Assembly: GCA_016209205.1 (NCBI GenBank)
Contig: JACQWQ010000042.1
Location: 13,917-77,916 of the forward strand
Length of the DNA stretch: 64,000 nt
Direction: 5' to 3'
Origin: Chloroflexota bacterium
GTDB lineage: Bacteria; Chloroflexota; Anaerolineae; UBA4142; SHND01
The notes beneath the pieces were generated by a model. That model was not told where the DNA came from. It did not search any database and was given only the letters and a program-made list of their open reading frames with translations. How positions within the stretch are numbered: the first letter of the stretch is position 1; each line of letters begins with the position of its first letter. Both the position numbers and the translations under genes were made by a program. Shown here one piece after another: positions 1 through 64,000 of this stretch.

Positions 1-1639
1 ACACGGCAGTCACGAATGGTTTTTGATCGCCAATGATCCACACATCTTTGATATAAGGCGAGAACTTGAGGCGGCTCTCGATATAGACGGGCGAAAACTT
101 GCGCGCATCGGAGAGAAGCATGATGTCTTTGGAGCGGTCAAAAAAGACCAGGTGCCCGCGATCATCCAAAAAGCCCGTATCCCCCGAATGCAGCCAGCCC
201 TCGTGCAAAGTTTTGCGAGTCGCTTCGGGGTCCTTGTAGTACCCTTCGAATACGGCAGGACTGCGCGCCAAAATTTCGCCTTCGGGACTAATTTGGAGCT
301 CGGTTTCCGGCAGCGGCAGCCCGACCGTTTCCGGGTTGATGTCGTCGCTGCGATGCAAAACCGAAATGCCGGAAATTTCCGTCTGTCCGTAAATTTGTTT
401 GAGATTCACCCCGATGGCATGAAAGAAACGAAAATGGTCGGGACTCATAAAAGAGCCGCCGGTGTACGCGTTGCGAATCCGCGTCAAGCCCAGTTGATCG
501 CGCAGCGCGCGCAGTACCAGCTTGTCGGCGAGCCAGCCCTGCACGCGCAGCAAGGGCGGTGTTTTCGCGTGCGCGAATTTTTTGTCCGCGATTTCGCCGC
601 CGAGACCGACCGCCCATTGATACAGTGCCCGTTTCAGCCGCGTGCTGTCTGCGTATTTCACTTGCAGCGAACGCGCCATTTGTTCGTACAGCCGCGCGGA
701 GGAAAACATCGTGTGCGGCGCAATCGCGCGCAAGTCGTGCATGACCGTTTCAGGTTCTTCGGGGAAATTGATGGTGAATCCCGCTTGCAAACCGCAAGAG
801 AGAGACATCATTTGTTCGCCGATCCAGGCAAAGGGGAGAAAAGACACAAAGTCGTCGCTGGAGTAGTATGGATCAACCCGCATCAAGTTTTGCCCCATCT
901 TGAGCAAATTGCGATGCGAGAGGAGCGCGCCTTTGGGTTTCGAAGTCGTGCCCGAAGTATAGAACAAGAGCGCAATGTCGCTGCCCTGTCCTTGCCCGAC
1001 CAATTCATTGAAAAGGTCCGGCTCGGCAATCTGCAATTCATTGCCCCTGCGCTCGACCTCGTTCACAGGCATCAAACTGGGCTGCGTATAATGACGCATC
1101 CCTTTCGGGTCATCCCAAATAATTTTTTCCAATTGGGGCGCATGCGGCAAAATTTGCAGCCCCTTGTCCACCTCTTCCTGCCCTTCGGCGATCAAAAAGC
1201 GCGCGTCCGCGTGATTCACGATGTATTCCACTTCGTCGAGCAGGGCTTCTTGATAAATCCAAACGACTACCGCGCCCACACACAGCGCCGCCATTTCGCA
1301 GAACAATCCTTCGGGGCGATTATCGCCGATCAACGCGACTTTATCACCGCGCCGCAGACCGAGCGCGTGGAAACCCAGCGCGAGCGCGCGCACGCGCTCG
1401 AAATATTCGCGCCAAGTTGTCGGGCGCCAGATTCCAAATTCCTTTTCGCGCAGCGCGACCTTGTCGGCGTACTCGTGCGCCTTGTGGATGAAAAGTTTCG
1501 GGATCGTTAGTTCGTCGGTTACGCTCACTTCATGCATGGGCGCGGTTTGTTTGCTGGCGGGTGACACAGCTCGATTTTTTCCATTCTGCTCTATGATCTT
1601 GTCCTGAGTTTGAATCGGTCTGCTGCTTGGTTCTGCCAT
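1..1639 (-). CDS. Long-chain acyl-CoA synthetase / AMP-binding enzyme (runs off the window start)
   Basis: Manual minus-strand translation from ATG at 1639: MAEPSSRP...LTIPKLF...DKVALREKEFGIWRPTTWREYFERV, typical of FadD-like AMP-binding proteins. Not in the ORF track because its 3' end lies outside the window. Confidence 0.85.
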   Translation of the reverse strand, partial: MAEPSSRPIQTQDKIIEQNGKNRAVSPASKQTAPMHEVSVTDELTIPKLFIHKAHEYADKVALREKEFGIWRPTTWREYFERVRALALGFHALGLRRGDKVALIGDNRPEGLFCEMAALCVGAVVVWIYQEALLDEVEYIVNHADARFLIAEGQEEVDKGLQILPHAPQLEKIIWDDPKGMRHYTQPSLMPVNEVERRGNELQIAEPDLFNELVGQGQGSDIALLFYTSGTTSKPKGALLSHRNLLKMGQNLMRVDPYYSSDDFVSFLPFAWIGEQMMSLSCGLQAGFTINFPEEPETVMHDLRAIAPHTMFSSARLYEQMARSLQVKYADSTRLKRALYQWAVGLGGEIADKKFAHAKTPPLLRVQGWLADKLVLRALRDQLGLTRIRNAYTGGSFMSPDHFRFFHAIGVNLKQIYGQTEISGISVLHRSDDINPETVGLPLPETELQISPEGEILARSPAVFEGYYKDPEATRKTLHEGWLHSGDTGFLDDRGHLVFFDRSKDIMLLSDARKFSPVYIESRLKFSPYIKDVWIIGDQKPFVTAV

Positions 1640-1644
1640 AACGT

Positions 1645-1806
1645 CCTCTCTGCCCTCTCCGCCCTCTTGCGCCCTCTCGCGCCCTCTCCGCCCTCTCCGC
1701 CCTCTTGCGCCCTCTTCGCCCTCTCCGCCCTCTCCGCCCTCTCCGCCCTCTCCGCCCTCTCGCGCCCTCTCGCGCCCTCTCGCGCCCTCTCGCGCCCTCT
1801 CCCCCC
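1645..1806. repeat. Tandem 9-10-mer simple repeat (GCCCTCTCC / GCCCTCTCGC)
   Basis: Directly visible; fills the gap between the ABC ATPase stop and the ligase start. Confidence 0.95.
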
Positions 1807-2613
1807 TCATCTCCGCGTCACATACAGCTCCGTCTCCGCTTCGCCCAAATAAGCCCGCGTCACATGGGGGTCTTGCTGAACCTCTGCCGGTGTCCCTTGC
1901 GCGATCTTGTCGCCAAAGTTAAGCACCGCAACATAATTGGAAATATCCATTACCACGCCCATGTCATGTTCGACGAGGATACAGGTCACATCCCAGCGCG
2001 GGTCTTCCTTGATGTCAAGGATAAAGCGCGCCATATCTTCGACTTCTTCAAGGTTAAGTCCTGCCATCGGTTCATCCAGCAAAAGGAGTTTCGGTTGGAG
2101 CGCGAGAGCGCGCGCCAATTCGACGCGCTTTTGGAGACCGTAGGGGAGCGAATGAACAACCTTGTCGCGGATATGCTCGATCTCGAGGAGGTCAATGATC
2201 TCGCGTTCGATAAACGCGCGCGCTTCCAGTTCTTCGCGTTCCGCTGGACCCAGATAGACCATCCCGGCGAGCAATCCGGTTTTGAGCTGCAAATGCCGTC
2301 CCAGACGAATGTTGTCCAGAACCGTCATTCCGCCAAAGAGCTCGATCTTTTGGAACGTTCGCGAAATGCCTAGCGCCGCGCGTTGATACGGGCGTAAACG
2401 CGTAATGTCGCGCCCGTCGAACTCGATACGCCCGCGCGTCGGGCGATACAAGCCGCTGATAAGATTTAACGTTACGGTCTTGCCAGCGCCGTTGGGACCG
2501 ATGATCGAAAAAATCTCACCGCGCCGGACGCTGAGCGAAACGTTCTTGACCGCCAACACACCGCCAAAAGCCATCTGTAGATCGTGCAGCTGCAAGAGTA
2601 AAGTATTGGTCAT
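1807..2613 (-). CDS. Branched-chain amino-acid-type ABC transporter ATP-binding subunit (LivG-like)
   Basis: Walker A GPNGAGKT, SRTFQ, LPYGLQKRVELARAL, LLLLDEP, LVEHDM and the C-terminal DPHVTRAYLG motif. Confidence 0.92.
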   Translation of the reverse strand: MTNTLLLQLHDLQMAFGGVLAVKNVSLSVRRGEIFSIIGPNGAGKTVTLNLISGLYRPTRGRIEFDGRDITRLRPYQRAALGISRTFQKIELFGGMTVLDNIRLGRHLQLKTGLLAGMVYLGPAEREELEARAFIEREIIDLLEIEHIRDKVVHSLPYGLQKRVELARALALQPKLLLLDEPMAGLNLEEVEDMARFILDIKEDPRWDVTCILVEHDMGVVMDISNYVAVLNFGDKIAQGTPAEVQQDPHVTRAYLGEAETELYVTRR

Positions 2614-2923
2614 GTTGAATCACGCAGAAATGGCGCACCGACAAATGTCGTGGTCAGATTGCTTGGAATTATATATGGATTCATGTGTTGACGTCAAGGG
2701 TTCTGTGGCGTCATTCACGGCTTTTGCAAAGCGGATTACAAATCCGCGCGGAGCAGTTTATTTTTGACGCTTGAAATAAGATGCGATTGCCGTACTTGCC
2801 AGACGCCGATTCTTGACAGACCTTCATGACGCGGTATTATCCGAGTGCCGCGCAGCGGTGCGCGGCACAAAAGGCCAAGCTGAGGTTGTGTGATTTTCGC
2901 GTCCCCTTTTCGGAGGTCAAACA

Positions 2924-4156
2924 ATGCTGCCGCGTAAACATTCCGCCGCCCGTGTCAATCGTCTAACGAAATTTGTTGCCCATGCCTACAGAAATGCGCC
3001 CGCGGTCCGCGCGCTCTTGGACACAGCTGGAATCAAGCCCTCTCAAATCAAATCTCCCTCCGACCTTGAAAAAATCCCGGTCACCCCAAAAGACCATCTG
3101 ATAGAACTTCAACTGCAAGCGCCGCCCTTTGGCGGCTTTCTCGCAGTGCCCTTGCATCAGGTTCATCAGATTTTCCAATCCCCCGGGCCCCTTTACGAGC
3201 CCTGGGCAAACGAGACCAATCTCGCGCGCGTAGCAGGCAAGATTTTCAAAATCGCGGGTTTCAAGCGCGGTGACATTGTGATCAACACGTTGTCTTACCA
3301 TCTTGTTCCAGCGGGGATGATTCTCCAGGCGGGGTTGCAGAAAGTGGGCGCGACCATCGTGCCGACCGGGGTGGGCAACAGCGAATTGCAAGTCAAGCTG
3401 GTTCGCGAGCTCGGCGTTACGGGCTACGCCGGCACGCCGAGTTTCCTCATGCTGCTGCTACAAAAGGCAGAAGAGCTGGGCGTGGATGTTCGCGCCCAAT
3501 GGGCGCTCAAGCGCGCGCTTTTTACCGCCGAGCCGTACCCCCCTTCTCTGCGCCAGCAGTTTGAAGGTCACTATGGCTTCAAGACGACCAATGTCTATGC
3601 GACCGCGGAACTCGGCTTTCTCGCACACGACTGTGAGGCGCAACAGGGTTTGCATTTTGCCGACGACGTCATCATTCAGATTTGTGATCCGGTGACCGGT
3701 CTACATGTCGCTCCCAACGAGGCGGGGCAAGTGGTCGTAACGACGTTTAACGAGACCTACCCGTTGATTCGTTTTGGAACGGGTGACATGGCAGTGTATC
3801 TGGACGCGCCGTGTGCGTGTGGGCGCAAAACGCACCGGCTCGCGCTGGTGGGTCGCATTGGCGACGCCGTCAAGGTGCGGGGCATGTTCGTGCATCCCAA
3901 TCAATTGCGCCAAGCCATTGCCAAGTTTCCCGCCATCCAACGCTTCCAAGCCATTGTGACCCGTCCTAACCAACGTGATGAGCTGACACTCAAGGCGGGT
4001 TCGGCAATGGAGCTTGACCGCGCCGCACTCGACCCAGCGTTGAATCAGGCAGTGCGCGAAATTTGCCGCGTCGGTCTGGACCGTCTTGAATTCGTCGCGC
4101 TGGATGAACTTGCCCCAGATGCCAGGCCCATTGTGGATGCAAGGCAGTGGGAATGA
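2924..4156 (+). CDS. Phenylacetate-CoA ligase family protein (PaaK-like)
   Basis: IFQSPGPLYEP, YAGTPSFL, YATAELG, YPLIRFGTGD, GRIGDAVKVRGMFVHP. Confidence 0.85.
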   Translation: MLPRKHSAARVNRLTKFVAHAYRNAPAVRALLDTAGIKPSQIKSPSDLEKIPVTPKDHLIELQLQAPPFGGFLAVPLHQVHQIFQSPGPLYEPWANETNLARVAGKIFKIAGFKRGDIVINTLSYHLVPAGMILQAGLQKVGATIVPTGVGNSELQVKLVRELGVTGYAGTPSFLMLLLQKAEELGVDVRAQWALKRALFTAEPYPPSLRQQFEGHYGFKTTNVYATAELGFLAHDCEAQQGLHFADDVIIQICDPVTGLHVAPNEAGQVVVTTFNETYPLIRFGTGDMAVYLDAPCACGRKTHRLALVGRIGDAVKVRGMFVHPNQLRQAIAKFPAIQRFQAIVTRPNQRDELTLKAGSAMELDRAALDPALNQAVREICRVGLDRLEFVALDELAPDARPIVDARQWE

Positions 4157-4191
4157 AAGGATAGACCCCGAGTCAAGATTGGATTTGAGGG

Positions 4192-6045
4192 TTGGATATG
4201 CCTGTCTCACTGCGCGCGAAATTGGGACTGTTGTTCCTCGCCTTTGTCGCCCTCGTGCTCGTATCCGTCGGCGCGACCTTGTGGGTAACGGAATTGCAAG
4301 CGACGGATGCGCTCGTCATCAATCTAGCAGGGCGTCAGCGCATGCTCACGCAAAAAATGACGTGGCTCGCGCTCGCGCGCGCGGACGATTCCGAACTTGC
4401 CAATTCCATCCAACTTTTTGAGCGCACCTTGCGCGCCCTGCGCGAGGGCGGCGACACCCTGGATGCCGCCGGACGCGTAATCGTGCTGCCCGCCGCACCC
4501 GACCCAGAGCTCCGTGCACAACTTGACATTGTGGAGAATACGTGGGTCGTGTTTCGCGCTGCGCTCTTGTCCGCCGATCTTGCCGCGATGGAAAAGACCG
4601 CGCCGCAGATTCTCTCGCAACTTGATGTTGTCGTCAGCGCGTTCGAGACGCGCGCCCAAACCAAAGTGACGCGCCTGCAATTTATTCAGCTCTTGTCGTT
4701 AGCAAGCGCGCTGCTCTTGTTGACCATCGGCTATCGTCTGACCAAAACACAAGTGGTCGAACGTCTCGCGCGTTTGGACACGGCGGCGCAAACCATCGCC
4801 GCAGGGCAGCTCGCTTCGCCCGTTCCCGCAACGGGACGTGACGAGATTGGTGTATTGGCACACGCGCTCGACGCCATGCGCGTACAAGTCGCGGCGGCGC
4901 ACGACCAACTCGAAACGCGCGTCATCCAACGCACGCGTGAACTGGACGCCGCATTTGAATTGAGCCAAGCCATTGTCGCCGAGCTCGATTTGGATACGCT
5001 GCTCGATTCTGTTTCTGTGCACGCTCGTTCATTGACACGCGCGCGCGCCGCATCGGTCTGCCTGTTGGAAGGCGCTCCGAGCGTCCTCGTGCAAAAAGCG
5101 TCTAGCGACCATGGCAATCTTTCACGCGAACTACGTCAAACACCGACGCGTCCACTGGCGCGCCAAGTCCTGAATGGTGAAACGATTTTGCAGGATGCCG
5201 GGTGCGCGGCATGTGCGTTTTTGCAAACACATGCGCCGGGCAATTGCGCCGTTGCGCCGCTGCGTTCTGGCGGCAAAACGCTCGGCGCTTTGTGTGTGGT
5301 GCGCGATACCGCAGAACCGTTTTCCGTCGAAGAAGCGCGCGCCTTGACTTTGCTCGCCAACGCCGCGGCCGTTGCTATCGCCAACGCCCGGCTCGTCGAA
5401 TCCGGTACGCTGCAAGCGGAGCAAAATGCGACGCTCGCCGAACGCGAACGGCTTGCCGCCGAACTGCACGACAACCTTGCCCAGACTCTGAGTTTTTTGA
5501 ATTTGAAAACCGAAAATGCGCAAGCTCTACTTGTCGAAGGGCACGCCGCCGAAACTGTGACCGAGCTGGAACGGGTACGCGAGGCAATCACCGCCGCGTT
5601 TACACAAGTCCGCGCTGCGCTCGTCGGTTTGCGCGAACCCTCTGTGAACGGGCAAGATTTGGCGCAGCGCCTGACTGAATGCGTGAACGAGTTTCAACAC
5701 GATGCCCAAGTTCCGGTCGAGTCACATCTGGAGGCAAGCGCGCTTGTTCTCACACCACTCGTGCAAACCCAGGTCGTACACGTTGTGCGCGAAGCGCTCG
5801 CCAATACGCGTCGCCACGCGCATGCGCAGCATGTCCGCGTGTGCGCCGCGCGTCTCAATCAAGTCGCCGCGTTTATTATCGAGGATGACGGTTGCGGATT
5901 TGATCCCAAAACTATTGCGAGCGAACATCACCTCGGTTTGGCGGTGATGCGCATGCGCGTCGAGCGCTGCGGCGGACAGTTGGAGATTACTTCCAAGCCG
6001 GGGGCAGGGACGCGCATCTGTGCGCGTTTCCCTTTGCCATCCTAA
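4192..6045 (+). CDS. NarX-like nitrate/nitrite sensor histidine kinase (PilJ/NarX sensor, HAMP, GAF, HisKA_3, HATPase)
   Basis: TM1 followed by P-box INLAGRQRMLTQKM, TM2, HAMP, ERERLAAELHDNLAQ, IEDDGCGF, GLAVMRMR, PGAGTRI. Confidence 0.88.
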   Translation: MDMPVSLRAKLGLLFLAFVALVLVSVGATLWVTELQATDALVINLAGRQRMLTQKMTWLALARADDSELANSIQLFERTLRALREGGDTLDAAGRVIVLPAAPDPELRAQLDIVENTWVVFRAALLSADLAAMEKTAPQILSQLDVVVSAFETRAQTKVTRLQFIQLLSLASALLLLTIGYRLTKTQVVERLARLDTAAQTIAAGQLASPVPATGRDEIGVLAHALDAMRVQVAAAHDQLETRVIQRTRELDAAFELSQAIVAELDLDTLLDSVSVHARSLTRARAASVCLLEGAPSVLVQKASSDHGNLSRELRQTPTRPLARQVLNGETILQDAGCAACAFLQTHAPGNCAVAPLRSGGKTLGALCVVRDTAEPFSVEEARALTLLANAAAVAIANARLVESGTLQAEQNATLAERERLAAELHDNLAQTLSFLNLKTENAQALLVEGHAAETVTELERVREAITAAFTQVRAALVGLREPSVNGQDLAQRLTECVNEFQHDAQVPVESHLEASALVLTPLVQTQVVHVVREALANTRRHAHAQHVRVCAARLNQVAAFIIEDDGCGFDPKTIASEHHLGLAVMRMRVERCGGQLEITSKPGAGTRICARFPLPS

Positions 6046-6215
6046 CTCGGACAAGCCGAAACCAAACAGGAAACCGCGAATCCCTCAATCCTTCGGGACA
6101 GGTTCTTCGCCAATCTACGCGAATTTTTTCGCATCCCGATTCGCGTAGATTCGTCGCGCGGAGTTCGCGCAAAGATTCGCGGTTAGAAAATCTTTGCTTT
6201 TTGTGCAAAGATTTC
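6041..6215. mobile_element. Palindromic MITE/REP-like element, family A (copy 1)
   Basis: Three blocks align with the reverse complement of 16934-17084 (CCTAACTCGGACAAGC..., AATCTACGCGAATTTTTTCGCATCCCGATTCGCG, GAAAATCTTTGCTTTTTG). Contains the sensor kinase stop codon. Confidence 0.8.
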
Positions 6216-6270
6216 ATTGGATAGGCACTGATGACGTGCGGTTCTGCGTGACCGTGTGTCGGGAGCAGCG

Positions 6271-6945
6271 ATGACACGAGCACGAATTTTGTTATGTGAC
6301 GATCACGAACTTTTCCGCGTGGGCTTGGCGGCTCTGGTCGACGCGCAGCCCGATTTGCAAGTCGTTGGGCAAGCCGCCGACGGACTGGAAGCGCTCACGC
6401 GCGCGCGCGACCTCCGTCCCGATTTGATCATGATGGACATCAAGATGCCGGTCTGCGATGGCTTGGAAGCGACCCGCCTCATTCGCGCGGAAATTCCCGA
6501 CGCGCGCATTTTGATTTTGACGGTGCATGACGAGGACGAAAAACTCTTTGAGGCGATCAAAGCGGGCGCGAGTGGTTACTTGGTCAAGAATGCCAACGCG
6601 GCGGATTTTTTGCAGGCGGTACGGATGGTGCTGGCGGGCGAAGCCGCCGTCCAACCCAAACTTGCGGCGCGCCTGCTCAACGAATTTGCGCGCCTGGCGC
6701 GGGCGCAGTCAACCGATGTGGCTCTGTCCGACGCTGCCGACCTCACGCCCCGCGAACGCGAGGTCTTGAACTTGATTGCGCAAGGCGCGACCGATAAGGA
6801 AATCGCCGCGCAGCTGGCGTTAAGCTTGCACACGGTCAAGAGTCACGTGCGCAGCATTTTGAGTAAACTGCACGCAGTCAATCGCAGACATGCCGCGCGC
6901 TTGGCGGCGCAAGGTAGAGTGCCGCGCGGCAAGGAGCAGCTTTAA
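6271..6945 (+). CDS. NarL/LuxR-family response regulator
   Basis: REC domain (LCDDH, IMMDIKMP, YLVK) plus LuxR HTH (LTPREREVL...TVKSHVRSILSKL). ATG 6271 preferred over GTG 6256. Confidence 0.92.
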   Translation: MTRARILLCDDHELFRVGLAALVDAQPDLQVVGQAADGLEALTRARDLRPDLIMMDIKMPVCDGLEATRLIRAEIPDARILILTVHDEDEKLFEAIKAGASGYLVKNANAADFLQAVRMVLAGEAAVQPKLAARLLNEFARLARAQSTDVALSDAADLTPREREVLNLIAQGATDKEIAAQLALSLHTVKSHVRSILSKLHAVNRRHAARLAAQGRVPRGKEQL

Positions 6946-6995
6946 CCCCATACAGTTCGGTCAAGCCACCAAAGAATGCGCTAGTTCTTTGTGAG

Positions 6996-7024
6996 AAAAA
7001 GAGCGATCAACAATCGCTCTTTTT
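6996..7024. terminator. Intrinsic (possibly bidirectional) terminator hairpin
   Basis: AAAAAGAGCGAT-caaca-ATCGCTCTTTTT downstream of the regulator. Confidence 0.7.
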
Positions 7025-7085
7025 TCATTCTTTGTGCGCGGGATGACGGATAGACGCCCCGCGCGCTTTCTTTTATCCTCTCTGC

Positions 7086-7505
7086 GTGCACGCGCGGCGC
7101 ATTTTTATTGTCGGGGATACTTTATTCGCGGATACGCTCGCGCGAATGCTTGCCGTCAGTCCGGAGGTCTGCGTGGTCGGGTGCGCGCCCACAATCCAAG
7201 CCGCGCTCGAGCCAATCGCCGAAACGTTGCCCGAAGCCATCATCGTGGCAGGCGTCTCGGATTCTGGCGATGAACTACATCGCATGAATCCGAATGAACC
7301 AGCCACTCATCACTGGGGACAACTGCTCGTGCTCTTTCCCAACATTCCACTCATCCGCGCCGATCTCGCCACCGACGCTTTGCTCTTGATTACGTGCAAA
7401 CATATTGACGCGCGTCCCGACTCTTTGCTCGCCGCATTGCATCATCTGCCAACCGACCATCCCGATCAACCGACCAGCCGACTATCCGACCAACCGACCA
7501 ACTGA
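7086..7505 (+). CDS. Degenerate receiver-fold (pseudo-REC) protein
   Basis: CheY-like pattern (IFIVGD...VCVVGCA...PEAIIVAG) without the canonical phospho-Asp. The C-terminus is encoded by a CCGACCAA repeat (7449-7502). Ends 17 nt before nxrA. Confidence 0.5.
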   Translation: MHARRIFIVGDTLFADTLARMLAVSPEVCVVGCAPTIQAALEPIAETLPEAIIVAGVSDSGDELHRMNPNEPATHHWGQLLVLFPNIPLIRADLATDALLLITCKHIDARPDSLLAALHHLPTDHPDQPTSRLSDQPTN

Positions 7506-7522
7506 CGATTAAGGAGATTCTT

Positions 7523-10500
7523 ATGCCGCCCACTATTTCACGCCGCACCTTTCTCAAACTTTCCGGCGCCGCCGCCATCGCGCTCCCCTTTACCGATCTC
7601 CGCATCCAATTGCTCTCGCCAATCTCGGTGGACAATCCGCTAGCGGGCTATCCCGACCGCGAATGGGAAAAAATCTATCGCGACCAATATCGCTACGATT
7701 CCAGCTTTGCTTTTGTCTGCTCGCCGAACGATACCCATGCTTGTCGAATGCGCTCGTTCGTGCGCAACGGCATCGTGCTGCGTTCCGAGCCAAATTACGA
7801 CGTGGCGAAATATGCCGACCTGTATGGCAACACGGCGACGCAACACTGGCATCCGCGCGGCTGCAAAAAGGGGCAGACCTTTCACCGCCGCATGTACGGA
7901 CCGCACCGCCTCAAAGGACCCTTGATGCGCAAGGGTTGGAAGGAATGGGCGGACGCGGGTTTTCCCGAACTCGACGCGGCGAACAAATCGAAATTCAAAT
8001 TCGACGCGCGGGGCACGGATGAACTGCTGCCCGTGTCGTGGGACGTGGCGTACGCTTATATTGCGCGCGGCATGCTCGCGATTGCGAAACGCTATTCGGG
8101 CAAAGCGGGCGCGGAATTTTTGTTCAAGCAAGGGTATCCGCCCGAAATGGTCGAGGCGATGGGCGAAGCAGGGACGCGCACGTTCAAATGTCGCGGCGGC
8201 ATGGGCTTGCTCGGCGTCATCGGCAAGTACGGCATGTATCGTTTTGCCAACACGCTCGCGCTGTTGGACGAACACGTGCGCGGCGTGAAAGAAGAAGAGG
8301 CAAAGGGTGGACGCAACTGGTCCAATTACACCTGGCACGGCGATCAAGCGCCGGGGCATCCGTTCACCACGGCCTTGCAAGCATCCGACGAAGATTTCAA
8401 CGACCTGCGCGCCGACACGTTAAAGCGTCTCGCTGCGCGCGAGGTGTTTGCCGATTACAAGCCCGCGCTCGAGCCAGACAGTTACAGTTTCCAAACGCAA
8501 GGACTCACCCCGGAGCAGTACGCCAAGTTGGGCGATTACGTCGTGCGCGACGCGACGAGCGGCGAATTGAAAGCGCTCACGCGCGACGACGTGGGCGCTG
8601 CGCTCGCGAAAAAAGGAATTGACCCCGAACTGGATTGGTCGGGCCAAGTCAAGTTAGTGGATGGCACAGCGGTTGAGGTCTTGACGCTCTGGACAATGTA
8701 CAAAGAGCATCTCAAGGATTACGACCTCGACAGCGTCGCCGAAATCACGCACGCGCCGAAAAATCTCATCGAGCGTTTGGCGAACGACATTGCAACGATT
8801 CAGCCCGCCGCGATTCACATCGGCGAAGGCATCAATCACTGGTTTCACGCGACGCTCGCCAACCGCGCGCAATTTCTGCCGTTGATGCTCACGGGCAACA
8901 TCGGCAAACCGGGCGCGGGCTGCTACACCTGGGCAGGCAATTACAAAGCCGCGTTGTTTCAAGGTTCCAAAGAAACGGGTCCCGGTTTCAAGGGCTGGGT
9001 CGCCGAGGACCCGTTCCACGTGAACCTGGACGCGAACGCGCCGGGCAAAGATATCATCGCGCACGCGTACACCAAAGACGAAGAACCCGCGTACTGGAAT
9101 CATTCCGAACGCCCGTTGATTGTCGAAACGCCCAAGTACGGGCGCAAAGTGTTCACGGGCAAGACACACATGCCCACGCCGACCAAAGTGCAGTACGTCA
9201 CCAACGTCAACTTGCTGAACAATGCCAAACATCATTACGAGATGATCAAGAACGTCAACCCCAACATCGAGTTGATCATTACCACCGACATCGAAATGAC
9301 CGCGACGGTCGAGTACGCCGATTTCGCGCTCGCGGCAAATTCATGGGCAGAATTCGAGACGCACGAAATCACTGCGTCGTGCTCGAATCCGTTCCTGCAA
9401 ATTTGGAAAGGCGGCATCAAGCCGTTGTACGACACGCGCGACGATGCGCGAATCATGGCAGAGCTCGCGGCAGCAATCGGAAAGGAGATTGGAGACTCGA
9501 GATTTGCCGATTACTGGAAGTTCATCCTTGAAGGTAAACCCGAAGTGTACATTCAACGCTTGCTCGATTCATCGCTCACGACGAACGGTTACACGTTTGA
9601 CGACATCATGGCGGGCAAGTACGGCGAACCCGGCGCGGCGTTGATGCTCTTTCGCACGTACCCGCGCATTCCGTTCTGGGAGCAGGTCCACGATTCCGTT
9701 CCGTTTTACACCGCGACGGGGCGGCTCGACGCGTACTGCGACATTCCCGAAGCCATCGAGTACGGTGAAAACATGATCACGCACCGCGAAGGACCCGAAG
9801 CGACGCCTTACTTGCCGAACGTGATTGTCACCACTTCGCGTTTTGTCAAACCTGACGATTACGGCATTCCACCCGACGCAATGGGATGGGAGGAACGCAC
9901 GGTGCGTAATATCGCGATGAGTTGGGACAAGGCCAAGCGTTCCAAAAATCCGTTGTGGGAAAAGGGCTATGCGTTTTATTGCCTGACGCCCAAGACGCGG
10001 CATCGCGTCCATTCCTCGTGGAGCACGGTGGACTGGACGATCATTCTCGATTCCAATTTCGGCGATCCGTATCGCATGGACAAACGCTTACCCGGACCCG
10101 GCGATCATCAACTGCACATCAATCCACAAGCGGCAAAAGATTTGGGCATCGAGGACGGCGATTACGTCTACGTCGACGCGAATCCCGCCGACCGTCCGTA
10201 CATCGGCTGGAAGCCCGACGATCCGTTTTACAAAGTGTCGCGTTTGATGCTGCGCGCGAAATACAACCCCGCGTATCCGTACCACATCGTCATGCTCAAA
10301 CATGCGCCCTTTATGGCAACCGAAAAATCGGTGCACGCGCACGAAACGCGTCCCGATGGCTTGGCAAAATCGGAAGGCACGGGCTATCAAGCCAACTTGC
10401 GTTACGGCTCGCAGCAGTCGGTCACACGCGATTGGTCTATGCCAATGCACCAGACTGACACGCTGTTCCACAAACAGAAAACGGGGATGCAGTTCATCTT

Positions 10501-10699
10501 TGGCGGCGAAGCAGATAATCACGCGCTCAACACGGTACCAAAAGAAACGCTGGTGAAAATCACGAAAGCGGAAGACGGCGGGATGGACGGCAAGGGGAAA
10601 TGGGACGCAGTGGAAACGGGATTCACACCGGGGCATGAGAGTGAGTTTATGCACAAGTACTTGGGTGGGGGGACGGTGGAGGTGAAACGTGAAACGTGA
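7523..10699 (+). CDS. nxrA: Nitrite oxidoreductase / periplasmic nitrate reductase alpha subunit, anammox-type Mo-bisPGD enzyme; apparent in-frame internal deletion
   Basis: AAGGAG RBS, Tat motif SRRTFLK, FS0 motif CSPNDTHAC...HPRGC, Mo-ligand region WSNYTWHGDQAPGHPF, HIGEGINHWFHA, TPKTRHRVHSSW, NPQAAKDLGIEDGDYVYVDANP. A conserved ~90 aa block appears missing after NDLR (8410/8411). Confidence 0.9.
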   Translation: MPPTISRRTFLKLSGAAAIALPFTDLRIQLLSPISVDNPLAGYPDREWEKIYRDQYRYDSSFAFVCSPNDTHACRMRSFVRNGIVLRSEPNYDVAKYADLYGNTATQHWHPRGCKKGQTFHRRMYGPHRLKGPLMRKGWKEWADAGFPELDAANKSKFKFDARGTDELLPVSWDVAYAYIARGMLAIAKRYSGKAGAEFLFKQGYPPEMVEAMGEAGTRTFKCRGGMGLLGVIGKYGMYRFANTLALLDEHVRGVKEEEAKGGRNWSNYTWHGDQAPGHPFTTALQASDEDFNDLRADTLKRLAAREVFADYKPALEPDSYSFQTQGLTPEQYAKLGDYVVRDATSGELKALTRDDVGAALAKKGIDPELDWSGQVKLVDGTAVEVLTLWTMYKEHLKDYDLDSVAEITHAPKNLIERLANDIATIQPAAIHIGEGINHWFHATLANRAQFLPLMLTGNIGKPGAGCYTWAGNYKAALFQGSKETGPGFKGWVAEDPFHVNLDANAPGKDIIAHAYTKDEEPAYWNHSERPLIVETPKYGRKVFTGKTHMPTPTKVQYVTNVNLLNNAKHHYEMIKNVNPNIELIITTDIEMTATVEYADFALAANSWAEFETHEITASCSNPFLQIWKGGIKPLYDTRDDARIMAELAAAIGKEIGDSRFADYWKFILEGKPEVYIQRLLDSSLTTNGYTFDDIMAGKYGEPGAALMLFRTYPRIPFWEQVHDSVPFYTATGRLDAYCDIPEAIEYGENMITHREGPEATPYLPNVIVTTSRFVKPDDYGIPPDAMGWEERTVRNIAMSWDKAKRSKNPLWEKGYAFYCLTPKTRHRVHSSWSTVDWTIILDSNFGDPYRMDKRLPGPGDHQLHINPQAAKDLGIEDGDYVYVDANPADRPYIGWKPDDPFYKVSRLMLRAKYNPAYPYHIVMLKHAPFMATEKSVHAHETRPDGLAKSEGTGYQANLRYGSQQSVTRDWSMPMHQTDTLFHKQKTGMQFIFGGEADNHALNTVPKETLVKITKAEDGGMDGKGKWDAVETGFTPGHESEFMHKYLGGGTVEVKRET

Positions 10700-10934
10700 G
10701 ACGTGAAACGTGAAACGTGAAACGTGAAACGTGAAACGTGAAACGTGAGGCGTGAAACGTGAAACGTGAGGCGTGAAACGTGAGACGTGAGACGTGAGAC
10801 GTGAAACGTGAAACGTGAGACGTGAAACGTGAGACGTGAGACGTGAAACGTGAAACGTGAGACGTGAGACGTGAGACGTGAGGCGTGAAACGTGAGACGT
10901 GAAACGTGAGACGTGAAACGTGAAACGTGAAACG
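10682..10934. repeat. Heptamer tandem repeat GTGA(A/G)(A/G)C, about 36 units
   Basis: Directly visible mosaic of GTGAAAC, GTGAGAC and GTGAGGC; it encodes the last codons and the stop of nxrA. Confidence 0.97.
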
Positions 10935-10959
10935 TCGGGTGATATGGGAGGAGAATTAG

Positions 10960-11151
10960 ATGAACGAGAATCAGAAATTGCAATGCGTGAATTGTGAACG
11001 GACGGTGCAAGAGGTGCCGCTCGTTCCGCTCGTGCTCAAGAATGGGCAAGCATATATTTGCCCTCAGTGCATACCCGTGCTGATTCACAAACCGCAAGTA
11101 TTGATCGGCAAGCTCGCGGGCGCGGAATCTTTGCAACCGCACGAACATTAG
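10960..11151 (+). CDS. Small CxxC...CxxC (zinc-ribbon-like) protein
   Basis: GGAGGAG RBS; CVNC and CPQC motifs; 63 aa; co-oriented with the nxr genes. Confidence 0.7.
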   Translation: MNENQKLQCVNCERTVQEVPLVPLVLKNGQAYICPQCIPVLIHKPQVLIGKLAGAESLQPHEH

Positions 11152-11153
11152 GT

Positions 11154-11253
11154 CAAACATGCCAAACGCGCCAAATGCGCCAAACAAGACAAAAAGACAA
11201 GAGATGCAAAAATTTTGGCGGTTTTGGCAGTTTTGGCAAATTTGGCAGATTTG
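11154..11253. repeat. Inverted pair of 9-mer repeats (GCCAAAC-type, then TTTGGCA-type)
   Basis: Directly visible; the two halves are reverse complements of each other. Confidence 0.85.
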
Positions 11254-11263
11254 AATCAGTGCA

Positions 11264-11602
11264 ATGTTGAGCAAACAAGTTGAAAACGACGACCCGCTGG
11301 AATTGGTGGGGATGGTCTTGCCCGGCGAACCGGGCGAACTCGAAGCGATGGCGGAGTGCTTTATCGAAGAGTACGTCCGCCTCGGCTGGGATGAAATGCG
11401 GTTGATGACGATTTTCCGCAGCCCGATGTTCTTGGCGACGCACCGCATCTATCGCCAAAAGGGTGAAGCCTGGGTGCGCGAGTTGATTCGGGAGATGCTG
11501 AATAAATGGGGTATCACTCGTACTAACTCTACAGATACGCTCGAAGTTCTTGCTGCGTCATGCCCGCTTGTCGCAGAATGGAGCGAAGCACAGTCGGGTT
11601 GA
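11264..11602 (+). CDS. Hypothetical protein in nxr operon (DDPLELVG...EEYVRLG...)
   Basis: Natural-looking 112 aa ORF; its last ~25 codons overlap the hicA 3' end on the opposite strand. Confidence 0.65.
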   Translation: MLSKQVENDDPLELVGMVLPGEPGELEAMAECFIEEYVRLGWDEMRLMTIFRSPMFLATHRIYRQKGEAWVRELIREMLNKWGITRTNSTDTLEVLAASCPLVAEWSEAQSG

Positions 11603-11747
11603 GATCACGCGCGTGCATCGGCACAGTGACGAGTCGCTCGCCTTTTTGTAAGCGAACGTGACTGCCGCGCTGACGAGTCTGGACGAACCCTGCTCGTTCG
11701 AGGGCTTGGATCACTTGGCGCGGTTTGAGAACCGGCAATTTAGGCAT
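11529..11747 (-). CDS. hicA: HicA-family toxin (mRNA interferase)
   Basis: 72 aa; ALERAGF...RQRGSHVRL...VTVPMH...LRSILRQAG with the GSH catalytic motif. Confidence 0.9.
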   Translation of the reverse strand: MPKLPVLKPRQVIQALERAGFVQTRQRGSHVRLQKGERLVTVPMHARDLNPTVLRSILRQAGMTQQELRAYL

Positions 11748-12018
11748 GAGCGTGAATGGAAATGTCTACCTTCAGGGGGAACTGTGCGACGATTTGCCCG
11801 GGCATGGTCTGACGCGGATCATCTTCCGCAGGAGTGGAACGCAAATAGGGCAATCCTGATTCGAAGGCGCCTTCAAGATACAGCGCGACTGCCTCGAGCA
11901 ACATGGCTTTGGCTTGTTCGATGGTATCGCCTTGTGAAGCCACATCGAGTTCGGGACAGAGCGCGCTGTAGCCATCGTCTTCTCGAAGGATGAGACCCGT
12001 GAAATTAAAGTCACTCAT
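11740..12018 (-). CDS. hicB: HicB-family antitoxin
   Basis: YSALCPELDVASQGDTIEQAKAMLLEAVALYLE motif; overlaps the hicA start by 8 nt. Confidence 0.88.
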   Translation of the reverse strand: MSDFNFTGLILREDDGYSALCPELDVASQGDTIEQAKAMLLEAVALYLEGAFESGLPYLRSTPAEDDPRQTMPGQIVAQFPLKVDISIHAHA

Positions 12019-12047
12019 TCTGTTTCACTCCGCCGCAAGTTGCACCA

Positions 12048-12056
12048 ATTATAACA
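12048..12056 (-). promoter_or_regulatory. Extended -10 promoter (TGTTATAAT) for hicBA, antisense to the nxr operon
   Basis: Reverse complement of ATTATAACA; 30 nt upstream of the hicB ATG and ~27 nt upstream of the nxrB ATG. Confidence 0.6.
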
Positions 12057-12082
12057 CACTGACTCGTGACAAGGAGTAACAC

Positions 12083-13322
12083 ATGGCTGATGTTTACAAC
12101 TGGCAGTTGGGTCGCAAGATGACCTATCCCTATCCCGAAGCCCATCCGCAGAAACAATTCGCGGCGGTGTTCAACATCAATCGCTGCATCGGTTGTCAGA
12201 CCTGTACCGGGGCGTGCAAAGCCACGTGGACTTTTTCCAAAGGGCAAGAGTACATGTGGTGGAACAATGTCGAATCGAAACCGTACGGCGGCTATCCGCA
12301 GCAGTGGGACATCAAGATTTTGGAAAAACTCGACGCCGCGCACCAAGCCGCCGGTAAACAGCCCGCGTGGGATTCGACTCAAAGCGATGCCAAAACGCCG
12401 TACGGGACCTACAACGGTCTGACGATCTTTGAAGCGGCGGATCAAATGCAGAACGTCTTGGGCTATTTGCCGCCCGATATGGAATGGCGCGCGCCGAATT
12501 TTTACGAAGACACCGCCACCGCGTACCAAGGCGACGACCTCGGTATCAGCAAACAAGGCGCGTCACTGCCCGAACATCAGACGTGGTTTTTTTACCTTCA
12601 GCGCCTGTGTAATCACTGCACCTACCCCGGCTGTCTCGCGGCGTGTCCGCGTCAAGCCATCTATAAACGTCCTGAAGACGGCATCGTGTTGATTGATCAG
12701 AGTCGCTGTCGCGGTTATCGCAAATGTGTCGAGGCATGTCCGTACAAAAAGAGCATGTTTCGCGGCACGACGCGCACGAGCGAAAAATGCGTCGGCTGTT
12801 ACCCGCGCGTCGAAGGCAATGATCCGTTGAGCGAAGGCGCGCCGATGGAAACGCGCTGCATGGCGGTCTGCCCCGGCAAAATTCGCATGAACGGCTTGGT
12901 GGACATTGCGCAAGACGGCAGCTGGGTCGAGAACCCGCAGCATCCGCTCTATTACCTCGTCAAGGTCGAACAGGTCGCGCTGCCGCTCTATCCGCAGTTC
13001 GGCACGGAGCCGAACATCTATTACATTCCCCCGCGTTGGGCGCCGCGTTCCTATCTGCGCCAAATGTTTGGTCCCGGCGTGGACGCCGCGATTGCCAAAT
13101 ACACCGCGCCCTCGCGCCATTTGCTCGCCGTGCTCCAACTCTTTCGCGCCACACAGCGCATGATCTTTCGCTATGAAATCGAAGCGGGACCGTTGGTACA
13201 CGAGACTGTTGTCAACGGCAAGGTCTGGCAAATGTACAACGATACCGTGATTGGCTTTGACGCCAAGGACCGCGAGGTCGCGCGTTTGAGCGTGGTCGAC
13301 TGCGCGCTTGAATTCGATTTAA
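12083..13322 (+). pseudogene. nxrB: Nitrite oxidoreductase beta (Fe-S) subunit, frameshifted near its 3' end
   Basis: AAGGAG RBS; MADVYNWQLGR, CIGCQTC...C, CNHCTYPGCLAAC, CRGYRKCVEACPY, CVGC, CMAVC motifs. The natural-looking C-terminus ARLNSI* (TAA 13320-13322) is in the +1 frame, so the main frame reads through to 14152. Confidence 0.85.
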
Positions 13323-13436
13323 GTCAAACGTGCCAAACGTGCCAAAGATGCCAAAAATGCCAAACGCGCCAAACGCGCCAAACGTGCCAAACGCGCCAAA
13401 CGTGCCAAAAATGCCAAACCTGCCGAATGCGCCGAA
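13323..13436. repeat. 9-mer tandem repeat (TGCCAAACG-type), about 12 units
   Basis: Directly visible; same family as 11154-11190. Confidence 0.92.
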
Positions 13437-13448
13437 GAGGTCAAGGAG

Positions 13449-14198
13449 GTGCTTGTGTTGACGCTAGAGACCAATGTTCGCCGCGCGCAGGTGTATCGTT
13501 TTCTTGCGGATGCGTTTCTATATCCAACCGAAAATTGGTTGGACGATGCGGATGCGCTGGAACCGATTCTGCGCGCATTGGGAATGGAAACCCCATCGGT
13601 CGTGACCTGCGACCTGCCGCTTGCGACCTGCGACCTGCTACTTGCGGCTTGCAACTTGCGGCTTGCAACTTGCGACCTGCAATCCGAATATCGCCGCGCG
13701 CTCGGCGTCACAGGTTCGGTGTGTTACGAGACCGAATACGGCTTGCCGCACGAATTTCGCCAGAGTCAAGAGCTGGCAGACATTGCCGGTTTCTACAATG
13801 CCTTTGGTTTTCAAATGGGCGGCGCAGTGCGCGAACGCCCCGACCACCTCGCGGCGGAATTGGAATTTATGTGTGTGCTCGCGCTCCAAGAGGCGCGCGC
13901 GCGAGCACACGCCGAACCAGAGCACACCGAAATTTGTTCGGACGCGCAGCGAAAATTTTTGCGCGATCATCTCGGACGCTGGATACATTTGTTCGCTGCG
14001 CGCGTCGCACAAATCGCCTCGCCCGGGATCTATCAACAGCTCGCCGCGTTCACCGCCGCGTTCGTGCGCGCGGACGCGGAACGCTTGGGCGCAGAGCTAA
14101 ACGCTTGCGCCCCGGCGCAAATTTTCCCGACGCCGCCGCCGCAAGACATTGACTGCGGCGGATGCCCGGTCCTGGAATATGCCGACACTACGTATTGA
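13449..14198 (+). CDS. TorD/DmsD/NarJ-family molybdoenzyme maturation chaperone (NxrD-like)
   Basis: AAGGAGG RBS before GTG; YETEYG, LADIAGFYNAFG, ERPDHLAAELEFM, FLRDHLGRW. Contains an in-frame heptamer repeat at 13603-13680. Confidence 0.88.
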   Translation: MLVLTLETNVRRAQVYRFLADAFLYPTENWLDDADALEPILRALGMETPSVVTCDLPLATCDLLLAACNLRLATCDLQSEYRRALGVTGSVCYETEYGLPHEFRQSQELADIAGFYNAFGFQMGGAVRERPDHLAAELEFMCVLALQEARARAHAEPEHTEICSDAQRKFLRDHLGRWIHLFAARVAQIASPGIYQQLAAFTAAFVRADAERLGAELNACAPAQIFPTPPPQDIDCGGCPVLEYADTTY

Positions 14199-15063
14199 AC
14201 CGCAGCTGCTCGAATCACTGACTGCCGTCGAACTTGGACACGCGGCACAAACGGGTGATCGCGCGCTCGTGCGCGATTATCACTCGTTCGCCGATCCGGT
14301 GTACGAGCGCTGCGCGCCGGCTGAGCGCGATAAAGCGTTCGCGCAGCTGCATCTTGTTTGGTTCGAACAGCGCGGTTGGCGCAAATGGTTCGGCGCGCGG
14401 TGGGCAGAATTTCCCGAACTCGCCGCGCGCGCCGCAGGACTGTTGCTGTTGGAGGCGCGGTGGAAACAAGAAGAAGGCGCGGTGCTGGGACGTGATAGCA
14501 CTGGCGTTTGTTTGCGCGTGCTGCCAATTCGCTTTGCCAACCGCGCGCAGTTCGAAGTATTCGTGCGCCACGAATTTTTGCACGCCTGCGACATGCTCGA
14601 CCCCGCGTTCGGCTACCGCATCGAACATTCAGAACCTTGCAGCGCAGCAAACGCGTCGGCAGAACGATACCGCGCGTTGTGGTGCGCCTACGTGGATGCG
14701 CGAATGACGCGCCGCGGGTTTGTATCGCTCGTCCAGCCGGATACACATCGCCGCGCTTTGGCGCACGCGTTCTCAGCGCTCACGGCGGCACAGCAAACCG
14801 CGCTGTTTGAGCAAGTTTGGAATGCAGCGACGCTGACGCACGCGGAGTTGTACGAACGGGCGCGACGCCTCGAGGACAAGCGAACTAACGCGCCGCGCCC
14901 CGGCACGCGCTGCCCGCTGTGCTTTTTCCCCACCTTTGATTGGGCGTCGAACATCGCGCCTGCGGTCGCACGATCCATCCGCGCCGATTTTCCGACGTGG
15001 GATGTTTCCAATGGCGCATGCGCCCGCTGTGTCGAACGTTACGAACTGACAATTCACGGTTGA
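14179..15063 (+). CDS. Hypothetical protein with HExxH motif and C-terminal CxxC...CxxC
   Basis: RHEFLHACDMLDP, CPLC and CARC motifs; start overlaps the chaperone stop region. Confidence 0.75.
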   Translation: MPTLRIEPQLLESLTAVELGHAAQTGDRALVRDYHSFADPVYERCAPAERDKAFAQLHLVWFEQRGWRKWFGARWAEFPELAARAAGLLLLEARWKQEEGAVLGRDSTGVCLRVLPIRFANRAQFEVFVRHEFLHACDMLDPAFGYRIEHSEPCSAANASAERYRALWCAYVDARMTRRGFVSLVQPDTHRRALAHAFSALTAAQQTALFEQVWNAATLTHAELYERARRLEDKRTNAPRPGTRCPLCFFPTFDWASNIAPAVARSIRADFPTWDVSNGACARCVERYELTIHG

Positions 15064-15068
15064 CGGTT

Positions 15069-15226
15069 CAGGTCTCAGGTCGCAGGTCGCAGGTTTCACG
15101 TTGCAGGTCGCAGGTCGCAAGTCGCAAGTCGCAGGTTTCACGTTGCAAGTCTCAAGTCTCACGTCACAGGTCGCAGGTTTCACGTTGCAGGTCGCAGGTC
15201 GCAGGTTTCACGTTTGACGTTTCACG
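15069..15226. repeat. Heptamer repeat mosaic (GTCGCAG, GTTGCAG, GTTTCAC, GTCTCAC)
   Basis: Directly visible; the GTTTCAC/GTCTCAC units are reverse complements of the 10682-10934 units. Confidence 0.92.
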
Positions 15227-15243
15227 CATTCGCGTATCGCGTG

Positions 15244-15338
15244 TCGCACCATCGCACTATCGTACTATTGCACTATCGCACCATCGTACTATCGCACCAT
15301 CGCACTATCGCACCATCGCACTATCGCACTATCGCACT
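15244..15338. repeat. Octamer tandem repeat (ATCGCACT / ATCGCACC)
   Basis: Directly visible, about 11 units. Confidence 0.9.
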
Positions 15339-15356
15339 CACTTTCACGGAGTCTTT

Positions 15357-16412
15357 ATGCGCAGAAAAAATCTCATTGTCATTGGTTTGATTCTCGGAGT
15401 GACGCTCGCGCTGAGAATCTTTAACATTCCAATAGCCAGTTCACAAGGACCCACACTGGTTGCTACACACGTGAGCGATGCGCTGCCCGCAACCGACCCC
15501 GCCGCGGCGTTGTGGCAAAAGGCAACTCCGCTCGAGGCGCCCTTGAGCGCGCAGCAAGTGACCGCACCCGCGCTGCCCCAGACGAACGTCAAGGCAGTCA
15601 CCGCGCGCGCGTTGTATAACGATTCCCAGCTCGCCATTCTGGTCGAGTGGAGCGACCCGACCAAGAACGACGAAATGGTGCGCATTCAGGATTTCCGCGA
15701 CGCGGTGGCAGTGCAGTTTCCCATCGGCGATCAGCCGCTCTTTGTCTGCATGGGACAGGTGGACGGCAATGTCAACATTTGGCATTGGAAAGCGGATTGG
15801 CAAAAGGATCTGACGGGCTGGCAGGACATACAGACCATCTATCCGAACATGAACGTGGACCAATATCCCTTTGCGCGGGTCGCGATGCCCGCGCCTTCGG
15901 ATTACGCGGATCCGAATTATGTGCCCGCGTTCGCCGCCAAAAATCTTTTTGCGCTGCCGCGCAAATCGCCGGTTGAAAATCTCGTCGCAGGCGGCTTTGG
16001 CACCTTGACCTCGCAGCCGCCCGACGCGCAAATTGTCGCGGGTTTTGGCGAATGGAGCGGTTCCAAGTGGCGCGTAATTTTCACGCGTGACCTCAAAGCA
16101 GCGGGCGCGGATATGAAAAGTTTCGATCCCACGAAAGTGACGCCAATCGCCTTTGCGGCGTGGGATGGCGCGAACGGCGAACGCAACGGGCAAAAGTCCG
16201 CGTCGCAGTGGGCGAATCTCCAATTTGAAAGCGCGCCAGCACAAACGCAGACGACAGGACAGCCCGGCGCTTCCGAGCCGCCCGTCAAGCGCGTCGTCAT
16301 TCCTTCTCCCACGCCACCGAATACCGCCGTGCTCATTGGGGTCTTTGTCATTCTGGGCGTCGTCACCGCGCTCACCGGATTGATCTTGAAAGCACGTGGC
16401 GATTGGGAATGA
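15357..16412 (+). CDS. Ethylbenzene-dehydrogenase-gamma-like heme b subunit (NxrC candidate) with C-terminal membrane anchor
   Basis: GGAG RBS; N-terminal signal/TM; LVEWSDPT, DAVAVQFP, CMGQ...VNIWHWKADWQ, AFAAWDG...GQKS (candidate Met/Lys heme ligands); C-terminal hydrophobic helix. ATG 15357 preferred because the ORF extension back to 14940 is repeat-derived. Confidence 0.8.
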   Translation: MRRKNLIVIGLILGVTLALRIFNIPIASSQGPTLVATHVSDALPATDPAAALWQKATPLEAPLSAQQVTAPALPQTNVKAVTARALYNDSQLAILVEWSDPTKNDEMVRIQDFRDAVAVQFPIGDQPLFVCMGQVDGNVNIWHWKADWQKDLTGWQDIQTIYPNMNVDQYPFARVAMPAPSDYADPNYVPAFAAKNLFALPRKSPVENLVAGGFGTLTSQPPDAQIVAGFGEWSGSKWRVIFTRDLKAAGADMKSFDPTKVTPIAFAAWDGANGERNGQKSASQWANLQFESAPAQTQTTGQPGASEPPVKRVVIPSPTPPNTAVLIGVFVILGVVTALTGLILKARGDWE

Positions 16413-16545
16413 ACATCAATGCACCATGGTGAATGCTCAATGCTGAATGCTCAATGCACAATGCGCAATGCGCAAAGAGGTTGATTTTGTGCGAGGCGAT
16501 TGGGAATGAACACCAATGCACAATGCTGAATGCAGAATGCTTGAT
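16398..16545. repeat. Heptamer repeats (TGCTCAA / TGCACAA / TGCTGAA) plus a ~30-bp direct duplication of the nxrC 3' end
   Basis: GGCGATTGGGAATGAACA(T/C)CAATGCAC occurs at ~16398 and ~16494. Confidence 0.8.
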
Positions 16546-17727
16546 GCACAACGGGGAGCGCAAGCCGAGACAAACGCCGCGTTCGCGCTCCCGCAGCTCG
16601 TCCGCTGGCTCGCCATCGCCGCAGTGATCGAGTGGCTCGTCGGGCGAACGCTCACGCGCGGCGCGTACTTTATCCCCAAAACATCTCCGGTGCTCGGGTT
16701 GTATCAAGGGCTAACGCTCGTTGGGCAATTCGCGTTTACGCTGACCGGCGTCTTGGCTTTGGTTGCCGCAGGATGGCTCGCCTGGCGAATGCGCGCGGAA
16801 TTGCGCGGGATATTTTCGCTGATGTTGCTCGCGCTGCTCGCCGCGAGCGTGGGGTTTGTGTTCGTCGCGCCATCCGCCTGGGCAAGGGTGGGCTATCATC
16901 TGCTAGTGCTGAGCGCGTTAGTACCCATACTCCGAAATCTTTACGCAAAAAGCAAAGATTTTCCACCGCGAATCCCCGCGAATCTGCGCGAATCGGGATG
17001 CGAAAAAATTCGCGTAGATTCGTCGCGCGGAGTTCGCGCAAAGATTCGTGGTTTCTTGATTGGTTTCAGCTTGTCCGAGTTAGGAATGGTTGCTCTGCGC
17101 GCACATCCGATCTTTCGCTTGTCCGTTTGGACATTGCCTGCGGCGGCGATGATCGTTGGAGAATTGTATTTGTTGGATGGCGCGCTCGCCAACGCGCTGC
17201 ACGCGCAAACCGTGACGCCGTTGAGTTCCGCGTTATACAACACGGGAGAGCTGCTCGTCGTCGCCACTCCCTTTGCTATGTGGTGGATGTATGCGCGCCG
17301 CACCTCCGGTTGGATGTACGCCACCGCCGCAATTCCCGCCCTCGCGTTCGCGTTGGCATACTGGCGCAGTCCCGCTTTGACAGGCATCGTAGCAATGTGG
17401 TCGCTTGGGTTGTCGCTGTATCTGCCGTGGGTTTTGTACGCCGTGAGCGCGTGGCTGATGGGTGTTGCGCTTTTGACGTTCTGGCGGCGCGACGTTAACG
17501 CGTCGCCACATCTCGAGTGGGCAGTGCTCTTGATGATCGCGACTGGTTATGCTCCGCCGGTTTCAACGCACGCGCTGCTTGGACTGATCGCGCTGTGGCT
17601 CTTGACGCGCGCGGATAGAGAAAACGGGTTTGGGTTCAATGCTCGCGCCAATCCGGCGGAAACGACGGCGGCGGCGGATAGGGCGCGGGATTCCTTTGTC
17701 GCGCGCGCGACAGCCACGCGGCAGTGA
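16516..17727 (+). CDS. Polytopic membrane protein of unknown function (start uncertain); contains an in-frame element
   Basis: About 10 hydrophobic segments; the hydrophilic insert LYAKSKDFPPRIPANLRESGCEKIRVDSSRGVRAKIRG corresponds to the element at 16934-17084. Confidence 0.7.
   Translation: MHNAECRMLDAQRGAQAETNAAFALPQLVRWLAIAAVIEWLVGRTLTRGAYFIPKTSPVLGLYQGLTLVGQFAFTLTGVLALVAAGWLAWRMRAELRGIFSLMLLALLAASVGFVFVAPSAWARVGYHLLVLSALVPILRNLYAKSKDFPPRIPANLRESGCEKIRVDSSRGVRAKIRGFLIGFSLSELGMVALRAHPIFRLSVWTLPAAAMIVGELYLLDGALANALHAQTVTPLSSALYNTGELLVVATPFAMWWMYARRTSGWMYATAAIPALAFALAYWRSPALTGIVAMWSLGLSLYLPWVLYAVSAWLMGVALLTFWRRDVNASPHLEWAVLLMIATGYAPPVSTHALLGLIALWLLTRADRENGFGFNARANPAETTAAADRARDSFVARATATRQ
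16934..17084. mobile_element. Palindromic MITE/REP-like element, family A (copy 2, inside a CDS)
   Basis: Reverse-complement homolog of 6041-6215. Confidence 0.8.
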
Positions 17728-18841
17728 TAAAGGTTGTGATGGGCACGGCGAGAATCAATCCGATGCTGGCAACCAGCGTGCGCACGATTTCTTCCGCGAT
17801 CATTTCAAAATTGATGGCGACGTCAAATGACACGGCACTGCTGCCAAAGAGCAGCAGCAGCGGGAGCGCCGCGCCCGCGTACACCAAAACCAACGTGTTC
17901 ACCAGCGACGCAATGTGGTCTTTGCCCACGTCCATCGTCCGCGTATACAATTCTGAAAAACGGATTTGCGGTGACGCCGCTTTGAGTTGAAACGCAATCG
18001 CCGCTTGCGACACGGTAATGTCGTCAAGAATCCCCAGCAGCCCAATCAGAATCCCCGCCAAATACAACCCTTGTATATTCAACGCGCCTTCACTCGCGCG
18101 GGTGAGAAACACGGTCTCTTCTGCGCCAAAACCACTCAGGCGCGCGGCTTGGATAAAAATTACCGCAAGGATCCCCGTACAAACCAACGCGATCAACGTC
18201 CCCACAATCGCCGCCGTCGTTTTGCGATTTAGCCCGTGCGACAAGTAAAACGTGACGGCGATAATGACCGCCGCGCCCGCCATGACGACGATCAACGGAT
18301 CGCCTCCCGCCAAAATTTGCGGAATGATGAATTGAAAGATGATCAGAAATGACAACGCCATGCCGCCCAATGAAGCCATGCCGCGTTTGCGCGCGACGAC
18401 GATGGTAACGACGCCAAAGAGGGCAAAGAGCCAGTAGAGCGGCGCACGGCGAATATATTCGGTGATGTACGCGAATTCACTCCCGTCGGGGTTTTGCCCC
18501 ACTTCGATCATGACCCCATCTCCCGGTTGAAGCGTTTGCGCATTCGGCACGTTGATCATTTCTTGTTCGAGCGTCAAGCGCTCGCCGCGCCGTTCACCGT
18601 TGGTTATTTCCAGCTCGATTGTCGTGTGCGTCTCGATGCCTTCGGTGGTTTGCACCGCATTCTCGCGCAGCACCTTGGTCACCACCGCGTCATACGTACG
18701 CGGGCTGCCTTGCTCTGAAACATTTCCGGCAACCTCCGCGCCAGAGCTACATGCGGACAAGCTTGCCAAACCCAAGAGTAAAAGAACGATGCCCCAATGC
18801 GCCCACCGGGCGGCAAGGGACATGTACGGTTGTCTTGACAT
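17636..18841 (-). CDS. YibE/F-family membrane protein
   Basis: GILIGLLGILDDITVSQ, GKDHIASLVNTLVLVYAGAALP, AEEIVRTLVASIGLILAVPITT. Overlaps the convergent membrane gene by ~90 nt. Confidence 0.85.
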   Translation of the reverse strand: MSRQPYMSLAARWAHWGIVLLLLGLASLSACSSGAEVAGNVSEQGSPRTYDAVVTKVLRENAVQTTEGIETHTTIELEITNGERRGERLTLEQEMINVPNAQTLQPGDGVMIEVGQNPDGSEFAYITEYIRRAPLYWLFALFGVVTIVVARKRGMASLGGMALSFLIIFQFIIPQILAGGDPLIVVMAGAAVIIAVTFYLSHGLNRKTTAAIVGTLIALVCTGILAVIFIQAARLSGFGAEETVFLTRASEGALNIQGLYLAGILIGLLGILDDITVSQAAIAFQLKAASPQIRFSELYTRTMDVGKDHIASLVNTLVLVYAGAALPLLLLFGSSAVSFDVAINFEMIAEEIVRTLVASIGLILAVPITTFITAAWLSRARQRNPAPYPPPPSFPPDWREH

Positions 18842-18858
18842 TTGATCTACTCGCAGGA

Positions 18859-18912
18859 GCGGAGTTTAACTCCGGGTTCGTTGCGGCACAGCAGTCCAAC
18901 TGCTGTGCCGTC
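18859..18912. repeat. REP-like double hairpin, family B (GCGGAGTTTAACTCCG / CAGCAGTCCAACTGCTG)
   Basis: Related copies at ~25200-25250, ~35178-35232 and ~39078-39132. Confidence 0.7.
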
Positions 18913-18927
18913 AAACGCGAGTTATAC

Positions 18928-19420
18928 CTCACCTTACGCACCGTCATTTCGAGATGCCCATCACGCGCGGGCGTGATGTTTGATGCTTGTCCCGAAGAAT
19001 TGAGGGAACAGAAACTTTGTCAACGCGAATCTACGCGAATTGGCGCGAACGCCGCGCCACGAATCTAAAAAAGATTTTCGCGTAGAACCGAAGCACTGAG
19101 GGATTAGTTTGGATTCGCGTAGATTCGTGTTTCCCGTCCGACGACTCAATCGGTGCGTCGGAAGTTTCTGAGCAGGAGAGCGAGAAATCTCAATTGGTGA
19201 ACGCCGAGATTTCGCACGCGAACTGCGCGTGAGCAAAACTTGTGGCGATGCAGTTCATCGCATGAAGAATTGAGGGAACGGCTGCACAGGACTTGTCATA
19301 TCGAGCGGGTTTCGAGCGCAGTCGAGAAAGATATCTCACTCCGTTCGATATGACAGTCCTGAGCCCATACAGCCCCTGCGGGCTGACCATCTCGAAATGA
19401 CATTCACTGCGTAAGGTGAG
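18928..19420. mobile_element. Composite MITE-like element, family C (GTCATTTCGAGATG terminal inverted repeats), nested in an outer hairpin
   Basis: IRs at 18943-18956 and 19388-19401; outer IR CTCACCTTACGCA / TGCGTAAGGTGAG; a ~70-bp internal block is nearly identical to 58194-58266. Confidence 0.8.
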
Positions 19421-19488
19421 TTATAATACACAGGTCAGTTGACAATGTCGCATTGGTCGCAAGGCACAAAACGTTTCACATCCGAAAA

Positions 19489-20172
19489 ATGATAAAACTC
19501 GCTGCTTCCGTTCTCTCTGCCAATTTCGCGCGGCTCGAAGCGCACGCCCGCGAGGCGCTCGCCGCGGGCGCGGATTGGCTACACCTGGACGTGATGGATG
19601 GACATTTTGTCCCAAACATCACATTCGGTCCCGCTATCGTTCAGGCATTAAAGCCCCTGCGCGATGAAACCGGCGCATGGCTTGACGTGCATTTGATGAT
19701 CGAACAGCCCGATCTGTATCTGGCGGATTTCGCCAAGGCGGGCGCGGATATACTGACGGTGCAGGTGGAGGCATGTCCGCATTTGCACCGCACAGTTCAG
19801 CACATCAAAGAACTGGGCGTGCGCGCGGGCGTCACCCTCAACCCCGGAACTGCCCTGTCGGCGGTGGAAGAGATTTTACCGTACGTTGACCTCTTGCTCA
19901 TCATGTCGGTCAATCCCGGTTTTGGTGGACAGAGTTACATTCCCACCAGTACGGCAAAAATCGCGCGCGCGCGCAAGCTGTTGGACGCAATCGGCTCGTC
20001 CGCGTGGCTGGAAGTGGACGGCGGCGTGAAACCGGGCAACGCGGCAGAAATCGTCGCGGCGGGGGCAAATGTTTTGGTCGCGGGCACCGCGATTTTTCAC
20101 GGCGATGTCGCGGCGAACGTGCGCGCCTTTCGCCAAGCCAGCATTGGGAATGTGTCATTTCGAACGGAGTGA
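19489..20172 (+). CDS. rpe: Ribulose-phosphate 3-epimerase
   Basis: ASVLSANF, HLDVMDGHFVPNITFG, DVHLMI, MSVNPGFGGQ, EVDGG, VAGTAIF. The last codons and stop lie in the element at 20153-20255. Confidence 0.96.
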   Translation: MIKLAASVLSANFARLEAHAREALAAGADWLHLDVMDGHFVPNITFGPAIVQALKPLRDETGAWLDVHLMIEQPDLYLADFAKAGADILTVQVEACPHLHRTVQHIKELGVRAGVTLNPGTALSAVEEILPYVDLLLIMSVNPGFGGQSYIPTSTAKIARARKLLDAIGSSAWLEVDGGVKPGNAAEIVAAGANVLVAGTAIFHGDVAANVRAFRQASIGNVSFRTE

Positions 20173-20255
20173 GAAATCTCGGTTTCGGACCGAGATTTCT
20201 CACTCCACTACGTTCCGTTCGAAAACCTGTCCGTCCCGAAGGATTGAGGGATGAC
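20153..20255. mobile_element. TGTCATTTCGAACGGAGTGAGAAATCT palindromic element (family C-related)
   Basis: Internal hairpin GAGTGAGAAATCTCGG...CCGAGATTTCTCACTC; shares motifs with 58971-59060. Confidence 0.7.
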
Positions 20256-20367
20256 CATTGTGACGCACTGTGACAATGTGCTGGTGTTTTCGCGCGCGCA
20301 AATGCGCTGCAAATCGCGAGCGACTTGCAGCGCGCGGACAACCCCGTGGCGTGTTATGCCAAGCGCG

Positions 20368-20913
20368 TTAGATCGGGTAAAAGGGCAAAACCAAAAGCAC
20401 GATCAACGAGCCAAAACACAGAAACGGCGCATAAGGCAATTCTGTTTTCGCGGTCCCGCGTTTTGTGAGCAGCATCGTTACGGCGACTGCGCCGCCGCCC
20501 AATACCGCGATTAACAAAACCCACACGATATTGGGAAAACCAAACAAGAGCCCCAGTAATGTGACCAACTTGATGTCACCGCCGCCAAGTTGATGCGGAT
20601 GTACGATGGACGTAAGCGCAAAGGGCACAAACGCAAAAAGCGCCCCGGCTAACCGCATCCATGCCGTTCCGGGCTGGAGCAAAACCAACAACAGCGTGAG
20701 CGCGCCAAGCGGCAGCAAGAGCACATTCGGAATTTTCTGTGTCTGCCAATCCACGTACGAAATCACGAGAAATGCCAACACCAACGCGGCTTGCATGAAA
20801 AACTGCCAGGTCAACTCAAAGCGTCCCAACAGCAAGAGCAGCAGCAAGACGCCAATCAGTCCGAGATTCCGAAACATTTCGGTTTTGTGCGTAGACATGT
20901 TCATAGGATTCAC
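20368..20913 (-). CDS. A24 prepilin / pre-archaellin peptidase (short PibD/ArlK/TadV-like form)
   Basis: Two catalytic Asp motifs (SYVDWQTQKIPN, LGGGDIKL), multiple TMs, and a C-terminal LPYAPFL. Confidence 0.88.
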   Translation of the reverse strand: MNPMNMSTHKTEMFRNLGLIGVLLLLLLLGRFELTWQFFMQAALVLAFLVISYVDWQTQKIPNVLLLPLGALTLLLVLLQPGTAWMRLAGALFAFVPFALTSIVHPHQLGGGDIKLVTLLGLLFGFPNIVWVLLIAVLGGGAVAVTMLLTKRGTAKTELPYAPFLCFGSLIVLLVLPFYPI

Positions 20914-21914
20914 CTCTGTGGGCGCGCGGACGGACGCGTCGTAAAGAAATTCTTGAGCTGTTTCACCATCTCGTGCGCACGTGTGAGCAGCTCGTCAATC
21001 GGAAGGTCAGGCAAATTTTTGACCAGCGCTTCGAGCGCCGACAACGAAACATCCTCTTCTTCAAACAAATTCGCCAAATCTTTTAACAGATTTTTATCTT
21101 CGGCTGCTTTTTCATCTCCCTCTTCTTCTGTGTCAATGACCGGTGCAGCGGGCTGGAGCGGCGGTAATGTCGCGCCCTCACTCGGCTCTCCGGCATCGGG
21201 CGCACCGATGACCGTATCGGGAGAAATTTGGTTCGCATCGTCCACAGCACCCGGCACAACATCCTCACCCAACCCCTCTGGCGTTCCGTCCGCGTCGTCG
21301 CTCCGCGCCCCTGCCGTGCCCAACTCGAGCGTGTCCGGGATGCCCAAGGCAGCCGCTTCGGCGCGACGTGCCTGTTCCAATTGTCGTTCGCGCCACGCGG
21401 GCAAGACGACCAGCCAAACTCCAATGATCAGCGGCAGCAACGATGTCACCACCGCAAGAATCAACAGCGGTTGCGTCAGCCCGACGACGAACGGCGAATC
21501 GGGCGGCGCCAGATCCAAAGCTTGCGCCAACGCGGCGACGTGTGTCCGCGTCTCACTGCTTTTGCTTTCCTGCAGAATGGCAGCCATCAACGTCGTCAAT
21601 TCAGCCGGATCATAACGGCTCAATTGCGCCCGGGCTTGCAGCGCATCGAGCGTGTACCAATACTTGTCGGCAACGGCAATGATGTACTGGCGCGTTGCCG
21701 AGCTATTCTGCGAAACCGGCAGCAGCGCGCCGAGGTCAAACCGAAACAAATACGAACCAATGAGCCCACCGACCATCAAGCCCAACGCCAAAAAAATCAT
21801 GAACTGTGCGAGCGCGTTGAGACGCGACGGCGCAGGACGCCCCGGCGCGCGCGGCGACGGCACAGACGCTTGCCATGCCGTCACAAAACGAGAAAGCGGA
21901 TGAAGCGCGGACAT
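20910..21914 (-). CDS. Hypothetical bitopic membrane protein with acidic low-complexity tail
   Basis: Two TM segments, a helical domain between them and a D/E/P/G-rich C-terminus; starts 2 nt after the arlJ stop. Confidence 0.65.
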   Translation of the reverse strand: MSALHPLSRFVTAWQASVPSPRAPGRPAPSRLNALAQFMIFLALGLMVGGLIGSYLFRFDLGALLPVSQNSSATRQYIIAVADKYWYTLDALQARAQLSRYDPAELTTLMAAILQESKSSETRTHVAALAQALDLAPPDSPFVVGLTQPLLILAVVTSLLPLIIGVWLVVLPAWRERQLEQARRAEAAALGIPDTLELGTAGARSDDADGTPEGLGEDVVPGAVDDANQISPDTVIGAPDAGEPSEGATLPPLQPAAPVIDTEEEGDEKAAEDKNLLKDLANLFEEEDVSLSALEALVKNLPDLPIDELLTRAHEMVKQLKNFFTTRPSARPQR

Positions 21915-21916
21915 TT

Positions 21917-23410
21917 TCACATCACCATGAGGACCAGATTTGGAATGAACATATAACACAGCCCCGCAGCGAACAACAGAATTGCCAAATAATAAGTTAT
22001 CTTGATGAGATGCGCGCCTTCGCTGGCGACGATGGCAAACGCGCTAATGACGGCGAGAATCAAAATCATGCCAATGACCAGCATCCCCAAAAATTCCACT
22101 TGCGGCGCATTGAAATTGAACATATTGCCCAAGCCGAGCGCCGCCGCGGACGCGCCGCCTTCTTCCAATTCTTTAGCCGCTTCCGTCAGCTTGAGCGCGA
22201 ATTGCCCCAAGATGCCGAGCAAGAAAATCATTAATCCCGACATGACCGTGTGCATGACAATGACGAGCCACGAAAACGTTGCCGCCACACCGCGCCGCTG
22301 CTGCCGCAGCATTGCCGTGCGCATCGAATACTCGCTGGTGAGCTTGCCGATGCGCTCCGGGTCGCCGCCCAGATTGATTGCTTCGTAAAAAATACCAATC
22401 ACTTGCTGCACGAGTTTGCTGCCGGTTTCAGCCCCAAAACGTTCCCAACACAGTCGCGGTTTACCGAATGCCTTGAGGCGCAAATCCAATTTGTGAATGT
22501 CGGGCTCGAGCGCGGGAAACGAATCTATCTTGATGCTTGCCAACGCTTCTGTCAACGTCGTGCCGCGCGAAGTTGCCGTACCGCCAAGTGAGCGCAGGAA
22601 CGAACTAATCTCGTCATCTTTGCGCACCGTCTCTTTGTCCGCGCGTCGCGCCGTCCAACCGACGGGGAGAAGCAGCGCAGCGGAAGCCAGCAGCACGTAC
22701 GTTTTGTCCATCTTGAGCGCCAACAACAGCAGCGCGGTCATGATCGCGAGGGGCACGAGGACGAAAAACAATTTACGCGCGCGTCGCTGGGCTGCCGACC
22801 CGAGGAGGAGCGGCACGCTGATTTGATCGGGCGGCGACGCGCGCAAAAGGACCCACGCGACGCCGAAACTCGCCGCCACCGCAATCATCACCATTAACAG
22901 CATGGTCGAAAGCTCGATGTTGTAAATCATCGTCGCGACCATGTTGATGATTACAATGAGCGCGGAGGAAACGGTCACCGCCGCGTACGCGTCGTTCCAT
23001 TTTTTCAGACTCTCCAAACTGCGCGTGTAATCATTCGTGTACGCTTCACCCATCACACTGGCTTCGCGTTGCAAAAAACCGGGCAGCGGTTCGCCGGAGC
23101 GCAGCGCGTCGGACAAACGCAAGAGAAAGGTTTTGACCAAATCGGGCTTGGCGGTTTCGCCGATGAGGCGCACCGCGTCGGGATAGTTGTAGCGCAAATT
23201 TTCGGCGACCTGATGGATATTGTGGAAAAAACGCGCCGGGGGACACGCCAGCTCGCGCGCGAGTTGAAACGTGCGCGCCCGCGAGATTCCGGCAGCCGCC
23301 GTCGCAGACATGTACGTCAACTGCTGAAAGAGGTCATAGCTCGTAATCTCTTCAAAATAATTTCTAATTCGATTGTTGGATGTTGCGGCTACCGTTGCCA
23401 TCGCCATCAC
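21917..23410 (-). CDS. arlJ: Archaellum membrane platform ArlJ (FlaJ)
   Basis: T2SSF-like repeats: DLFQQLTYMSATAAAGISR, LLRLSDALRSGEPL, SFLRSLGG, FYEAINLGGDPERIG; multiple TMs; follows arlI. Confidence 0.88.
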   Translation of the reverse strand: MMAMATVAATSNNRIRNYFEEITSYDLFQQLTYMSATAAAGISRARTFQLARELACPPARFFHNIHQVAENLRYNYPDAVRLIGETAKPDLVKTFLLRLSDALRSGEPLPGFLQREASVMGEAYTNDYTRSLESLKKWNDAYAAVTVSSALIVIINMVATMIYNIELSTMLLMVMIAVAASFGVAWVLLRASPPDQISVPLLLGSAAQRRARKLFFVLVPLAIMTALLLLALKMDKTYVLLASAALLLPVGWTARRADKETVRKDDEISSFLRSLGGTATSRGTTLTEALASIKIDSFPALEPDIHKLDLRLKAFGKPRLCWERFGAETGSKLVQQVIGIFYEAINLGGDPERIGKLTSEYSMRTAMLRQQRRGVAATFSWLVIVMHTVMSGLMIFLLGILGQFALKLTEAAKELEEGGASAAALGLGNMFNFNAPQVEFLGMLVIGMILILAVISAFAIVASEGAHLIKITYYLAILLFAAGLCYMFIPNLVLMVM

Positions 23411-23493
23411 CTCACTGCTATATTTTCAGTGTAACACTCGACCCACGCGCGCCTCAATACCCCGAATTGGCTAGCCGAAGCGTACTATACCGC

Positions 23494-25179
23494 TCACAAT
23501 AACTTTTGTCGCTGGGCTTGGGCAATCACGGCAAAGATTTCGTAAAAGTTCTTGAGTTTCTTTTCGAGGTGCAGGCGTTGGAAAATTTTCGCGCGGCGCT
23601 TGAGCTCGGTGTAAATCATTTTGCGCTTGAACGGCGGGATGCCGCGTTTGAGCGCGATCTTTTCTTCCAACACGAAACTGTTCATAAAGCCCGGGAACTC
23701 GAACGTGTCCGTGGCGGGATTCCAGCGAAACGCTTCGACGACCGAAAAACTTTCGGTCGTCGGATCGTAACCGACAATTTCGTTGATGCTCAAAACCCGG
23801 CGCGTCATGCCCTTGCCGGGGACTTTGACGGCGGCTTGAATCAAAACCACGTCAAGATTGTCTACGTACGAGCGCGGAATGTTGATCGGATCGCCCGTGA
23901 GACGTTGAATCAATTTTTCCACCGACGCGGCGTGAAAGGTGGATATGACGCCGTGCCCCGTCTGCATCGCTTGAAAGGCAATCGCGCCTTCGACCCCGCG
24001 AATTTCGCCGACGATAATGCGGTCGGGGCGCTGCCGCAGCGCCGCGCGCAAGAGATCGAACATCCCTACTTCACTGCCCGTATTTTCTTTGCCCGAACCG
24101 CGCGTGGTCTCGCGAATCCAATTTTTGTGCGGCACTTGAAGTTCGGGAGTATCCTCGATGCTCACGATTTTCCGGTCGGGTGGAATGAACGTCGTAATCG
24201 CATTCATCGTGGTCGTTTTACCGGAAGCCGTCGCGCCGGCGACAAACATGTTCAAACCTTCTTCGAGCGCAAAGGAGAGATATGCCGCCATCATATAGTC
24301 CATTGTGCCGAAATCCACGAGCTCGAAAACGCTCGTCGGAATGCCCATGAATTTGCGGATGGTAAAATTACTGCCGCGTTTGCTGACGTCGGTGCCATAG
24401 ACGATGTTGATGCGTGAGCCATCGGGCAGCGTCGCGTCCACGATGGGGTTGCGCACCGTGACCGGATGCTTGATCATTTCGCCGAGCCATATTACAAACT
24501 CGTCTAAATCGTCTTCGGCGGCGAAATTGGTGGTAGATTCGACGCTCTTGAAAATTTTATGCTCGACAAAGACCGGGCCCACGCCGCTGCAACTAATATC
24601 TTCAATCGCTTCGTCATACAGCAGCGGCGATAAAATCCCGTAACCGATTTTGTCGCGGTTGAGCAGGTACTTGAGCGCCTCCAATTCGCGCGCGGAAACC
24701 ACGATTTTGCCGCTCTCGCCCGTCAGCGTCGTGATCGCATCAATCGCTTTGTTCAACGCGCTGCGTTTTTCGTCGTTGTTGGCCGCCGCGCCAATTTGAT
24801 CCACATAATCCAATAAACGCGCTTCGACTTCCAGTAGAACGTGATCCAGTTGTACATTCAAATGCGGTTCGATGGGCACGTACGTATCGCGTTCACTTTT
24901 TTCATTCGGATAAATGTGAACGTACAAACCATTTTTAATCGGATAAATCAAATTGCGGCGTTCGAGATACTGCAAATCGCGTGACAGCTTCGGATAGTAT
25001 TCCGGCACGCCGATCATATTCATCGGAACGAGGTGCAAGTATTCTGACAAGAACGCGCTAGAGTCTGCGGCTTGTTGCAATGGTTTCGGCAAAACGCCGC
25101 GCAAGCTGCACCGCGCGCCATTGTCGCACGCGGGCTTGGGTTTTTCGGGCAGCTCGAACGGTAAATGTGTGGTGGTCAT
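23494..25179 (-). CDS. arlI: Archaellum motor/assembly ATPase ArlI (FlaI)
   Basis: NLIYPI...YVHIY, RDKIGYGILSPLLYD..IEDISCSG, Walker A GATASGKTT, ALRQRPDRIIVGEIRG, FQAMQTGH, STFHA. Confidence 0.93.
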   Translation of the reverse strand: MTTTHLPFELPEKPKPACDNGARCSLRGVLPKPLQQAADSSAFLSEYLHLVPMNMIGVPEYYPKLSRDLQYLERRNLIYPIKNGLYVHIYPNEKSERDTYVPIEPHLNVQLDHVLLEVEARLLDYVDQIGAAANNDEKRSALNKAIDAITTLTGESGKIVVSARELEALKYLLNRDKIGYGILSPLLYDEAIEDISCSGVGPVFVEHKIFKSVESTTNFAAEDDLDEFVIWLGEMIKHPVTVRNPIVDATLPDGSRINIVYGTDVSKRGSNFTIRKFMGIPTSVFELVDFGTMDYMMAAYLSFALEEGLNMFVAGATASGKTTTMNAITTFIPPDRKIVSIEDTPELQVPHKNWIRETTRGSGKENTGSEVGMFDLLRAALRQRPDRIIVGEIRGVEGAIAFQAMQTGHGVISTFHAASVEKLIQRLTGDPINIPRSYVDNLDVVLIQAAVKVPGKGMTRRVLSINEIVGYDPTTESFSVVEAFRWNPATDTFEFPGFMNSFVLEEKIALKRGIPPFKRKMIYTELKRRAKIFQRLHLEKKLKNFYEIFAVIAQAQRQKLL

Positions 25180-25263
25180 AGGTCGAGTAAGTGTAAATAG
25201 GCAGTTGAACTGCCGTGGGTCAACGCGCAGTCCAACTGCGCGTTGACAAGCCGAACCAGCGGT

Positions 25264-26334
25264 CTAACCCTTGACTTTGTTGATTGGAATCACGCGAATG
25301 CCCCACCCCGGCTCTACTTCAAAACTCACGATGTTGCCGGTCGTTTGTTCTGCGCCGCGCACTTTGGTCACTTCAAGCGTTTTCACCAATTTGTTGCCGA
25401 CTTCTTCGGTGCGCAGCTGCAAATGCGCGTCACACAAGGAACGGATGCGCGTGAGCAATTCGCGCGTCAGCCCGTGCGAATGCACGATTGCAATCACCGT
25501 CGTGCCATCGCCGCACAAACGTTTGCCCTCTTCAAAAAAACCGAGCACTTCTTTGTCCGACGATTGCGGAATGGAAGAGGTCAGCGAATCAATGAAAATC
25601 ATATTGCGCCCTTTTTCGCGTTTCATCGCGTTGATGAGCACCGTCGGCGCATGTTTGCCTAGCCGCGATGTTTCAATCGGATAAATGTGCAAATGGTCGA
25701 GCAGCAAATAATCCAAAATGTCGAGATTGAGAGAGCGCATTTGTTTGACCAAACTCTTGACCGAGTTTTCACTTGTAAAGAGGGAGAGTTTGTACCCATC
25801 CATCAAACAGCCGTGCATCATTTGCTGCGCGAGCACTGATTTTCCCGCGCCCGAATCGCCTTCGATAAGCGTGAGCGACCCCATGGGCACACCGCCGCCC
25901 ATCTTGTTGTCGAGATCGGGATTGCCGGTCGAAATCAGTTTCGCATTGTCGTCTTCCGGGCTGATGAGCAGCGGCTTGACTTTGCTGATGAGTTCGACGG
26001 GGTTGAACGGCTTGATGAGATAATCATCCACCGCCGATTTTGGTCCAATCTCGAGATTTTCAAGTTGATTCTCGTCGGCAATCATCAAAATGCGCTCATG
26101 GCTCGTCGCGGGATCTTTGTGCAGTGTTTTGGCAATGTCGTTACCCTTGGCGGTGGGCAGTTTGAAATCGAGAATCACCAGATTGGGTTGTTCACGACGC
26201 GCCAGCATCAGACCTTCTTTGCCATCAGCCGCCGCGAGAACGGTATAGCCGTCCTCTTCCAACGGATATTTGAGGAGCTGTACGAGTTGTGCGTCGCCTT
26301 CGATCAACAAAATCTTTTTAGTTTTGCCAGCCAT
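25264..26334 (-). CDS. arlH: Receiver domain fused to ArlH (FlaH, KaiC-like ATPase)
   Basis: N-terminal ~125 aa REC (LLIEGD, LVILDFKLP, DDYLIKPF), then ISTGNPDLDNKMGGGVP, GDSGAGKS, IFIDSLT, RIRSLCDAHLQL, LEVTKVRGA, FEVEPGWGI. Confidence 0.9.
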   Translation of the reverse strand: MAGKTKKILLIEGDAQLVQLLKYPLEEDGYTVLAAADGKEGLMLARREQPNLVILDFKLPTAKGNDIAKTLHKDPATSHERILMIADENQLENLEIGPKSAVDDYLIKPFNPVELISKVKPLLISPEDDNAKLISTGNPDLDNKMGGGVPMGSLTLIEGDSGAGKSVLAQQMMHGCLMDGYKLSLFTSENSVKSLVKQMRSLNLDILDYLLLDHLHIYPIETSRLGKHAPTVLINAMKREKGRNMIFIDSLTSSIPQSSDKEVLGFFEEGKRLCGDGTTVIAIVHSHGLTRELLTRIRSLCDAHLQLRTEEVGNKLVKTLEVTKVRGAEQTTGNIVSFEVEPGWGIRVIPINKVKG

Positions 26335-26361
26335 ACGCGTTCTATCCTCTAGCGCAAATTC

Positions 26362-26772
26362 CTACTCCCCTTGCGGACGCGGCGGTGTATTGACCCACTG
26401 CGCGATTTTTTTCAAAATCAATTCTTGCAACTCTTCGACCTCATTTCCCGAACGCAGCAAAAACGCATTCGCCCCGGCAGGCAAAAATTCGCGGTCGGTA
26501 TTCGGCATGTTGCTGACGCCAATGATCAAAGCATCCGGCTTTTTCTCGCGAATCAGCTTGACGCCTTGCACCCCGTTCAAATGGTGCCCCAAATCTTTGT
26601 ACACCACGAACACGTCATAATGGAGCTCGGTCAACATCAAATCTTCGATGCAGCTGTAATCCGTCACCATCGAGTGCAAACGCCGGTGCAGGGCGCGCGC
26701 CAAGATTTCACGCGCCGCATGATCTTTGTGTATTAACGCAATTTGAAACATCTCACTGACTCCCTCATCCAA
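26362..26772 (-). CDS. Atypical (pseudo-)receiver protein
   Basis: REC fold pattern (YDVFVVYKDL...NGVQGVKLIRE..PDALIIGVS...AGANAFL) lacking the acidic pocket and the conserved Lys. Confidence 0.6.
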   Translation of the reverse strand: MDEGVSEMFQIALIHKDHAAREILARALHRRLHSMVTDYSCIEDLMLTELHYDVFVVYKDLGHHLNGVQGVKLIREKKPDALIIGVSNMPNTDREFLPAGANAFLLRSGNEVEELQELILKKIAQWVNTPPRPQGE

Positions 26773-27190
26773 TCCCCGATGCCCACAGCACCGCTTTGAC
26801 GCGCTGCACCAAATCTCTGGCTTTGACGGGCTTGGTTAAAAATTCCAGCGCGCCCGAATCAAAACCACGCAGCCGGTCCTTGACGCGCCCCGCAAATTTC
26901 CATGCCTCGTCGGTTTGCTTGTTCACATCGCCTTTTGCCGTCAACATCAACACGCCGATATTTTCCGTCGCGGGATTCGCTTTCAGGTGCCGACACACTT
27001 CGTACCCGTCAATATCCGGCATCATGATGTCGAGAATGATGAGGTCGGGGCGCATTTCTGCCGCGCGTTTCAAACCATCCTGCCCGTCATACGCCACCTC
27101 GACCTCATATCCTTCCTTTTTCAACACCGCCGCAATGATCGTCACGGTCGGGCGATCATCATCCACACACAAAATCCTGGCTTTTGCCAT
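26765..27190 (-). CDS. Single-domain response regulator (CheY-like)
   Basis: ILCVDDD, LIILDIMMP, MLTAKG, FLTKPV; extra residues after beta4. Confidence 0.9.
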   Translation of the reverse strand: MAKARILCVDDDRPTVTIIAAVLKKEGYEVEVAYDGQDGLKRAAEMRPDLIILDIMMPDIDGYEVCRHLKANPATENIGVLMLTAKGDVNKQTDEAWKFAGRVKDRLRGFDSGALEFLTKPVKARDLVQRVKAVLWASGIG

Positions 27191-29165
27191 TCGCCGCCTC
27201 CTGCGCGCGTACCTCCCAGCCCGGCGTTGCATAAAACGTGAGCACACGCTGAATTTCCTTAACCAACTGCTGCGCCAGCGCGGGCGCGTCCTGGGTTTGT
27301 CCCTTCTCCGCCAAACTTTCTAATGCTTGCCCACACTCGCGCGCGGTCGTGCCCCCCAAATTGCTCATGATCCCTTTCAGTCGGTGCGCTTGCGCTTCAA
27401 TTCGTTTCGCGTCCTTTGCCGCCAACGCATCCTGCAAGCTGTCAATTTGTGTTGGAACTTCTTGGAGCGTCAAATCCACCGCCGCGCGCAAAATATCCAC
27501 ATCGCCGCCGACGACCTCGAGCGCCTCGTGCAAATCCACCGGGCAGGTGTCCGCCTTGGTCCCGCAGGAGTTGTTGTGGACATCGTTGGCGCAGGAGTTG
27601 TACTCTGGCGTCCGCGCCATCAATTCGTCCAGCGCGCGATTCAACTCGTCAATGCGCACCGGCTTGGTCACGTAACCATCCATGCCCGCGCGCGCGCATT
27701 TTTCGCGATATTCTTGTGTCGCAAACGCCGTCATTGCAATCACCAACAAATGTCCGCCCAAAGTTTTTTCGCGTTCACGAATCGCGCGGGTCGCATCCAG
27801 CCCGTCCATTTCGGGCATCGAAATATCCATCAAGACCAAATCGAATGGTTGGCTTTGCGCGCGTGACGCTTCAAAAGCTTTGACGGCTTCTGCGCCGTTC
27901 ACCGCGAGCGTAACCGTGTGTCCCGCTTTCGAGAGCGACGAGCGCGCAATCAGTTGGTTCGTCGGGCTGTCCTCGGCGACCAAAATCCTGAGCGCACTAG
28001 CAAGTGTGCGCGCAGCAGGTTGCGGCTGCGCCTGCGCGCTGGTTTGGCGGTTGAACGGCAGCGTAATGAGGAACGCGCTGCCCTGCCCCGACGCGCTGGT
28101 CACGGTAATTTGCCCTTGCATAAATGTGACGAGCTGCTTTGCGAGCGCAAGCCCCATACCGCCTCCGCCGAAACGTCGCGTCGAAGAAGTATCTGCCTGC
28201 TGAAACGGCTCAAAGATGGTCTCGATTTTTTCTGCGGGAATGCCGATGCTTGTATCACGCACACGAATCTGTAGTTCTACTGCATCGTCGCTTATTTTCG
28301 CTGCACTCACGTCAATCGTAATTTCGCCGCGTTCCGTAAATTTGTACGCATTATCCGTGAGGTTCGTCAATACCTGCCGCAGCCGCTTCGCGTCGCCGAT
28401 CAACGCGGTCGGTGTGCCGACCGCGATTTGGGCGCTAAAGCCGAGACCCTTTTCCTGCGCGCGCGGTTTGACGATGTCGCTGCAGCGCTGCAAGGGTTCC
28501 TCCAAGTCAAAGGGTTTGTGCTCGAGGGTCAGCTGCCCGGCTTGAATTTCCGAAAATTCAATAACGTCGCCAATCAAGCTCCGCAAAGTGTTGGACGATG
28601 CTTTGATCGTATTGAGGAAACTCAGCTGTTCCTGCGCCAACAGCGTGCCCGCTAACAGTTCGGACATGCCCACGATTTCGTGCAGCGGCGTGCGCAGCTC
28701 GTGGCTCATGTTTGCCAACAGCTCGCTCCGCGCGCGTTTCGCGTCCGCGAGTTCGCGCTGTGAATCGTCGAGCGCAGGCGTATCGGTTGGCTCGGGGTGA
28801 CCGCGCCCGTTCGACCACTCTTGCACCTTCGCCATCAACGCTTGCGGGGCAATCGGAGCAGACAGAAAACAATCCACGCGTTCGCCCGAAGGCAACTGCG
28901 CCAATTCGTCCGCGCTGCCGAGCATGACAACCGGAATGCGGTTCGTTTTTGGATCGAGTTTTAGTTTGCCGTACGTTTCATAACCGTTCACGCCGTGCAG
29001 GATCGTGTCGAGCAAAATCAAATCGGGCGGATCGCTTGCCGCCTGCTGCAAGCCCGCCGCGCCGTCGGTCGTCACGCGCACGCGGAAACCCGCTTGCTCC
29101 AAAATCAGGCGCGTGCGTAGTGCTTCCGTGCGGCTATCGCGAATGACAAGAATCTTGGTGCTCAT
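27159..29165 (-). CDS. Cytoplasmic hybrid histidine kinase (REC-HisKA-HATPase-REC-HPt)
   Basis: ANMSHELRTPL, QVLTNLTDNAYKFT, GMGLAL, LVAEDS...LMDISMP...TKP, AHRLKG; no TM or sensor domain. Confidence 0.9.
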   Translation of the reverse strand: MSTKILVIRDSRTEALRTRLILEQAGFRVRVTTDGAAGLQQAASDPPDLILLDTILHGVNGYETYGKLKLDPKTNRIPVVMLGSADELAQLPSGERVDCFLSAPIAPQALMAKVQEWSNGRGHPEPTDTPALDDSQRELADAKRARSELLANMSHELRTPLHEIVGMSELLAGTLLAQEQLSFLNTIKASSNTLRSLIGDVIEFSEIQAGQLTLEHKPFDLEEPLQRCSDIVKPRAQEKGLGFSAQIAVGTPTALIGDAKRLRQVLTNLTDNAYKFTERGEITIDVSAAKISDDAVELQIRVRDTSIGIPAEKIETIFEPFQQADTSSTRRFGGGGMGLALAKQLVTFMQGQITVTSASGQGSAFLITLPFNRQTSAQAQPQPAARTLASALRILVAEDSPTNQLIARSSLSKAGHTVTLAVNGAEAVKAFEASRAQSQPFDLVLMDISMPEMDGLDATRAIREREKTLGGHLLVIAMTAFATQEYREKCARAGMDGYVTKPVRIDELNRALDELMARTPEYNSCANDVHNNSCGTKADTCPVDLHEALEVVGGDVDILRAAVDLTLQEVPTQIDSLQDALAAKDAKRIEAQAHRLKGIMSNLGGTTARECGQALESLAEKGQTQDAPALAQQLVKEIQRVLTFYATPGWEVRAQEAANGKSQDFVCG

Positions 29166-29186
29166 GACCGCGCCCTTTCGACAACT

Positions 29187-29606
29187 TTATTGAGACGACG
29201 CACGCACGCGCACTTGCGCCACGGCGCGCACTTTGGTCACCAATTCGCTGCGAATCACTTGCATGCCTGAACCATTCAGTCCGCTCGGCTTTTGCACGAT
29301 TTCTAACGCGCCCGCGAGCAAGATATCGAGCCCGCGATGAACCAATTCTTGCTGCGACACGCTAGTGACAACGACGATCGGTGTCGGATTCATCCGCATA
29401 ATTTGTCGCGTCGCATCGTAGCCGTCCATATTCGGCATGTGAATGTCCATCGTGATCACGTCGGGCTTGAGCCCGGCCGCCAACGCCACCGCTTCAAGCC
29501 CGTCACATGCTTGACCGATTACTTGTATTTCCGGATCCGTCTCCAACATCGCGACAATGGCTTGACGCGTCGTCGGCGAGTCATCTACGACCAATACCCG
29601 AATCAT
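29187..29606 (-). CDS. Stand-alone CheB-type receiver domain protein (139 aa)
   Basis: MIRVLVVDDSPTTRQ...KPDVITMDIHMP...VQKP closely resembles the N-terminus of the adjacent CheB; start overlaps the cheB stop. Confidence 0.85.
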   Translation of the reverse strand: MIRVLVVDDSPTTRQAIVAMLETDPEIQVIGQACDGLEAVALAAGLKPDVITMDIHMPNMDGYDATRQIMRMNPTPIVVVTSVSQQELVHRGLDILLAGALEIVQKPSGLNGSGMQVIRSELVTKVRAVAQVRVRASSQ

Positions 29607-30655
29607 TGTGCCAACTCCTTGACCATTCCGCAGATCATTGGGGCGATGCGTTCGAGGCGGGCGACGTGCAGCGCCGCGCCCAGTTTGATAGCTTCGTTCG
29701 GCATCCCGAAAACGACGCAACTCGATTCGTCTTGGGCAATCGTGAGCGCGCCCGCGCGTCGCATCGCCAACAAGCCCGCTGCGCCATCCGCGCCCATCCC
29801 GGTCAACAGCGCGCCCAACGCCGCTGCGCCGTACGAATCGGCGACAGATTGAAACATGACATTCACGGCAGGGCGGTGTCCGCAGAACGGTGCTTGGTTC
29901 GTCAAACGCAAACGTCCAAAATGCTCCACGCGCAAATGCACGTCGTCGGGCGCGAGATAAATGTGTCCCGCTTCTATGCGCTCCCCGTGCTTGGCAATGC
30001 ACACCCGCAATCCACACGCGTCGTCCAGCCAACTGGCAAGCCCATCAATAAACCCAAATGAAATATGCTGTGTGATGACAATCGGCAGCGGAAAGGTGGA
30101 AGGCAGCGCGCCCAACAAAACGCGGAGCGCCGCAGGTCCGCCAGTAGATGCGCCAATCGCGAGCACTTGGGGACTGACCCGCGTCGTGTTGCGCGCGACA
30201 GCGGGCGGTGCGAGGTTGACACTCACCGCGTTCGCGCTTTTGGTTCGATGGATCACTTTGATTGCACTCATCGCTTTTACTTGGCGCACCAGTTGTGCGG
30301 CAAAACTTTTGTATGCGGGATCGGTAAATCCAGCAGGACGCTGCAAGACTGCCACTGCGCCCAATTGCTTGGCTTGCGTCGAGAGCTCCGTTTCGCGTTC
30401 CAAATCCAAGCCGGTCACGATCACAACAGGCACCGGGTGCGCCGCCATAATTTCACGCAGCGCTGCCAGACCGTCCATGCGCGGCATTTGCACATCCATC
30501 GTGATTACATCGGGCTTGCAGCGTTCCGCCAGCGCCAACGCCTCGATGCCGTTCCCCGCCTCACCGACCACTTGCAGTTCCGGGTCGCTTTCCAAGATGA
30601 ATTTTGTGCTTTGCCGCACCACGGCGGAATCGTCAACCACCAAAATGCGAATCAT
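29603..30655 (-). CDS. cheB: Chemotaxis methylesterase CheB (REC + esterase)
   Basis: IGASTGGP, TQHISFGF, HRPAVNVMF, LTGMGADGA, VFGMP; Ser-His-Asp triad present. Confidence 0.95.
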   Translation of the reverse strand: MIRILVVDDSAVVRQSTKFILESDPELQVVGEAGNGIEALALAERCKPDVITMDVQMPRMDGLAALREIMAAHPVPVVIVTGLDLERETELSTQAKQLGAVAVLQRPAGFTDPAYKSFAAQLVRQVKAMSAIKVIHRTKSANAVSVNLAPPAVARNTTRVSPQVLAIGASTGGPAALRVLLGALPSTFPLPIVITQHISFGFIDGLASWLDDACGLRVCIAKHGERIEAGHIYLAPDDVHLRVEHFGRLRLTNQAPFCGHRPAVNVMFQSVADSYGAAALGALLTGMGADGAAGLLAMRRAGALTIAQDESSCVVFGMPNEAIKLGAALHVARLERIAPMICGMVKELAQ

Positions 30656-30661
30656 AAAACA

Positions 30662-30731
30662 AAGGATGAAGGCGGAAGGATGAAGGCAGAAGGATTGCAA
30701 TGTTTCTTGTTGCTTCATCCTTCATCCTTCA
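30662..30731. repeat. Inverted heptamer repeats (GGATGAA / TTCATCC)
   Basis: Directly visible at the cheA-cheB junction. Confidence 0.85.
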
Positions 30732-33062
30732 AATGAGTTGTTCAATCGTTTGTAACAAGTTCGATTGGTCGAAATTGCTCTTGACCAGATACGCATCCGC
30801 GCCCACTTCCATCCCGCGCTCTTTGTCGGCGCGCGAATCGAGCGACGTAACCAACACGACCGGAATCTTTTTCAGCTTCACATCTTTTTTCACCATTTGC
30901 GTCAGTTGCAAACCGTCCATGCCCGGCATCAATACGTCCGAAACAATAATGTCGAAATTGCCGTTGGCGTTCAACACGTTCAACGCCTCGCGCCCATCGG
31001 TGGCGAGGGAGACTTTATAGCCCGCAGTTTCGAGGATGTTTTTCTCGAGCGTACGCGTGCTCAGCGAATCGTCCACGACCAACACGCGGCGCTCTTTTTT
31101 CGCCTTGGGTTTGCTCGACGCGGCGGTCTTGACTTCGCCGGAACGCGTTTCAGCGCCACGCGCCGTTTTCATCAAGTCAGACGGATTCAACGTCATAATG
31201 ACCTGTCCCGAACCGAGAATCGTCGCACCCGCGATGTTGCGCACGCGCGCCAGCTGCTTGCCCAAACTCTTGACGACCGTTTCTTGCTGACCGATTACGT
31301 CGTCCACCATAAAGGCAATGCGTTTGCGCACCGAACCGAGAAGAACGACCGGCAGCTTGCCATCCGCGTCAACATGCTGTTCCGATTCTTTCATTTCCAG
31401 GATCTGGGCGAGCCGCACGACGGACACCGGCTCGCCATTCACCAAAATCGCGCGTCGCCCCGAGACCATCGCCACGTCTTTTTGCAAGACGCGCTCGATG
31501 CGCTCGACCGCAGAGATCGGAATGCCAAAGGTTTGATCGCCGACCTGAACCAACAACTGATGCGTCGTCGCGAGCGTGAGCGGCAGCGTGAGCGTGAATG
31601 TCGTGCCGCTTCCCACGGTGGATTCGACATTGACTTGGCCGTGCAGCGCTTCGACGTTTTGCCGCACCACGTCCATGCCCACGCCGCGTCCGGAAATTCC
31701 TGTCACTATCGCTTTGGTGGAAAGACCCGATGCAAAAATCAAACGCAGCGTTTCTTCTTCACTCAGCCGTTCGGCGTCCTCTGCCGAAAGCAGCTGACGG
31801 TCTACCGCGGCGCGTTTGACTTGACGGCAGTTGATGCCCCCGCCGTCGTCCGCGACTTGAATGATGATGTTGTTGCCTTTTTGAAACGCTTTGACGGAAA
31901 TCGCGCCGGTGCGCGGTTTGCTTGCGGCGACGCGTTCTTCCGGCGTTTCCATGCCGTGATCTACCGCATTGCGCAACAGCTGAATCAATGGGTCTTTGAT
32001 TTCTTCCAGAACTTGACGGTCGAGTTCCGTCTCGCCGCCTTCCAAAACCAATTCCACTTCTTTGCCTTGCCCGCGCGCCAGATCGCGCACCAGCCGCGGG
32101 AAGGCGTCGAACAGCGAACTGACCGGCAGCATCCGCACCTTCATCACACCTTCGCCTACCTCGCTCGCCACGCGCGCGAGGTGCAGCGCATCGCTGGAAA
32201 AACCGCGTTTGAGGTCGCCCATGTTCGCCGAGAGCGTGCGTAAACTCTCTTGGTTCTCTTCGAGCAACTTTAACAGGGTTTGCACGGCGCCGTCGTCGCT
32301 CGAGGGCGCGAGATTCGATTTTGCCGCGCGGATCTTGAGCCACTTGCGATTGATTTCTTCGAGCGCGGCGCTCATCGCTTCGACCTGTTTCAGACGCTGG
32401 TCAATTTTCAAACCGGCCACCAGCAGTTCGCCCGCTTGCGTCATCAACGCGTCCACTTTGGTCGTAGACACGCGAATCGTGTCGCGTGCGCCACCGTCGA
32501 GCGTTGACATTTTAACGCGCGGCGCTTGCGGTGCGGGCGCGGCAGCGGGCGCGGTGACCTGCCGCAAGGGTTCTGTCGGAGCGGGCGGAGGCGTCGGAGC
32601 GACGGGCGCTGGCGCCAGCCCGAGTTCCGGATCGACGCGCTCTAATGCGGTGACGTTACCGTGTTCCGCCGCTTCGAGGCGCGCGTGCAGCGCGTCGAGG
32701 TCAATGCCGTGCGGCTGTTCTTGAAACGTCGCTTCGACGATTACTGTAATCGCATCCACGGTGGCGTACAACAAATCAAAGAGTTCGCGTGTCAGCGCGA
32801 GCTTGGCCGCCTTGGCGACGCCGAACACGGTTTCCAATTTGTGTGCCACGCGTTCCACATCGCCAAAATCGCTCGCGCCCGCCGCGCCTTTCAAGCTGTG
32901 CGCTTCACGAAACACTTCTTTGATGAGTTTGGCTTGATCCTGCGCCGACGGATTTTGCTCCAACGCCAACAACAGGCGATTTAACGCCTGGATATGTTCG
33001 GCTGCTTCGATCTTGAAAGTCTCGCGCAGCTGCCGCATGAGGTTGTCATCCAAATCAAACAT
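30729..33062 (-). CDS. cheA: CheA hybrid kinase (HPt, dimerization, HATPase, CheW, REC)
   Basis: FREAHSLKGAAG, LLRNAVDHG, DDGGGI, SGRGVGMDVV, GTTFTLTLP, and a C-terminal REC (VDDS, SDVLMP). Confidence 0.95.
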   Translation of the reverse strand: MFDLDDNLMRQLRETFKIEAAEHIQALNRLLLALEQNPSAQDQAKLIKEVFREAHSLKGAAGASDFGDVERVAHKLETVFGVAKAAKLALTRELFDLLYATVDAITVIVEATFQEQPHGIDLDALHARLEAAEHGNVTALERVDPELGLAPAPVAPTPPPAPTEPLRQVTAPAAAPAPQAPRVKMSTLDGGARDTIRVSTTKVDALMTQAGELLVAGLKIDQRLKQVEAMSAALEEINRKWLKIRAAKSNLAPSSDDGAVQTLLKLLEENQESLRTLSANMGDLKRGFSSDALHLARVASEVGEGVMKVRMLPVSSLFDAFPRLVRDLARGQGKEVELVLEGGETELDRQVLEEIKDPLIQLLRNAVDHGMETPEERVAASKPRTGAISVKAFQKGNNIIIQVADDGGGINCRQVKRAAVDRQLLSAEDAERLSEEETLRLIFASGLSTKAIVTGISGRGVGMDVVRQNVEALHGQVNVESTVGSGTTFTLTLPLTLATTHQLLVQVGDQTFGIPISAVERIERVLQKDVAMVSGRRAILVNGEPVSVVRLAQILEMKESEQHVDADGKLPVVLLGSVRKRIAFMVDDVIGQQETVVKSLGKQLARVRNIAGATILGSGQVIMTLNPSDLMKTARGAETRSGEVKTAASSKPKAKKERRVLVVDDSLSTRTLEKNILETAGYKVSLATDGREALNVLNANGNFDIIVSDVLMPGMDGLQLTQMVKKDVKLKKIPVVLVTSLDSRADKERGMEVGADAYLVKSNFDQSNLLQTIEQLI

Positions 33063-33094
33063 AGACGCTCTTCCATTAACGAATGAATTCGTTA

Positions 33095-35116
33095 CTACAT
33101 CCGATATTGTGCGACAGCACTCTTGAGATTCCCGGCGAGTTCGCTCAAATCTTGCGCCGCTCTCTGCGATTGGGTCGCCCCCGCTGCCGTCTGCTGCGCC
33201 GCACTGTTGATGTCGTTCATCCCGATCACAATCTGATCCAACCCAATCGTCTGCTGCTCCACCCCCGCCACAATTTGCTGCGCCGCCGTCGCCGATTGCT
33301 CCACCACCTCCGCCAACTGTCCAATCGTCTCCGCCGTCCGCTGCACCTGCTCCCGCCCCGCACTCACACCCTTCGTCCCTTGCTCCGTCGCCATCACCGC
33401 CAGATTCGTCGCCTTTTGGATGTCCCCCAAGATCACTTTCACCTGCGCCGCCGCTTGCCGCGATTGCTCCGCCAGCGAGCGCACTTCGTCCGCCACCACC
33501 CGAAAACCCTTGCCCGCTTCGCCCGCTTGCGCCGCCTCGATGGCGGCATTCAGCGCCAGAATGTTCGACTGTCCCGCAATGTCCGTGACGGTATCAATGA
33601 TTTCGCCGATCTGCTGCGTCTGTTCCGACAACGCCAGAATGTTTTCCGCAATCGCCTCCACTTTGGCGCGAATGTCTTCCATAGATTCAAGCGAAGTATT
33701 CGCCGCCGCGCTGCCTTGCTGCGCCACCTGCACCGCACGGTTCGCGCTTTCGGCGACGCCCTGGGCGCGCTGCGCCACTTGTTCCGCCGACGATTTGATT
33801 TCGCGGACGGTGGTGGTGACTTGATTGACGGCGCTGGCTTGTTCGCGGGTGCTCGCCGCCATCTGCGTGGACGAGGCAAGAATTTGCGAACTCGCCGAGA
33901 TGATGTTATTCGCGGACGATTGCGACGCCCCGGCGATGTTGCGCAAGCCGCCCAGCATCGTTTCGATGCTCTGCCGCAAGTTCTGGTAATCGCCCTTGTA
34001 GTGTCCGTTCAGTTTGACCGCAAGTTCGCCGCGTGCGATTTCGCCGAGCGCCTGCTGCGTTTCGTTGACAGGCGCAATCACCGCGTCGAGGGTGTCGTTC
34101 ATGTCTTGCACGATGTCGCGATAGCCGCCCTGAAATTTGGACGCGTCGCTGCGGGTGGCGAGTTTGCCGTCTACGGCGGCGCGGGTGAGCACCTTGGATT
34201 CAGCAACGAGACCGCGCAGCGCTTCAGTCGTCGCTTTGAGCGCGGGCGAGATTTCGTCTTGCGCGTCTTTTACCGTCACGTCACTGCTCAAATCTCCCAC
34301 GGCGATTTTCTTGATCGTCGCGACGACGATGTTCTGCAAATCATCGGCGAAATGATCCATCGCGCGCGCCAGCGCGCCGATTTCATCCCGGCGTTCCATC
34401 TTCAAACGCATTCCCAAATGACCTTTTTCCATTTCCTGCATCATCTTGACGCCTTGCGCGAGTGGAGTGGTGATAAGGCGCGTGAGGAGGAAACCCGAAC
34501 CCAATGCGAGGAATAACGCAACGAGCACCGCCGCGACAAAAATGATGCGTGACTGGGTGCTTGTAGTGTCGAATTCCTTGTCTACTTGTTCGGCTTGTGC
34601 GACGTTCAGCTCGATCATATTCCCCAGCGCCGTGTCCATCGCTTTGCGCGCATTGGAAGCCGCGCCGCCATCCAACAGCGTCACAATCGCCTCTTGGTCT
34701 TTGCCAGCTTGAGTCTGCGCCAGAATCTCCGCGACCTCTCTTTGGTACGCCGCCCATGCCGCATCGAACTTGGCAAGTTCTGCCTTTTCTTCTTCCGATG
34801 TGTCCGTTACGCGATACTTTTGCACGAGTGCGTCAACGGAGCCGAGCGCGGTCGTGATCTTGTCTTTGAGCTTGCTCCGCTCAGCAGGAAGCAAAAGAAA
34901 CTTGTACACGTCACCGCGCAGCTCGTACGCCTTCGATTCTGCCATGCCCAAATGTTGGATGGGCAGCAGGTTTCCGTTGTACAGATCATCTTGCGCCTGA
35001 TGCATCGTATCCATCGTCGTAAATCCCAGGACTGCGACGACGACGATGACGCCCGCCACGAGCAAAAACCCGCCGATCAGTTTCACACTTAGTTTCACAT
35101 TATTCAACGTGTGCAT
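33095..35116 (-). CDS. Methyl-accepting chemotaxis protein (4HB sensor, two TMs, HAMPs, signalling domain)
   Basis: [36 protein letters not shown] hairpin tip; AGGGAG RBS before ATG 35116. Confidence 0.95.
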
Positions 35117-35278
35117 TTTTACGCTCCCTGGTTTATCCAATGTTGGTAAATGAGTTGCACTCATTTACCCGCAAAGGGCGGAGTTGAACTCCGAAACCGT
35201 GCGGGCACAGCGGTCCAACTGCTGTGCCAACAATGCCAACCAAGCCCAACTGCCGTGCCAACCACATCTCTATATTTT

Positions 35279-35509
35279 TCAGAGGTGCGCGTCGTCGTCG
35301 TCGTGACCGGACGCTTTGAGAAATTGCTGTTGAAATTGGTTAAAAGTCAGATTGTGTCCCAACCGCTGCGGCAGATGCCGCGCCTTCCACCGCGCGCGCG
35401 GTGTCAAACTTTCCAGATAACGTGCTTGCGCTTCGGTGCAAACCACATTCAGTCGAGCGAGAATGACGCGATAGGCGTCATCGTATAAATCCACACTCAG
35501 GTTTGGCAT
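35279..35509 (-). CDS. Small hypothetical protein (76 aa) inside the che cluster
   Basis: GGAGGAGG RBS before ATG; co-oriented between cheW and mcp. Confidence 0.55.
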   Translation of the reverse strand: MPNLSVDLYDDAYRVILARLNVVCTEAQARYLESLTPRARWKARHLPQRLGHNLTFNQFQQQFLKASGHDDDDAHL

Positions 35510-35607
35510 ATTGCCCTCCTCCGTGCAAGTCCCTTCGTTCCAAAACCCGTTTTCTTTTTTGCTTCAACCGTACGCGATGCCTTTTCGGGAAAACGGGTTT
35601 TTGGACG

Positions 35608-36258
35608 CTACACGACCTCTTCGCGCACGATAATCCTTTCATCATGCAGCAGCGCATCGAGATTCAAGATCGTCATCATGTCTTGCGTAACGCCTCGAAT
35701 GAATTCTTCTTTTGCTGCGGCGTGAGACGCCAGCACCGGCTTGATGTCGCTCCACAAGACACTCGCCGCGCCTTTTACATCGTCGGCGAGAATGCCGAGT
35801 TCCATGCCCGCGCCTTTGACGAGAATGACTTTGGCGGCAGCGGTGCGCTCCGTCGGCGGCACGCCGAACAAACTGCGAACGTCAATCACGGAATAAATCG
35901 AACCGCGAATGTTGATGACGCCGACGACAAAACTAGGCGTGCAGGGGACCGGCGTCACATCGCGCAGTGGTTGGACCTCGGCGATAAATTCAATCGGGAT
36001 ACCGTATTTTTCATTTGCCAGAACAAAAACGACGAGCTGCGTGCACGCGCCGGTTTGTTGTTCCCGGACGCGCGCCAATAGCTTGGCGCGTTCCGCGAGA
36101 ATCGCTTTGAGTTTGTCATCCGTCATGTGCCCGGTCGCCGCCGCGCTTGACGCATTCTGCCGGGGCGGTGTGAGCTTGCGCTCTGTTCTCGTGTGCTGGT
36201 CGCTGCCGTTCCCCGGCGCGTGCCCGTTGGCTCTGAGAATTTTGCCGTGCGTGTTCAT
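35608..36258 (-). CDS. cheW: CheW coupling protein with N-terminal extension (WspD-like)
   Basis: ILAERAKLLAR, FVLANEKYGI, VTPVPCTPSFVVGVINIRG, LGILADDV. Confidence 0.9.
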   Translation of the reverse strand: MNTHGKILRANGHAPGNGSDQHTRTERKLTPPRQNASSAAATGHMTDDKLKAILAERAKLLARVREQQTGACTQLVVFVLANEKYGIPIEFIAEVQPLRDVTPVPCTPSFVVGVINIRGSIYSVIDVRSLFGVPPTERTAAAKVILVKGAGMELGILADDVKGAASVLWSDIKPVLASHAAAKEEFIRGVTQDMMTILNLDALLHDERIIVREEVV

Positions 36259-36263
36259 GGGTT

Positions 36264-37895
36264 CTAGTCCTGTGTCAAATGAATGGCAACCAATTCACGC
36301 AGCCGCCCTACGTTCAACCCGTCGCCTTCGGGAATCAAGTCAGTGCGCGGCTTGCTTTGCACCAGACGATCCACGTTTTGCAAGGTCTTGACCGCAAGCT
36401 CACGTTCGTGTTGCTGCACGTACAACAAGGCGAGGTTGTAATGCGCCATCACGAAATCGCGGTCGAGATAAATCGCGTGCTTGAGCGCATCAATCGCGGA
36501 ATCGGCCATGCCATTTTCTTGGTAAACTAACGACAAGGTGAAATAGGGCCCGGGATGGAGCTTGTCCACTTGCAGCGCGCGTTCGCACCAATGCTGGGCA
36601 TCTTCGAGTTTGCCTTGATTGGCATAAATGCGTCCGATGAGCGCGTACGCCGGAGCGCAAGCGGCATCCTGATCGAGTTTGCGATACAGCTGCGTCAGCG
36701 CCTCTTCCACGCGTCCCGCCTCGAGCTGGGCAACGGCGGCAGCGTACGCATCCGGCGGAGGCGTCGCAGGCGTCGCGTCGGCAACGGGGAGCGGTTTCGC
36801 GAGCGGCGGCGTTTTGGTCACCCCCCCTCTCTTTGTAGTGCCTGTCCTGAACTCGGTGAAGGAAGAGGGGCAGGGGGTGAGGTCGGGCGCGTTACCGGAC
36901 TTGCCGGGCGGCGGCGCGATGATGGCAGGTGAAGTGAGCGCAGGAGATTGGGCTGGACTCTTGCGATAAATCACCGCGCCGGGGAAATTGCGCGCTTCGA
37001 ACGCGCCATAAAACAAAAGATTCGGTTCGGACGGTCCCGGAATGAGCCAACCGCCTTCGAGCAGGCACTGGTAAAAGCGCTGCAACACGGCGCGCGTAAC
37101 TGTTTCACTAAAATAGATCGTGACATTGCGGCAAAGAATCAAATCCAGCGCGTTGGTGTTGTTGATGAGCGATGGGTACGCATCACTCACGAGATTCAAA
37201 TAGTCAAACGTCACCATACCTTTGACCGCCTCGTCTAGCGCAAACTGCTTGTCACCTACTGCGTGAAAGTATTTCTCTTGAATGGCGGGCGCGACGCCGC
37301 GAAACGACCACGCACTATACACGGCGCGCCGCGCGCGCGTCAGCAATTCGCGATTGATATCCGTTGCCAAAATCGAAATGTTCCAACTTTCGGGCTGCGG
37401 CACGAGTTCGCGGATGAGAATGGCAAGCGAATAGGGTTCCTCGCCGGTCGCGCAACCGGCGCTCCATAGGCGCAAGCGCCGGTTCGAATGTTCCCGCGCT
37501 GCCAAAAGTTCAGGCAAAATACTTTTTTCCAGCGCGTCAAAGTGATTCGTATTGCGAAAGAAATAAGTCTCGCCGATCGTCAGCGCGCCGACCAATTCAT
37601 CCCACAGCGCACTGGTCGAAGCGGCGCGCTGCAACACGGCATACAATTCCTCCAGGGTGGAACATTCTGCCGCAGGCATAATTTGCGCCAACGCGCGCGC
37701 CAGCTGCTCCCGTTTGTCTTTTGGATAGTCCAACCCCGTGTGTTCCGAAACGATGGCGCGGAATTTTTCATGCTCGGCAGACGTCAATTCCAGCGCGGGC
37801 GCCGACGCATCCCCGCGCCAAACTTGGCGGTGGATCGCGTCGTAACTGCCGTCATACAAATGCTCGGCTGGATCGGGGGAATATGCGGCATTCAT
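36264..37895 (-). CDS. cheR: CheR methyltransferase with C-terminal TPRs (WspC-like)
   Basis: LTIGETYFFR, WSAGCATGEEPYSLA, LATDIN, LILCRNVTIYF; TPR tail. Confidence 0.93.
   Translation of the reverse strand: MNAAYSPDPAEHLYDGSYDAIHRQVWRGDASAPALELTSAEHEKFRAIVSEHTGLDYPKDKREQLARALAQIMPAAECSTLEELYAVLQRAASTSALWDELVGALTIGETYFFRNTNHFDALEKSILPELLAAREHSNRRLRLWSAGCATGEEPYSLAILIRELVPQPESWNISILATDINRELLTRARRAVYSAWSFRGVAPAIQEKYFHAVGDKQFALDEAVKGMVTFDYLNLVSDAYPSLINNTNALDLILCRNVTIYFSETVTRAVLQRFYQCLLEGGWLIPGPSEPNLLFYGAFEARNFPGAVIYRKSPAQSPALTSPAIIAPPPGKSGNAPDLTPCPSSFTEFRTGTTKRGGVTKTPPLAKPLPVADATPATPPPDAYAAAVAQLEAGRVEEALTQLYRKLDQDAACAPAYALIGRIYANQGKLEDAQHWCERALQVDKLHPGPYFTLSLVYQENGMADSAIDALKHAIYLDRDFVMAHYNLALLYVQQHERELAVKTLQNVDRLVQSKPRTDLIPEGDGLNVGRLRELVAIHLTQD
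36821..36882. repeat. REP-like palindrome embedded in frame in the cheR linker
   Basis: Minus strand reads CCTCACCCCCTGCCCCTCTTCC...AGAGAGGGGGGG. Its internal CCTGTCCTGA...GAAGGA motif recurs at ~20226 and ~59017. Confidence 0.65.
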
Positions 37896-38422
37896 GCAAA
37901 CACCTCTTGGCGCTGGTGCAATTCCCCGTCCGCGAACACGATATCGTTAAATAACGCGTCGAGGTCGAGAATCAAAAGCAAGCGTTCGCCCACCATTCCA
38001 ACCCCACACAGATAGGCGAGCGCGTGCACAATGTCCTCGTGGCGTTCCACTTGCTCCGGCGTGAGCACGAGCACTTGCGAAACAACATCCACAATGAACG
38101 CCGCCGTGCGCCCCTTGTGCATTGCAATCAATAGCTGCGTATCTAAATCAATCGTTTGCTCGGGCAAACCAAACAAACGCGTCAGGTTGATGACGGGAAT
38201 CACCTGCCCGTGTAAATTCATCAGCCCTTGTACATAAGCGGGCGCTTTCGGCGCGCGCGTCACAGCGACCATGCGGGCGACCTGTACAACGTTCGCCACG
38301 GCGAGCGCGTATTCTTGCTCTTGCAAACAAAAGGTGAGCAGTTGAAGCGACGCGTGCGATTTCGCGTTGCTATCCAGCGCCAGTGGTGAGCTTGTCGTAT
38401 CCATCCAATCCCTCTCGTGCAT
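37892..38422 (-). CDS. cheW: CheW coupling protein
   Basis: LLTFCLQEQEYAL, APAYVQGLMNLHGQVIPVINL, LLLILDLD. Confidence 0.9.
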   Translation of the reverse strand: MHERDWMDTTSSPLALDSNAKSHASLQLLTFCLQEQEYALAVANVVQVARMVAVTRAPKAPAYVQGLMNLHGQVIPVINLTRLFGLPEQTIDLDTQLLIAMHKGRTAAFIVDVVSQVLVLTPEQVERHEDIVHALAYLCGVGMVGERLLLILDLDALFNDIVFADGELHQRQEVFA

Positions 38423-38426
38423 TCCA

Positions 38427-38939
38427 TCAATGCGTAAAGGTCACAGCCGCCGCCACGCCGTTCGGCGTAACCAACGTAAAACGATTCGTCGAACCAGCCG
38501 CAATCGCCGGGGAAAGATTGACCGTCACCAGCAGGTCTTCGCCGGGATTGAGCAAATTCGGATCAAAGACTTCGGGAACGCTCGCGCCGGCGTCTTGATA
38601 AATCTCTGCCGTCCATTCATTCACTTGTGTGCCGTACGGGAACCAACGCACCTGAGTCGTTACCCCATCGGCATATTCCACAATCACGTCCCAACGCGCA
38701 AAATCGGCGAGACGCGTCGCGCCGGAATTTCTCACCGTCACCTGCAAAATCTCGCCTGTCGGATCAACCGCAACGTTGGTCGGCGTGAGGATGGTGCGAA
38801 CACGTTCGCCTTCCCGTTCTTGCAGCGCGAGCGACGCGTCTGTCAAAGCGGCTTGCGCCGAGAGCGCACGGTCCGAGAGTCCCAAAATCGCAAGCATCAT
38901 GACGCCGATGATAATGAGCGCCGTAATTGCCGTTTCCAT
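38427..38939 (-). CDS. arlF: ArlF (FlaF)-like archaellum stator protein
   Basis: N-terminal TM, VTVRNSG...WDVIV, LNPGE, VTPNGV pattern; located after arlG. Confidence 0.72.
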   Translation of the reverse strand: METAITALIIIGVMMLAILGLSDRALSAQAALTDASLALQEREGERVRTILTPTNVAVDPTGEILQVTVRNSGATRLADFARWDVIVEYADGVTTQVRWFPYGTQVNEWTAEIYQDAGASVPEVFDPNLLNPGEDLLVTVNLSPAIAAGSTNRFTLVTPNGVAAAVTFTH

Positions 38940-38945
38940 ACTGTT

Positions 38946-39006
38946 CGACAGGATTTACAGGATTAACAGGACAAGAAACTAATCCTGTTAATCCTGTAAA
39001 TCCTGT
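38946..39006. repeat. Inverted repeats (ACAGGATT / AATCCTGT)
   Basis: Directly visible just upstream of arlF. Confidence 0.85.
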
Positions 39007-39152
39007 TCGAAATCTTTGTTGGCGCAAGATGGTTCGCCTATGCTCACCACATGGTTGGACTCTTGCGCCGCCAGCCGTGCGAGTTCAACTCGCAACCCTC
39101 GCCGCGCCACGAGTCCAACTCATGGCGCAACGAGAGCTCTCCTACCAACTAA

Positions 39153-39271
39153 GGATTCGTCCAACAATAACTTGAGCAGTTTGCCATTAAAGTGCCCCAA
39201 GAATCGCCATTGTAAACGATTTCATGCCGGCTTTTTGTGGAAAAGTGCTCAACTTATTTATGGACGAGTCC
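39153..39271. mobile_element. 119-bp MITE with ~26-bp imperfect TIRs and a TAA target duplication (IS5/PIF-like ends)
   Basis: TAA|GGATTCGTCCAACAATAACTTGAGCA ... TGCTCAACTTATTTATGGACGAGTCC|TAA; no internal ORF. Confidence 0.8.
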
Positions 39272-39551
39272 TAAAGATGAAATTGCCTTCTGGACCAAAA
39301 AACAAATCGGAACTTGCCACTGGTTTGATCGGGAGTGCGCCGATATTCTTTGCCCAAATCACGACCTCTGCGCCTGAATTGGTCGCATGAATGATTTCGA
39401 CCTGGGTCTTGATGCGTTCGTCATAGCGCCCCTGCATGTTGGCAATCGCCTCGCCGCTTTGCGTGATGGCGGGAAAAATAGAATTAAAGACAAACACCGC
39501 CGAAATCACCCCGGCCATGACGAGTAACGCCGTCACAATCGTCTTATCCAA
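39258..39551 (-). pseudogene. arlG: ArlG (FlaG)-like protein, 3'-truncated
   Basis: GAGGAGG RBS + TTG start; TM helix, RIKTQVEII, WAKNIG, DLFFGPEG; stop lies inside the MITE and no downstream continuation is visible. Confidence 0.7.
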
Positions 39552-40245
39552 TTTTCGCCTCCTCAATCAATGCCAATGCCTCTTGGATGTCCGTCGGGCG
39601 GCCGAGAATCACGTCGAGCTGCGTGATGACCTGGATCACTTCGCGCATCCCGACCGTGTCTGGCGCAGTCCGGCGATTGAGCGGCGCAATGCGGATGAGT
39701 ACGTCCTGCAAATCGGGCGACAGAATTTTTTGTTTTGCCGCTTGCTGAATCAACGGCTTGAGGCGTTCCAAGCCAATTTGCGCCGCGCCGTTCAATGCCC
39801 ATTCGAGCAGCCGGCTCATTTGGCTCGTAGTTTCCGGCGACAGTGTTTCGACTTGGGTGGAACGAACCTCGTCGAGCGTGACTTGGCGCACTTTGGGTGC
39901 GGGCGTTTCGGTTCGGGCCGGTTCCGGTTGCGGCGCGCTGTTGCCCGGCTCACTCACACGCACGGCGAGAGGTTGATTCTGTTCCGCCGCGCCCCGCGCC
40001 GCATCAAGCCCATCGGGCTTGGCCGCGCGGCTTGCGCCCGAATCGCCATCGGGTCCCGACGGACGCGCGCGTAACGCTTCGACGGTTTGGACAGCGGACT
40101 CGGGCACCCCGGTTTCCTCGGTGCGCAGCGCAGGATAGTAATGCACCAAAATTTGCTCTTGGATATCCAAGAGCGTGCGTTGAATTTCGCTTTTGAGCAC
40201 TTTCATCTCGTATTCAAGGGCTTTGACGCGTTGTTCGAGTTCCAC
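39544..40245 (-). CDS. Coiled-coil protein with possible ArlD/E-like C-terminal domain
   Basis: GAGGAGG RBS + GTG; N-terminal coiled coil, low-complexity linker, and a helical C-domain (LLEW...IGLERL...ILSPDLQDVL). Confidence 0.7.
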   Translation of the reverse strand: MELEQRVKALEYEMKVLKSEIQRTLLDIQEQILVHYYPALRTEETGVPESAVQTVEALRARPSGPDGDSGASRAAKPDGLDAARGAAEQNQPLAVRVSEPGNSAPQPEPARTETPAPKVRQVTLDEVRSTQVETLSPETTSQMSRLLEWALNGAAQIGLERLKPLIQQAAKQKILSPDLQDVLIRIAPLNRRTAPDTVGMREVIQVITQLDVILGRPTDIQEALALIEEAKIG

Positions 40246-40278
40246 TGGACCGCCTCCTCAAAAACGTGAATTACAATG

Positions 40279-43200
40279 TCAGTGCAGGCCTGACTGCGCG
40301 CGCAACAGCGCTACCAGTTTTTGGATGGACGGAACCTCTTCGCTGGGCGCGGTGCGCATGGCAATCTGTGCGGCGCTGAGCGCCTTTGGGAAATCCCCGG
40401 TTTGTTGATAGAGCAATGCCAGGTTCGTGTGCGCCTCCCACTGATACGACGAGTTGGGCGCCAGTTCGATATAGTTCCTGTACTCTTGAATAGCTTGAGC
40501 AAACATCCCTTGTCGATAGTACACAAACGCCAATTTGCTGTGCGCCTCTGCGAATTGGGGCTGCAAAGCAACCGCTTGCTGGTACGCTTCACTCGCTTTG
40601 GCGAAATCCTTTTTCGTCGCGTATGCCTTGCCTAAATACAAATAGGTTTCAGCAAGTTTGTTGTCGCGCGCGCGCGACTCGCCCAATTTCTGCAGCGCGG
40701 CATCGGAATCGTTGCCATAGACCAAATCAAAGTCAGCTACTTCGTTCCACAAGCGCGCGTCGTTCGGGTTGAGGCGAATGGCTTGGCTATAGAGTTGCCC
40801 GGCGCGCTCGACAAGTTGGGTTTTAGCCGGCGTGTTGACTGGTAATTCGGGAAGGTATAACCGCGCCAGATTAAGGGTGTGATCCACGTACAAGGGGTTG
40901 AGCTCGCGCGCGCGCAAAAGCATCGCCTGCGCCGCATAAAGCAAATCTGTGCGACCTAACGCGGTGATCGCGCGCGGGTCCAACAAGAGGACTTGTTCGA
41001 CAGAAATCTGCGCGTCGTATGCGGCATTAGCGGCGTGGCGCGGTGTCGCATTCGCGCTCGCCGTGTTGGCTTTTTCCACAAGTGCTCTGCCCAGCACCCG
41101 ATAGTATTGATCCGCCGCGGGTGACAGGTGCAGCGCGCGCTGTCCAATCACAATTGCCGCGTCCTGCCGCCCTTGATCCGCGAACGTTTTACCCAGCCGA
41201 TAAGCCATGTCGCTGCGGGTCGGGTTCAGGTCAAAGAGCGTGACCCACATTCCGGTCACAACGATCAGCGGGACAAGGGCTGCCAAGGACCACTTGTTGG
41301 CAATCCGGGGCATCGTCGCCGCCCCGGACTCGATGGCGATACCAATAGCCGTGCACAGGATTAGCGCCGAGGCGCTCACCATAAAGTAATCCACCACGCC
41401 GACTGTTCGATCAAAAAAAATGAGCGCGTCGGGCGTGCTGATGCCCGATCTTGGAATGGAGGCGAGCGTAGAGAGCTGAAGCGCCAAGCCCAACCCAAAA
41501 CAAATCGCCAACCCCGCTGAGAGCGCGGCAACCCACATCAAGCCACGGCGTCCATCTCCCTGAAAGCTGAGTATTCGGGCGCGGAGCATTTCGGACCAGA
41601 CAACCAAAGTAGACAGCAGCCACACCACCGCGAGCAGAGCCAGCACGACGTACGAAGTTATTCCGAGCACTGGGTTAAAAGAGAGGGCTTGCCACAAAAT
41701 TCCTGGCGCGTCGGTTGTGCCCTCTCGAATCGTCACGAACTCAAAAATCAAGATCGCCAGAATGAGGGCAACGATCAGGGCATAACTCGAAACGGAACCG
41801 ATCCATGTTGGAACGCGGGACAGGGATCGCGCGGCTTGTAGATGCGGGATAGAGATCCGATCAAATTGCAGCCGCTTGGCGACGACGACCAGCATTCCGG
41901 CAAATATCCAAAACAGCGTTTGCGTCGCGATCATATTGGGACCAAATTGACTTTCGATATAGTGCGCAACCAAGCCAGCCAGTAACGCAGCGAGCAAAAT
42001 TTGCTGGGGGCGATGCGTCATCGCGGGTGGCGCGTCCTGCCGCAACGCAAACCACGCGAGGTAAAGCGATACCGCCGCAAGATTGCTCGCGGGCAAAATC
42101 AGACCAAGATATTTGGCTTGATTCAAGAGCAGCGCGCCCAGCCCACCGCTCAACATCAGAGCGACCCACAGTCCGACGAACAAATTGCGCGTGCGGTTTG
42201 TCGGCGCCAACCCCAAGCCGCGCAGCGCCAACCCGAAAAGGCACAGCCATAGAAATTGATGCGCGCCAAAACCCCCCAAACCGGTCGTCACCAGAATGTC
42301 CCACGTCTCGTTGTGACTTCGATCGGTTTGCAACAGCGGACTGTACGGATCAGGCAAAGCGAGTTGGCGATAGATGAGCACTAACGTATCCGCGCCATAC
42401 CCGACGAGGGGTCGGACTACGTTCAGCGAATCTGGCGCGCCCATAGGAAATTGAATCGGTGCGTGCGGCAGGACAAGGCGCGCCACATTCTCCCAAGTGT
42501 ATAAACGAAATCCGGCAGTGCTGTCTGCCAACTGTCCCAATCTGCCGAATCCGGGCAGCGTGCGCAATCCTTGGAGTGGTGTATTTGGCAAGTTGAAAAT
42601 GAGCAAAAATGCGAGTCCGGCAAAACCCAAGCCGATGGCGCCCAACACCATCCGCCGCCGCCCCAAGACGAGCGCCAAGCACAAAAGAAAGAACACCATT
42701 CCACCGAACATTCCCAACCAGGGGCCGCGGCTGCCTGACAGAAAAATCGCAACGAACTGCGCGATGGCGATCACACTGTAACTCGCCGCGCGCGAAATGT
42801 CGGCAGCGCGCGTGTCCGCCTCTTTTTCGATCAAACAAGAGCGCAGCGCGATGACAATCTGTCCGAGTGTGAGCGCAAAGACCATGATCAGATAGCCAGC
42901 CAGGAAAATCGGATTGCCCAGCTGTGCGCCCACGCGTCCGTCGAATTCTACGGTCCACGCCAACGGATCGAGACCACTGCGCTGGAGGATGCTGTAGAGC
43001 GCAATCGGGAAACTGGGGAGAATGATCGCGGCGATCAGCCGGTCGAGTTGTTGGCGCGTGCGTAGCCCTTGCGCCAGCATCACAAACATGACCACGTAAG
43101 TAAGGAATCCGTGCAAGCCCAGCGGGCGCAGGTACGAACCAAAGAGCGCGGTGTGCAGATCAATCGCGGTGAGGGTGGTGAGCAAATACATGCCGACAAG

Positions 43201-43461
43201 GAGCAAGACCGCGAGCGCCAGCGGCGAGTGCAGCGGTAGCGGCGCTTGGGTACGCCGTACGCGGCGCTCCTCAAGCCACTTGACAAGCCACATTGCCACC
43301 ATAGTGACGGCAAGCATGCGCAAAATCGCGAGTTTGCCTTCGTGCATCACCGCGCTCGTATAGCCGTTAAAGAACAAGGGCGCGAGTACAACCGCAGCGA
43401 GCCATTCCGCTTCAATGATTTTGTCGCAGACCACGCTCAATTTACTTGTCACTGGACCCAC
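40279..43461 (-). CDS. O-antigen ligase / O-oligosaccharyltransferase-like membrane protein with C-terminal TPRs
   Basis: GNPIFLAGY, SGSRGPWLG, RSHNETWD Wzy_C-type motifs; many TMs; TPR tail (AETYLYLGKAY, AEAHSKLAFVY). Confidence 0.8.
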   Translation of the reverse strand: MGPVTSKLSVVCDKIIEAEWLAAVVLAPLFFNGYTSAVMHEGKLAILRMLAVTMVAMWLVKWLEERRVRRTQAPLPLHSPLALAVLLLVGMYLLTTLTAIDLHTALFGSYLRPLGLHGFLTYVVMFVMLAQGLRTRQQLDRLIAAIILPSFPIALYSILQRSGLDPLAWTVEFDGRVGAQLGNPIFLAGYLIMVFALTLGQIVIALRSCLIEKEADTRAADISRAASYSVIAIAQFVAIFLSGSRGPWLGMFGGMVFFLLCLALVLGRRRMVLGAIGLGFAGLAFLLIFNLPNTPLQGLRTLPGFGRLGQLADSTAGFRLYTWENVARLVLPHAPIQFPMGAPDSLNVVRPLVGYGADTLVLIYRQLALPDPYSPLLQTDRSHNETWDILVTTGLGGFGAHQFLWLCLFGLALRGLGLAPTNRTRNLFVGLWVALMLSGGLGALLLNQAKYLGLILPASNLAAVSLYLAWFALRQDAPPAMTHRPQQILLAALLAGLVAHYIESQFGPNMIATQTLFWIFAGMLVVVAKRLQFDRISIPHLQAARSLSRVPTWIGSVSSYALIVALILAILIFEFVTIREGTTDAPGILWQALSFNPVLGITSYVVLALLAVVWLLSTLVVWSEMLRARILSFQGDGRRGLMWVAALSAGLAICFGLGLALQLSTLASIPRSGISTPDALIFFDRTVGVVDYFMVSASALILCTAIGIAIESGAATMPRIANKWSLAALVPLIVVTGMWVTLFDLNPTRSDMAYRLGKTFADQGRQDAAIVIGQRALHLSPAADQYYRVLGRALVEKANTASANATPRHAANAAYDAQISVEQVLLLDPRAITALGRTDLLYAAQAMLLRARELNPLYVDHTLNLARLYLPELPVNTPAKTQLVERAGQLYSQAIRLNPNDARLWNEVADFDLVYGNDSDAALQKLGESRARDNKLAETYLYLGKAYATKKDFAKASEAYQQAVALQPQFAEAHSKLAFVYYRQGMFAQAIQEYRNYIELAPNSSYQWEAHTNLALLYQQTGDFPKALSAAQIAMRTAPSEEVPSIQKLVALLRAQSGLH

Positions 43462-43598
43462 TCCTGGGCAACTACTGGTATCCGCCGCTGTAATCGTTTC
43501 GTAATGATTGCTCCAACTACAGCCCTGCGGTTCGATCGAAGGGTTTCGACCGAACCGCAGGGGTTCATAGCGGAATGTGGTTGTGATGGTTGCGTGAG

Positions 43599-44249
43599 CT
43601 ATTGGAGATCCATTACATCTTCGAGCGTGGGCGGGGTCAGGCGTTGCAGAATCAGGACTGCCCCTGACGGCGGTTTGACTTCCACGTTGAACGACGTGTT
43701 CTCGGCAAGTGGGTTTTCCAAGGCGGCAGTGCTGTCCAGCGGGACCCAGACTTTGAACAATTCGCGGTCTTCGAGCATGTTATTGCCGTCCGAGTAGCCG
43801 ATCGAGCAGACGTTCCAGGTCGTGATCAAAACGTTTTGTGTCGAGTCACGGGCCGAAATATTAATCACGTTGCCGGGCGGAACAGCCGGCACGGTCACCA
43901 CGTTATCCGCCGCAGTGGTTGTGCAAGCTGCAATCGTTGCACCACTGGGAGGGGTAAAGTCAATCGGCTGACCACCGGCGACATTGGCCAGCGTGAAAGA
44001 AACACCATCCACTTCTGCGCCCGCCGATGAAAAGGCAATGACGCTGCCCTTGAGTTCCACCGAACCGCGCACTTGCGCCAAACCGGAGAACGCGGCTTCT
44101 TTGCTGCGCTCGGTCATGAACGTGCCAGTGCTCAAAATCGTAAAGGCAAACACGGCTGCGACCACGACGAATGCAATCAAAATGATTGCGGTTTCCAATG
44201 CGGTGACGCCGCGTTCGTCCTTGTACCATTGTGCAAACATGTTTTTCAT
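43599..44249 (-). CDS. arlB: Archaellin ArlB (FlaB)
   Basis: AAGGAG RBS; class III signal peptide KDERG|VTALETAIILIAFVVVAAVFAF, the archaellin N-terminal signature with Glu at +5. Confidence 0.95.
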   Translation of the reverse strand: MKNMFAQWYKDERGVTALETAIILIAFVVVAAVFAFTILSTGTFMTERSKEAAFSGLAQVRGSVELKGSVIAFSSAGAEVDGVSFTLANVAGGQPIDFTPPSGATIAACTTTAADNVVTVPAVPPGNVINISARDSTQNVLITTWNVCSIGYSDGNNMLEDRELFKVWVPLDSTAALENPLAENTSFNVEVKPPSGAVLILQRLTPPTLEDVMDLQ

Positions 44250-44502
44250 TCTGTCGTCTCCTTACGCGCTGTAATTTGCGCCTGAATTTGTCCGGGGTAC
44301 GGACGTTTGTAGATTTGTTGAAAAGAAATTTCGGCTCTGAAATTTTTCTGGAATTGTCTTTTGAATCAAACTCTGTTTTTGAATCTGCCTGCTCATCGTT
44401 TTCATGCAACACTATAGCGAATGTTTGTACGCCTGCCGTTTCAGATTTATTGCAAAAAAATTCGTCACGATCAAGTTCCGCATGCTGTTAGTGACCTTTA
44501 AC

Positions 44503-44780
44503 CAGGACTTTCGCTTGACTGTCATTTCGAGATACTCATCACGCACGGGCGTGATGTTTGATGCTTGTCCCGAAGTATTGAGGGAATTGAGGGATTCGCG
44601 TTTTTCATCCGCTAACTCAATCGGTACGCCGGAAGTTTCTGTGCAGCCGTTCCCTCAATGCTTCGTGCGATGAACTGCATCGCCACAAGTTTTGCGAGAA
44701 ATCTCAGTGGAAAAACCGAGATTTCTCACGGAGTTTACCCCGAACGATTGAGGGGTTCGAAATGACAAGCGAAAGTCCTG
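44503..44780. mobile_element. Composite family C element with long outer inverted repeats
   Basis: CAGGACTTTCGCTTGACTGTCATTTCGA ... TCGAAATGACAAGCGAAAGTCCTG; internal modules shared with 18943-19401 and 48893-49113. Confidence 0.78.
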
Positions 44781-44798
44781 AACTAAACAATCTTGGTT

Positions 44799-45344
44799 CT
44801 AGAATGATTTGGTTCGCAGATCCAACACCGCGCGGAGCGCCAAACCGGCAACGGCGACCAGCAGTGCCAGCGTCACCAGCAGCCACGCGGCGGGCATTAC
44901 GGTATTGATCAAGGCGCTGAGCAAAACCAAACAAGTCAAAACCAGTAACAGTCCGGGACGGGCGCGCACGACTTTGAGCGCATTCTGCCACGACACCTTG
45001 CGCCATTCGCGTTCTTCTTGCATCAAAAGCAACGCGAGCGGATACAATTGCAGCAGGAGCCACACGAATGCGATCACGAGCCACAAGGCGCGCAGCCACG
45101 TCAAAACAACGGGGCTGAGTGCGAGGGCTTGCTGCACCGGCGCGACGAGCGACGCGTTGCCCAAGAGCACGACCGCCATCAACAGATTCACCAAAGCGAG
45201 GAACCACGCGGCGCGATTCCAATTACGCGGCGGCGCGGGTTTTTCGGGCAGCGTCGCGGCGATTTCGACGAGCGTTTGCCGAATTTCGGTCTTGAGTTCC
45301 TTGACCTCTTTTTCCAGTTCTGCCACACGTGCTTCCAGTTCCAT
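44799..45344 (-). CDS. Hypothetical membrane protein with N-terminal coiled coil
   Basis: GGAGG RBS; about 4 TM segments; first 28 aa are 17/28 identical to the N-terminus of the 39544-40245 protein. Confidence 0.75.
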   Translation of the reverse strand: MELEARVAELEKEVKELKTEIRQTLVEIAATLPEKPAPPRNWNRAAWFLALVNLLMAVVLLGNASLVAPVQQALALSPVVLTWLRALWLVIAFVWLLLQLYPLALLLMQEEREWRKVSWQNALKVVRARPGLLLVLTCLVLLSALINTVMPAAWLLVTLALLVAVAGLALRAVLDLRTKSF

Positions 45345-45573
45345 ACGCGCCTCCCTTAAATAACCTACCCCCCTACCCCCTCCCTACAAGGGAAGGGGAG
45401 ATTTTCATCCCACTGCGGGTGCGCCGCAAGGTAGTAACGAATTCATTCGTCCGCGCAACCCGTAGTAACGTGCGATGTATTCCCATCGCCTCATTCGTCA
45501 GTCAGTATAAGATTTCCCGCGCGCCGCTCTCTTTTAGTTTCATTGCAAAAGCATTCGCGGTCGGTGTAGACCC

Positions 45574-45676
45574 AGACCTGACAGGTTTTAACCGCGAATG
45601 TTGTGGGCGACGCATTCGCGATGTATGGCAGCAGCTGCGGTTCGTGAAGCGGGTGGCGTAAAAACCTGTCAGGTCT
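45574..45676. repeat. REP-like inverted pair AGACCTGACAGGTTTT / AAAACCTGTCAGGTCT within a REP-rich spacer (45360-45680)
   Basis: Perfect 16-bp IR; neighbouring GTAG-tagged and CCCCTCCC...GGGAAGGGG palindromes. Confidence 0.8.
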
Positions 45677-45681
45677 CGCGG

Positions 45682-46479
45682 TCAAGTCGCCGCAAAGTAA
45701 TAGCCGCGCCCCCGCACCGTATGAATCAATTTCGGCGCGTCGGGCGACGGTTCCAATTTTTGGCGCAGTCGGAAAATGCTCGAACGAATGACGCTCTCGA
45801 CCGTCCACTTGTCCATTCCGTTGTAACCCAACGCGACATGCGCCAATTGCGCGCACGTCAGCACATGATTTGGTTTTTCCATCAACGCGCTCAGCAGCGC
45901 CACTTCGCCTTCGGTCAATTCCACGGCGAGCGGCGGCTTGGTCTGGAGCGTCGCCACGCGCTTTTCACGGTCCAACTCAAGCCAACCCAATTGCCTCTCG
46001 TCCACCGGTTCGGCGGCAGGCGGTTCGGGCTCGCTCTCCAATTCGGACATGACGTTGCGCACCATCGCCAACAAATGTTCCTGCCGCGCTTGCCGGGCGC
46101 GCATTTCGAGCGCGCGGCCCACCGAACGAACCAAGTCCGCGTCGGGACACGGCTTGAGCAAATAATCGAAAACGTTCGCGTGAATTGCCGCAATCGTGCT
46201 GTCAATCGTCGGATGCGCGGTGAGCACGATAATGAGCAGCGCCGGATCGAGCGCGCGCGCGCGCTGCAACAGCTCGCGTTCGTTCATGCCGAGATGAAAC
46301 GGGTCAAGGAGCAAGAGTGCATACTTGCGCGAGTGTAAACATTGCAGCAGCTCGGCGCCGGAAGAGGCCTGGTCAATTTCATGGCCGTGCTCGCGCAGCG
46401 CGTGCACACAAACACCGCGCACCGGATTATCTGCATCGGCGATCAAAAATCGGGATTCAAGGAAAGCAGTAGATGGCAT
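45682..46479 (-). CDS. OmpR/PhoB-family response regulator
   Basis: REC (LLLLDP, DYLLKP) plus winged helix (LTEGEVALL, IFRLRQKLE, IHTVRGRGY). ATG 46479 preferred. Confidence 0.88.
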   Translation of the reverse strand: MPSTAFLESRFLIADADNPVRGVCVHALREHGHEIDQASSGAELLQCLHSRKYALLLLDPFHLGMNERELLQRARALDPALLIIVLTAHPTIDSTIAAIHANVFDYLLKPCPDADLVRSVGRALEMRARQARQEHLLAMVRNVMSELESEPEPPAAEPVDERQLGWLELDREKRVATLQTKPPLAVELTEGEVALLSALMEKPNHVLTCAQLAHVALGYNGMDKWTVESVIRSSIFRLRQKLEPSPDAPKLIHTVRGRGYYFAAT

Positions 46480-46823
46480 AGTCGCGCTGTAGGTTGATTG
46501 CCAAACTTGCACCAGTCTAGCCCATGCCAGAGGCGCAAACAATTGGGGCACATACGTATTTCAAATTCGTACACGTACTGATTTTTCCGGCGCTGCACAA
46601 CCCGATTTTTCACAGTTTTGGCGGCTGTACGCGCATAAACCCTTAAAGGTCTGGGCCGACTGCATCGGGTCTGGATGAAATCCGTACGGGTATGCTTTGA
46701 TTTCCGTACTTGACCTGATTGTTTCACCAGGGCTTGTTCGCTACACTGCTCTCATCAGCGTTCCGTAATTTGATGCGCCGGGCGAACTCGTGCTGCGCGC
46801 ATCAGGATAGATGAGGCACAGCG

Positions 46824-47228
46824 ATGAATAATTTGGTCAAACCGGTCCCCCCAACGTTGGAGGCGCGACGCGTCGAAATGGATTCCACATGGAGTGTCCC
46901 TCCGACACTGCAATCGTACGACCCGACTTGGGCGAATCAACAATCCCTTCGCCCGTCGCAGTATATTGTGGTAGACACGCCGCCGCTTCCCCAAACAATG
47001 TCGGGCCCGTTCGAACTGATGGCGCGTTCGATGCAAAACATTTTTCAAATGCAAATGGCGATGCTGCGCCAACTCGACGTGCGCCTGAATCGTCTGGAGC
47101 AGACACGCCCGCCGCAATTCAATACGGGAGAGTTTTACGCGCAAACGTGGTGGGCGCTGTGGGGTATCTTGATGTTGATTCTCGGCGCGGCGTTGGTGAT
47201 GGTTTTGACTTTGATTCTTCGGGGATGA
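46824..47228 (+). CDS. Hypothetical protein with C-terminal transmembrane helix
   Basis: 134 aa; short coiled coil, then WWALWGILMLILGAALVMVLTLIL; ends 9 nt before the next gene. Confidence 0.65.
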   Translation: MNNLVKPVPPTLEARRVEMDSTWSVPPTLQSYDPTWANQQSLRPSQYIVVDTPPLPQTMSGPFELMARSMQNIFQMQMAMLRQLDVRLNRLEQTRPPQFNTGEFYAQTWWALWGILMLILGAALVMVLTLILRG

Positions 47229-47237
47229 GCGGGAGCC

Positions 47238-49373
47238 ATGCGCGCCAATTCTGCCAAGTCAAGTCACACCCCGCGCCACGCGTTCAATTTGCGAACGCTC
47301 CGCGAGGCGGTCCAACATATTCCGCGTCGCACTTTGGTCTTGTGGCTGTTGGCAACGACATTGGGTTTGTTCATGCTGCCGTTGACCCTTGTCGCTGCAT
47401 CGCTGACCGCCCAAGTCAGCACACTCAACGACGATGTGCAAGCCGTCATCGCAGCCGAAACAACGCTGCCCACGCTTTTGCCGCGCGTGCAGTCGCTCAA
47501 CAAACAACTGGCGCAAGTACAAGCGCAGGCGAAACAACTTCAGGCGGTGAAACCTACTCTGGCCGCGGGTGCGCTCGACTGGACCACCATCATGTCCGCC
47601 ATCGGCAACTATGATCCGAATCAAATCGCGGTAGATGGTTTGAGCACAAGCGACGAGATGTTGATTGTAACCGGACGCGCTGCAAATGACGCGGCGATTC
47701 TCGCGTACGTAAATTCATTGCAGCAATCAAACACCTTTAAAAATGTTGTGCTGCAATCCGTTCAAATCGCCGACTCGCAAGCCGTGACCATGACCGTCGT
47801 GCCCGGGCAGGTGTTTCCAACCGCCACCCTGACGCCGACGGCGACGATTACGCCAACGCCGAACCTGCGCGACGCGTACGAGCCGGACGAAATCACGCCG
47901 CCTTATTATTATCTGGGGCAGACCCAAATCCACACGTTCCATCCTGACAACGATATTGACCAAGTTGTCTTTCTTGCCAAAGCGGGGCGTTATTATCGCA
48001 TCGCCACACAGAATCTCGCCGCAGGCGTGGATACGGTCTTGAGTGTCAATGCCGGCGGGCACATTCTCACGAATGACGATGCGAAACCCACATCCCTGTA
48101 TTCCGAAGTCATTCTCGTCGCGCCAACGACCGATACGACTGTGACCATCACGATCACCAATCGTGGACCGTATGGCATAACGACCACATACACATTGGTG
48201 GTAGAAGAAATTTTGCCGACGCCCGTGCCGACCGGTTCGGCGACACTGTTGAGTTCGCAGCCCACCGCCGCCGCGCCAATCCGAACTACACAGCCAACGT
48301 CCACATCCGCTCCAACACACACAGCGGCGCCGCCGACCAGCACACAAATTCCGCCGACCAATACGCTCGCGCCGACGAATACTCCAATTCCAAGCGTCCC
48401 ACCGTCGCCGACGCCGCTCCCACCGACGAGTACTGCAACGTTCGCCCCAACGTTCACCTCCATCCCACCGACGAGCACGCCGATTCCGCCTACCGAAACG
48501 CCAGTGCCGCCCACGATTCCGCCAACGCCCAGCTTTGCCGTCGTAAGCGCAAACTTTCAAGTCACGCCGTCGTCGAGTTCCGTGTGTCCCAGTACGTTTT
48601 CGTTCAACGGCGCAATCACCGTCATGGGCACGGGCACGGTCACGTATTTTTTTGAACGCAGCGACGGGTCAATGGGTCCGCAGCAGTCCATCCCGTTTGC
48701 GGGCGGCGGCACGGCGAACATCGCCGACGCGTGGACGATTCAAGGGACGCCGGGTTTCAATTTTTCGGGATGGGAACGCATTCATGTCCTTGCGCCGAAC
48801 GAGCTTGCATCGAATCCTGCAACGTTTCTTTTGATCTGTCAGCCCGAACCTGCGCCGACAACCTCGGCGCTGTCCTTTCCACTCAGTCACTCTGTCATTT
48901 CGAGATACCCATCAAGCCCGGGCGTGATGTTTAATGTCAGAAACTTTATCAACGCGAATCCCGCGAATCCATGCGAATCTACGCGAAATGTTTTGAATTC
49001 TGACAGATTCGCCAAGATTCGCGCAGATTCGTGTTCCCTTCCGATAATTCAATCGGCGCGCTGGAAGTTTCTGTGCAGCTCTTCATGCTTCAGGGTAAAC
49101 TCCGCGAGAAATCACGATGCCATTCAGAGTAGTTACACGTTTTCTTTTGGAAACGCGCGCGGGGTGTGGTTTGAACGCGCCCTGGATTCTTTTGACATCT
49201 TGGGCGGCGCCGTAAATGTTTTGTGGCTGCGACGCGCATTGTTCGCGCCGCAGACAACGCGCCAGCTCTTCGACGCTTGGCGCGGCAACGCGCCCGTGTC
49301 TGCGCCGAACACCGCACAAGCGATGCCGCTGCGCTTTGTGATCGTGCTCGAGCCCAAGACAGGCACGCCATGA
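47238..49373 (+). CDS. PilN-like protein with PPC-like domain, Pro/Thr linker and Ig-like domain
   Basis: TM + coiled coil + PilN-like core (WTTIMSAI...LIVTGRA...AYVNSLQQSNTFKNVVL), DAYEPD motif, PT repeats, terminal strand LRFVIVLE. Confidence 0.72.
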   Translation: MRANSAKSSHTPRHAFNLRTLREAVQHIPRRTLVLWLLATTLGLFMLPLTLVAASLTAQVSTLNDDVQAVIAAETTLPTLLPRVQSLNKQLAQVQAQAKQLQAVKPTLAAGALDWTTIMSAIGNYDPNQIAVDGLSTSDEMLIVTGRAANDAAILAYVNSLQQSNTFKNVVLQSVQIADSQAVTMTVVPGQVFPTATLTPTATITPTPNLRDAYEPDEITPPYYYLGQTQIHTFHPDNDIDQVVFLAKAGRYYRIATQNLAAGVDTVLSVNAGGHILTNDDAKPTSLYSEVILVAPTTDTTVTITITNRGPYGITTTYTLVVEEILPTPVPTGSATLLSSQPTAAAPIRTTQPTSTSAPTHTAAPPTSTQIPPTNTLAPTNTPIPSVPPSPTPLPPTSTATFAPTFTSIPPTSTPIPPTETPVPPTIPPTPSFAVVSANFQVTPSSSSVCPSTFSFNGAITVMGTGTVTYFFERSDGSMGPQQSIPFAGGGTANIADAWTIQGTPGFNFSGWERIHVLAPNELASNPATFLLICQPEPAPTTSALSFPLSHSVISRYPSSPGVMFNVRNFINANPANPCESTRNVLNSDRFAKIRADSCSLPIIQSARWKFLCSSSCFRVNSARNHDAIQSSYTFSFGNARGVWFERALDSFDILGGAVNVLWLRRALFAPQTTRQLFDAWRGNAPVSAPNTAQAMPLRFVIVLEPKTGTP
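48893..49113. mobile_element. Family C element fragment inserted in frame in the PilN-like gene
   Basis: Starts TGTCATTTCGAGAT; shares GGGCGTGATGTTT, AATCGG...GGAAGTTTCTGTGCAG and CGCGAATC modules with 18943 and 44521. Confidence 0.72.
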
Positions 49374-50458
49374 ACACTGTCATGCGTACGCTGCGAGATC
49401 TATGGCAGAGATTGCGCTTGCCGCAATTACGGACGCGCCTGCCGCATTTCCCCTTTCAACGCGGGTCAGCCATCGCATTCCTCTTGCTCGCAGTATCCAC
49501 GTTCGGCAACGCGTGGCTCATCACCGCGCTCGTCTTGCCCACGTTCGAAACGCGCAGTAAGTTGGCGGAGCAATTACAAACCGAGCAGCGCAATCTCATC
49601 GCCGCGCGCGATTTGCGCGAAGACTCGCCCGAGACTATCGAAAAACGCATCGCCTCCAATCAAGCCATCGTGCAGCAGGCGCAAAAGCAGCTGCTCGCGA
49701 ATGACCAGCTCACGGCGCTTGCCAACGCGGTGTATCAACACGCGAACACGAGCGGTATTGCCCTGACCGAATTGGCGGTGAGCGGCGGACCCGCAGAAGC
49801 GAGCGTTTTGAAATTCAATTCAACGCCTACGCGCACGCCGACGCTTGCGGGCAGTGGCGTCAAGCCCACGACCAAACCGATTGCTACCTCGCGCGCATTG
49901 ACCACGACACGCGCAGTGACAGCAACAGTGAGCGCCACCGCGACCGCGCTGCCTTTGCTGTATCAGATTCGCCGCCTGCATCTACAGGCACAAGGCGCCA
50001 CGCAGCGTTTGATCAATTTCATGGCGCGTTTGCGCGAGTTCCAGACATCGGGCGTCGTCGTCGAAACGCTGACCATGACCGGGAAAGCAGAGTGGGCAAC
50101 TTTGACGCTCAAACTCGCGCTCTATGTGGATCCCGCCGCGCCTGCAAAATTACCTCCGGTACAAACTATTAAAAACATCACAACGCCGCTGCCGCCGCAA
50201 ACTGCAAGCCCCGCATTTGCCGCGCCCCTGCAAACGCCCACCCCGTACGTCATTATCGTCCCGTACGGCAACGCGGGTGTTATGCCGACGCTCACGCCTA
50301 CTCCCGAACGGCTGTACGTGTATTATGTGCAAAGCGGAGACACGCTCAGCACACTCGCGCAAAAATTTCATGTGCCCGCGCAAGAGATCGTCAACCGCAA
50401 TGCGCTTACCATTCTCGAACTCACGCCGGGACAAAAATTACTCATCCCCGTTCGCTAG
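49370..50458 (+). CDS. PilO-like protein with C-terminal LysM domain
   Basis: TM + coiled coil + PilO-like strands; LysM YYVQSGDTLSTLAQKF...IVNRN...LTPGQKLLIP; overlaps the previous stop (ATGA). Confidence 0.75.
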   Translation: MNTVMRTLRDLWQRLRLPQLRTRLPHFPFQRGSAIAFLLLAVSTFGNAWLITALVLPTFETRSKLAEQLQTEQRNLIAARDLREDSPETIEKRIASNQAIVQQAQKQLLANDQLTALANAVYQHANTSGIALTELAVSGGPAEASVLKFNSTPTRTPTLAGSGVKPTTKPIATSRALTTTRAVTATVSATATALPLLYQIRRLHLQAQGATQRLINFMARLREFQTSGVVVETLTMTGKAEWATLTLKLALYVDPAAPAKLPPVQTIKNITTPLPPQTASPAFAAPLQTPTPYVIIVPYGNAGVMPTLTPTPERLYVYYVQSGDTLSTLAQKFHVPAQEIVNRNALTILELTPGQKLLIPVR

Positions 50459-50756
50459 TGCGCCCATCCCCCTCCAGTACGGTATCAAAATCCACGAAGG
50501 ACACGGCAATCGCTTGTGATTGCCGCAATCGCAAGCGATTGCGGCACTAAGAAACCCTTCGTGTTCTTCGTGTCCTTCGTGGATAACGCGGTTCCCCGCG
50601 CGCCGCGCGCACACAAATTGTTTCTAATTTGTAATCGTCGCGCGCACCATTTTGAATCTATGATGTCAAGTGGTTGCTGCCTTCACATCGGAAAGTGGCA
50701 ATATCTGGTGTGTTCGCATCCCGGCAGGCGAACATCGGATTCCGGAAATTTCAGTA

Positions 50757-53700
50757 ATGAAGCCAACCTTTTCGATTCGCTTGCTATTGTTTCTTTTCGC
50801 CATTTCGGTGACCGTACCGTTGGTCATCTTGCTAGTCTATACCCTGTACTCGGCCGTCATTACCAAAACCCAAAATGCGCGTGTGAGCGCCGTCGGGCTG
50901 GCGCAAGCTGCCGCCAACGATGTCACAATTTTCCTCAACGGCGTTGAACTCCACTTGACCAGTATTGCGGAACGGTCTGAAATCCGCGTCGCGCTCCAAG
51001 ACCCCCTGACCTGTTCCCGCACCCTGCAAATCCTGCAATACTCGCTCCCCGAAGCATCTTTTTTTGTCGTTCTGGATGAACAAGGGAAACCGATTTGCAC
51101 GATCCTCGCGAATGATTTAACACAATTTCCCTTCTCGGCTCAGCCGTGGTTTTCGGCGGCGCGCGATGGTAATCAAGTGATCGTTACCGCGCCGCAAAGC
51201 GGACTCGTGCCGGATAGAAACATTTTGCTGTTGGCATATCCGCTCCAAGCCCCGGGCGAAACAAAACAGGGCATCGTGTTAGCAGGCGTTGACCCCGCGC
51301 AGCTGCAAACGGTTCTCACTCACCAGCAACTGAATCCAGAAGAAATTCTCGTGCTCTTGGACGGCGAAGGCACGCTCCTGGCGTTGACCCCGGATCCGAG
51401 CCAGCTCTCGGGCACAAATTTGCGGACGGCAGAATTTGTGCAGACCGCGCTATCCCAAATTCAAGGGAATGTGCAAACGCGCGGCTTGGATGGGACCGAA
51501 CGGATTTTTGGCTTTACGACCGTACCGCAAACGGGCTGGCGCGTGATTGCGGGCGTACCCACCGGTTCCGCTTTTGCCTCGGCGTGGCAATACGCGATGA
51601 TTAACGGGACTTTGCTGTTGATTGCCATTCTCTTGGTGGCTGCTGCGGCGCGTTGGTACACCAAGCGCATCGAGCGTCCCCTCAATGCGTTGGTCGAAGC
51701 GACCACTGCGGTGACGCAAGGCGATCTCACCACGCGCGTTTCGGTTCAGGGTCCACCGGAATTGGCGCAGCTCGCCGTTCAATTTAATGCGATGGTAGAC
51801 GCGCGCGAGGCATTCGACAAGGCGTTGCGTTTGGCAAATGACAAATACCGCACGCTTATCGAGCAACTCCCGGCGGTGGTCTATCGCACCTTGCCCGACA
51901 AGGGGAACCGCGCGTTGTTTGTCAATGCCGTGATTCAGGATTTGTTGGGCTATGCGCCGGAAGAATGGATGGCAAACCCGGGGCTTTGGTCGGAGCACAT
52001 TCATCCCGAAGACCGTGCGCGCGTGGCTGCCGCGCTCGCCCAATCCTCCACCCTGAATCAGCCCCTGACGGTCGAGTACCGGTTGTTTACGCGCGATGGT
52101 CGTCTCGTTTGGGTGCGTGACCAAGCCCGCGCCCTGCCGCATCACAACGGGCAGCCGCGCATGTTGCAGGGAATCGTCTTTGATATTACCTCACACAAAC
52201 TCGCCGACGAACGCATGGCGTATCTCGCGCAGCTGCTGGATCAAGTACACGATGCGATCATTGCGACCGATGCCGAACATAAAATCACGGCGTGGAATCG
52301 CGCGGCGCAAGAAATGTATGGTTGGCAGGCGACGGAAGCCCTCGGACAACCGCTTGACAAAATTGTAGCGACCGAAATCACGGCGCAAACCAAAACCGCG
52401 TTGGAGGAAACCTTACAGGCAGAGGGGGCGTGCCGCTTTGAAGTAGAACAATATCGCAAGACCGGCGAACCTTTGTTCGTGGAAAGCACGACGATGATGC
52501 TGCGCAATCACGCGCAAGAAATCACGGGTTACGTCAGTGTGAATCGCGACATGACCGCGCACCAACACGCCGAACAGAAATTGGAGCGACGCACCGCGCA
52601 CGCCGAAGCATTGGCGCACACGGCGGCGGCATTGAACGCGCGTTTGGAATTTGATGCGGTGGTGCGTGCGATTGCGTCCGAGACGGCGCGCGCTTTAAAG
52701 GTCCCGCTCGCGTTTGTGTTTCTATACAAAGAGAACTCGAATTCGTTCCGGCTCGCCGCTGCCTTTGGCTTGAGTGAATCCTGCACCGCAGCCCTCATGG
52801 AAATTCCGTACGTCTATCCCATTGCCCTCGACAGCCCACCGACGCTGTATAGCCGCAATTGGGCCTCGCTGGCCATGTGGTCGAATGCGGGGCGCGGTGA
52901 GATGCCGCGCTTGACCGGCGCATTGACGGTACCGTTGCGCCACAAAGACGAATGGGTCGGACTCGTCAGCGCGGCGACGACAGACCAGACGCGTCCGTTT
53001 ACGACCGAAGATTCGGAGCTGCTCGCGGGATTGGCAGACCAAGCCGCATTGGCCGTGGCGAACGCGCGCTTGTTCGACCAAGTGCGCGCCGGGCGGCAGC
53101 GTTTACAGACCCTGTCGCGTCGGCTGGTCGAGGTTCAGGAAACAGAACGGCACGCGATTGCACGCGAGCTGCACGACGAAATCGGTCAGTCGCTCACGGG
53201 GTTGAGTCTGGTGCTGGAGATGGCAGCGCGCGCTTTGCCGCATGGCGTCAACGTGAATCTCGCCGAGGCGCAATCTATCGTGAATCAAATCATGAAACAG
53301 GTGCGCAATCTTTCGCTCGAATTGCGCCCGGCGATGCTGGACGATTTGGGATTGGTGCCTGCGCTGACCTGGCAAGTCCAGCGTTACTCGACGCAAACGG
53401 GTATCCATGTAGATTTGAAATTGATGGGGCTGGAAGGCAAACGCTTTCCGACCGCCGTGGAAACGGCCGCGTATCGCATTGTGCAGGAAGCATTGACGAA
53501 TATCGCGCGCTATGCGCGTGTGCAGCACGCCAAGGTACGCGTGTGGACCGAGGACCATACCTTGGGCTTGATGATTGAAGACGCGGGCATTGGTTTCGAG
53601 GCGGACGCGGCATTGAGCAGCAATCAATCGAGTGGTTTGATCGGCATGCGCGAACGCGCCATGCTGCTCGGCGGGCACTTTGTGCTCGAATCGGCGCCCG

Positions 53701-53777
53701 GGCAAGGCACGCGCGTCAACGCCAAATTGCCCTTGCGCGATTTCGTCGAGCGCCGCGTCAGGGAGCGAGCATTATGA
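50757..53777 (+). CDS. Sensor histidine kinase (Cache, HAMP, 2 PAS, GAF, HisKA_3, HATPase)
   Basis: TM-Cache-TM, IHPEDR PAS, WNRAAQEMYGW PAS, ERHAIARELHDEIGQ, EDAGIGF, GLIGMRER. ATG 50757 preferred. Confidence 0.92.
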   Translation: MKPTFSIRLLLFLFAISVTVPLVILLVYTLYSAVITKTQNARVSAVGLAQAAANDVTIFLNGVELHLTSIAERSEIRVALQDPLTCSRTLQILQYSLPEASFFVVLDEQGKPICTILANDLTQFPFSAQPWFSAARDGNQVIVTAPQSGLVPDRNILLLAYPLQAPGETKQGIVLAGVDPAQLQTVLTHQQLNPEEILVLLDGEGTLLALTPDPSQLSGTNLRTAEFVQTALSQIQGNVQTRGLDGTERIFGFTTVPQTGWRVIAGVPTGSAFASAWQYAMINGTLLLIAILLVAAAARWYTKRIERPLNALVEATTAVTQGDLTTRVSVQGPPELAQLAVQFNAMVDAREAFDKALRLANDKYRTLIEQLPAVVYRTLPDKGNRALFVNAVIQDLLGYAPEEWMANPGLWSEHIHPEDRARVAAALAQSSTLNQPLTVEYRLFTRDGRLVWVRDQARALPHHNGQPRMLQGIVFDITSHKLADERMAYLAQLLDQVHDAIIATDAEHKITAWNRAAQEMYGWQATEALGQPLDKIVATEITAQTKTALEETLQAEGACRFEVEQYRKTGEPLFVESTTMMLRNHAQEITGYVSVNRDMTAHQHAEQKLERRTAHAEALAHTAAALNARLEFDAVVRAIASETARALKVPLAFVFLYKENSNSFRLAAAFGLSESCTAALMEIPYVYPIALDSPPTLYSRNWASLAMWSNAGRGEMPRLTGALTVPLRHKDEWVGLVSAATTDQTRPFTTEDSELLAGLADQAALAVANARLFDQVRAGRQRLQTLSRRLVEVQETERHAIARELHDEIGQSLTGLSLVLEMAARALPHGVNVNLAEAQSIVNQIMKQVRNLSLELRPAMLDDLGLVPALTWQVQRYSTQTGIHVDLKLMGLEGKRFPTAVETAAYRIVQEALTNIARYARVQHAKVRVWTEDHTLGLMIEDAGIGFEADAALSSNQSSGLIGMRERAMLLGGHFVLESAPGQGTRVNAKLPLRDFVERRVRERAL

Positions 53778-54421
53778 TTCGGATTGTATTGGTAGACGAC
53801 CATCACGTGGTCCGCCAAGGTTTCAAAGCATTGCTTGAATCGGAAGGCGATTTGCAGGTCGTCGGCGAAGCCGGGGATGGCTTGCACGCGTTAGAGCTCG
53901 TGCAGCGTTTGTCACCGAATATCGTGATTGCGGATGTGATGATGCCGGGGATGAATGGCTTGGAATTGACGCGCCAGCTCCAGACGCTTGCACCGCAGAC
54001 GCGTGTGATTCTGCTTTCGATGCATTCCAATGAAGCGTACGTGTTGGAGGCGCTGCGCAACGGCGCGGCGGGTTACGTGTTGAAAGATTCGAATGCGTCC
54101 GATTTGATTCAAGCGGTGCGCAAAGTCGCCGCCGGGGGCAGGCACTTGAGCGAGCCGCTGTCGGAACGAGCGATTCAAGCGTACGCGCAAATGGCGCAAG
54201 ACGCCCACTTTGACGCGTACGAGACTTTGACGAATCGCGAACGCATGATTTTGCAGCTCGCCGCCGAGGGTTATTCCGGGTCTGAAATCGCACAGCGGCT
54301 CACGATCAGCGCGCGGACAGTGGAGACGCATCGGAGCAATTTAATGCACAAACTAGGGCTGCATTCGCAAACGGAATTGGTGCGTTACGCCATGCGGCGC
54401 GGCATTTTGGCGATGGAATGA
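53774..54421 (+). CDS. NarL/LuxR-family response regulator
   Basis: VDDHHVVRQG, ADVMMP, YVLK, LTNRE...TVETHRSNLMHKL. Confidence 0.94.
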   Translation: MIRIVLVDDHHVVRQGFKALLESEGDLQVVGEAGDGLHALELVQRLSPNIVIADVMMPGMNGLELTRQLQTLAPQTRVILLSMHSNEAYVLEALRNGAAGYVLKDSNASDLIQAVRKVAAGGRHLSEPLSERAIQAYAQMAQDAHFDAYETLTNRERMILQLAAEGYSGSEIAQRLTISARTVETHRSNLMHKLGLHSQTELVRYAMRRGILAME

Positions 54422-54433
54422 CTCGCCTGCTGC

Positions 54434-54474
54434 AACCACGCCCCGTATTCAAAAATACGGGGCGTGGTTTTTTC
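54434..54474 (+). terminator. Rho-independent terminator
   Basis: AACCACGCCCCGTATT-caaa-AATACGGGGCGTGGTT followed by a T-run. Confidence 0.8.
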
Positions 54475-54554
54475 TAAATCCGTACGCGTACGCATAGCCC
54501 AGTGACGCCAGAACGGCTATGCTATACACCAATGTAGGGACTTGCGGAGGGAGT

Positions 54555-54932
54555 ATGGGACCCATCGGGATTGTGTTGGTGGATAATCATGCGGGTTTGG
54601 CGCGCATTGCGCGGCGTTTTATTCAGCAAGATCAAGAACTTGCCGTACTCGGCACCACACCAAATACGGACGTGCTTGACTTTGTCGTCCAGCGACAACC
54701 TGAAGTCGTCGTCATGGATCTGGACATATCGGATCCGTCAGTGCTCGATACGATTGCCTTGCTGCGCCTGCACCTACCGCAGCTGCATATTATTGCGCTG
54801 ACCTTGTTTGATCTAGAAAGTTATCGTCAAGCCGCGCTCGATGCGGGCGCGGATGCGTTCGTGACCAAAGAAACGCTCTATGCGGACCTCGTGCCGTGCA
54901 TTCGTCGCATCGCGCGCGCGGTCGAGTGCTGA
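54555..54932 (+). CDS. Single-domain response regulator
   Basis: GGAGGGAG RBS; VLVDNH, VVMDLD, AGADAFVTK. Confidence 0.85.
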   Translation: MGPIGIVLVDNHAGLARIARRFIQQDQELAVLGTTPNTDVLDFVVQRQPEVVVMDLDISDPSVLDTIALLRLHLPQLHIIALTLFDLESYRQAALDAGADAFVTKETLYADLVPCIRRIARAVEC

Positions 54933-55096
54933 TCCGACCCCACCGCGCTTGCTCCCTTTCGGACCATCCACAGACCTTCGAGGTTTTTGAACAATTTGCG
55001 TAGATTTCGACGTTCGCGGTGGAATTGTAGGCAATTCCATAAACCATCGAAGGTCTCTGCCACGTCCTCTCGACAGATAGTCCCTCCTCCTTGGCG

Positions 55097-55105
55097 TGAT
55101 ATAAT
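55097..55105 (+). promoter_or_regulatory. Extended -10 promoter (TGATATAAT) upstream of the argF leader
   Basis: Sequence match only. Confidence 0.5.
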
Positions 55106-55130
55106 GCGCGCAGTTTTTACGATTTCATCT

Positions 55131-55421
55131 GTCACCCGTCACATTTTCAAAGGAGTTGTTCATTCGCCTTGCGGCGCACCCGCAGTGGGATGAAAATGGA
55201 CGCGGGGAGGAGCTGCCAGCGGATGGTAAAGCGGATGAGCGGATGAAACCCCCGTCATCCGTCACCCGTCACATTTTCAAAGGAGTTCGTCGCGGCGCAC
55301 CCACAGTGGAATGAAAATCGGCGCAGGGTGGAGCTGCCAGTGGATGGTACGCTAGAATACAGCGCGAGCGAATAAGCGGATGAAACCCCGTCACCCGTCA
55401 CCCGCCACATTTTCAGAGGAG
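55131..55421 (+). repeat. Tandem ~130-bp duplication (two units plus a partial third) forming the argF 5' leader
   Basis: GTCACCCGTCACATTTTCAAAGGAG at 55131 and 55261; variant GTCACCCGCCACATTTTCAGAGGAG at ~55397. Confidence 0.9.
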
Positions 55422-55430
55422 ACCTCAGGA

Positions 55431-56432
55431 ATGCCAGTCAATTTACGCCATCGCAATTTTCTCAAAGAACTCGATTTCAGCCAGCAAGAATTTTTGTTTC
55501 TGCTCAAGCTCGCCGCCGACCTCAAAGCCGCGAAATATGGCGGATACGAACAGCCGCGCCTCAAGGGCAAAAACATCGCGTTGATTTTTGAGAAAACGTC
55601 TACGCGCACGCGCTGCGCCTTTGAAGTCGCCGCCTACGATCAGGGCGCGCACGTCACGTATCTTGGCCCCGAAGGCACGCAGATCGGGCACAAGGAATCT
55701 ATGAAAGATACCGCGCGCGTGTTGGGGCGCATGTACGACGGCATCGAGTATCGCGGCTTTGCACAGGCAACCGTCGAAATTCTTGCCCAGTACGCCGGTG
55801 TACCCGTGTGGAACGGTTTGACCAATGAATTTCATCCGACGCAATTGCTCGCCGATGTGTTGACGATGATGGAACATTCGACCAAGCCGCTGCACGAAAT
55901 TTCATATTGCTACGTCGGCGACTGCCGCAGCAATATGGGCAACTCGATGATGATTACGGGCTGCTTGTTGGGCATGGATGTACGCCTTTGCGGACCGGCG
56001 AACTTGCATCCGACACCCGAATTGGTGGCGCAAGCCCGCGCGTTGGCTGCGCAATCCGGTGCGCGTTTTACTTTGACGGACGATATGCGGGCAGCCATAC
56101 GAGGCGTTGACTTTGTACACACCGACGTGTGGGTCTCGATGGGCGAACCGAAAGAGGTGTGGGACGAACGCGTACGCTTGCTCAAGCCGTACCAAGTCAA
56201 TGCGCAGTTGATTGAAATGACGGGCAACCCTAACGTGAAATTCATGCACTGCCTCCCCGCGTTTCACAATCGCGAAACCAAAGTGGGCGAGGAGATTTTT
56301 CAAAAAACCGGACTCGACGGGTTAGAAGTCACCGAAGAGGTTTTCGAATCCGCACGCTCCATCGTGTTTGACCAAGCCGAAAACCGTGTGCACACCATCA
56401 AAGCGGTGATGGTCGCGACATTGGGCGATTGA
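55431..56432 (+). CDS. argF: Ornithine carbamoyltransferase (ArgF/ArcB)
   Basis: [31 protein letters not shown]. Anabolic versus catabolic role cannot be resolved from sequence. Confidence 0.95.
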
Positions 56433-56445
56433 GGATTACACGCAT

Positions 56446-57826
56446 CATGCCGAGACAGCAAAGCAGCGCCTTGAGAAAAAACAAAATCGTTCCCGTCCTC
56501 AAACGTGCGCCCGAACAGGTGATGCACATCTTTGAGGACTTTGCGCATTCCGAAGCCACAGGCAGCGTATTGCTCTTGATTGCCACCGTCACCGCCTTGA
56601 TTTGGGCAAATTCGCCGTGGGCAGCAGATTATTTCAATCTTTCGCGCGCACAACTCGGGCTTGCGATCGGCGAAGCCACATTTACGCTCTCGCTGCATCA
56701 AGTCATCAACGACGGTTTGATGGCGTTGTTTTTTTTGGTCGTCGGTCTGGAAATCAAACGCGAAGTCGTCGTCGGCGAGCTGTCCTCGTTGAGCAAAGCC
56801 CTTGTGCCAGTCGCCGCTGCCTTCGGCGGCATGATCTTGCCTGCCGCAATTTTTTTGCTTCTCAATGCCGGCAAATCAGCCGAGCGGGGCTGGGGCATAC
56901 CGATGGCAACCGACATTGCCTTTGCCTTGGGCGTCCTCGCGCTGTTGGGCAGTCGCGTGCCTCCGGCGCTCAAGATATTTCTCACGGCGCTCGCGATTGC
57001 GGATGATCTCGGCGCAGTGGTGGTGATCGCGCGGTTTTACACCAGCGCGCTGAATTTCTTGCCGCTGTTGTTCACCGCAGTGCTGCTGGCGTTGATTGTC
57101 GTCGCCGGGCGCGCACAGATCAAGCGCACCGAAGTCTATGTTCTATTGGCAATCGGCGTCTGGGCGGCGGTGTTACTTTCGGGAATTCACGCGACGATTG
57201 CAGGGGTGCTGATTGCGTTGACCATTCCCGTGCGCACACGCGTTGCGCCAGAGAAATTGATCAAGACCGGACGCGCCAAACTAGCGGAACTGGAACAGCA
57301 AGAGTTGGCGCGGGACAGCATGATTCACGACCGCGCGCAAATGGAAACCATCAACGAATTGTATGACGCGACGCTCGCGCTGCGCCCCGTCGGATTGGCG
57401 GTCGAAGAGTATTTCCATCCCGTGTTGGTCTGGTTTATTCTGCCGCTCTTTGCCTTGTTCAACGCGGGCGTGCAATTCGACGAGCATTTTGTCGCTTCCT
57501 TTACACAACCCGTGACGCTCGGCATTCTATTTGGCTTGGTCGTGGGAAAACAAATCGGCGTGACCCTTTTCACCTGGCTAGCGGTGCGTAGTGGTCGCGC
57601 CGGACTGCCGACGGACGTGGATTGGAAACAGATTTACGCGGTGAGCTGGCTGTGCGGGATGGGTTTTACCATGTCGTTGTTTGTGACCGAACTCGCGTTC
57701 GAACAAGAAGTCCTCATCAATGACGCCAAAGTGGGCATTCTATTCGCGTCGCTGATTGCCGGCGTTGTCGGATATGTGTTGTTGTATGTGTGGCTGCCGA
57801 AAATGGTTGACCATAAAGCGCGCTGA
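56446..57826 (+). CDS. nhaA: Na+/H+ antiporter NhaA (start uncertain)
   Basis: INDGLMALFF, GLEIKRE, IPMATDIAF, ALAIADDLGA, SGIHATIAGV, CGMGFTMSLF. Confidence 0.93.
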
Positions 57827-57858
57827 ATTAAACTGAGCATGGGCGTATTCTGCGTTTT

Positions 57859-58266
57859 TGTCATTCTGAGATGTCCAGCCCACGTGGGCTGCGTGACCCG
57901 CAGAAACTGTCTGTTGAACCCCTCATGCTTCGTGCGATGAACTCCATCGCGAGTAAACTCTGTGAAACATCTGGGACGAAGCATCCTTCGGCTGCGCTCA
58001 GAGCCTGCCCCTTCGATTCCTCAGGGCAGGCTCTGAGGAATCGAAGGGACAGGTTCTCTGGTTTGGCGTAGAGATTCTGGCGATGTGCGATGTAGGCGAT
58101 GGGTGCGATGTATTCTCATCGCCTACATCGCACATCGCCTACATCGCATGTCCCTTCAGAATGACAGTTGGCAGTTTCTGTGCAGCGGAGCGAGATATCT
58201 CACTCCGTTCGATATGACAGTCCTGAGCCCATACAGCCCCTGCGGGCTGACCATCTCAGAATGACA
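57859..58266. mobile_element. Composite family C element with perfect 15-bp TIRs (TGTCATTCTGAGATG)
   Basis: IRs at 57859-57873 and 58252-58266; contains inverted GCGATGT/ACATCGC repeats and the mobA stop. Confidence 0.82.
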
Positions 58267-58906
58267 ACTTGGACAGCTCTGCCCATTCTTCGGGCGTGTT
58301 TACGTTCCACACGGAACGCCCCAGCGGATCAAAACGCGCGCTTTCGTCAGGCGTGACGACGCGCACGCGTACCTCTGAATGAAAACCAATCGTGCGTCGC
58401 TCGCCGCGTTCCAGCGCCGCGCGCATCGAGGCGAGACAATGTTTGGTGTAGACGGCGTGAAGCGGGTGCAAATCCAAATCTTTGGCGCGTAGGAATGCGC
58501 CGCTAGCCGTGTCCGTCGCGCGCTTTGCGCCGGGCAGATTGGGCAGCACCACATCATAATCCTCCGCAAACGACAACATATATTCCAACAAGCCGACATT
58601 CAAAAAAGGCATATCGCACGCGACGACGATTGCGGCGGCGTGCTTTGCCGCGTCCAAGCTCGCGTAAATTCCGGCAAGGGGACCCGCGCCGGGAAACGTA
58701 TCGGGGATCACGCGCGCGTCCAGCGCCGCAAAACGCGCGGCGTCATTTGCCGAAATCAAAATCTCGTCCGCGAGTTTTGCCACGCGCTGCATCACGCGCA
58801 CGATTAAGGGCTCGCCATTCCATTCCAACCACGCCTTGTCTGTTCCCATGCGACTGCTCTTGCCGCCCGCCAAAATGATCGCACTCGCTTGTTGCATAGC
58901 CAACAT
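58256..58906 (-). CDS. mobA: Molybdenum cofactor guanylyltransferase MobA
   Basis: ILAGGKSSRMGTDKA, GPLAGI, VACDMPF, HPLHAVY, NVNTPEE. Confidence 0.92.
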   Translation of the reverse strand: MLAMQQASAIILAGGKSSRMGTDKAWLEWNGEPLIVRVMQRVAKLADEILISANDAARFAALDARVIPDTFPGAGPLAGIYASLDAAKHAAAIVVACDMPFLNVGLLEYMLSFAEDYDVVLPNLPGAKRATDTASGAFLRAKDLDLHPLHAVYTKHCLASMRAALERGERRTIGFHSEVRVRVVTPDESARFDPLGRSVWNVNTPEEWAELSKLSF

Positions 58907-58970
58907 GATAACATGAATCGCGGGGCGAACGAGTCCAACCTAATAGACGAATCAAATAAACGTCATGGTA

Positions 58971-59060
58971 TGTCATTCTGAACGAAGTGAAGAATCTCTA
59001 CGTGGCAACCAGAGAACCTGTCCTGAGTAGTCGAAGGATGCTTCGTCCCTCAGCATAACA
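58971..59060. mobile_element. TGTCATTCTGAACGAAGTGAAGAATCT palindromic element
   Basis: Same terminal motif family as 20153; ends GATGCTTCGTCCCTCAGCATAACA. Confidence 0.7.
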
Positions 59061-59205
59061 TCGTCCAACTTTAATTCGAGTCCTCTATAAGGGGAGCATT
59101 AGCGTCGTATTCGACGCAACGAACCATCATTCGCCATCGGTTGCGGCGACCAGCATTCATATTCCCTTAAGGTTCAGCGCGTATGCTCTCTGGGGTAGTT
59201 TGTCG

Positions 59206-59273
59206 AGACCCGAAGGGTTTTGGCACAACCTCGCGCATCAAGTCGCGCGGCGCGGCAAAAACCCTTCGGGTCT
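59206..59273. repeat. REP-like inverted pair AGACCCGAAGGGTTTT / AAAACCCTTCGGGTCT
   Basis: Perfect 16-bp IR with the same architecture as 45574-45676. Confidence 0.8.
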
Positions 59274-59330
59274 GGATGACTTGCAGACTGCCCATTTGGG
59301 GGATGTAAAATACTCGAGCAATCGGTTAGG

Positions 59331-60284
59331 ATGAACAAAATGCGTTGGCGAAATATCGGTCTGGGCGCGGTCGCTCTCGGCGCGGCGGCAGGGATTTGGG
59401 CGGCGCTGCATTACGGCAATCGCTTTCTGGATCAGTTTGAAGATACCCCGCACGACGAAAATGCATCTGGAAAATTTTTCACCACGTCGGCGGGCTGGCG
59501 AATCCACTACACCGTTCAGGGAGAAGGTTCGCCGGTAGTTTTGATTCACGGTTTCATGGACTCGCTGCAAACGTGGCGGCGCAACGCGCACGTGTTGGCG
59601 CAAACCCACCGCGTATATGCGATTGACGTTTTGGGTTTTGGCTCCTCCGACCGCGTGCGCGCGCCAATTTATACCTTGAAACAGCAGGCGCGCTTGTTGC
59701 ACGAGTTTTTTACGGCGCAAAAGATCGAACATGCCGCCGTGATCGGGCATTCGATGGGCGGCGCATTGGCATTGCAGTTTGCGTATGATTTTCCCGAATT
59801 GGTTCACAAACTGGTGTTGATTGCGCCAGCAACCTATCTCTATGCCGCGTTCCCGCGAAATGGCTTGCGCCGCATTCCGCGACGCGTATCGCGCGGCGTT
59901 TTCGGCTTGTATCACAAATTGTACGGCGACCGGACGAATCCGCTGCGTTTGGCGTACGGCGATGCGGCGCGCATTACCCCGGACGCCGTTCAGATTCGTA
60001 ATCAAATGATGCACGTGCGCGGCACGCATGACGCGTTGATCTCGATGTCCAAATCGAAACGTGAGAGCGACGTGCCGCACCGTTTGCAGCAAGTCAATGC
60101 GCCGACGCTGCTGGTATGGGGCAAACGCGACCGCGTGGTGCCCGGCTGGCACGCCGAGCGCCATTACCACGAATTGCCCAACGCGCGTTTGGCGTGGATC
60201 GAAACCGCAGGCCACTTGCCGCACGAAGAAGAGCCGGATTCGGTGAACGAATTGTTGAAAGAGTTCCTGGATAGTGATCAGTGA
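59331..60284 (+). CDS. Alpha/beta hydrolase with N-terminal anchor
   Basis: LIHGF, GHSMGG nucleophile elbow, WGKRD, GHLPHEE. Confidence 0.92.
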   Translation: MNKMRWRNIGLGAVALGAAAGIWAALHYGNRFLDQFEDTPHDENASGKFFTTSAGWRIHYTVQGEGSPVVLIHGFMDSLQTWRRNAHVLAQTHRVYAIDVLGFGSSDRVRAPIYTLKQQARLLHEFFTAQKIEHAAVIGHSMGGALALQFAYDFPELVHKLVLIAPATYLYAAFPRNGLRRIPRRVSRGVFGLYHKLYGDRTNPLRLAYGDAARITPDAVQIRNQMMHVRGTHDALISMSKSKRESDVPHRLQQVNAPTLLVWGKRDRVVPGWHAERHYHELPNARLAWIETAGHLPHEEEPDSVNELLKEFLDSDQ

Positions 60285-60345
60285 CCAGTGACCAGTGATC
60301 AGTGATCAGTGACCAGTGATCAGTGATCAGTGACCAGTGATCAGT
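60273..60345. repeat. Heptamer tandem repeat CAGTGA(C/T)
   Basis: About 10 units; encodes the hydrolase stop. Confidence 0.92.
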
Positions 60346-60372
60346 AAACTGATTACTGGTAATTGATAGAAC

Positions 60373-61332
60373 ATGACGAGAACGCGCGAATTTGAAGCAT
60401 TAGACGCCTACTCGACGCTGGTGAATTACGCGGCCGAACGCGTGGGACCCGCGGTGGTAAAAATCGAGACGCAGCTCGCGCGCGGCGGACGACGCAACGC
60501 GCAAGATGGACAAGGCAGCGGCGTCATTTTTCGACGCGATGGGCAGATTCTCACCAACGCGCACGTCGTGGAAGGCGCGCGCGTAATTCGCGTAATTCTC
60601 GCGGATGGACGACAATTTGAAGCGGGACTCGTCGGCGCGGACCGCGCCCAAGATATTGCCGAATTGCGCATTGGGGCGCGCGATTTGCCGGTGGCGGAAT
60701 TGAGTGAACGTCCGCTCAAGGTGGGACAATTGGTGATCGCGGTCGGCAATCCGTACGGGTTGGGTTGGACCGTGACTTCGGGCGTCGTCAGCGCGCTGCA
60801 CCGCGAATTGCCCAACCCACGCGGCGGCAAGCTGACGAATTTGATTCAGACCGACGCGCCCATCAATCCGGGTTCGAGCGGCGGACCGCTCGTAGATTCG
60901 CAGGGCCGCGTCATTGGCATCACCACCGCGATTGTGCCCTACGCACAGGGATTGGGGTTCGCGGCGCCGACCGTCACCGCGTTGAATGTCTTGGGCAGAT
61001 TTATTCCGTCGGAACGCGTGCCGCCCAATCCCGCGTTGGGATTGGGCGGCACGCAAACGCGCATTGCGGATTGGATTGTGGAACGCAATCAGCTCGCGCA
61101 AAAAGAGGGGATTTTGATTTTGGAAATCAAGCCGTCCAGCCCCGCCGCGCGCGCCAGTTTGAAATTGAATGACATCATTCTCGACGTGAATGGACAATCG
61201 GTAAAAACGCCCGCCGAGATGGCAAAAAAAATCAGCCAGTTCACGTCGCGGGAATCCGTTTCGCTGGGCTTTTTGCGGCAAGGCACGCGCCGACGTGTGA
61301 CCGTCACCCTGAATGGAAAGCATGAGGGCTAA
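60373..61332 (+). CDS. HtrA/DegS-like trypsin protease with one PDZ domain
   Basis: GSGVI, LTNAHVV, DIA, IQTDAPINPGSSGGPL, then PDZ. Confidence 0.92.
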   Translation: MTRTREFEALDAYSTLVNYAAERVGPAVVKIETQLARGGRRNAQDGQGSGVIFRRDGQILTNAHVVEGARVIRVILADGRQFEAGLVGADRAQDIAELRIGARDLPVAELSERPLKVGQLVIAVGNPYGLGWTVTSGVVSALHRELPNPRGGKLTNLIQTDAPINPGSSGGPLVDSQGRVIGITTAIVPYAQGLGFAAPTVTALNVLGRFIPSERVPPNPALGLGGTQTRIADWIVERNQLAQKEGILILEIKPSSPAARASLKLNDIILDVNGQSVKTPAEMAKKISQFTSRESVSLGFLRQGTRRRVTVTLNGKHEG

Positions 61333-61440
61333 ACGTATTCTTAAGGGACACCTTTGCAAATTTGTTCGACAAGAGGGGAATTTCTGATATAATTCTTGCG
61401 CCGCCAGAACAGGGGCGGTGTTAGGGAACGGTGGATAAGC

Positions 61441-63396
61441 ATGAATCCGAACAACCAATGGTATCGCAACGGGCTGGTCTATTTGCTAATTATTGTCACA
61501 CTCGCCGCCCTTGCGTTCAATATCTTTCAGCAACCGCGCCAGACCAAACAGATCAGCATCGCGGATGTGGCGTCGGCGATCAAGAACGGCGAAGTTTCCA
61601 AAGCCGCGATCAACGGTTCCAGCGTTACGATCACGTACAAAAGTGGTGGTCAAACCGCCACAGCACAGTTCTCGCGCTCGCCCAACGTAACTTTTGGCAG
61701 TGAAATGGAAAGTCTGGGCGTAACAAAGGAACAATATCTTGCCGCCAATCCGGTCTATGATAATCCTCCGCAGTGGGACAGTATCGTTCAATTGTTGATC
61801 AGCATTCTGCCCTTTTTGTTAATTGGTGGTCTGTTCTTTTTCCTGATGCGTCAGGCGCAGTCGGGCAACAATCAAGCCATGTCGTTCGGCAAATCGCGTG
61901 CGCGTATGTTCAGCGGCGACAAACCGACGGTGACGTTCGCGGATGTCGCGGGCGTGGAAGAAGCCAAAGCCGAATTACAAGAAGTGGTCGAATTCCTCAA
62001 AGAGCCGGACAAATTTACCGCGCTCGGCGCGCGCATTCCGAAAGGTGTGCTCCTCGTCGGACCTCCGGGCACAGGCAAAACACTGCTTGCCCGCGCGGTT
62101 GCCGGCGAAGCCAACGTTCCGTTCTTTAGCATCAGCGGTTCCGAATTTGTCGAAATGTTCGTCGGCGTCGGCGCGAGCCGCGTGCGCGATCTGTTTGACA
62201 CGGCAAAGCGCAATTCGCCGTGTATCGTGTTCGTGGACGAAATCGACGCGGTCGGCCGCCATCGCGGCGCCGGTCTCGGCGGTTCGCACGACGAACGCGA
62301 GCAGACGTTGAATCAAATTTTGGTCGAGATGGACGGTTTCGATACCGACACGAACGTCATCATTATCGCGTCAACCAACCGTCCCGACATTCTCGATCCG
62401 GCACTTTTACGCCCCGGTCGTTTTGACCGTCGCGTTGTTTTGGATCGTCCCGACATGGTGGGACGCAAAGCGATTTTGGAAGTACATACGCGCGGCAAAC
62501 CGCTGGGCGATGATGTGAATTTGGTCGCAGTAGCGAAAAGCACGCCGGGCTTTTCCGGTGCGGACATTGAAAATCTGGTGAACGAAGCAGCAATTCTCGC
62601 GGCGCGACGCAACAAAAAAGCAATCTCGATGAGTGAGTTGCAAGAAGCCGTGGAAAAAGTGATTGCGGGTCCCGAACGCAAGAGCCGCATCATCAGCGAA
62701 GACGAGAAAAAAGTTATTGCATTCCACGAAGCAGGACACGCGGTTGTGATGCGCATGTTACCGAACTGCGATCCGGTGTACAAAGTTTCGATTGTTTCGC
62801 GCGGCATGGCGCTCGGCATTACGATGCACTTGCCCGAAGACGATCGTTACTTGATGCGCCGCAGCAAATTCTTGGACGATATGGCAGCACTGCTTGGCGG
62901 ACGCGCGGCGGAACAACTTGTCTTTGGCGACATCACAACGGGTGCATCAAACGACCTCGAACGCGTGACCGACCTGTCGCGCTCGATGGTCACGCGGTAT
63001 GGCATGAGTGATTCGTTGGGTCCGCGCACGTTCGGCGACCGCGAAGAACTCGTGTTCCTCGGGCGCGAGATTTCTGAACAGCGCAACTATTCGGAAGAGG
63101 TCGCGCAGCAAATTGATAATGAAGTCAAGAACTTGGTGATGCAATCGTACGACCGCGCCATCGCGATCCTCACGCAATATCGTAACAAACTCGACGAATT
63201 GGCAGACCGATTGATCAAAGTCGAAACGGTGGATGCAGCGGAGTTTGAAGCGATTTTCGCCGATGCGCCGAAATTCGAGCGCCCGCGCTATACGCCGATT
63301 CCCGCAACGACGAGCGCGCCGAACGCGCCAAAAGCGGAAACCCCGCCCTCGTCCGAACGCGGCGCATTACCACCGCTTGCGCCGTCGCCTGCATAG
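61441..63396 (+). CDS. ftsH: ATP-dependent zinc metalloprotease FtsH
   Basis: Two TMs, [37 protein letters not shown]. Confidence 0.98.
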
Positions 63397-63532
63397 TGCG
63401 CGCATACATGCTTGCATACTTGCTCGCAGGTATGCACGAAATCGAAATGTGAATACAATAGCCGAGTGGCAAAATGCTGCTCGGCTATTTTTTTGAGGCA
63501 AAGCTGCGAGTGGACCGCAAGGAGGACGCGAA

Positions 63533-64000
63533 ATGAGAAAGCAGAAATCGTTTTCCGACACGTTGCGAACAAAAATGTACGCGGCTTTCCACGGAGGTAG
63601 AGAAGCTGCCCTTGAAACGTATCTGGCATGGATTGAAGAAGCTCGTCGCGAAGGCGATTTTGACGAAGCGGATAAGAATTGGCGTAAGGCGCGTTTTTAC
63701 TATGCCTCATCAAAAAAGAGTTCGATCAATGATGTGCTGTATGACGAGCGGCTAAAAACAGCGCGACGCGCTCTTGAGTTGAATCAACCCGAGACAGCGC
63801 AAGAGTGGCTTTCCGGTCAATACGAGTGGGGGCGCGTTCTTTGCGAAAATAGATTTGACTCCACCGACTTGGCAGACGTTTGGGCGGACTTGGCAATCGT
63901 GTACGGCAACAAGGGAAATGCGGAGAAAAGTAAGGTTTGTATCGTTAATGCTATAACTCTCGGTGGATTTGACGCTGAAAGAGATTCTTCACGATTACGT
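63533..64000 (+). CDS. Hypothetical, possibly TPR-like protein (runs off the window end)
   Basis: AAGGAGG RBS; 156 open codons to the window end (MRKQKSFSDTLRTKMY...); more AT-rich than neighbours. Confidence 0.6.
   Translation, partial: MRKQKSFSDTLRTKMYAAFHGGREAALETYLAWIEEARREGDFDEADKNWRKARFYYASSKKSSINDVLYDERLKTARRALELNQPETAQEWLSGQYEWGRVLCENRFDSTDLADVWADLAIVYGNKGNAEKSKVCIVNAITLGGFDAERDSSRLR

Follow-up and report, generated by a model that had tools for sequence, protein, structure and literature searches.

The nxrA-like gene in the 64 kb stretch of Chloroflexota DNA analysed here (the window) is, as assembled, a defective allele of a known kind and not a new kind of gene. It encodes the Mo-bisPGD catalytic subunit of a periplasmic NXR/NAR-type enzyme, as indicated by its match to NxrA of Kuenenia stuttgartiensis, by Pfam, by its homologues and by an alignment with close relatives, and its open reading frame (positions 7523–10699, + strand, as for all features below) specifies 1058 aa, compared with ~1149 aa in the intact form. 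Exactly 91 residues, corresponding to 273 bp, are missing in frame from the core of the protein, and on the same contig a second deletion, of 20 bp, shifts the reading frame of the gene for its 4Fe-4S partner subunit, nxrB (12083–14152).

This is an ordinary Chloroflexota nxr/nar cluster of the periplasmic type, and NxrA genes had already been reported from aquifer-sediment Chloroflexi (PMC3971608). NarX/NarL-like regulators are followed by nxrA, a small ORF, nxrB, a NarJ-like chaperone gene and an EB_dh haem subunit gene. The NarX-like sensor kinase (PilJ/HAMP/GAF/HisKA_3) and NarL-like response regulator (4192–6945) are syntenic with those of 'Anaerolineae bacterium SJ719' (P0002/L003, JADZCJ010000124.1), whose NxrA is 88–89% identical to that of the window and whose operon has the same order (sensor kinase, response regulator, small ORF, nxrA, small ORF, nxrB, chaperone). 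The NarJ/NxrD-like chaperone (PF02613, 13449–14198) and the NxrC-like haem subunit with its EB_dh domain (PF09459, 14940–16412) were identified by Pfam, and nxrB, a NarJ-like chaperone and an EB_dh-type haem subunit are likewise the neighbours of nxrA in Kuenenia. The window has the chaperone and EB_dh partner genes, and its nxrB is frameshifted. Within the chaperone gene there is an in-frame heptamer repeat at 13604–13680.

When compared with Kuenenia NxrA (Kustd1700; PDB 7B04 chain B, 7b04_B, 1148 aa) the window protein gives a strong match (E=0, 1617.7 bits), which is broken into two pieces, with query residues 5–301 aligned to 3–302 and 295–1054 to 387–1146. The absent block corresponds to Kuenenia residues 298–388 and to Pfam PF00384 positions ~102–182, and is present in Kuenenia, an anammox planctomycete, whereas it is absent from the window, whose host is a Chloroflexota (Anaerolineae-like). 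In an alignment of the window protein with its ten closest full-length relatives (A1), columns 296–386 (91 columns) are empty in the window protein only, and nearly all of these are at least 90% conserved; the block reads [R]NSLLHIQCGKNLVENKM...TPEYSPPATK.DYWIPIRP.TDTAL...FTDFPLLV[R]. The window protein has ...SDEDFNDLR joined directly to ADTLKRLAAREVF... (starting ADTLKR), in the context ...ASDEDFNDLRADTLKRLAAREVF..., and the last base of codon R296 is at 8410. The preliminary description had proposed, from anammox NxrA sequences, a clean in-frame loss of about 90 residues at 8410/8411, and both the position and the approximate size agree with the Kuenenia match and with A1; the motifs it named (GKN.IENKMPE.H, TPEY, ADYW.P.R, TD) all fall inside the missing block. 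It also guessed correctly that short microhomology would be found at the ends. The junction at 8410/8411 can be placed anywhere within 8405–8411, and TGCGC at 8406–8410 is the single copy left of a 5-bp direct repeat, which flanks the 273-bp block on both sides in contigs of public sequencing runs. In this intact allele, TGCGC ends both ...GACCTGCGC (DLR) and ...CTCGTGCGC (LVR). Only ~1% of random junctions in a homologous gene (P ~0.01) have at least 5 bp of microhomology, and the loss of 273 bp between two TGCGC copies is the pattern expected of a slipped-strand or microhomology-mediated deletion.

The consequences for the enzyme are predicted to be severe. The window NxrA lacks one defining feature of an intact NxrA, a complete molybdopterin-oxidoreductase domain (PF00384) with both Rossmann-like PGD-binding domains: its match begins at position 182 and scores 55.5 bits, compared with 98.2 for the intact SJ719 protein, and the block taken by itself reaches 31.9 bits at positions 102–182, which exceeds the cut-off. 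Using a 141-aa probe, the block aligns to NarG ~246–342, directly after the Mo-ligand Asp222, and to PcrA ~197–288 (E 1e-17 to 1e-20), and it is recognisable also in EbdA, FdhF, FdnG, DMSOR, Arr and Psr. Escherichia coli NarG (1Q16), PcrA (4YDD) and EbdA (2IVF), of the type II DMSO-reductase family, are intact with the block present, and we know of no natural member that lacks this element, nor did the searches made here reveal one. Judged by these sequence comparisons, the missing block is a universal core element of the fold. In Mo/W-bisPGD enzymes, a Rossmann-like alpha-beta-alpha domain starts after the metal ligand and binds one pterin guanine dinucleotide. The Mo-ligand Asp is followed by a Rossmann-like domain expected in this superfamily to hold one of the two pterin guanine dinucleotides. 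The lost block would be the first half of this domain (beta-alpha-beta-beta-alpha), and we infer that removal of the domain's first strands and helices blocks folding or cofactor insertion. The window NxrA is very probably inactive because the first half of this cofactor-binding domain is gone; the 1058-aa product would fail to fold around or bind Mo-bisPGD even though its catalytic residues remain. An AlphaFold2 model of the 1058-aa protein, made with an 11-sequence alignment in which the relatives are all at least 79% identical, had a mean pLDDT of 27.6 and was unusable.

The residues that are retained lie upstream of the junction. The FS0/substrate motif C66-S-P-N69-D70-T-H-A-C74 (7718–7744) is present, with C66, N69, D70, C74 and C114 all in invariant columns of A1, such that the FS0 ligands and the substrate Asn are kept; N69 and D70 are the equivalents of Kuenenia Asn70 and Asp71. 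The codon for the Mo-coordinating Asp, D274 (8342–8344), is 22 codons upstream of the junction and aligns with Kuenenia Asp275 and NarG Asp222. In the Kuenenia structure, Asp275 is the Mo ligand, Asn70 positions the substrate, and Asp71 is an FS0 ligand (Chicano et al. 2021, PMC8387239). The Kuenenia and window proteins thus share the C-x-x-N-D-x-x-x-C motif and an Asp as FS0 cluster ligand, with the Mo-ligand Asp at 275 and 274, respectively, and a Tat-type N-terminus appears to be common to both. The putative Tat signal region of the window protein (7535–7582) has a visible RR motif (SRRTFLKL...), with a PF10518 score of 19.7 bits against a cut-off of 22.7. The preliminary description had placed both cofactor-binding and active-site elements in the missing block; the first part holds (PF00384 102–182), while the known active-site residues are upstream and retained. 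Its view that the enzyme is probably inactive is well founded, considering the fall in PF00384 score from 98 to 55 bits and the significant match of the block itself.

We searched 5.8 billion proteins, obtained 2194 matches at E<=1e-50, and compared the best 120 of these. Only one of these 120 is short, that of the window itself (P0001; one member, from one contig of 115,827 bp), and it is also the only one covered 100% in a single piece. The other 119 are 1108–1151 aa long and 79–89% identical, and all contain the block; the best local alignment covers 72–73% of each, which places the split at the same point. One of them, P0100, has 1108 aa, and its shortness is confined to the N-terminal end of the alignment; the others are 1137–1151 aa. 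A scan of 185,579 species-representative genomes gave 591 relatives, the best 80 of which match over 3.3–3.5 kb, and a 106-aa probe across the block finds a match in 82/82 fetched loci at a mean identity of 80% (78 ungapped, and four with a one-residue gap). The joined form, expressed as the degenerate DNA pattern DFNDLR+AD.L[KQ]R, had 0 matches in the 185,579 species genomes and 0 in 241 M JGI metagenome records, two collections that do not include the window's own contig. A 180-aa junction-spanning protein query similarly recovered no joined-form fragment, only unrelated fragments at 41–82% identity, none of which spans the junction. As far as these databases represent the family, the short NxrA form is unique to this assembly.

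Public sequencing runs from one groundwater-metagenome study, found by word search, were examined as Logan contigs; contigs drop rare variants, and the run evidence reported here is from contigs only. Four runs (X1–X4) were examined at the nxrA site and three (X1, X2 and X21) at nxrB, five runs in all. X1 holds 99% and X2 holds 98% of the words of window positions 20000–29999, and thus essentially this population is present in them, at ~12x. The ~270 bp that the preliminary description suggested might be found in reads are present in contigs of all four runs covering nxrA, with flanks ~99.5% identical to the window, and a single contig crosses the site in each run, bearing the extra sequence. 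One X1 contig (record 3, 650 bp) matches 8267–8410, continues for 268 further bases, and then matches 8406–8643, and an X2 contig (record 10, 1200 bp) has the same pattern; the pieces overlap at 8406–8410 (TGCGC). The X4 contig continues beyond 8410 with AATTCGATGCTCCACATTCAATGCGGCAAA (NSMLHIQCGK), and the X3 contig reaches 8406 from ...TCAAACGGTTCACCGATTTCCCGCTGCTCG (...KRFTDFPLLV). The depth of the insert-bearing contig is 11.6x in X2 (genome ~12x) and 6.1x in X1, in which window-like contigs across 7844–8725 are at 5–8x compared with 12x for the genome. The window join is supported by no contig of the runs examined, and three sampled words of 8381–8440 occur in no indexed run. Across 8343–8609 the four best runs each hold 0.57 of the words, all of them non-diagnostic, and none of the indexed runs contains the words that span 8373C, the junction and 8579A.

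These two positions are private substitutions of the window on opposite sides of the junction. The first, 8373C, turns codon 284 (8372–8374) into GCC (Ala); all relatives (82/82) have Gly here, as do the run contigs (GGC). At 8579, to the far side, the window has A, and it is the run haplotype that encodes the odd residue, Ala (T353A), at a position that is Thr in 77/81 relatives; decay is therefore not exclusive to the window allele.

The nxrB lesion is evident from comparison with both the run contigs and 65 relatives. The window is without ACCCGTTCACGAACGACCGG after 13299, and these 20 bp are at 100% of depth in the X1 and X2 contigs. With the 20 bp restored, nxrB encodes 419 aa ending ...ARLSVVEPVHERPAARLNSI*, a tail found in SJ719 and in 65/65 relatives reaching the end, and the frameshift removes the conserved NxrB tail ...EPVHERPAARLNSI*. 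In SJ719 and ~590 further NxrA-type genes of species-representative genomes, NxrB ends ...EP.HERP..RLNSI* at residue 419. In the window the ancestral stop (13320–13322) is out of frame and missed, and the ORF continues to 14152, giving 689 aa rather than 419, passing a 9-mer repeat and then overlapping the chaperone gene. NxrB would accordingly have its C-terminal tail replaced by ~270 junk residues encoded in part over the chaperone gene. The frameshift is recent, since TARLNSI* is still readable out of frame. The join, with the insert placed after 13299 (an A), has no microhomology. A dropped strain bubble was considered as the source of the deletion and ruled out, as the right flank is haplotype-specific right at the join. 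Compared with SJ719 and its kin, the 91-aa gap, G284A and the nxrB frameshift are found in the window alone.

We compared the X1 and X2 contigs along all 64 kb and find that the nxrA and nxrB deletions are the sole full-depth indels in single-copy DNA. The exceptions are repeat-linked: differences of 1 bp within tandem repeats of very high depth, and the swap of one repeat region (39152–39277). If two indels were placed at random, the chance that both would be in nxrAB (~7% of the window) is ~0.005. Private SNPs relative to X1 and X2 are at 1951, 8373, 8579, 8824, 12343, 12351 and 21319, with further private SNPs at 38731, in a cluster of nine SNPs at 47655–47774, at 54163–54205, and at 56811. 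The window alternates between X1-like and X2-like tracts, and the alleles at 47655–47741 occur in X3. It is therefore a mosaic of X1-, X2- and X3-like sequence for which no single run is the source, and it represents either a co-assembly mosaic or an unsampled sister strain.

We give an even chance to the explanation that the window reports a real, rare loss-of-function haplotype with a recently broken nxr operon. De Bruijn assemblers require junction-containing reads, and 5 bp is unable to create a false join; this argues for a real haplotype, since an overlap of 5 or 0 bp is too short for a k-mer assembler to invent a join. Nor does the nxrA junction simply result from the same reads being mis-joined, because the private alleles 8373C and 8579A flank it and the intact contigs are without them. 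A real haplotype is also suggested by the nature of the three private changes (G284A, the 91-aa deletion and the NxrB frameshift), all of which are damaging, by the confinement of the lesions to one operon with a second, independent one in nxrB, and by the microhomology at the nxrA junction. Such a strain would be rare in or absent from public runs, living beside intact sister strains, and its lesions would show that selection on NXR is relaxed or negative in an Anaerolineae population from groundwater; they would not represent a new enzyme form.

An assembly artefact was already named as an option in the preliminary description. The possibility that the joins are artefacts, arising through assembly, bin refinement, curation or a chimeric library molecule picked up by the assembler, from cells that have an intact 1149-aa nxrA and 419-aa nxrB, is still a serious rival, with no public run supporting the junction; we consider it a substantial possibility that falls somewhat short of an even chance. 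It draws on the evidence that speaks against a real haplotype. All five runs show only the intact sequence where their contigs cover the sites, at full depth for both sites in X2 (with the 273 bp at 11.6 of ~12) and for nxrB in X1, and the junction words and private flanking alleles are absent from contigs of the indexed runs. The contig is a strain mosaic matching no single run, and local misassemblies are commonest in strain-mixed assemblies or co-assemblies. Moreover, nxrA is common to many co-occurring populations (>300 contigs at >=90%), which leads to a tangled assembly graph, and no other stretch of the window is as conserved across populations as nxrAB. For two 'damaging' indels to fall in a single, otherwise highly conserved operon within ~0.1% divergence is much to ask of biology, and odd nxrA-nxrB fusion contigs do exist in public data (P0131). 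However, we know of no step in a k-mer assembler that joins sequences over 5 bp (nxrA) or 0 bp (nxrB) without reads containing the join, and the window has no Ns and no other indels in ~60 kb. The private SNPs on both sides of the nxrA junction, and the haplotype-specific letters at the right flank of the nxrB join that exclude a dropped strain bubble, are similarly difficult to accommodate as artefacts.

A stronger form of the real haplotype, in which both lesions are real, linked on one haplotype, and mark a loss of NXR that is selected and not merely tolerated in a sub-lineage sharing its aquifer with NXR-intact sister strains, is in our view unlikely. If true, subsurface Chloroflexota would be polymorphic, at strain level and in a Black-Queen-like manner, for a key nitrogen-cycle enzyme within ~0.1% divergence.

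The lesions would be harmless if a second intact nxrAB were located elsewhere in the genome, in which case the window would hold a decaying paralogue and the trait would not be lost. Multiple nxrAB copies are common in Nitrospira, and the depth in X1 across 7844–8725, which is about half that of the genome, could be read in this way. However, only one nxrA is present within the 64 kb window, and the intact X2 contig is at single-copy depth (11.6 vs 12) with no doubling, and we regard this explanation as decidedly improbable. The preliminary description had also entertained an unusual minimal variant. A functional, naturally shortened NxrA kept by selection, with a re-modelled cofactor pocket or a new non-catalytic role, is barely credible, as despite the retained reading frame, putative Tat signal, FS0 motif and Mo-ligand Asp, neither the 119 other proteins compared nor any of the 82 loci has the short form, the joined pattern and junction-spanning fragments are missing from the collections searched, few parts of the protein, or of the whole superfamily, are as well conserved as the block, and the partner nxrB is frameshifted on the same contig.

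Annotation based on gene length or HMMs would score this MAG as 'nxrAB present' and hence as a putative oxidiser of nitrite or reducer of nitrate. In the assembled sequence, the catalytic and iron-sulfur subunits are both broken, whereas run contigs of the same population encode intact genes, and the MAG should not be counted as NXR-competent from gene presence. If the joins are artefacts, they illustrate cleanly how a gene that is common to many co-occurring strains can be misassembled locally. If the haplotype is real, it offers a naturally occurring Delta(298-388, Kuenenia numbering) allele that retains the catalytic residues and could serve studies of folding and cofactor insertion in Mo-bisPGD enzymes, and it would document that NXR is being lost from an Anaerolineae population in groundwater.

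Relative to the X1 and X2 contigs (Logan contigs of two runs of the groundwater-metagenome study), 20 bp are absent from the window copy of nxrB (12083-14152, + strand) at 13299/13300. This deletion shifts the nxrB reading frame, such that the conserved NxrB tail (...EPVHERPAARLNSI*) is gone from the window protein and the open reading frame extends about 270 aa further, over the chaperone gene. In a public 214-aa protein (P0131), encoded on a 1114-bp contig (NCBI/Logan), an NxrA fragment (...LAKDIATIKPV) runs straight into the C-terminal portion of NxrB (...EEPFHVRPDKHANSI), which is a further deletion or misjoin inside an nxrAB locus, in public assemblies.

At codon 353 of nxrA (window position 8579), the intact haplotype represented by the X1, X2 and X3 contigs encodes alanine, whereas threonine is present in the window and in 77 of 81 relatives, and the sister allele therefore also carries an unusual substitution. 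Dense clusters of SNPs distinguish the run haplotypes at 4326-4419, 8644-8695, 47655-47774 and 54244-54361 (16 differences within 52 bp, for example), with flanks that are identical among haplotypes of different runs, and X1-like, X2-like and X3-like tracts alternate along the window. Together, the clusters and the tract switching suggest either recombination tracts or a strain-mosaic assembly. At 39152-39277, 124 bp of the window are replaced by 173 different letters in the X1 contig, adjacent to short pieces whose depth exceeds 350x. This is a structural difference between strains that is associated with repeats.

Intergenic spacers are filled by tandem arrays with repeat units of 7 to 9 bp (1645-1808, 7449-7506, 10682-10935, 13325-13424, 13604-13680, 15069-15338, 16416-16551 and 60273-60345), including GTGAAAC (x36), CAAACGTGC (x11), GACCTGC, CAGGTCG and AGTGATC, among others. 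The array at 13604-13680 is in frame within the NarJ-like chaperone gene, in place of a variable linker. Logan word depths of the arrays range from hundreds to more than 10,000x, and they are therefore shared among numerous loci or genomes of the sample. They are reminiscent of the heptameric STRR sequences known from heterocystous cyanobacteria.

Directly upstream of nxrA, region 4192-6945 encodes a sensor kinase, with PilJ-type N-terminal, HAMP, GAF and HisKA_3 domains, and a LuxR-type response regulator. The pair is syntenic in the nearest relative, and is probably a nitrate/nitrite-responsive, NarXL-like system.

Follow-up and report, generated by a model that had tools for sequence, protein, structure and literature searches.

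A chemosensory and phosphorelay gene block inside a Chloroflexota archaellum operon, with a candidate relay route to the archaeal-type motor

How could a bacterium that lacks CheF couple chemosensory signals to an archaellum? Archaella have already been described in Chloroflexota (2025), and the phylum has been reported to be without CheF, with another coupling component postulated in its place (PMC12488501). The locus analyzed here belongs to a groundwater Chloroflexota bacterium (Anaerolineae-like), an uncultured MAG. Within the window (the whole 64,000-nucleotide stretch of DNA that was analyzed), a single co-oriented block on the minus strand at 20368-46479, beginning at the ATG of an OmpR-type regulator at position 46479, encodes a complete arl2-type archaellum set (Table 1). 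Eleven che and phosphorelay genes lie between arlF and arlH. The genes listed in an earlier note on this DNA are all present in the block, most of them with family profile matches; its one small ORF is discussed below.

Table 1. Features of the archaellum locus, in order of descending position. E-values follow the family accessions.
Feature	Position	Strand	Family match or remark
PilN-like (711 aa) and LysM-domain (411 aa) proteins	47238..50458	+	PF05137 1.2e-5; PF01476 2.1e-10; divergent
OmpR-type response regulator (REC + Trans_reg_C), block head	45682..46479	-	PF00486 1.8e-16; PF00072 5.7e-14
Coiled-coil and multi-TM protein	44799..45344	-	homologues in L011, L017, L024
ArlB archaellin	43599..44249	-	PF01917 4.2e-24; TIGR02537 N-terminal domain 6.4e-8
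Wzy_C (O-antigen-ligase/PglL-type) polytopic membrane protein with C-terminal TPRs	40279..43461	-	PF04932 6.7e-9; many TPR families
Putative ArlD/E-domain (ArlCDE-family) protein: N-terminal coiled coil, disordered linker, conserved W-domain	39544..40245	-	
arlG, 5' two-thirds	39258..39551	-	NF052591 ArlG, weak, 2.4e-3
High-copy stretch, 124 nt	39153..39276		in place of the true 173 nt of the arlG 3' end
ArlF, stator component	38427..38939	-	NF052590 1e-8; PF01917 1.6e-7; PF22201 FlaF_Ig-like 3.9e-4
CheW 1	37892..38422	-	PF01584 1.2e-28
CheR methyltransferase-TPR fusion	36264..37895	-	PF01739 9.2e-51; PF03705; TPR families at residues 380-515
CheW 2	35608..36258	-	PF01584 5.2e-33
Transmembrane MCP (4HB sensor, HAMP, HAMP_2, 40-heptad signalling domain)	33095..35164	-	PF12729 5.8e-35; PF00015 1.6e-34
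CheA-REC hybrid kinase: single Hpt, extended P3, HATPase, CheW-like P5, C-terminal REC; without P2	30729..33062	-	
CheB methylesterase (REC + CheB_methylest)	29603..30655	-	PF01339 1.7e-62; PF00072 2.1e-20
REC1, stand-alone CheY-like receiver	29187..29606	-	PF00072 8.5e-23; 4-nt overlap with cheB stop
Soluble hybrid kinase REC-HisKA-HATPase-REC-Hpt	27159..29165	-	Pfam domains; multidomain response regulator/phosphorelay
REC2, stand-alone canonical receiver, ~14-aa insertion after beta4	26765..27190	-	PF00072 4.4e-27
Pseudo-receiver without any catalytic residue	26362..26751	-	PF00072, weak, 5.1e-4
REC-ArlH fusion: REC 1-122, short linker, KaiC-like ArlH 133-352	25264..26334	-	NF004723 FlaH 248.8 bits (cut-off 194); PF00072 2.5e-17
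ArlI motor ATPase	23494..25179	-	NF058587 647 bits (cut-off 550), 2.3e-194
ArlJ membrane platform	21917..23410	-	NF004703 1.6e-103, 346.8 bits (below 570 cut-off); PF00482 1.9e-10
Conserved membrane protein, acidic C-terminal tail	20910..21914	-	homologues after arlJ in many REC-ArlH loci
A24 prepilin/pre-archaellin peptidase, short	20368..20913	-	PF01478 5.5e-15

Most of the eleven inserted genes overlap a neighbour or are separated from it by 4-32 nt. Between arlF and the peptidase gene, many genes overlap and intergenic spacing ranges from -32 to +89 nt, with the single exception of a 443-nt gap before the MCP gene; cheW 1 starts 4 nt past the arlF stop and REC-arlH starts 27 nt past the pseudo-receiver gene. 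For two runs of the groundwater study behind this MAG, Logan contigs cover 20300-40200 evenly at ~10.5x, and the arlF-cheW and pseudo-receiver-REC-arlH junctions each lie within one independent contig. A search for RNA runs that carry the locus found none. The tight spacing and these contigs confirm the earlier note's observation that the che block sits physically inside the arl operon. The divergently encoded PilN-like and LysM-domain proteins are likely envelope anchoring partners; pilN and LysM-pilO genes adjoin the archaellum cluster of L. aerophila (PMC12488501).

One gene of the block is damaged in the assembly. ArlG has 97-102 aa in the window, with its 3' end missing, and it aligns with the 152/153-aa ArlG of two relatives (L011 and L012) at 59-65% identity over residues 1-91/92 only. 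Word depth rises to 350-1000x at 39153-39276 from ~10x on either side. Contigs with the expected depth have 173 letters between 39152 and 39277, and Logan contigs L081 and L082 carry 173 nt at the site and encode an intact 152-aa ArlG. Thus, arlG is truncated in the window only because of a mis-assembly at 39153-39276.

The archaellum genes themselves follow the arl2-type order arlG-arlF, and ArlB begins with a class III/type IV-pilin-like signal sequence. The Wzy_C-TPR gene, whose position is conserved in L011, L012, and L088, encodes a candidate archaellin O-glycosyltransferase; the archaellin of L. aerophila is probably O-glycosylated (PMC12488501). The gene at 39544..40245 sits between arlB and arlG in most surveyed loci, and its product, which the earlier note had labelled only a coiled-coil protein, is probably an ArlD/E homologue, judging by this position and by sub-threshold matches to PF04659 (Arch_fla_DE) in four homologues (E 0.0023 and 18.3 bits for the best, where the cut-off is 21 bits). 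All four matches fall on the same conserved domain at overlapping profile positions (21-65 to 16-85 of 96); the window's own protein gave no match to PF04659. Given this probable homology, the bacterium likely keeps some of the archaeal switch complex. The N-terminus of the coiled-coil and multi-TM protein is a paralogue of that of the ArlD/E-like protein, with the common motif MELExRVxxLExE...I. Family searches returned no match for this protein or for the membrane protein at 20910..21914. The A24 peptidase gene lies downstream of arlJ in most loci.

Judged by its architecture, the che set is ACF-like with a Frz/Wsp-type core and may belong to the ACF or the Tfp class. It shows the published ACF hallmarks: its CheR is fused to TPRs, its CheA-REC lacks P2, its response regulator is multidomain, and its receptor is of the 40H type. 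The MCP aligns without gaps over 327 aa with an aromatic acid chemoreceptor of P. putida (6s18), differs from Tsr by two symmetric 14-aa insertions, and has a C-arm of 140 aa counted from the hairpin Glu. The CheA-REC architecture recurs in 120 of the 120 best homologues, and the Hpt His is conserved in 14/14; the window's CheA has D-D-D-T-K residues in the C-terminal REC and, in its P3 hairpin, a ~56-aa insertion relative to T. maritima CheA. The Wsp/ACF label of the earlier note is partly supported as to ACF, but "Wsp-like" is too specific, as the window has no GGDEF output of the WspR type and its output side is instead a predicted His-Asp-His-Asp relay ending in REC2 and REC-ArlH. No CheF, CheC, or CheD domain was found in the window's non-overlapping ORFs of at least 100 aa (Pfam, E<=1e-4), in agreement with the earlier note. 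The small ORF that it had counted as a che-block gene (35279-35509, 76 aa) has no family match and essentially no homologue, and is thus unsupported. ACF-type systems usually govern non-motility outputs.

The receivers and the hybrid kinase differ in how well their catalytic residues are kept. REC1 is canonical (D-D-D-T-K, with Asp57 in 45/45 matched homologous segments), as is REC2 (Asp57 in 60/60 and Lys109 in 50/50). Homologues of the hybrid kinase retain the HisKA His (23/23), the C-terminal REC Asp (24/24), and the Hpt His (22/22). Lys109 of the N-terminal REC is present in 19/19 homologues and replaced by Ala in the window, where Asp12 is also lost; the step from CheA to this kinase is therefore doubtful in this organism. 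The pseudo-receiver has H, K, and G at the D12, D13, and D57 positions, with orthologues in L087 and L089 that are 46-49% identical. For the REC-ArlH fusion, the best PDB match is FlaH 4YDS (6.9e-33), and the AF2 model has two domains joined by a low-confidence linker. The window's fusion retains Asp56 and Lys108, whereas Gly occupies the D13 position and Ala replaces T87. Among the 117 full-length cluster representatives of the family (at least 71% identity), 29 lack the phospho-acceptor Asp of the fused REC; in che-linked loci it is absent (G, E, or A) in 10 of 20, some of which are re-fetches of the same contigs. Since this Asp is often missing, the fused REC is not a universal terminal acceptor.

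The embedding that the earlier note had seen in this one locus recurs in Anaerolineae-type and Ardenticatenaceae MAGs, but the che block is absent from the close relatives L011 and L012 (REC-ArlH 78% identical). The full order (Wzy-TPR, ArlD/E-like, ArlG, ArlF, CheW, CheR-TPR, CheW, MCP, CheA-REC, CheB, REC, hybrid kinase, REC, REC-ArlH, ArlI, ArlJ, membrane protein, A24) occurs in L088, its portion from ArlF onward also in L086, an Ardenticatenaceae MAG, and the MCP to ArlJ portion in L002-L004, L007-L009, L013, L016, L084, L085, and L087. ArlI is 65-76% identical across the loci with the embedded order and clusters together in an ArlI neighbour-joining tree. Linkage of che to arl genes in relatives, on which the earlier note had staked its reading, was found in many of them and favours that reading. 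REC2 lies upstream of REC-ArlH, usually directly, in most of the ~40 REC-ArlH-fusion loci whose contig reaches upstream. The slot between arlF and REC2 is empty in some loci, filled by the whole che block in others, and in others again taken by an Hpt protein whose locus has hybrid kinases at another place; at the che-block site, some relatives carry no more than Hpt/hybrid kinases or a single REC. This pattern suggests that canonical REC2 next to REC-ArlH is a constant output module with variable input.

We propose, with odds slightly better than even (about 0.55), an embedded relay that would run from the Che array through the hybrid kinase and its Hpt domain to REC2 (and REC-ArlH) and on to the ArlH/ArlI motor, bypassing CheF. 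A bacterial ACF-like che module and a His-Asp phosphorelay would have been inserted after the stator gene arlF and ahead of the motor genes, arlHIJ. The transmembrane 40H receptor, two CheW, and CheA-REC would form an array, with methylation adaptation by CheR-TPR and CheB. Phosphorylated CheA could pass phosphate to its own REC, CheB, REC1, and the N-terminal receiver of the hybrid kinase, which would relay it from His to Asp to His, reaching its Hpt domain. From there it would go to REC2 and, with Asp56 kept in this organism, probably to the ArlH-fused receiver too. Phosphorylated REC2, the ArlH REC, or both may alter ArlH oligomerisation or its contact with ArlI (and the ArlD/E-like protein), and the altered ArlH state would start, stop, or switch the rotary motor. 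Such a route would stand in for the archaeal CheY-CheF-ArlCDE route. In its favour are the physical embedding and the recurrence of that embedding, the constant REC2/REC-ArlH module, the conserved relay residues, and the reported lack of CheF in the phylum; against it count the usual non-motility outputs of ACF-type systems, the che-less close relatives, the frequent loss of the fused receiver's Asp, and the residues lost from the N-terminal receiver of the window's hybrid kinase. ArlH is a sensible relay target because in archaea its oligomeric state and ArlI binding are controlled by autophosphorylation (bioRxiv 10.1101/2021.03.19.436134) and ArlCDE dock on the motor via ArlH (PMC7534055). 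The data establish which genes are present, their order and close spacing, their conservation between species, and the catalytic residues; from these we infer which way phosphate flows, where it finally acts, and what behaviour results, and likewise the functional coupling ("rewired") and "native" che origin that the earlier note had proposed.

Some ACF systems govern development or flagellar biosynthesis. The block might accordingly control archaellum biogenesis or expression rather than rotation, via the OmpR-type regulator or by gating ArlH-dependent assembly, which we consider unlikely but worth taking seriously. Gene expression, development, or biofilm are the typical outputs of ACF pathways (PMC3447774; PMC10782961), archaeal archaellation requires ArlH (PMC7534055; bioRxiv 10.1101/2021.03.19.436134), and L. 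aerophila archaellation is tied to growth phase and cell shape (PMC12488501). The regulator at the operon head has orthologues at the head of arl clusters L011, L017, and L024; these include che-less loci (e.g. L011), so the regulator does not belong specifically with the che block. Moreover, methylation adaptation by CheR/CheB and a 40H array would be costly for a slow on/off choice, and the relay end adjoins a motor protein, not a DNA-binding one. Less probable again is a passenger ACF/Tfp-type system serving another output, such as type IV pili, gliding, c-di-GMP, or aggregation. The block of L085 does hold GAF-GGDEF-EAL and GGDEF genes and that of L088 GAF-HD and metallo-beta-lactamase-fold genes, L011 and L012 do without a block, and Wuichet and Zhulin's survey of che systems in Chloroflexi found ACF in every case, in hosts without flagella (PMC3447774). 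Against this stand the junction spacings of 4 nt or overlap, an embedding kept down to ~65% ArlI identity across two family-level groups, and the alternative phosphorelay inputs that fill the same slot upstream of REC2/REC-ArlH.

A 2026 preprint favours the CheY-CheF-ArlCDE picture for archaellated prokaryotes in general and finds F1 to be the commonest class in archaellated Chloroflexota (58/226 genomes). An archaeal-type F1 system that arrived with the archaellum, with CheY acting through a CheF encoded elsewhere on ArlCDE, would also suit the probable presence of an ArlD/E-like protein, and in L089 the ACF-like block has a CheA/CheC/CheD/CheY/CheB/CheR set next to it. We nevertheless hold this to be very improbable for the window: its CheA has a C-terminal REC and no P2, its CheR carries TPRs, its MCP is 40H, not 44H, and CheC and CheD are missing, so the earlier note's view that the set is not of the F1-like CheC/CheD/CheY type is upheld. 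The window CheA is also nearer to the CheA-REC paralogue of L089 (54% identity, full length) than to the CheC/CheD-linked one (only 42%, kinase core), and CheF is reported absent from Chloroflexota (PMC12488501). The idea that assembly joined DNA of two organisms into a chimera deserves practically no credence. The window does contain one local mis-assembly, but the junction-spanning contigs, the even depth across both runs, and the repetition of the order in many unrelated MAGs refute it.

The earlier note had described the coupling as not known to have been characterized. A May 2026 preprint has already noted ACF-type systems alongside archaellum loci in Chloroflexota; our literature search found no description of che embedding in an arl operon or of the REC-ArlH fusion. 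The embedded che block, together with REC-ArlH, is a testable candidate for how a borrowed archaeal motor may be steered in CheF-less bacteria.

The arl and che genes of the window form one block on the minus strand, delineated by Pfam, NCBIfam, and PDB searches (see table). Its first part encodes an OmpR-type regulator, a coiled-coil/TM protein without a family match, the archaellin ArlB, a Wzy_C and TPR membrane protein, a coiled-coil protein, ArlG, and ArlF. The middle part encodes CheW, CheR-TPR, a second CheW, a 4HB-HAMP-HAMP_2 chemoreceptor (MCP), CheA, CheB, a stand-alone receiver (REC1), a REC-HisKA-HATPase-REC-Hpt hybrid kinase, a further stand-alone receiver (REC2), and a degenerate receiver (pseudo-REC). 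A receiver-ArlH fusion (REC-ArlH), ArlI, ArlJ, a membrane protein, and an A24 peptidase complete the block. From arlF onward the genes are densely packed: cheW starts 4 nt past arlF, five gene pairs in the block overlap, and the 443 nt ahead of the MCP gene are the sole sizeable gap. Consensus promoter and terminator scans gave the same counts as shuffled sequence, a chance level that is uninformative either way, and an Rfam search of the window returned no match. A 76-aa ORF that the earlier note had counted within the che block was dropped, as it has no family match and no homologue in the syntenic loci of relatives (designated L002 to L091); its only match (39%) is at an unrelated position in L006. 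A conserved 88-95-aa protein of L084, L085, and L088 is absent from the window.

Coordinates of features in the window
Feature	Coordinates	Strand
arl/che block, from the ATG of the OmpR-type regulator	46479-20368	-
Wzy_C and TPR membrane protein	40279-43461	-
Probable ArlD/E homologue	39544-40245	
arlG, as assembled	39258-39551	-
Mis-assembled stretch in arlG	39153-39276	
Palindrome/inverted repeat in the arlG-arlF spacer	38944-39011 and 39060-39125	
Hybrid kinase (REC-HisKA-HATPase-REC-Hpt)	27159-29165	-
REC2	26765-27190	-
Pseudo-REC	26362-26751	-
REC-ArlH	25264-26334	-
A24 peptidase	20368-20913	-
Small ORF, PilN-like and LysM-domain proteins	46824-50458	+
Sensor kinase, LuxR-type response regulator, REC	50670-54932	+
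Molybdopterin oxidoreductase cluster	7523-16412	+

The layout might in principle reflect an assembly chimera of two organisms. The window comes from a groundwater metagenome, and positions 20300-40200 are tiled at a uniform ~10.5x by Logan contigs that stem from two of its runs. The arlF/cheW junction and the pseudo-REC/REC-arlH junction each lie within one single Logan contig, and GC content shows no discontinuity along the block. We regard a chimera as a practically negligible explanation.

ArlB has a type IV-pilin-like signal sequence (PF01917, 4.2e-24; TIGR02537, 6.4e-8). The ArlI ATPase (NF058587, 647 bits, over the 550 cut-off), the ArlJ platform (NF004703, E 1.6e-103, with a score under the family cut-off), and the KaiC-like ArlH, here as REC-ArlH (NF004723, 248.8 bits, over the 194 cut-off; PDB FlaH 4YDS, 6.9e-33), are encoded together. 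ArlF matches NF052590 (1e-8), and ArlG, with a weak profile match (2.4e-3), shares 59-65% identity with ArlG of relatives. The stator pair stands in the order ArlG then ArlF, the defining trait of an arl2-type cluster. Such an archaellum is predicted from the genes of this organism, an uncultured groundwater MAG; a working filament has been shown in L. aerophila only (PMC12488501). The A24 peptidase is well matched (5.5e-15), and in most of the loci L002-L067 a short A24 peptidase follows arlJ at a distance of at most 3-5 kb; the signal peptidase has been stated to lie outside the archaellum locus (PMC12488501).

As assembled, arlG ends after 97-102 codons, and its homology to the 152-aa ArlG of relatives stops at about residue 92. 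A 124-nt stretch there has a word depth of 350-1000x, contigs of the correct depth carry 173 nt in its place, and Logan contigs from the same groundwater samples (L081 and L082) encode an intact 152-aa ArlG. These data rule out a pseudogene: the stretch is a local mis-assembly replacing the true 173-nt 3′ end of arlG, and the truncation is not biological. Given the intact ArlG of the Logan contigs, the organism has a full set of archaellum genes. The spacer between arlG and arlF (~215 nt) is the only long non-coding stretch between the arlB-distal genes and the che block. Directly before the arlF start it holds a near-perfect palindrome of 69 nt, which matches itself at 87% over that length and is just preceded by a GC-rich inverted repeat. 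This structure matches nothing in 80 related loci and could be a regulatory or processing element.

The coiled-coil protein, which we consider a probable ArlD/E homologue, stands between arlB and arlG in most loci. In four of its homologues, PF04659 (Arch_fla_DE) matches the W-domain of the family in a consistent register, each time below threshold (best score 18.3 bits against a 21-bit cut-off), and the window protein itself has no match; a search with an ArlD/E-like domain profile found nothing in a set of 5.8 billion proteins and nothing in the PDB. The PF04659 matches agree with published work that ascribes arlCDE homologues to most Chloroflexota (PMC12488501), so the archaeal docking platform has probably been kept, and the adaptor CheF has not.

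Right after arlB, the Wzy_C (O-antigen-ligase/PglL-type) and TPR membrane protein keeps its position in L011, L012, and L088. The archaellin of L. aerophila is apparently O-glycosylated, in a paper that does not mention a Wzy_C and TPR gene (PMC12488501), which makes the product a candidate archaellin O-oligosaccharyltransferase. Divergent from the operon run a small ORF and the genes of a PilN-like protein (711 aa) and a LysM-domain protein (411 aa), neighbours of the same kind as beside the L. aerophila cluster. Adjoining them are a dCache-HAMP-PAS-PAS-GAF-HisKA_3 sensor kinase, a LuxR-type response regulator, and a stand-alone receiver, which could provide further regulatory input to the locus. 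On the other side of the block lies a gene cluster that resembles a type II DMSO-reductase-family enzyme and is unrelated to the arl/che finding; it encodes a 1058-aa molybdopterin oxidoreductase, a 689-aa 4Fe-4S dicluster subunit, and a haem subunit similar to that of ethylbenzene dehydrogenase (PF09459, 2.6e-31).

The class of the chemosensory system was judged from its receptor, kinase, and adaptation proteins. The MCP and the P. putida aromatic acid chemoreceptor (6s18) align without gaps along 327 residues. Compared with Tsr, the MCP carries two 14-residue insertions in symmetric positions, and its C-arm, counted from the hairpin Glu, measures 140 residues (20 heptads); on these grounds it is a 40H rather than a 44H receptor. 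Receptors of the 44H class and CheC/CheD are traits of F1 systems. CheA has one Hpt domain, dimerisation, HATPase, and CheW-like domains, and a canonical C-terminal receiver; it lacks P2 and carries a ~56-residue insertion in its P3 hairpin relative to T. maritima CheA. This architecture is common to all 120 closest homologues. No domain of CheF, CheC, or CheD was found in window ORFs of at least 100 aa (64 kb of genome searched), as the earlier note had said, and the F1 traits as a whole (CheC/CheD, a stand-alone CheY, a REC-less CheA, a plain CheR, 44H receptors, and CheF) are missing from the window.

The hallmarks of ACF systems are present. CheR (PF01739, 9.2e-51) carries TPRs, and CheR-TPR is a marker of ACF clusters, whose signature is the combination of CheR-TPR fusions with multidomain response regulators (REC-HK, REC-Hpt, REC-AAA, and others) (PMC3447774). 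The hybrid kinase and REC-ArlH are such regulators. CheA with a C-terminal receiver and without P2, in a window lacking CheC, CheD, CheX, CheZ, and CheV, also fits the class; this CheA layout is typical of F3, F5, ACF, and Tfp systems and hence not exclusive to ACF (PMC10782961). According to PMC3447774, all Chloroflexi systems in the Wuichet and Zhulin survey are ACF. The alternative class is Tfp (Pil-Chp of Pseudomonas; Pix/Tax of cyanobacteria), which shares the CheA-REC without P2 and the extended P3, and whose target is a type IV filament machine, as is proposed for the window; a long dimerisation domain has been noted in Chloroflexota and cyanobacterial Tfp CheA (PMC10782961). Against Tfp, the window CheA has one Hpt domain where Tfp kinases usually have several, CheR-TPR is an ACF marker, and no PatA-type regulator was seen. 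We thus describe the system as ACF-like by its hallmarks and not F1, with Tfp as a possible alternative class.

The earlier note had called the system Wsp/ACF-like; the Wsp part of that label is right for the core genes only. Pseudomonas Wsp, itself ACF, has the same core of an MCP, two CheW, CheR-TPR (WspC), CheA-REC (WspE), and CheB (WspF) (PMC3447774). The output differs: the block contains no GGDEF domain, and thus no WspR-type REC-GGDEF, and its outputs are receivers and a phosphorelay kinase within the motility operon. Some relatives have extra genes inside their che blocks, namely a GAF-GGDEF-EAL gene (7169-9523) and a GGDEF gene (17144-17887) in L085 and GAF-HD and metallo-beta-lactamase-fold genes (4916-6070 and 6749-7414) in L088, which hint at cyclic-nucleotide cross-talk.

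We scanned genomes with a REC-ArlH alignment, which gave 80 species-level loci on which the window proteins were mapped; CheA-centred loci were read as well. The loci fall into five groups. Those of group (a) (L042-L080, including Dehalococcoidia and several MAGs labelled Anaerolineae) have a plain ArlH in the order ArlB, ArlD/E-like, ArlG, ArlF, ArlH, ArlI, ArlJ, often with a long C-terminal extension of ArlF. Group (b) has ArlF, REC2, and REC-ArlH in succession (e.g. L020, L036, L038, L040, and L041). Group (c) inserts a 135-aa Hpt protein between ArlF and REC2 and has hybrid kinases upstream of arlB (L028, L030, L034, L035, and L039). Group (d) has the full che block between arlF and REC2. 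In L088 (DYJA01000017) its order is complete and the same as in the window, and in L086 (Ardenticatenaceae MAG) nothing is missing from ArlF on. Contig or flank limits leave the order partial in L002-L005, L007-L009, L013, L016, L084, L085, and L087. Group (e) comprises L011 and L012, in which REC-ArlH is 78% identical to that of the window and arlF leads straight into REC-arlH with no che block. A scan of metagenome contigs for CheR-TPR returned one 1.5-kb contig, too little to be of use.

A rough neighbour-joining tree of ArlI gathers most che-bearing loci in a single region of the REC-ArlH group, where L011 and L012 branch among these loci. Together with the locus series, this indicates that the che block stayed within the arl operon during ArlI divergence to ~65% identity, with occasional loss or non-acquisition. 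The linkage on which the earlier note had staked its reading, of che block to arl genes, recurs in the relatives' loci.

In L029 and L032 (10.0-11.8 kb), a REC-ArlH-like gene whose acceptor Asp is replaced by Gly is followed by a second, plain ArlH and then ArlI, which may be a snapshot of a duplication before the fused copy replaced the plain one. Where ArlH is plain, as in L042, L052, L059, and L067 (~8.8-10.0 kb), ArlF is 279-387 aa long, with an extension of repeated ~90-aa modules (...FTQADIDxGLLxY...) that is absent in REC-ArlH lineages. Not every REC-KaiC-like fusion is archaellar: the divergent proteins P0253 and P0302 (31-40% identity) are in loci without arlI and arlJ (L090 and L091), so the archaellar REC-ArlH family is best defined by genomic context together with domain architecture. 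One of these fusions lies in a two-component/Hpt cluster with a second KaiC-like gene, and such proteins are a possible source of the REC-ArlH architecture.

REC2, upstream of REC-ArlH and usually directly adjoining it, is a constant feature of groups (b) to (d). It is canonical: homologous segments matched across the loci have Asp57 in 60/60 cases and Lys109 in 50/50. Homologues of the hybrid kinase keep its relay residues (HisKA His, 23/23; C-terminal REC Asp, 24/24; Hpt His, 22/22). Its N-terminal receiver (residues 1-125) has Arg at D12 and Ala at K109 in the window, with Lys109 kept in 19/19 homologues, which looks like strain-specific degeneration of a presumed input domain. Having lost Lys109 and Asp12, this receiver would weaken the step from CheA to the kinase in the window organism.

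The receiver fused to ArlH is atypical, with E, G, D, A, and K at the D12, D13, D57, T87, and K109 positions in the window. Among 117 full-length representatives of the family, the acceptor Asp is present in 88, the E-x-D motif and Lys are nearly invariant, and the Lys of Walker A and the Asp of Walker B never vary. Among che-linked loci, some of which are the same contigs fetched again, 10 have Asp at the acceptor position and 10 have G, E, or A. Because many members lack the acceptor, this receiver cannot be a universal end-point of signalling, which leaves REC2 as the better candidate for the phosphorylated output. The ArlH-fused receiver may be a docking partner of REC2; in the window organism, where Asp56 is kept, it may also be a second acceptor. 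An AlphaFold model of REC-ArlH (pLDDT 74) confirms the two domains, with a (beta-alpha)5 receiver followed by a RecA-like domain and a linker modelled at low confidence between them (residues 123-135), and is unreliable for domain packing. In archaea, ArlH autophosphorylation governs its oligomeric state and ArlI binding and is needed for archaellation and motility (bioRxiv 10.1101/2021.03.19.436134), and ArlCDE, the recipients of CheY-CheF, dock on the motor via ArlH (PMC7534055). ArlH is therefore a sensible target.

Based on these data, we propose the following route. Signals would bind the 4HB receptor, and the array of two CheW and CheA-REC would set the level of CheA~P, with adaptation by CheR-TPR and CheB. 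Phosphate would pass to REC1 and to the hybrid kinase, whose His-Asp-His relay would charge its own Hpt domain; Hpt would in turn charge REC2 and possibly the receiver of ArlH. The ArlH ring or the ArlH-ArlI contact would then shift, altering rotation (stop/go or switching) or assembly. We give this route from the che array through the kinase and Hpt to REC2/REC-ArlH and the motor a probability of roughly 0.55, all of its functional steps being read from gene and domain content.

Three other explanations concern what the block does. The che and relay genes may govern archaellum biogenesis or expression. In its favour, the archaeal requirement for ArlH phosphorylation extends to archaellation; against it, the last receivers of the window are on or beside ArlH, a motor protein. 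We hold this explanation to be unlikely. The block may instead be a passenger system with another output: the loci of group (e) do without it, and the complete order recurs in L088. This we consider quite improbable. Signalling could also follow an F1/CheF route. In L089 (CAZYSK010000002.1, an Anaerolineales MAG), positions 1-4677 encode an F1-like set of a CheA without REC, CheC, CheD, a 118-aa CheY, CheB, and a CheR without TPR, directly upstream of an ACF-like CheW-CheR_TPR-CheW-MCP-CheA_REC block that leads into REC-ArlH, so that a single archaellum locus carries two chemosensory classes in a row. The window CheA matches the CheA-REC of L089 at 54% identity over its full length and the CheC/CheD-linked paralogue at 42% identity in the kinase core only. 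With the F1 traits missing from the window, we see scarcely any likelihood in that route.

The proposed route shares features with known systems and departs from each. The euryarchaeal F1-CheY-CheF-ArlCDE-ArlH/I/J coupling (Halobacterium, Haloferax) has in common with the window ArlB, ArlF, ArlG, ArlH, ArlI, and ArlJ, the probable ArlD/E-domain protein, a Che array with CheR/CheB adaptation adjoining the motor genes, and the docking of the signal at ArlH (PMC7534055). The window differs in having no CheF, CheC, or CheD, a CheA with a receiver and without P2, a CheR with TPRs, and a 40H MCP, and it adds a hybrid kinase/Hpt relay and a receiver fused to ArlH itself.

The Frz system of Myxococcus xanthus is of the ACF type and controls reversals of type IV pilus and gliding motors. 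Compared by description, it shares with the window two CheW-type couplers, CheR-TPR (FrzF), CheA-REC (FrzE), CheB (FrzG), several stand-alone or multi-REC output regulators, and an output machine built on a PilB/ArlI-family ATPase. Frz differs in having a cytoplasmic receptor and in acting on the MglA/MglB/RomR polarity module. The window has a transmembrane receptor, an intervening REC-HisKA-HATPase-REC-Hpt relay, and its final receivers on or beside ArlH.

Archaella in Chloroflexota have been published, with a horizontal origin from arl2-type Methanotecta, no CheF, and pilN/LysM neighbours (PMC12488501). L. aerophila (PMC12488501) and Aggregatilinea lenta (bioRxiv 10.64898/2026.05.11.724246) share with the window a bacterial archaellum with such neighbours. 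L. aerophila has a lone response regulator (“CheY”, disputed) among its arl genes; in A. lenta, the contig with the arl genes also encodes an ACF-type CheA, in a system that the May 2026 preprint places “downstream of the archaellum region.” The preprint also reports an ACF-type CheA in 24/226 archaellated Chloroflexota and argues for F1 as the partner of the archaellum. The published descriptions of these two organisms mention no che block between arlF and arlH, no hybrid kinase/Hpt relay, and no REC-ArlH; this comparison is by description only. Our literature search found no paper mentioning a receiver fused to ArlH, the relay, or a che block placed between arlF and arlH. The earlier note's claim of an uncharacterised coupling is therefore narrowed: co-occurrence of ACF and archaellum is already in the preprint, and the embedding is undescribed in the literature found. 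What appears to be new is this embedding, along with the modular input slot and the REC2/REC-ArlH output.

The 2025 study left open the sensory route to the motor in CheF-less Chloroflexota (PMC12488501). REC2, the REC-ArlH fusion, the REC-HisKA-HATPase-REC-Hpt relay, and the probable ArlD/E homologue are concrete candidates for this coupling, and the relatives form a natural series of no input module, two-component input, and chemosensory input, so that it can be tested by phosphotransfer, binding, and point mutants. The locus argues against an F1-only pairing with archaella. It is possible, at somewhat less than even odds, that a large Chloroflexota lineage steers its archaellum without CheF, with REC2 and the ArlH-fused receiver as a new phospho-dependent switch directly on the ArlH/ArlI ring, and with the arlF-REC2 slot as a modular input socket filled by nothing, by Hpt and hybrid kinases, or by a complete ACF-type array. 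If true, this would be an undescribed control of a rotary type IV filament motor and an example of an acquired machine wired into host signalling, the locus series representing the stepwise connection of a horizontally transferred nanomachine to the signalling of its host.

Follow-up and report, generated by a model that had tools for sequence, protein, structure and literature searches.

A PilN/PilO-LysM gene pair very probably recruited into the archaellum motor of Anaerolineae

Why should genes for type IV pilus alignment proteins lie beside the archaellum (arl) genes of a bacterium whose assembly lacks their usual pilus partners? The question is raised by a 64,000-nucleotide stretch of a Chloroflexota genome (the window; draft assembly of 6.38 Mb in 279 contigs, 94% complete), in which a PilN-like gene and a PilO-LysM-like gene stand together near the archaellin gene. 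The exaptation of pilus alignment proteins is an idea already published for Litorilinea aerophila, where pilN and pilO-LysM were proposed to form a scaffold for alignment or anchoring across the peptidoglycan (Sivabalasarma et al. 2025 Nat Microbiol PMC12488501; 2026 Front Microbiol PMC13319060).

The operon and its products

Three co-directional genes on the + strand, here called g1, g2 and g3, occupy positions 46824-50458 of the window and diverge from an arl/che supercluster. The initial annotation had described them as an operon divergent from the arl cluster, and this was confirmed by their reading frames and by the divergent orientation of arlB and of a gene for an OmpR-type regulator. 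The relevant genes are as follows.

20368-20913, - strand: prepilin peptidase (Pfam)
20910-21959, - strand: conserved hypothetical gene between the peptidase gene and arlJ
21917-23410, - strand: arlJ (Pfam)
23494-25179, - strand: arlI (Pfam)
25264-26334, - strand: REC-arlH (Pfam)
38427-38939, - strand: ArlF/ArlG-like protein of 170 aa (Pfam Arch_flagellin, 32 bits; FlaF_Ig-like weak)
39276-39551, - strand: truncated ArlG-like gene, residues 1-92 of a 152-aa orthologue only
43599-44249, - strand: arlB, archaellin (Pfam Arch_flagellin, 86 bits), 2.6 kb from g1
45682-46551, divergent from g1-g3: OmpR-type regulator
46824-47228, + strand: g1, first in the operon, tail-anchored protein of 134 aa (reading frame and sequence)
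47238-49373, + strand: g2, PilN-like bitopic membrane protein of 711 aa, archaellum-linked paralogue (Pfam PilN, AlphaFold2 model)
49370-50458, + strand: g3, PilO-like bitopic membrane protein of 362 aa with LysM at its end
50670-54421, + strand: Cache-HAMP-PAS-GAF histidine kinase and LuxR-type response regulator, downstream of g3 (Pfam)

The ATG of g3 overlaps the stop codon of g2 as ATGA; the longest g3 reading frame would begin at 49223. The histidine kinase/LuxR order after g3 is common to the window's sub-clade (L003/L004, L005). Values of dN/dS between 0.24 and 0.29 (g1, 0.26 vs L003; g2, 0.24; g3, 0.29) indicate purifying selection on the operon, and those of the core arl genes are 2-4 times lower. 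The best PDB match of ArlB is 9i5h (136 bits), to which it is not identical, so the source of the solved filament is another organism.

The N-terminal part of the g1 product is Pro-rich; the protein also has a coiled-coil segment, its only TM helix is C-terminal, and it matches no Pfam family at E<=1. Only in the window's sub-clade (L003, L005) does its gene precede g2, and none of its 17 homologues is annotated. A g1 paralogue, 37% identical, lies on contig C1 beside a HEAT/BNR-like protein.

The description of g2 as a PilN-like protein with extracellular domains was borne out. The full protein matches Pfam PilN (PF05137) with 25.7 bits (cut-off 22.8). In its AlphaFold2 model a TM helix and a coiled coil lead to an alpha-beta-beta-alpha-beta core, beyond which come two sandwiches, one PPC/collagen-binding-like and the other Ig-like. 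The parts of g2 and g3 map as follows.

47238-47777, + strand: g2 residues 1-180, cytoplasmic peptide, TM helix, coiled coil and PilN alpha-beta-beta-alpha-beta core (alignment A3)
47859-48218, + strand: g2 residues 208-327, PPC/collagen-binding-domain-like beta-sandwich (pLDDT about 90)
48525-48842, + strand: g2 residues 430-535, Cys-containing Ig-like beta-sandwich after a Thr/Pro-rich linker (pLDDT 88-96)
48885-49121, in frame: dispersed-repeat insertion in g2; extra segment at about residues 549-640 by alignment
49323-49361, + strand: g2 C-terminal strand MPLRFVIVLEPK, modelled as E698-706 (pLDDT 75-82 amid disorder)
49703-50128, + strand: g3 residues 112-253, PilO-type ferredoxin-like core with a Thr/Pro-rich insert at 142-195
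50321-50449, + strand: g3 residues 318-360, LysM (PF01476; Foldseek LysM structures, rmsd about 1 A)

In the g2 model, the elements H30-75, H82-109, H115-122, E130-138, E141-148, H151-163 and E167-177 make up the part up to the outer domains, with a core pLDDT of 82-96. The PilM-binding motif is degenerate, reading AFNLRTLREA against the canonical INLLP-type peptide. Foldseek matched residues 208-327 to the ColG collagen-binding domain (1nqj/2o8o/1nqd, TMt 0.76-0.81) and to the collagenase PPC domain 5sv5. Across the family the PPC-like domain occurs in one to three tandem copies, and the Ig-like domain is kept in the window's sub-clade. Three tandem paralogous copies of the Ig-like domain are also present on contig C136.

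About 90 homologues of g2 were found in Chloroflexota, and the motif (V/L)(E/R)FVI(V/I)LE(L/P)K forms the extreme C-terminus in most of 91 homologues. When core and tail were joined in silico, the Pfam PilN score rose by 1.3-3.6 bits in four of four pairs, and the end of the match moved from about position 60-62 to 74-76 of the 78 profile positions in three of them and from 61 to 65 in the fourth; the g2 core scored 29.7 bits alone and 31.8 bits with its strand joined. We propose from these models that the C-terminal strand completes the PilN core as its otherwise missing fourth strand, reached after about 500 inserted residues, in which case the outer domains would be an insertion within the PilN fold.

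The g3 product was likewise found to be PilO-like with a terminal LysM, its PilO relationship being detected by fold and by profile alignment, not by a direct Pfam match. LysM (PF01476) is matched with 41.2 bits (cut-off 20.9) over profile positions 1-43 of 43. Pfam PilO (PF04350) gave no match to g3 at E<=1; homologues in L006 and L014 pass its cut-off of 22 with 22.7 bits. HHalign aligned the g3 family with theirs, a Chloroflexota PilO-TPR-LysM family (alignment A5), at 99.8% probability (E 1e-28), the Thr/Pro insert being looped out. The g3 model (pLDDT 72-82 in the core, 58.7 overall) matched the PilO structures 3jc8_Oa (E 9e-4), 2rjz (1.4e-3) and 5uvr in Foldseek with probability 1.00, as well as PulM and Amuc_1100. 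Its core is built from H112-128, E131-138, E199-209, H211-223, E229-238 and E243-253.

Among the arl-linked PilO frames from the Anaerolineae profile searches, 17 are not truncated at the edge of a contig, and 16 of these have LysM; the PilM/PilB-linked pilus PilO paralogues of the class carry it as well. LysM is thus no evidence of archaellum-specific adaptation, and the view of the fusion as an archaellum-specific invention had to be given up; judging from these sequences, LysM on PilO is ancestral in the clade's pilus systems.

Several observations could indicate decay of the archaellum system, together with the pair, to a non-functional state in the window genome, whatever its ancestral role. 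With the 152-aa L003 orthologue as the tblastn query, the ArlG-like gene showed 74% identity over residues 1-92 and nothing past 92. The repeat segment in g2 has no counterpart in any orthologue (alignment A2 shows five of them with a gap of about 92 aa there), and its element has 128 blastn matches across the genome and a long hairpin fold (z = -3.6). In addition, three congeneric species have neither arl genes nor the pair. On the other hand, the insertion is in frame, lies where the model is disordered (pLDDT about 30) and leaves the conserved C-terminal strand preserved, and ArlB, ArlH, ArlI, ArlJ, g1 and g3 are intact. Since the assembly is a draft, artefacts at repeats are also possible. 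The truncated ArlG-like gene and the g2 insertion may mean that the local system is impaired, but degeneration seems an unlikely explanation of the locus.

Pilus partners and archaellum genes across the class

The initial annotation had remarked that pilM, pilB and pilC are missing beside the operon. This proved correct and extends genome-wide, as searches of the whole 6.38-Mb assembly found no PilM, PilB, PilC or pilin genes; the pair accordingly has no type IV pilus system elsewhere in the genome to belong to. Among pilM, pilO, pilP, pilQ and PilB/PilC, only pilO adjoins pilN, and the only T2SSE-type ATPases of the genome are ArlI and the CpaF of a Tad locus. The sole PF11104 match was rejected as PilM because it is EutJ-like by inspection, and tblastn found no PilM. 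The PilM-binding motif FIDVNILPEQYRPR is intact in five of five PilM-positive loci of the class and eroded at every PilM-less locus.

Profile searches were performed in 401 Anaerolineae genomes, 26 archaellin-positive (arl+) and 375 archaellin-negative (arl-). The PilN module was detected in 25 of the 26 arl+ genomes and in 31 of the 375 arl- genomes (odds ratio 277, Fisher p 4e-23, the genomes not being phylogenetically independent). The arl+ genomes span 21 genera; the pair is kept in all 21 arl+ genomes that lack PilM, and was found in none of ten arl- relatives sharing a genus, family or order with them. The pair is thus not equally common without arl genes. PilM is present in 26 of the 31 arl- genomes with PilN, which therefore look like carriers of ordinary type IV pili. 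Among the other five is G531, in which ArlF/G homologues adjoin pilN-pilO; archaellin was not found in four PilM-less genomes with PilN, all of them MAGs at most 92% complete.

The gene order points in the same direction. In at least 13 independent loci, pilN-pilO lies directly downstream of arlH-arlI-arlJ-hyp-(peptidase). The pair follows an arlHIJ-peptidase block in L010, L016, L019, L020, L023-L025, L029 and L040-L042, and in the window, L003 and L005 it stands next to arlB in divergent orientation; these loci together with L008, L032, L033 and L035 have it within or beside the arl cluster. Two genomes, G744 and G726, carry two pairs each, one after arlHIJ and the other with LysM-PilM-peptidase-PilB. 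The PilN tree unites the pilus-linked PilNs in a single clade (support 98/93) and places the arl-linked copies from G744 and G726 in a group elsewhere (99/98).

These data also bear on whether the pair serves another envelope machine or process (a Tad pilus, the prepilin peptidase, polar cell-wall remodelling or a polar landmark), its arl position being only regulatory or positional. The window genome has the Tad locus, CpaF-like ATPases occur in all PilM-less genomes examined, the pair usually comes right after the peptidase gene, and LysM and PPC are generic wall or matrix binders. Moreover, G402 has arlJ-hyp-peptidase-pilN-pilO but neither ArlI nor a clear ArlB, with PilB/PilC/PilT 160 kb away, so that the pair may also serve, or survive with, a pilus. 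However, the pair is beside tad genes in none of the loci read, the window pair sits at the arlB end of the cluster, 26 kb from the peptidase gene, and the co-occurrence is with archaellin. We consider such a role less probable still than degeneration.

Least probable of the three is that pilN-pilO is an evolutionary relic of a pilus cluster that once adjoined arl, kept by linkage or polarity and without a role in the archaellum: the adjoining pilus and arl clusters in L012 and L022, the decay of the PilM-binding motif, the dN/dS above that of arl core genes, the low expression of the pair by qRT-PCR in L. aerophila (PMC12488501) and the repeat insertion in g2 would fit it, but the frames are intact at a dN/dS of about 0.25, the extracytoplasmic domains and C-terminal strand are conserved, the pair is retained in 25 of the 26 arl+ genomes, among them all 21 without PilM, and gone along with arl in the ten close relatives, and G744 and G726 retain the arl-linked pair despite a pilus-linked one.

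A proposed wall-fixed collar for the archaellum motor

Because all other pilus partners were lost and the pair follows the archaellum genes across the class, the comparative genomics suggests that the pilN/pilO-LysM pair was very probably recruited into the archaellum motor. Thus, the recruitment of bacterial alignment proteins put forward by the initial annotation is supported by co-occurrence and synteny. The fuller explanation, in which g2 and g3 are an archaellum-dedicated PilN/PilO paralogue pair acting as a wall-fixed collar of the motor, is on balance probable.

In this collar, PilN-PilO heterodimers would most likely assemble around the platform protein ArlJ, a PilC homologue, with possible contacts to ArlF and ArlG. 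The C-terminal LysM of PilO would bind peptidoglycan and tether the assembly outside the membrane, and the PPC-like and Ig-like domains of PilN would reach further out into the multilayered envelope. With such a collar, the filament and the ArlF/G stator could more easily cross the peptidoglycan and withstand the reaction torque, whether the collar anchors, guides or places this horizontally acquired rotary motor. Its likely origin is the arrangement seen in Anaerolineae, where the arl cluster lies beside a PilB-PilC-PilM-PilN-PilO(-LysM) pilus cluster or shares the prepilin peptidase with it. The pilN-pilO genes would then have been duplicated, one copy becoming attached to arlHIJ; later, pilus genes including PilM would have been lost in most lineages, followed by decay of the PilM-binding peptide in the arl-linked PilN. 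That the arl-linked pair is an orthologous lineage split from the pilus paralogues, is near-universal in Anaerolineae archaella and has a split PilN domain, all three together, has in our estimate an even chance of being right. On that reading, the chimeric motor would have in the pair two subunits specific to bacteria, which replace or supplement anchoring in the S-layer.

Comparison with known systems

The type IVa PilM-PilN-PilO-PilP subcomplex (P. aeruginosa, M. xanthus, T. thermophilus; 3jc8, 2rjz, 5uvr) shares with the window pair adjacent and translationally coupled pilN and pilO, Pfam PilN and PilO-fold matches, bitopic topology, a coiled coil and ferredoxin-like cores. In contrast, the window genome lacks PilM, PilB and PilC, its INLLP-type motif is eroded, its PilN has PPC-like and Ig-like domains before the last strand, and its PilO has LysM and a Thr/Pro insert in the core. 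GspL/GspM of type II secretion are also bitopic with a PilN/PilO-type ferredoxin-like fold, and the PulM C-terminal domain is among the g3 fold matches; however, the window has no T2SS genes, and GspL/GspM have neither outer domains nor LysM.

ArlF and ArlG are archaellin-derived Ig-fold proteins that bind the S-layer. Like archaeal ArlF/ArlG, the OmpA-like domain of MotB and TsaP of type IV pili, the collar would fix a rotary or extrusive machine to a rigid wall layer, and LysM is common to TsaP and g3. ArlF/G-like genes are still encoded in the window genome; MotB and TsaP are unrelated to PilO in sequence.

In Helicobacter pylori, homologues of PilM, PilN and PilO reportedly cage the motor of the flagellum (Liu et al. 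2024, as cited in PMC13319060), so the exaptation of pilus alignment proteins into a scaffold surrounding a rotary motility motor has a precedent. As described in that citation, the cage belongs to a bacterial flagellum in a diderm cell, retains PilM and has no LysM.

Closest is L. aerophila, which has the same gene pair, LysM fusion, site beside arl genes and absence of pilM, with pilP and pilQ also absent (PMC12488501, PMC13319060), and in which a single tomogram shows extra density below the filament entry point (PMC13319060). The window organism differs, its ArlB being non-identical to the filament 9i5h. BLASTP surveys called the association rare: of 244 archaellated genomes, 34 had pilN and pilO, and only 3 had pilO-LysM close to arl (PMC12488501, PMC13319060). 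In our profile searches, by contrast, 25 of 26 arl+ Anaerolineae species genomes have the pair, for the most part immediately behind arlHIJ. If our reading is right, the pair is no peculiarity of Litorilinea.

Organization of the three-gene operon and identity of its products

Pfam scans of the larger ORFs in the window delimited a supercluster of archaellum (arl) and chemotaxis genes, and the three genes that the initial annotation had placed divergent from it were recovered on the plus strand with their coordinates unchanged.

Features of the window
20368-46551, minus strand: archaellum/chemotaxis supercluster, in order:
first block: prepilin peptidase, conserved hypothetical gene, arlJ, arlI, REC-arlH
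then: response regulators and hybrid kinase, cheB, cheA, MCP, cheW, cheR, second cheW
then: ArlF/G-like gene, 233-aa hypothetical gene, 1060-aa Wzy_C-TPR gene
end: arlB (archaellin), 181-aa hypothetical gene, OmpR-type regulator
46824-47228, plus strand: g1, 134-aa tail-anchored protein
47238-49373, plus strand: g2, 711-aa PilN-like protein
from ATG at 49370 (overlapping the g2 stop), plus strand: g3, 362-aa PilO-like protein with a LysM end
50670-54932, downstream of g3: Cache-HAMP-PAS-GAF-HisKA_3 kinase, LuxR-type regulator and single-domain receiver

The kinase, LuxR-type regulator and receiver follow g3 in the same order in the comparison loci L003/L004 and L005, and regulation of the operon or of the arl genes is a possible role for them. 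At 50505-50545, just 3' of g3, there is a palindromic REP-like sequence (GGCAATCGCTTGTGATTGCCGCAATCGCAAGCGATTGCGGC), and a scan of the operon for promoters and terminators gave one promoter-like site against 2.2 expected. The 1060-aa protein, which combines Wzy_C (O-antigen-ligase-like) and TPR domains (40279-43461, minus strand), is encoded between arlB and the arlF/G region, a position from which it is absent in the compact relatives L003 and L005; its presence in the window fits the O-glycosylated filament reported for Litorilinea aerophila. The organism itself is not L. aerophila but a relative, as its ArlB differs from the solved filament. In addition, a conserved gene between those for ArlJ and the prepilin peptidase (window 20910-21959, minus strand; L010 8285-9235; L006 7941-8879) encodes an unassigned protein of ~312-349 aa. 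This gene is found immediately upstream of pilN-pilO in most relatives, making its product a candidate for a further component of the membrane module.

The description of g2 as a PilN-like protein with extracellular domains was upheld. Its score against Pfam PilN was 25.7 bits (cut-off 22.8), and an AlphaFold2 model built with 40 homologues as input contained a TM helix, a coiled coil and an alpha-beta-beta-alpha-beta core (pLDDT 82-96), together with a beta-sandwich matched by Foldseek to collagenase PPC and collagen-binding domains (TMt at most 0.81). After this PPC-like sandwich a Thr/Pro linker leads to an Ig-like sandwich, and a long stretch modelled as disordered separates the latter from a short C-terminal strand predicted with confidence, whose motif (V/L)(E/R)FVI(V/I)LE(L/P)K forms the C-terminal end of most of 91 homologues. 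When core and C-terminal strand were joined in silico, the Pfam PilN score rose in all four pairs; the end of the match moved from ~60-62 to 74-76 of 78 in three of them and from 61 to 65 in the fourth. Because the joined strand both lengthens and strengthens the match, the PilN domain here appears to be split: its last strand would come only after the inserted outer modules. Indirect support of this kind suggests that the C-terminal strand may dock onto the PilN core in the folded protein.

The assignment of g3 as a PilO-like protein ending in LysM also held. Its LysM domain scored 41.2 bits in Pfam. A direct search of g3 against Pfam PilO gave no match, and a PilO-family profile searched against PDB sequences returned coiled-coil noise only. 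The g3 model has the PilO layout, with Foldseek matches to the PilO structures 3jc8_Oa, 2rjz and 5uvr as well as to PulM and Amuc_1100. An alignment of the g3 family with a wider PilO-TPR-LysM family of the Chloroflexota, which loops out a Thr/Pro insert, reached 99.8% probability (E 1e-28); two members of the wider family exceed the Pfam PilO cut-off. The small tail-anchored g1 product has no family assignment, and g1 accompanies the pilN-pilO pair only in the window's sub-clade. A g1 paralogue with 37% identity and the same C-terminal TM helix is encoded on contig C1 (14367-14843, minus strand), upstream of a gene for a membrane-anchored HEAT-repeat/BNR-like protein; the small family to which g1 belongs is therefore not confined to the arl region.

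Co-occurrence of the pilN-pilO pair with archaellum genes

Orthologous operons (g3 identity 58% and 37%) are arranged divergently in the same way, and the kinase and regulator downstream are part of this arrangement. Related loci were sought with a narrower PilN alignment as the query, which gave 8 loci. More distant PilN genes occur in two contexts: in at least 13 independent loci pilN-pilO directly follows arlH-arlI-arlJ-hypothetical-(peptidase), confirming synteny of the pair with arl genes, and elsewhere the pair is found with a LysM protein, PilM (the pilus partner bound by the N-terminal peptide of PilN), peptidase and PilB/PilC. In L012 and L022 such a PilM/PilB/PilC pilus cluster adjoins an arl cluster.

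Co-occurrence was quantified in an even sample of 401 genomes of the class Anaerolineae; archaellin was detected in 26 of them and the profile-searched PilN module in 56. The PilN module was present in 25/26 archaellin-positive genomes versus 31/375 archaellin-negative ones (Fisher p 4e-23), and the pair was found in none of the 10 archaellin-negative genomes of the same genus, family or order; the pair is thus not equally common in genomes without arl genes. The single positive genome without the module is a fragmented assembly with PilM beside arlB. PilM is present in 26 of the 31 archaellin-negative genomes with PilN, and these look like carriers of ordinary pili. Among the five that have no PilM, one (G531) has ArlF/G homologues adjoining the pair, and the other four are MAGs of at most 92% completeness. 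All 21 archaellin-positive genomes that are devoid of PilM have kept the pair. A phylum-wide sample, in which 7/8 archaellin-positive genomes had a PilN match, was confounded as support: seven archaellin-positive genomes belong to other classes than the window (by size they resemble Dehalococcoidia), and in these PilN is encoded next to PilM or in one open frame with it; the sample was set aside because this PilN belongs to ordinary pili.

A rival explanation is that the pair serves a separate type IV pilus encoded elsewhere in the genome. The initial annotation had reported no pilM, pilB or pilC nearby, and this extends to the whole 6.38-Mb assembly (94% complete): tblastn with a complete Chloroflexota pilus cluster detected no PilM, PilB, PilC, pilins or DUF7305 proteins, and whole-genome searches found none of them either. 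The lone PF11104 (PilM_2) match proved on inspection to be an EutJ-like sequence. Secretion-type ATPases are limited to ArlI and to a CpaF encoded in a Tad locus. On these results the genome is without a pilus system that the pair could serve. This Tad/Flp locus on contig C105 (3576-9162), with CpaB-like, REC-TadZ-like, CpaF, TadB and TadC genes, is the sole other type IV filament system. In four other PilM-less genomes (G401, G403, G406, G407), the ATPases are likewise only ArlI and CpaF-type, with no PilC. One Anaerolineae genome is harder to place: in G402 (L006/L015, GCA_041300525.1), a 5.2-Mb scaffold carries arlJ-hypothetical-peptidase-pilN-pilO-LysM without ArlI or a clear archaellin, and PilB-PilC-PilT lies 160 kb from the pair with no PilM. 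It represents either an intermediate or a counter-example.

Arl-linked PilN paralogues and their conservation

Two genomes, G744 (L033/L034) and G726 (L035/L036), each contain two complete pilN-pilO pairs, a shorter one behind arlHIJ and a longer one with LysM-PilM-peptidase-PilB. A maximum-likelihood tree built on the PilN module placed the pilus-linked copies in one clade (98/93) that included L013, which has the canonical PilM-binding motif, and the arl-linked copies of G744 and G726 grouped together outside it (99/98). The tree, which is unrooted, is compatible with a single origin but does not prove one. The PilM-binding peptide FIDVNILPEQYRPR is intact in 5/5 loci with PilM and eroded in every locus without it; the TM segment, core, PPC domain and C-terminal strand remain conserved. 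Relative to L003, dN/dS was 0.24-0.29 for g1-g3, 0.06 for ArlI and ArlH, 0.15 for ArlF/G-like and 0.17 for ArlB, all rough figures as dS is near 1.

LysM is found on 16/19 arl-linked PilO partners; of the remaining three, L008 truly lacks it and the other two frames end at a contig edge. In the pilus-linked loci L018, L021, L022 and L036 PilO likewise carries a fused LysM, and in L012 and L034 LysM is encoded by a gene of its own next to the pair. An archaellum-specific adaptation is therefore ruled out: the fusion characterizes the family as a whole, and as such LysM would explain how the Anaerolineae alignment complex in general holds on to the wall.

The local archaellum system may be decaying, since three observations point that way. 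The ArlG-like gene (39276-39551, minus strand) encodes only residues 1-92 of the 152-aa L003 orthologue, so that a stator component may have lost its function in this genome or in the assembly. A dispersed, hairpin-forming repeat of ~240 nt (z = -3.6; 128 blastn matches genome-wide) is inserted in g2 at 48885-49121, adding ~92 aa in frame without a stop and keeping the conserved C-terminal strand in frame. Finally, three congeners are without arl altogether.

Probable recruitment of alignment proteins to a bacterial archaellum

How an archaea-derived rotary motor is held in a peptidoglycan-walled cell is an open mechanical question for bacterial archaella. Torque delivery needs a motor braced against the wall. 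Comparative genomics supports the proposal that bacterial alignment proteins were recruited to the archaellum, and makes it a well-defined and testable one. It has four supports: near-perfect class-wide co-occurrence, joint loss of the pair and arl in close relatives, distinct arl- and pilus-linked paralogues within one genome, and a PilM-binding motif that has eroded in all loci without PilM. Judged from sequence comparisons, the pair is very probably linked functionally to the archaellum; its action as a peptidoglycan-tethered collar or anchor is proposed with moderate confidence, and linkage and anchoring taken together form a reading that we somewhat favour. The LysM domain, the PPC/Ig modules and the C-terminal strand are marked out for mutation.

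The recruitment hypothesis has already been published. Sivabalasarma et al. 2025 (PMC12488501) described pilN and pilO-LysM genes of low expression close to the arl locus of L. aerophila and suggested anchoring; a 2026 follow-up (PMC13319060) proposed that PilN/PilO were exapted as an alignment scaffold and found pilN and pilO by BLASTP in 34/244 archaellated genomes, with pilO-LysM near arl in three only. The basis of the published answer was the gene neighbourhood of three genomes plus a single tomogram, and the present work is a worthwhile extension of it: the association with arl extends much further than those papers reported, the pair linked to arl forms a paralogue lineage of its own, decay of the PilM-binding motif goes with PilM loss, and PilN appears to be a split domain. 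The pair illustrates concretely how components of two homologous type IV filament machines were recombined following inter-domain transfer.
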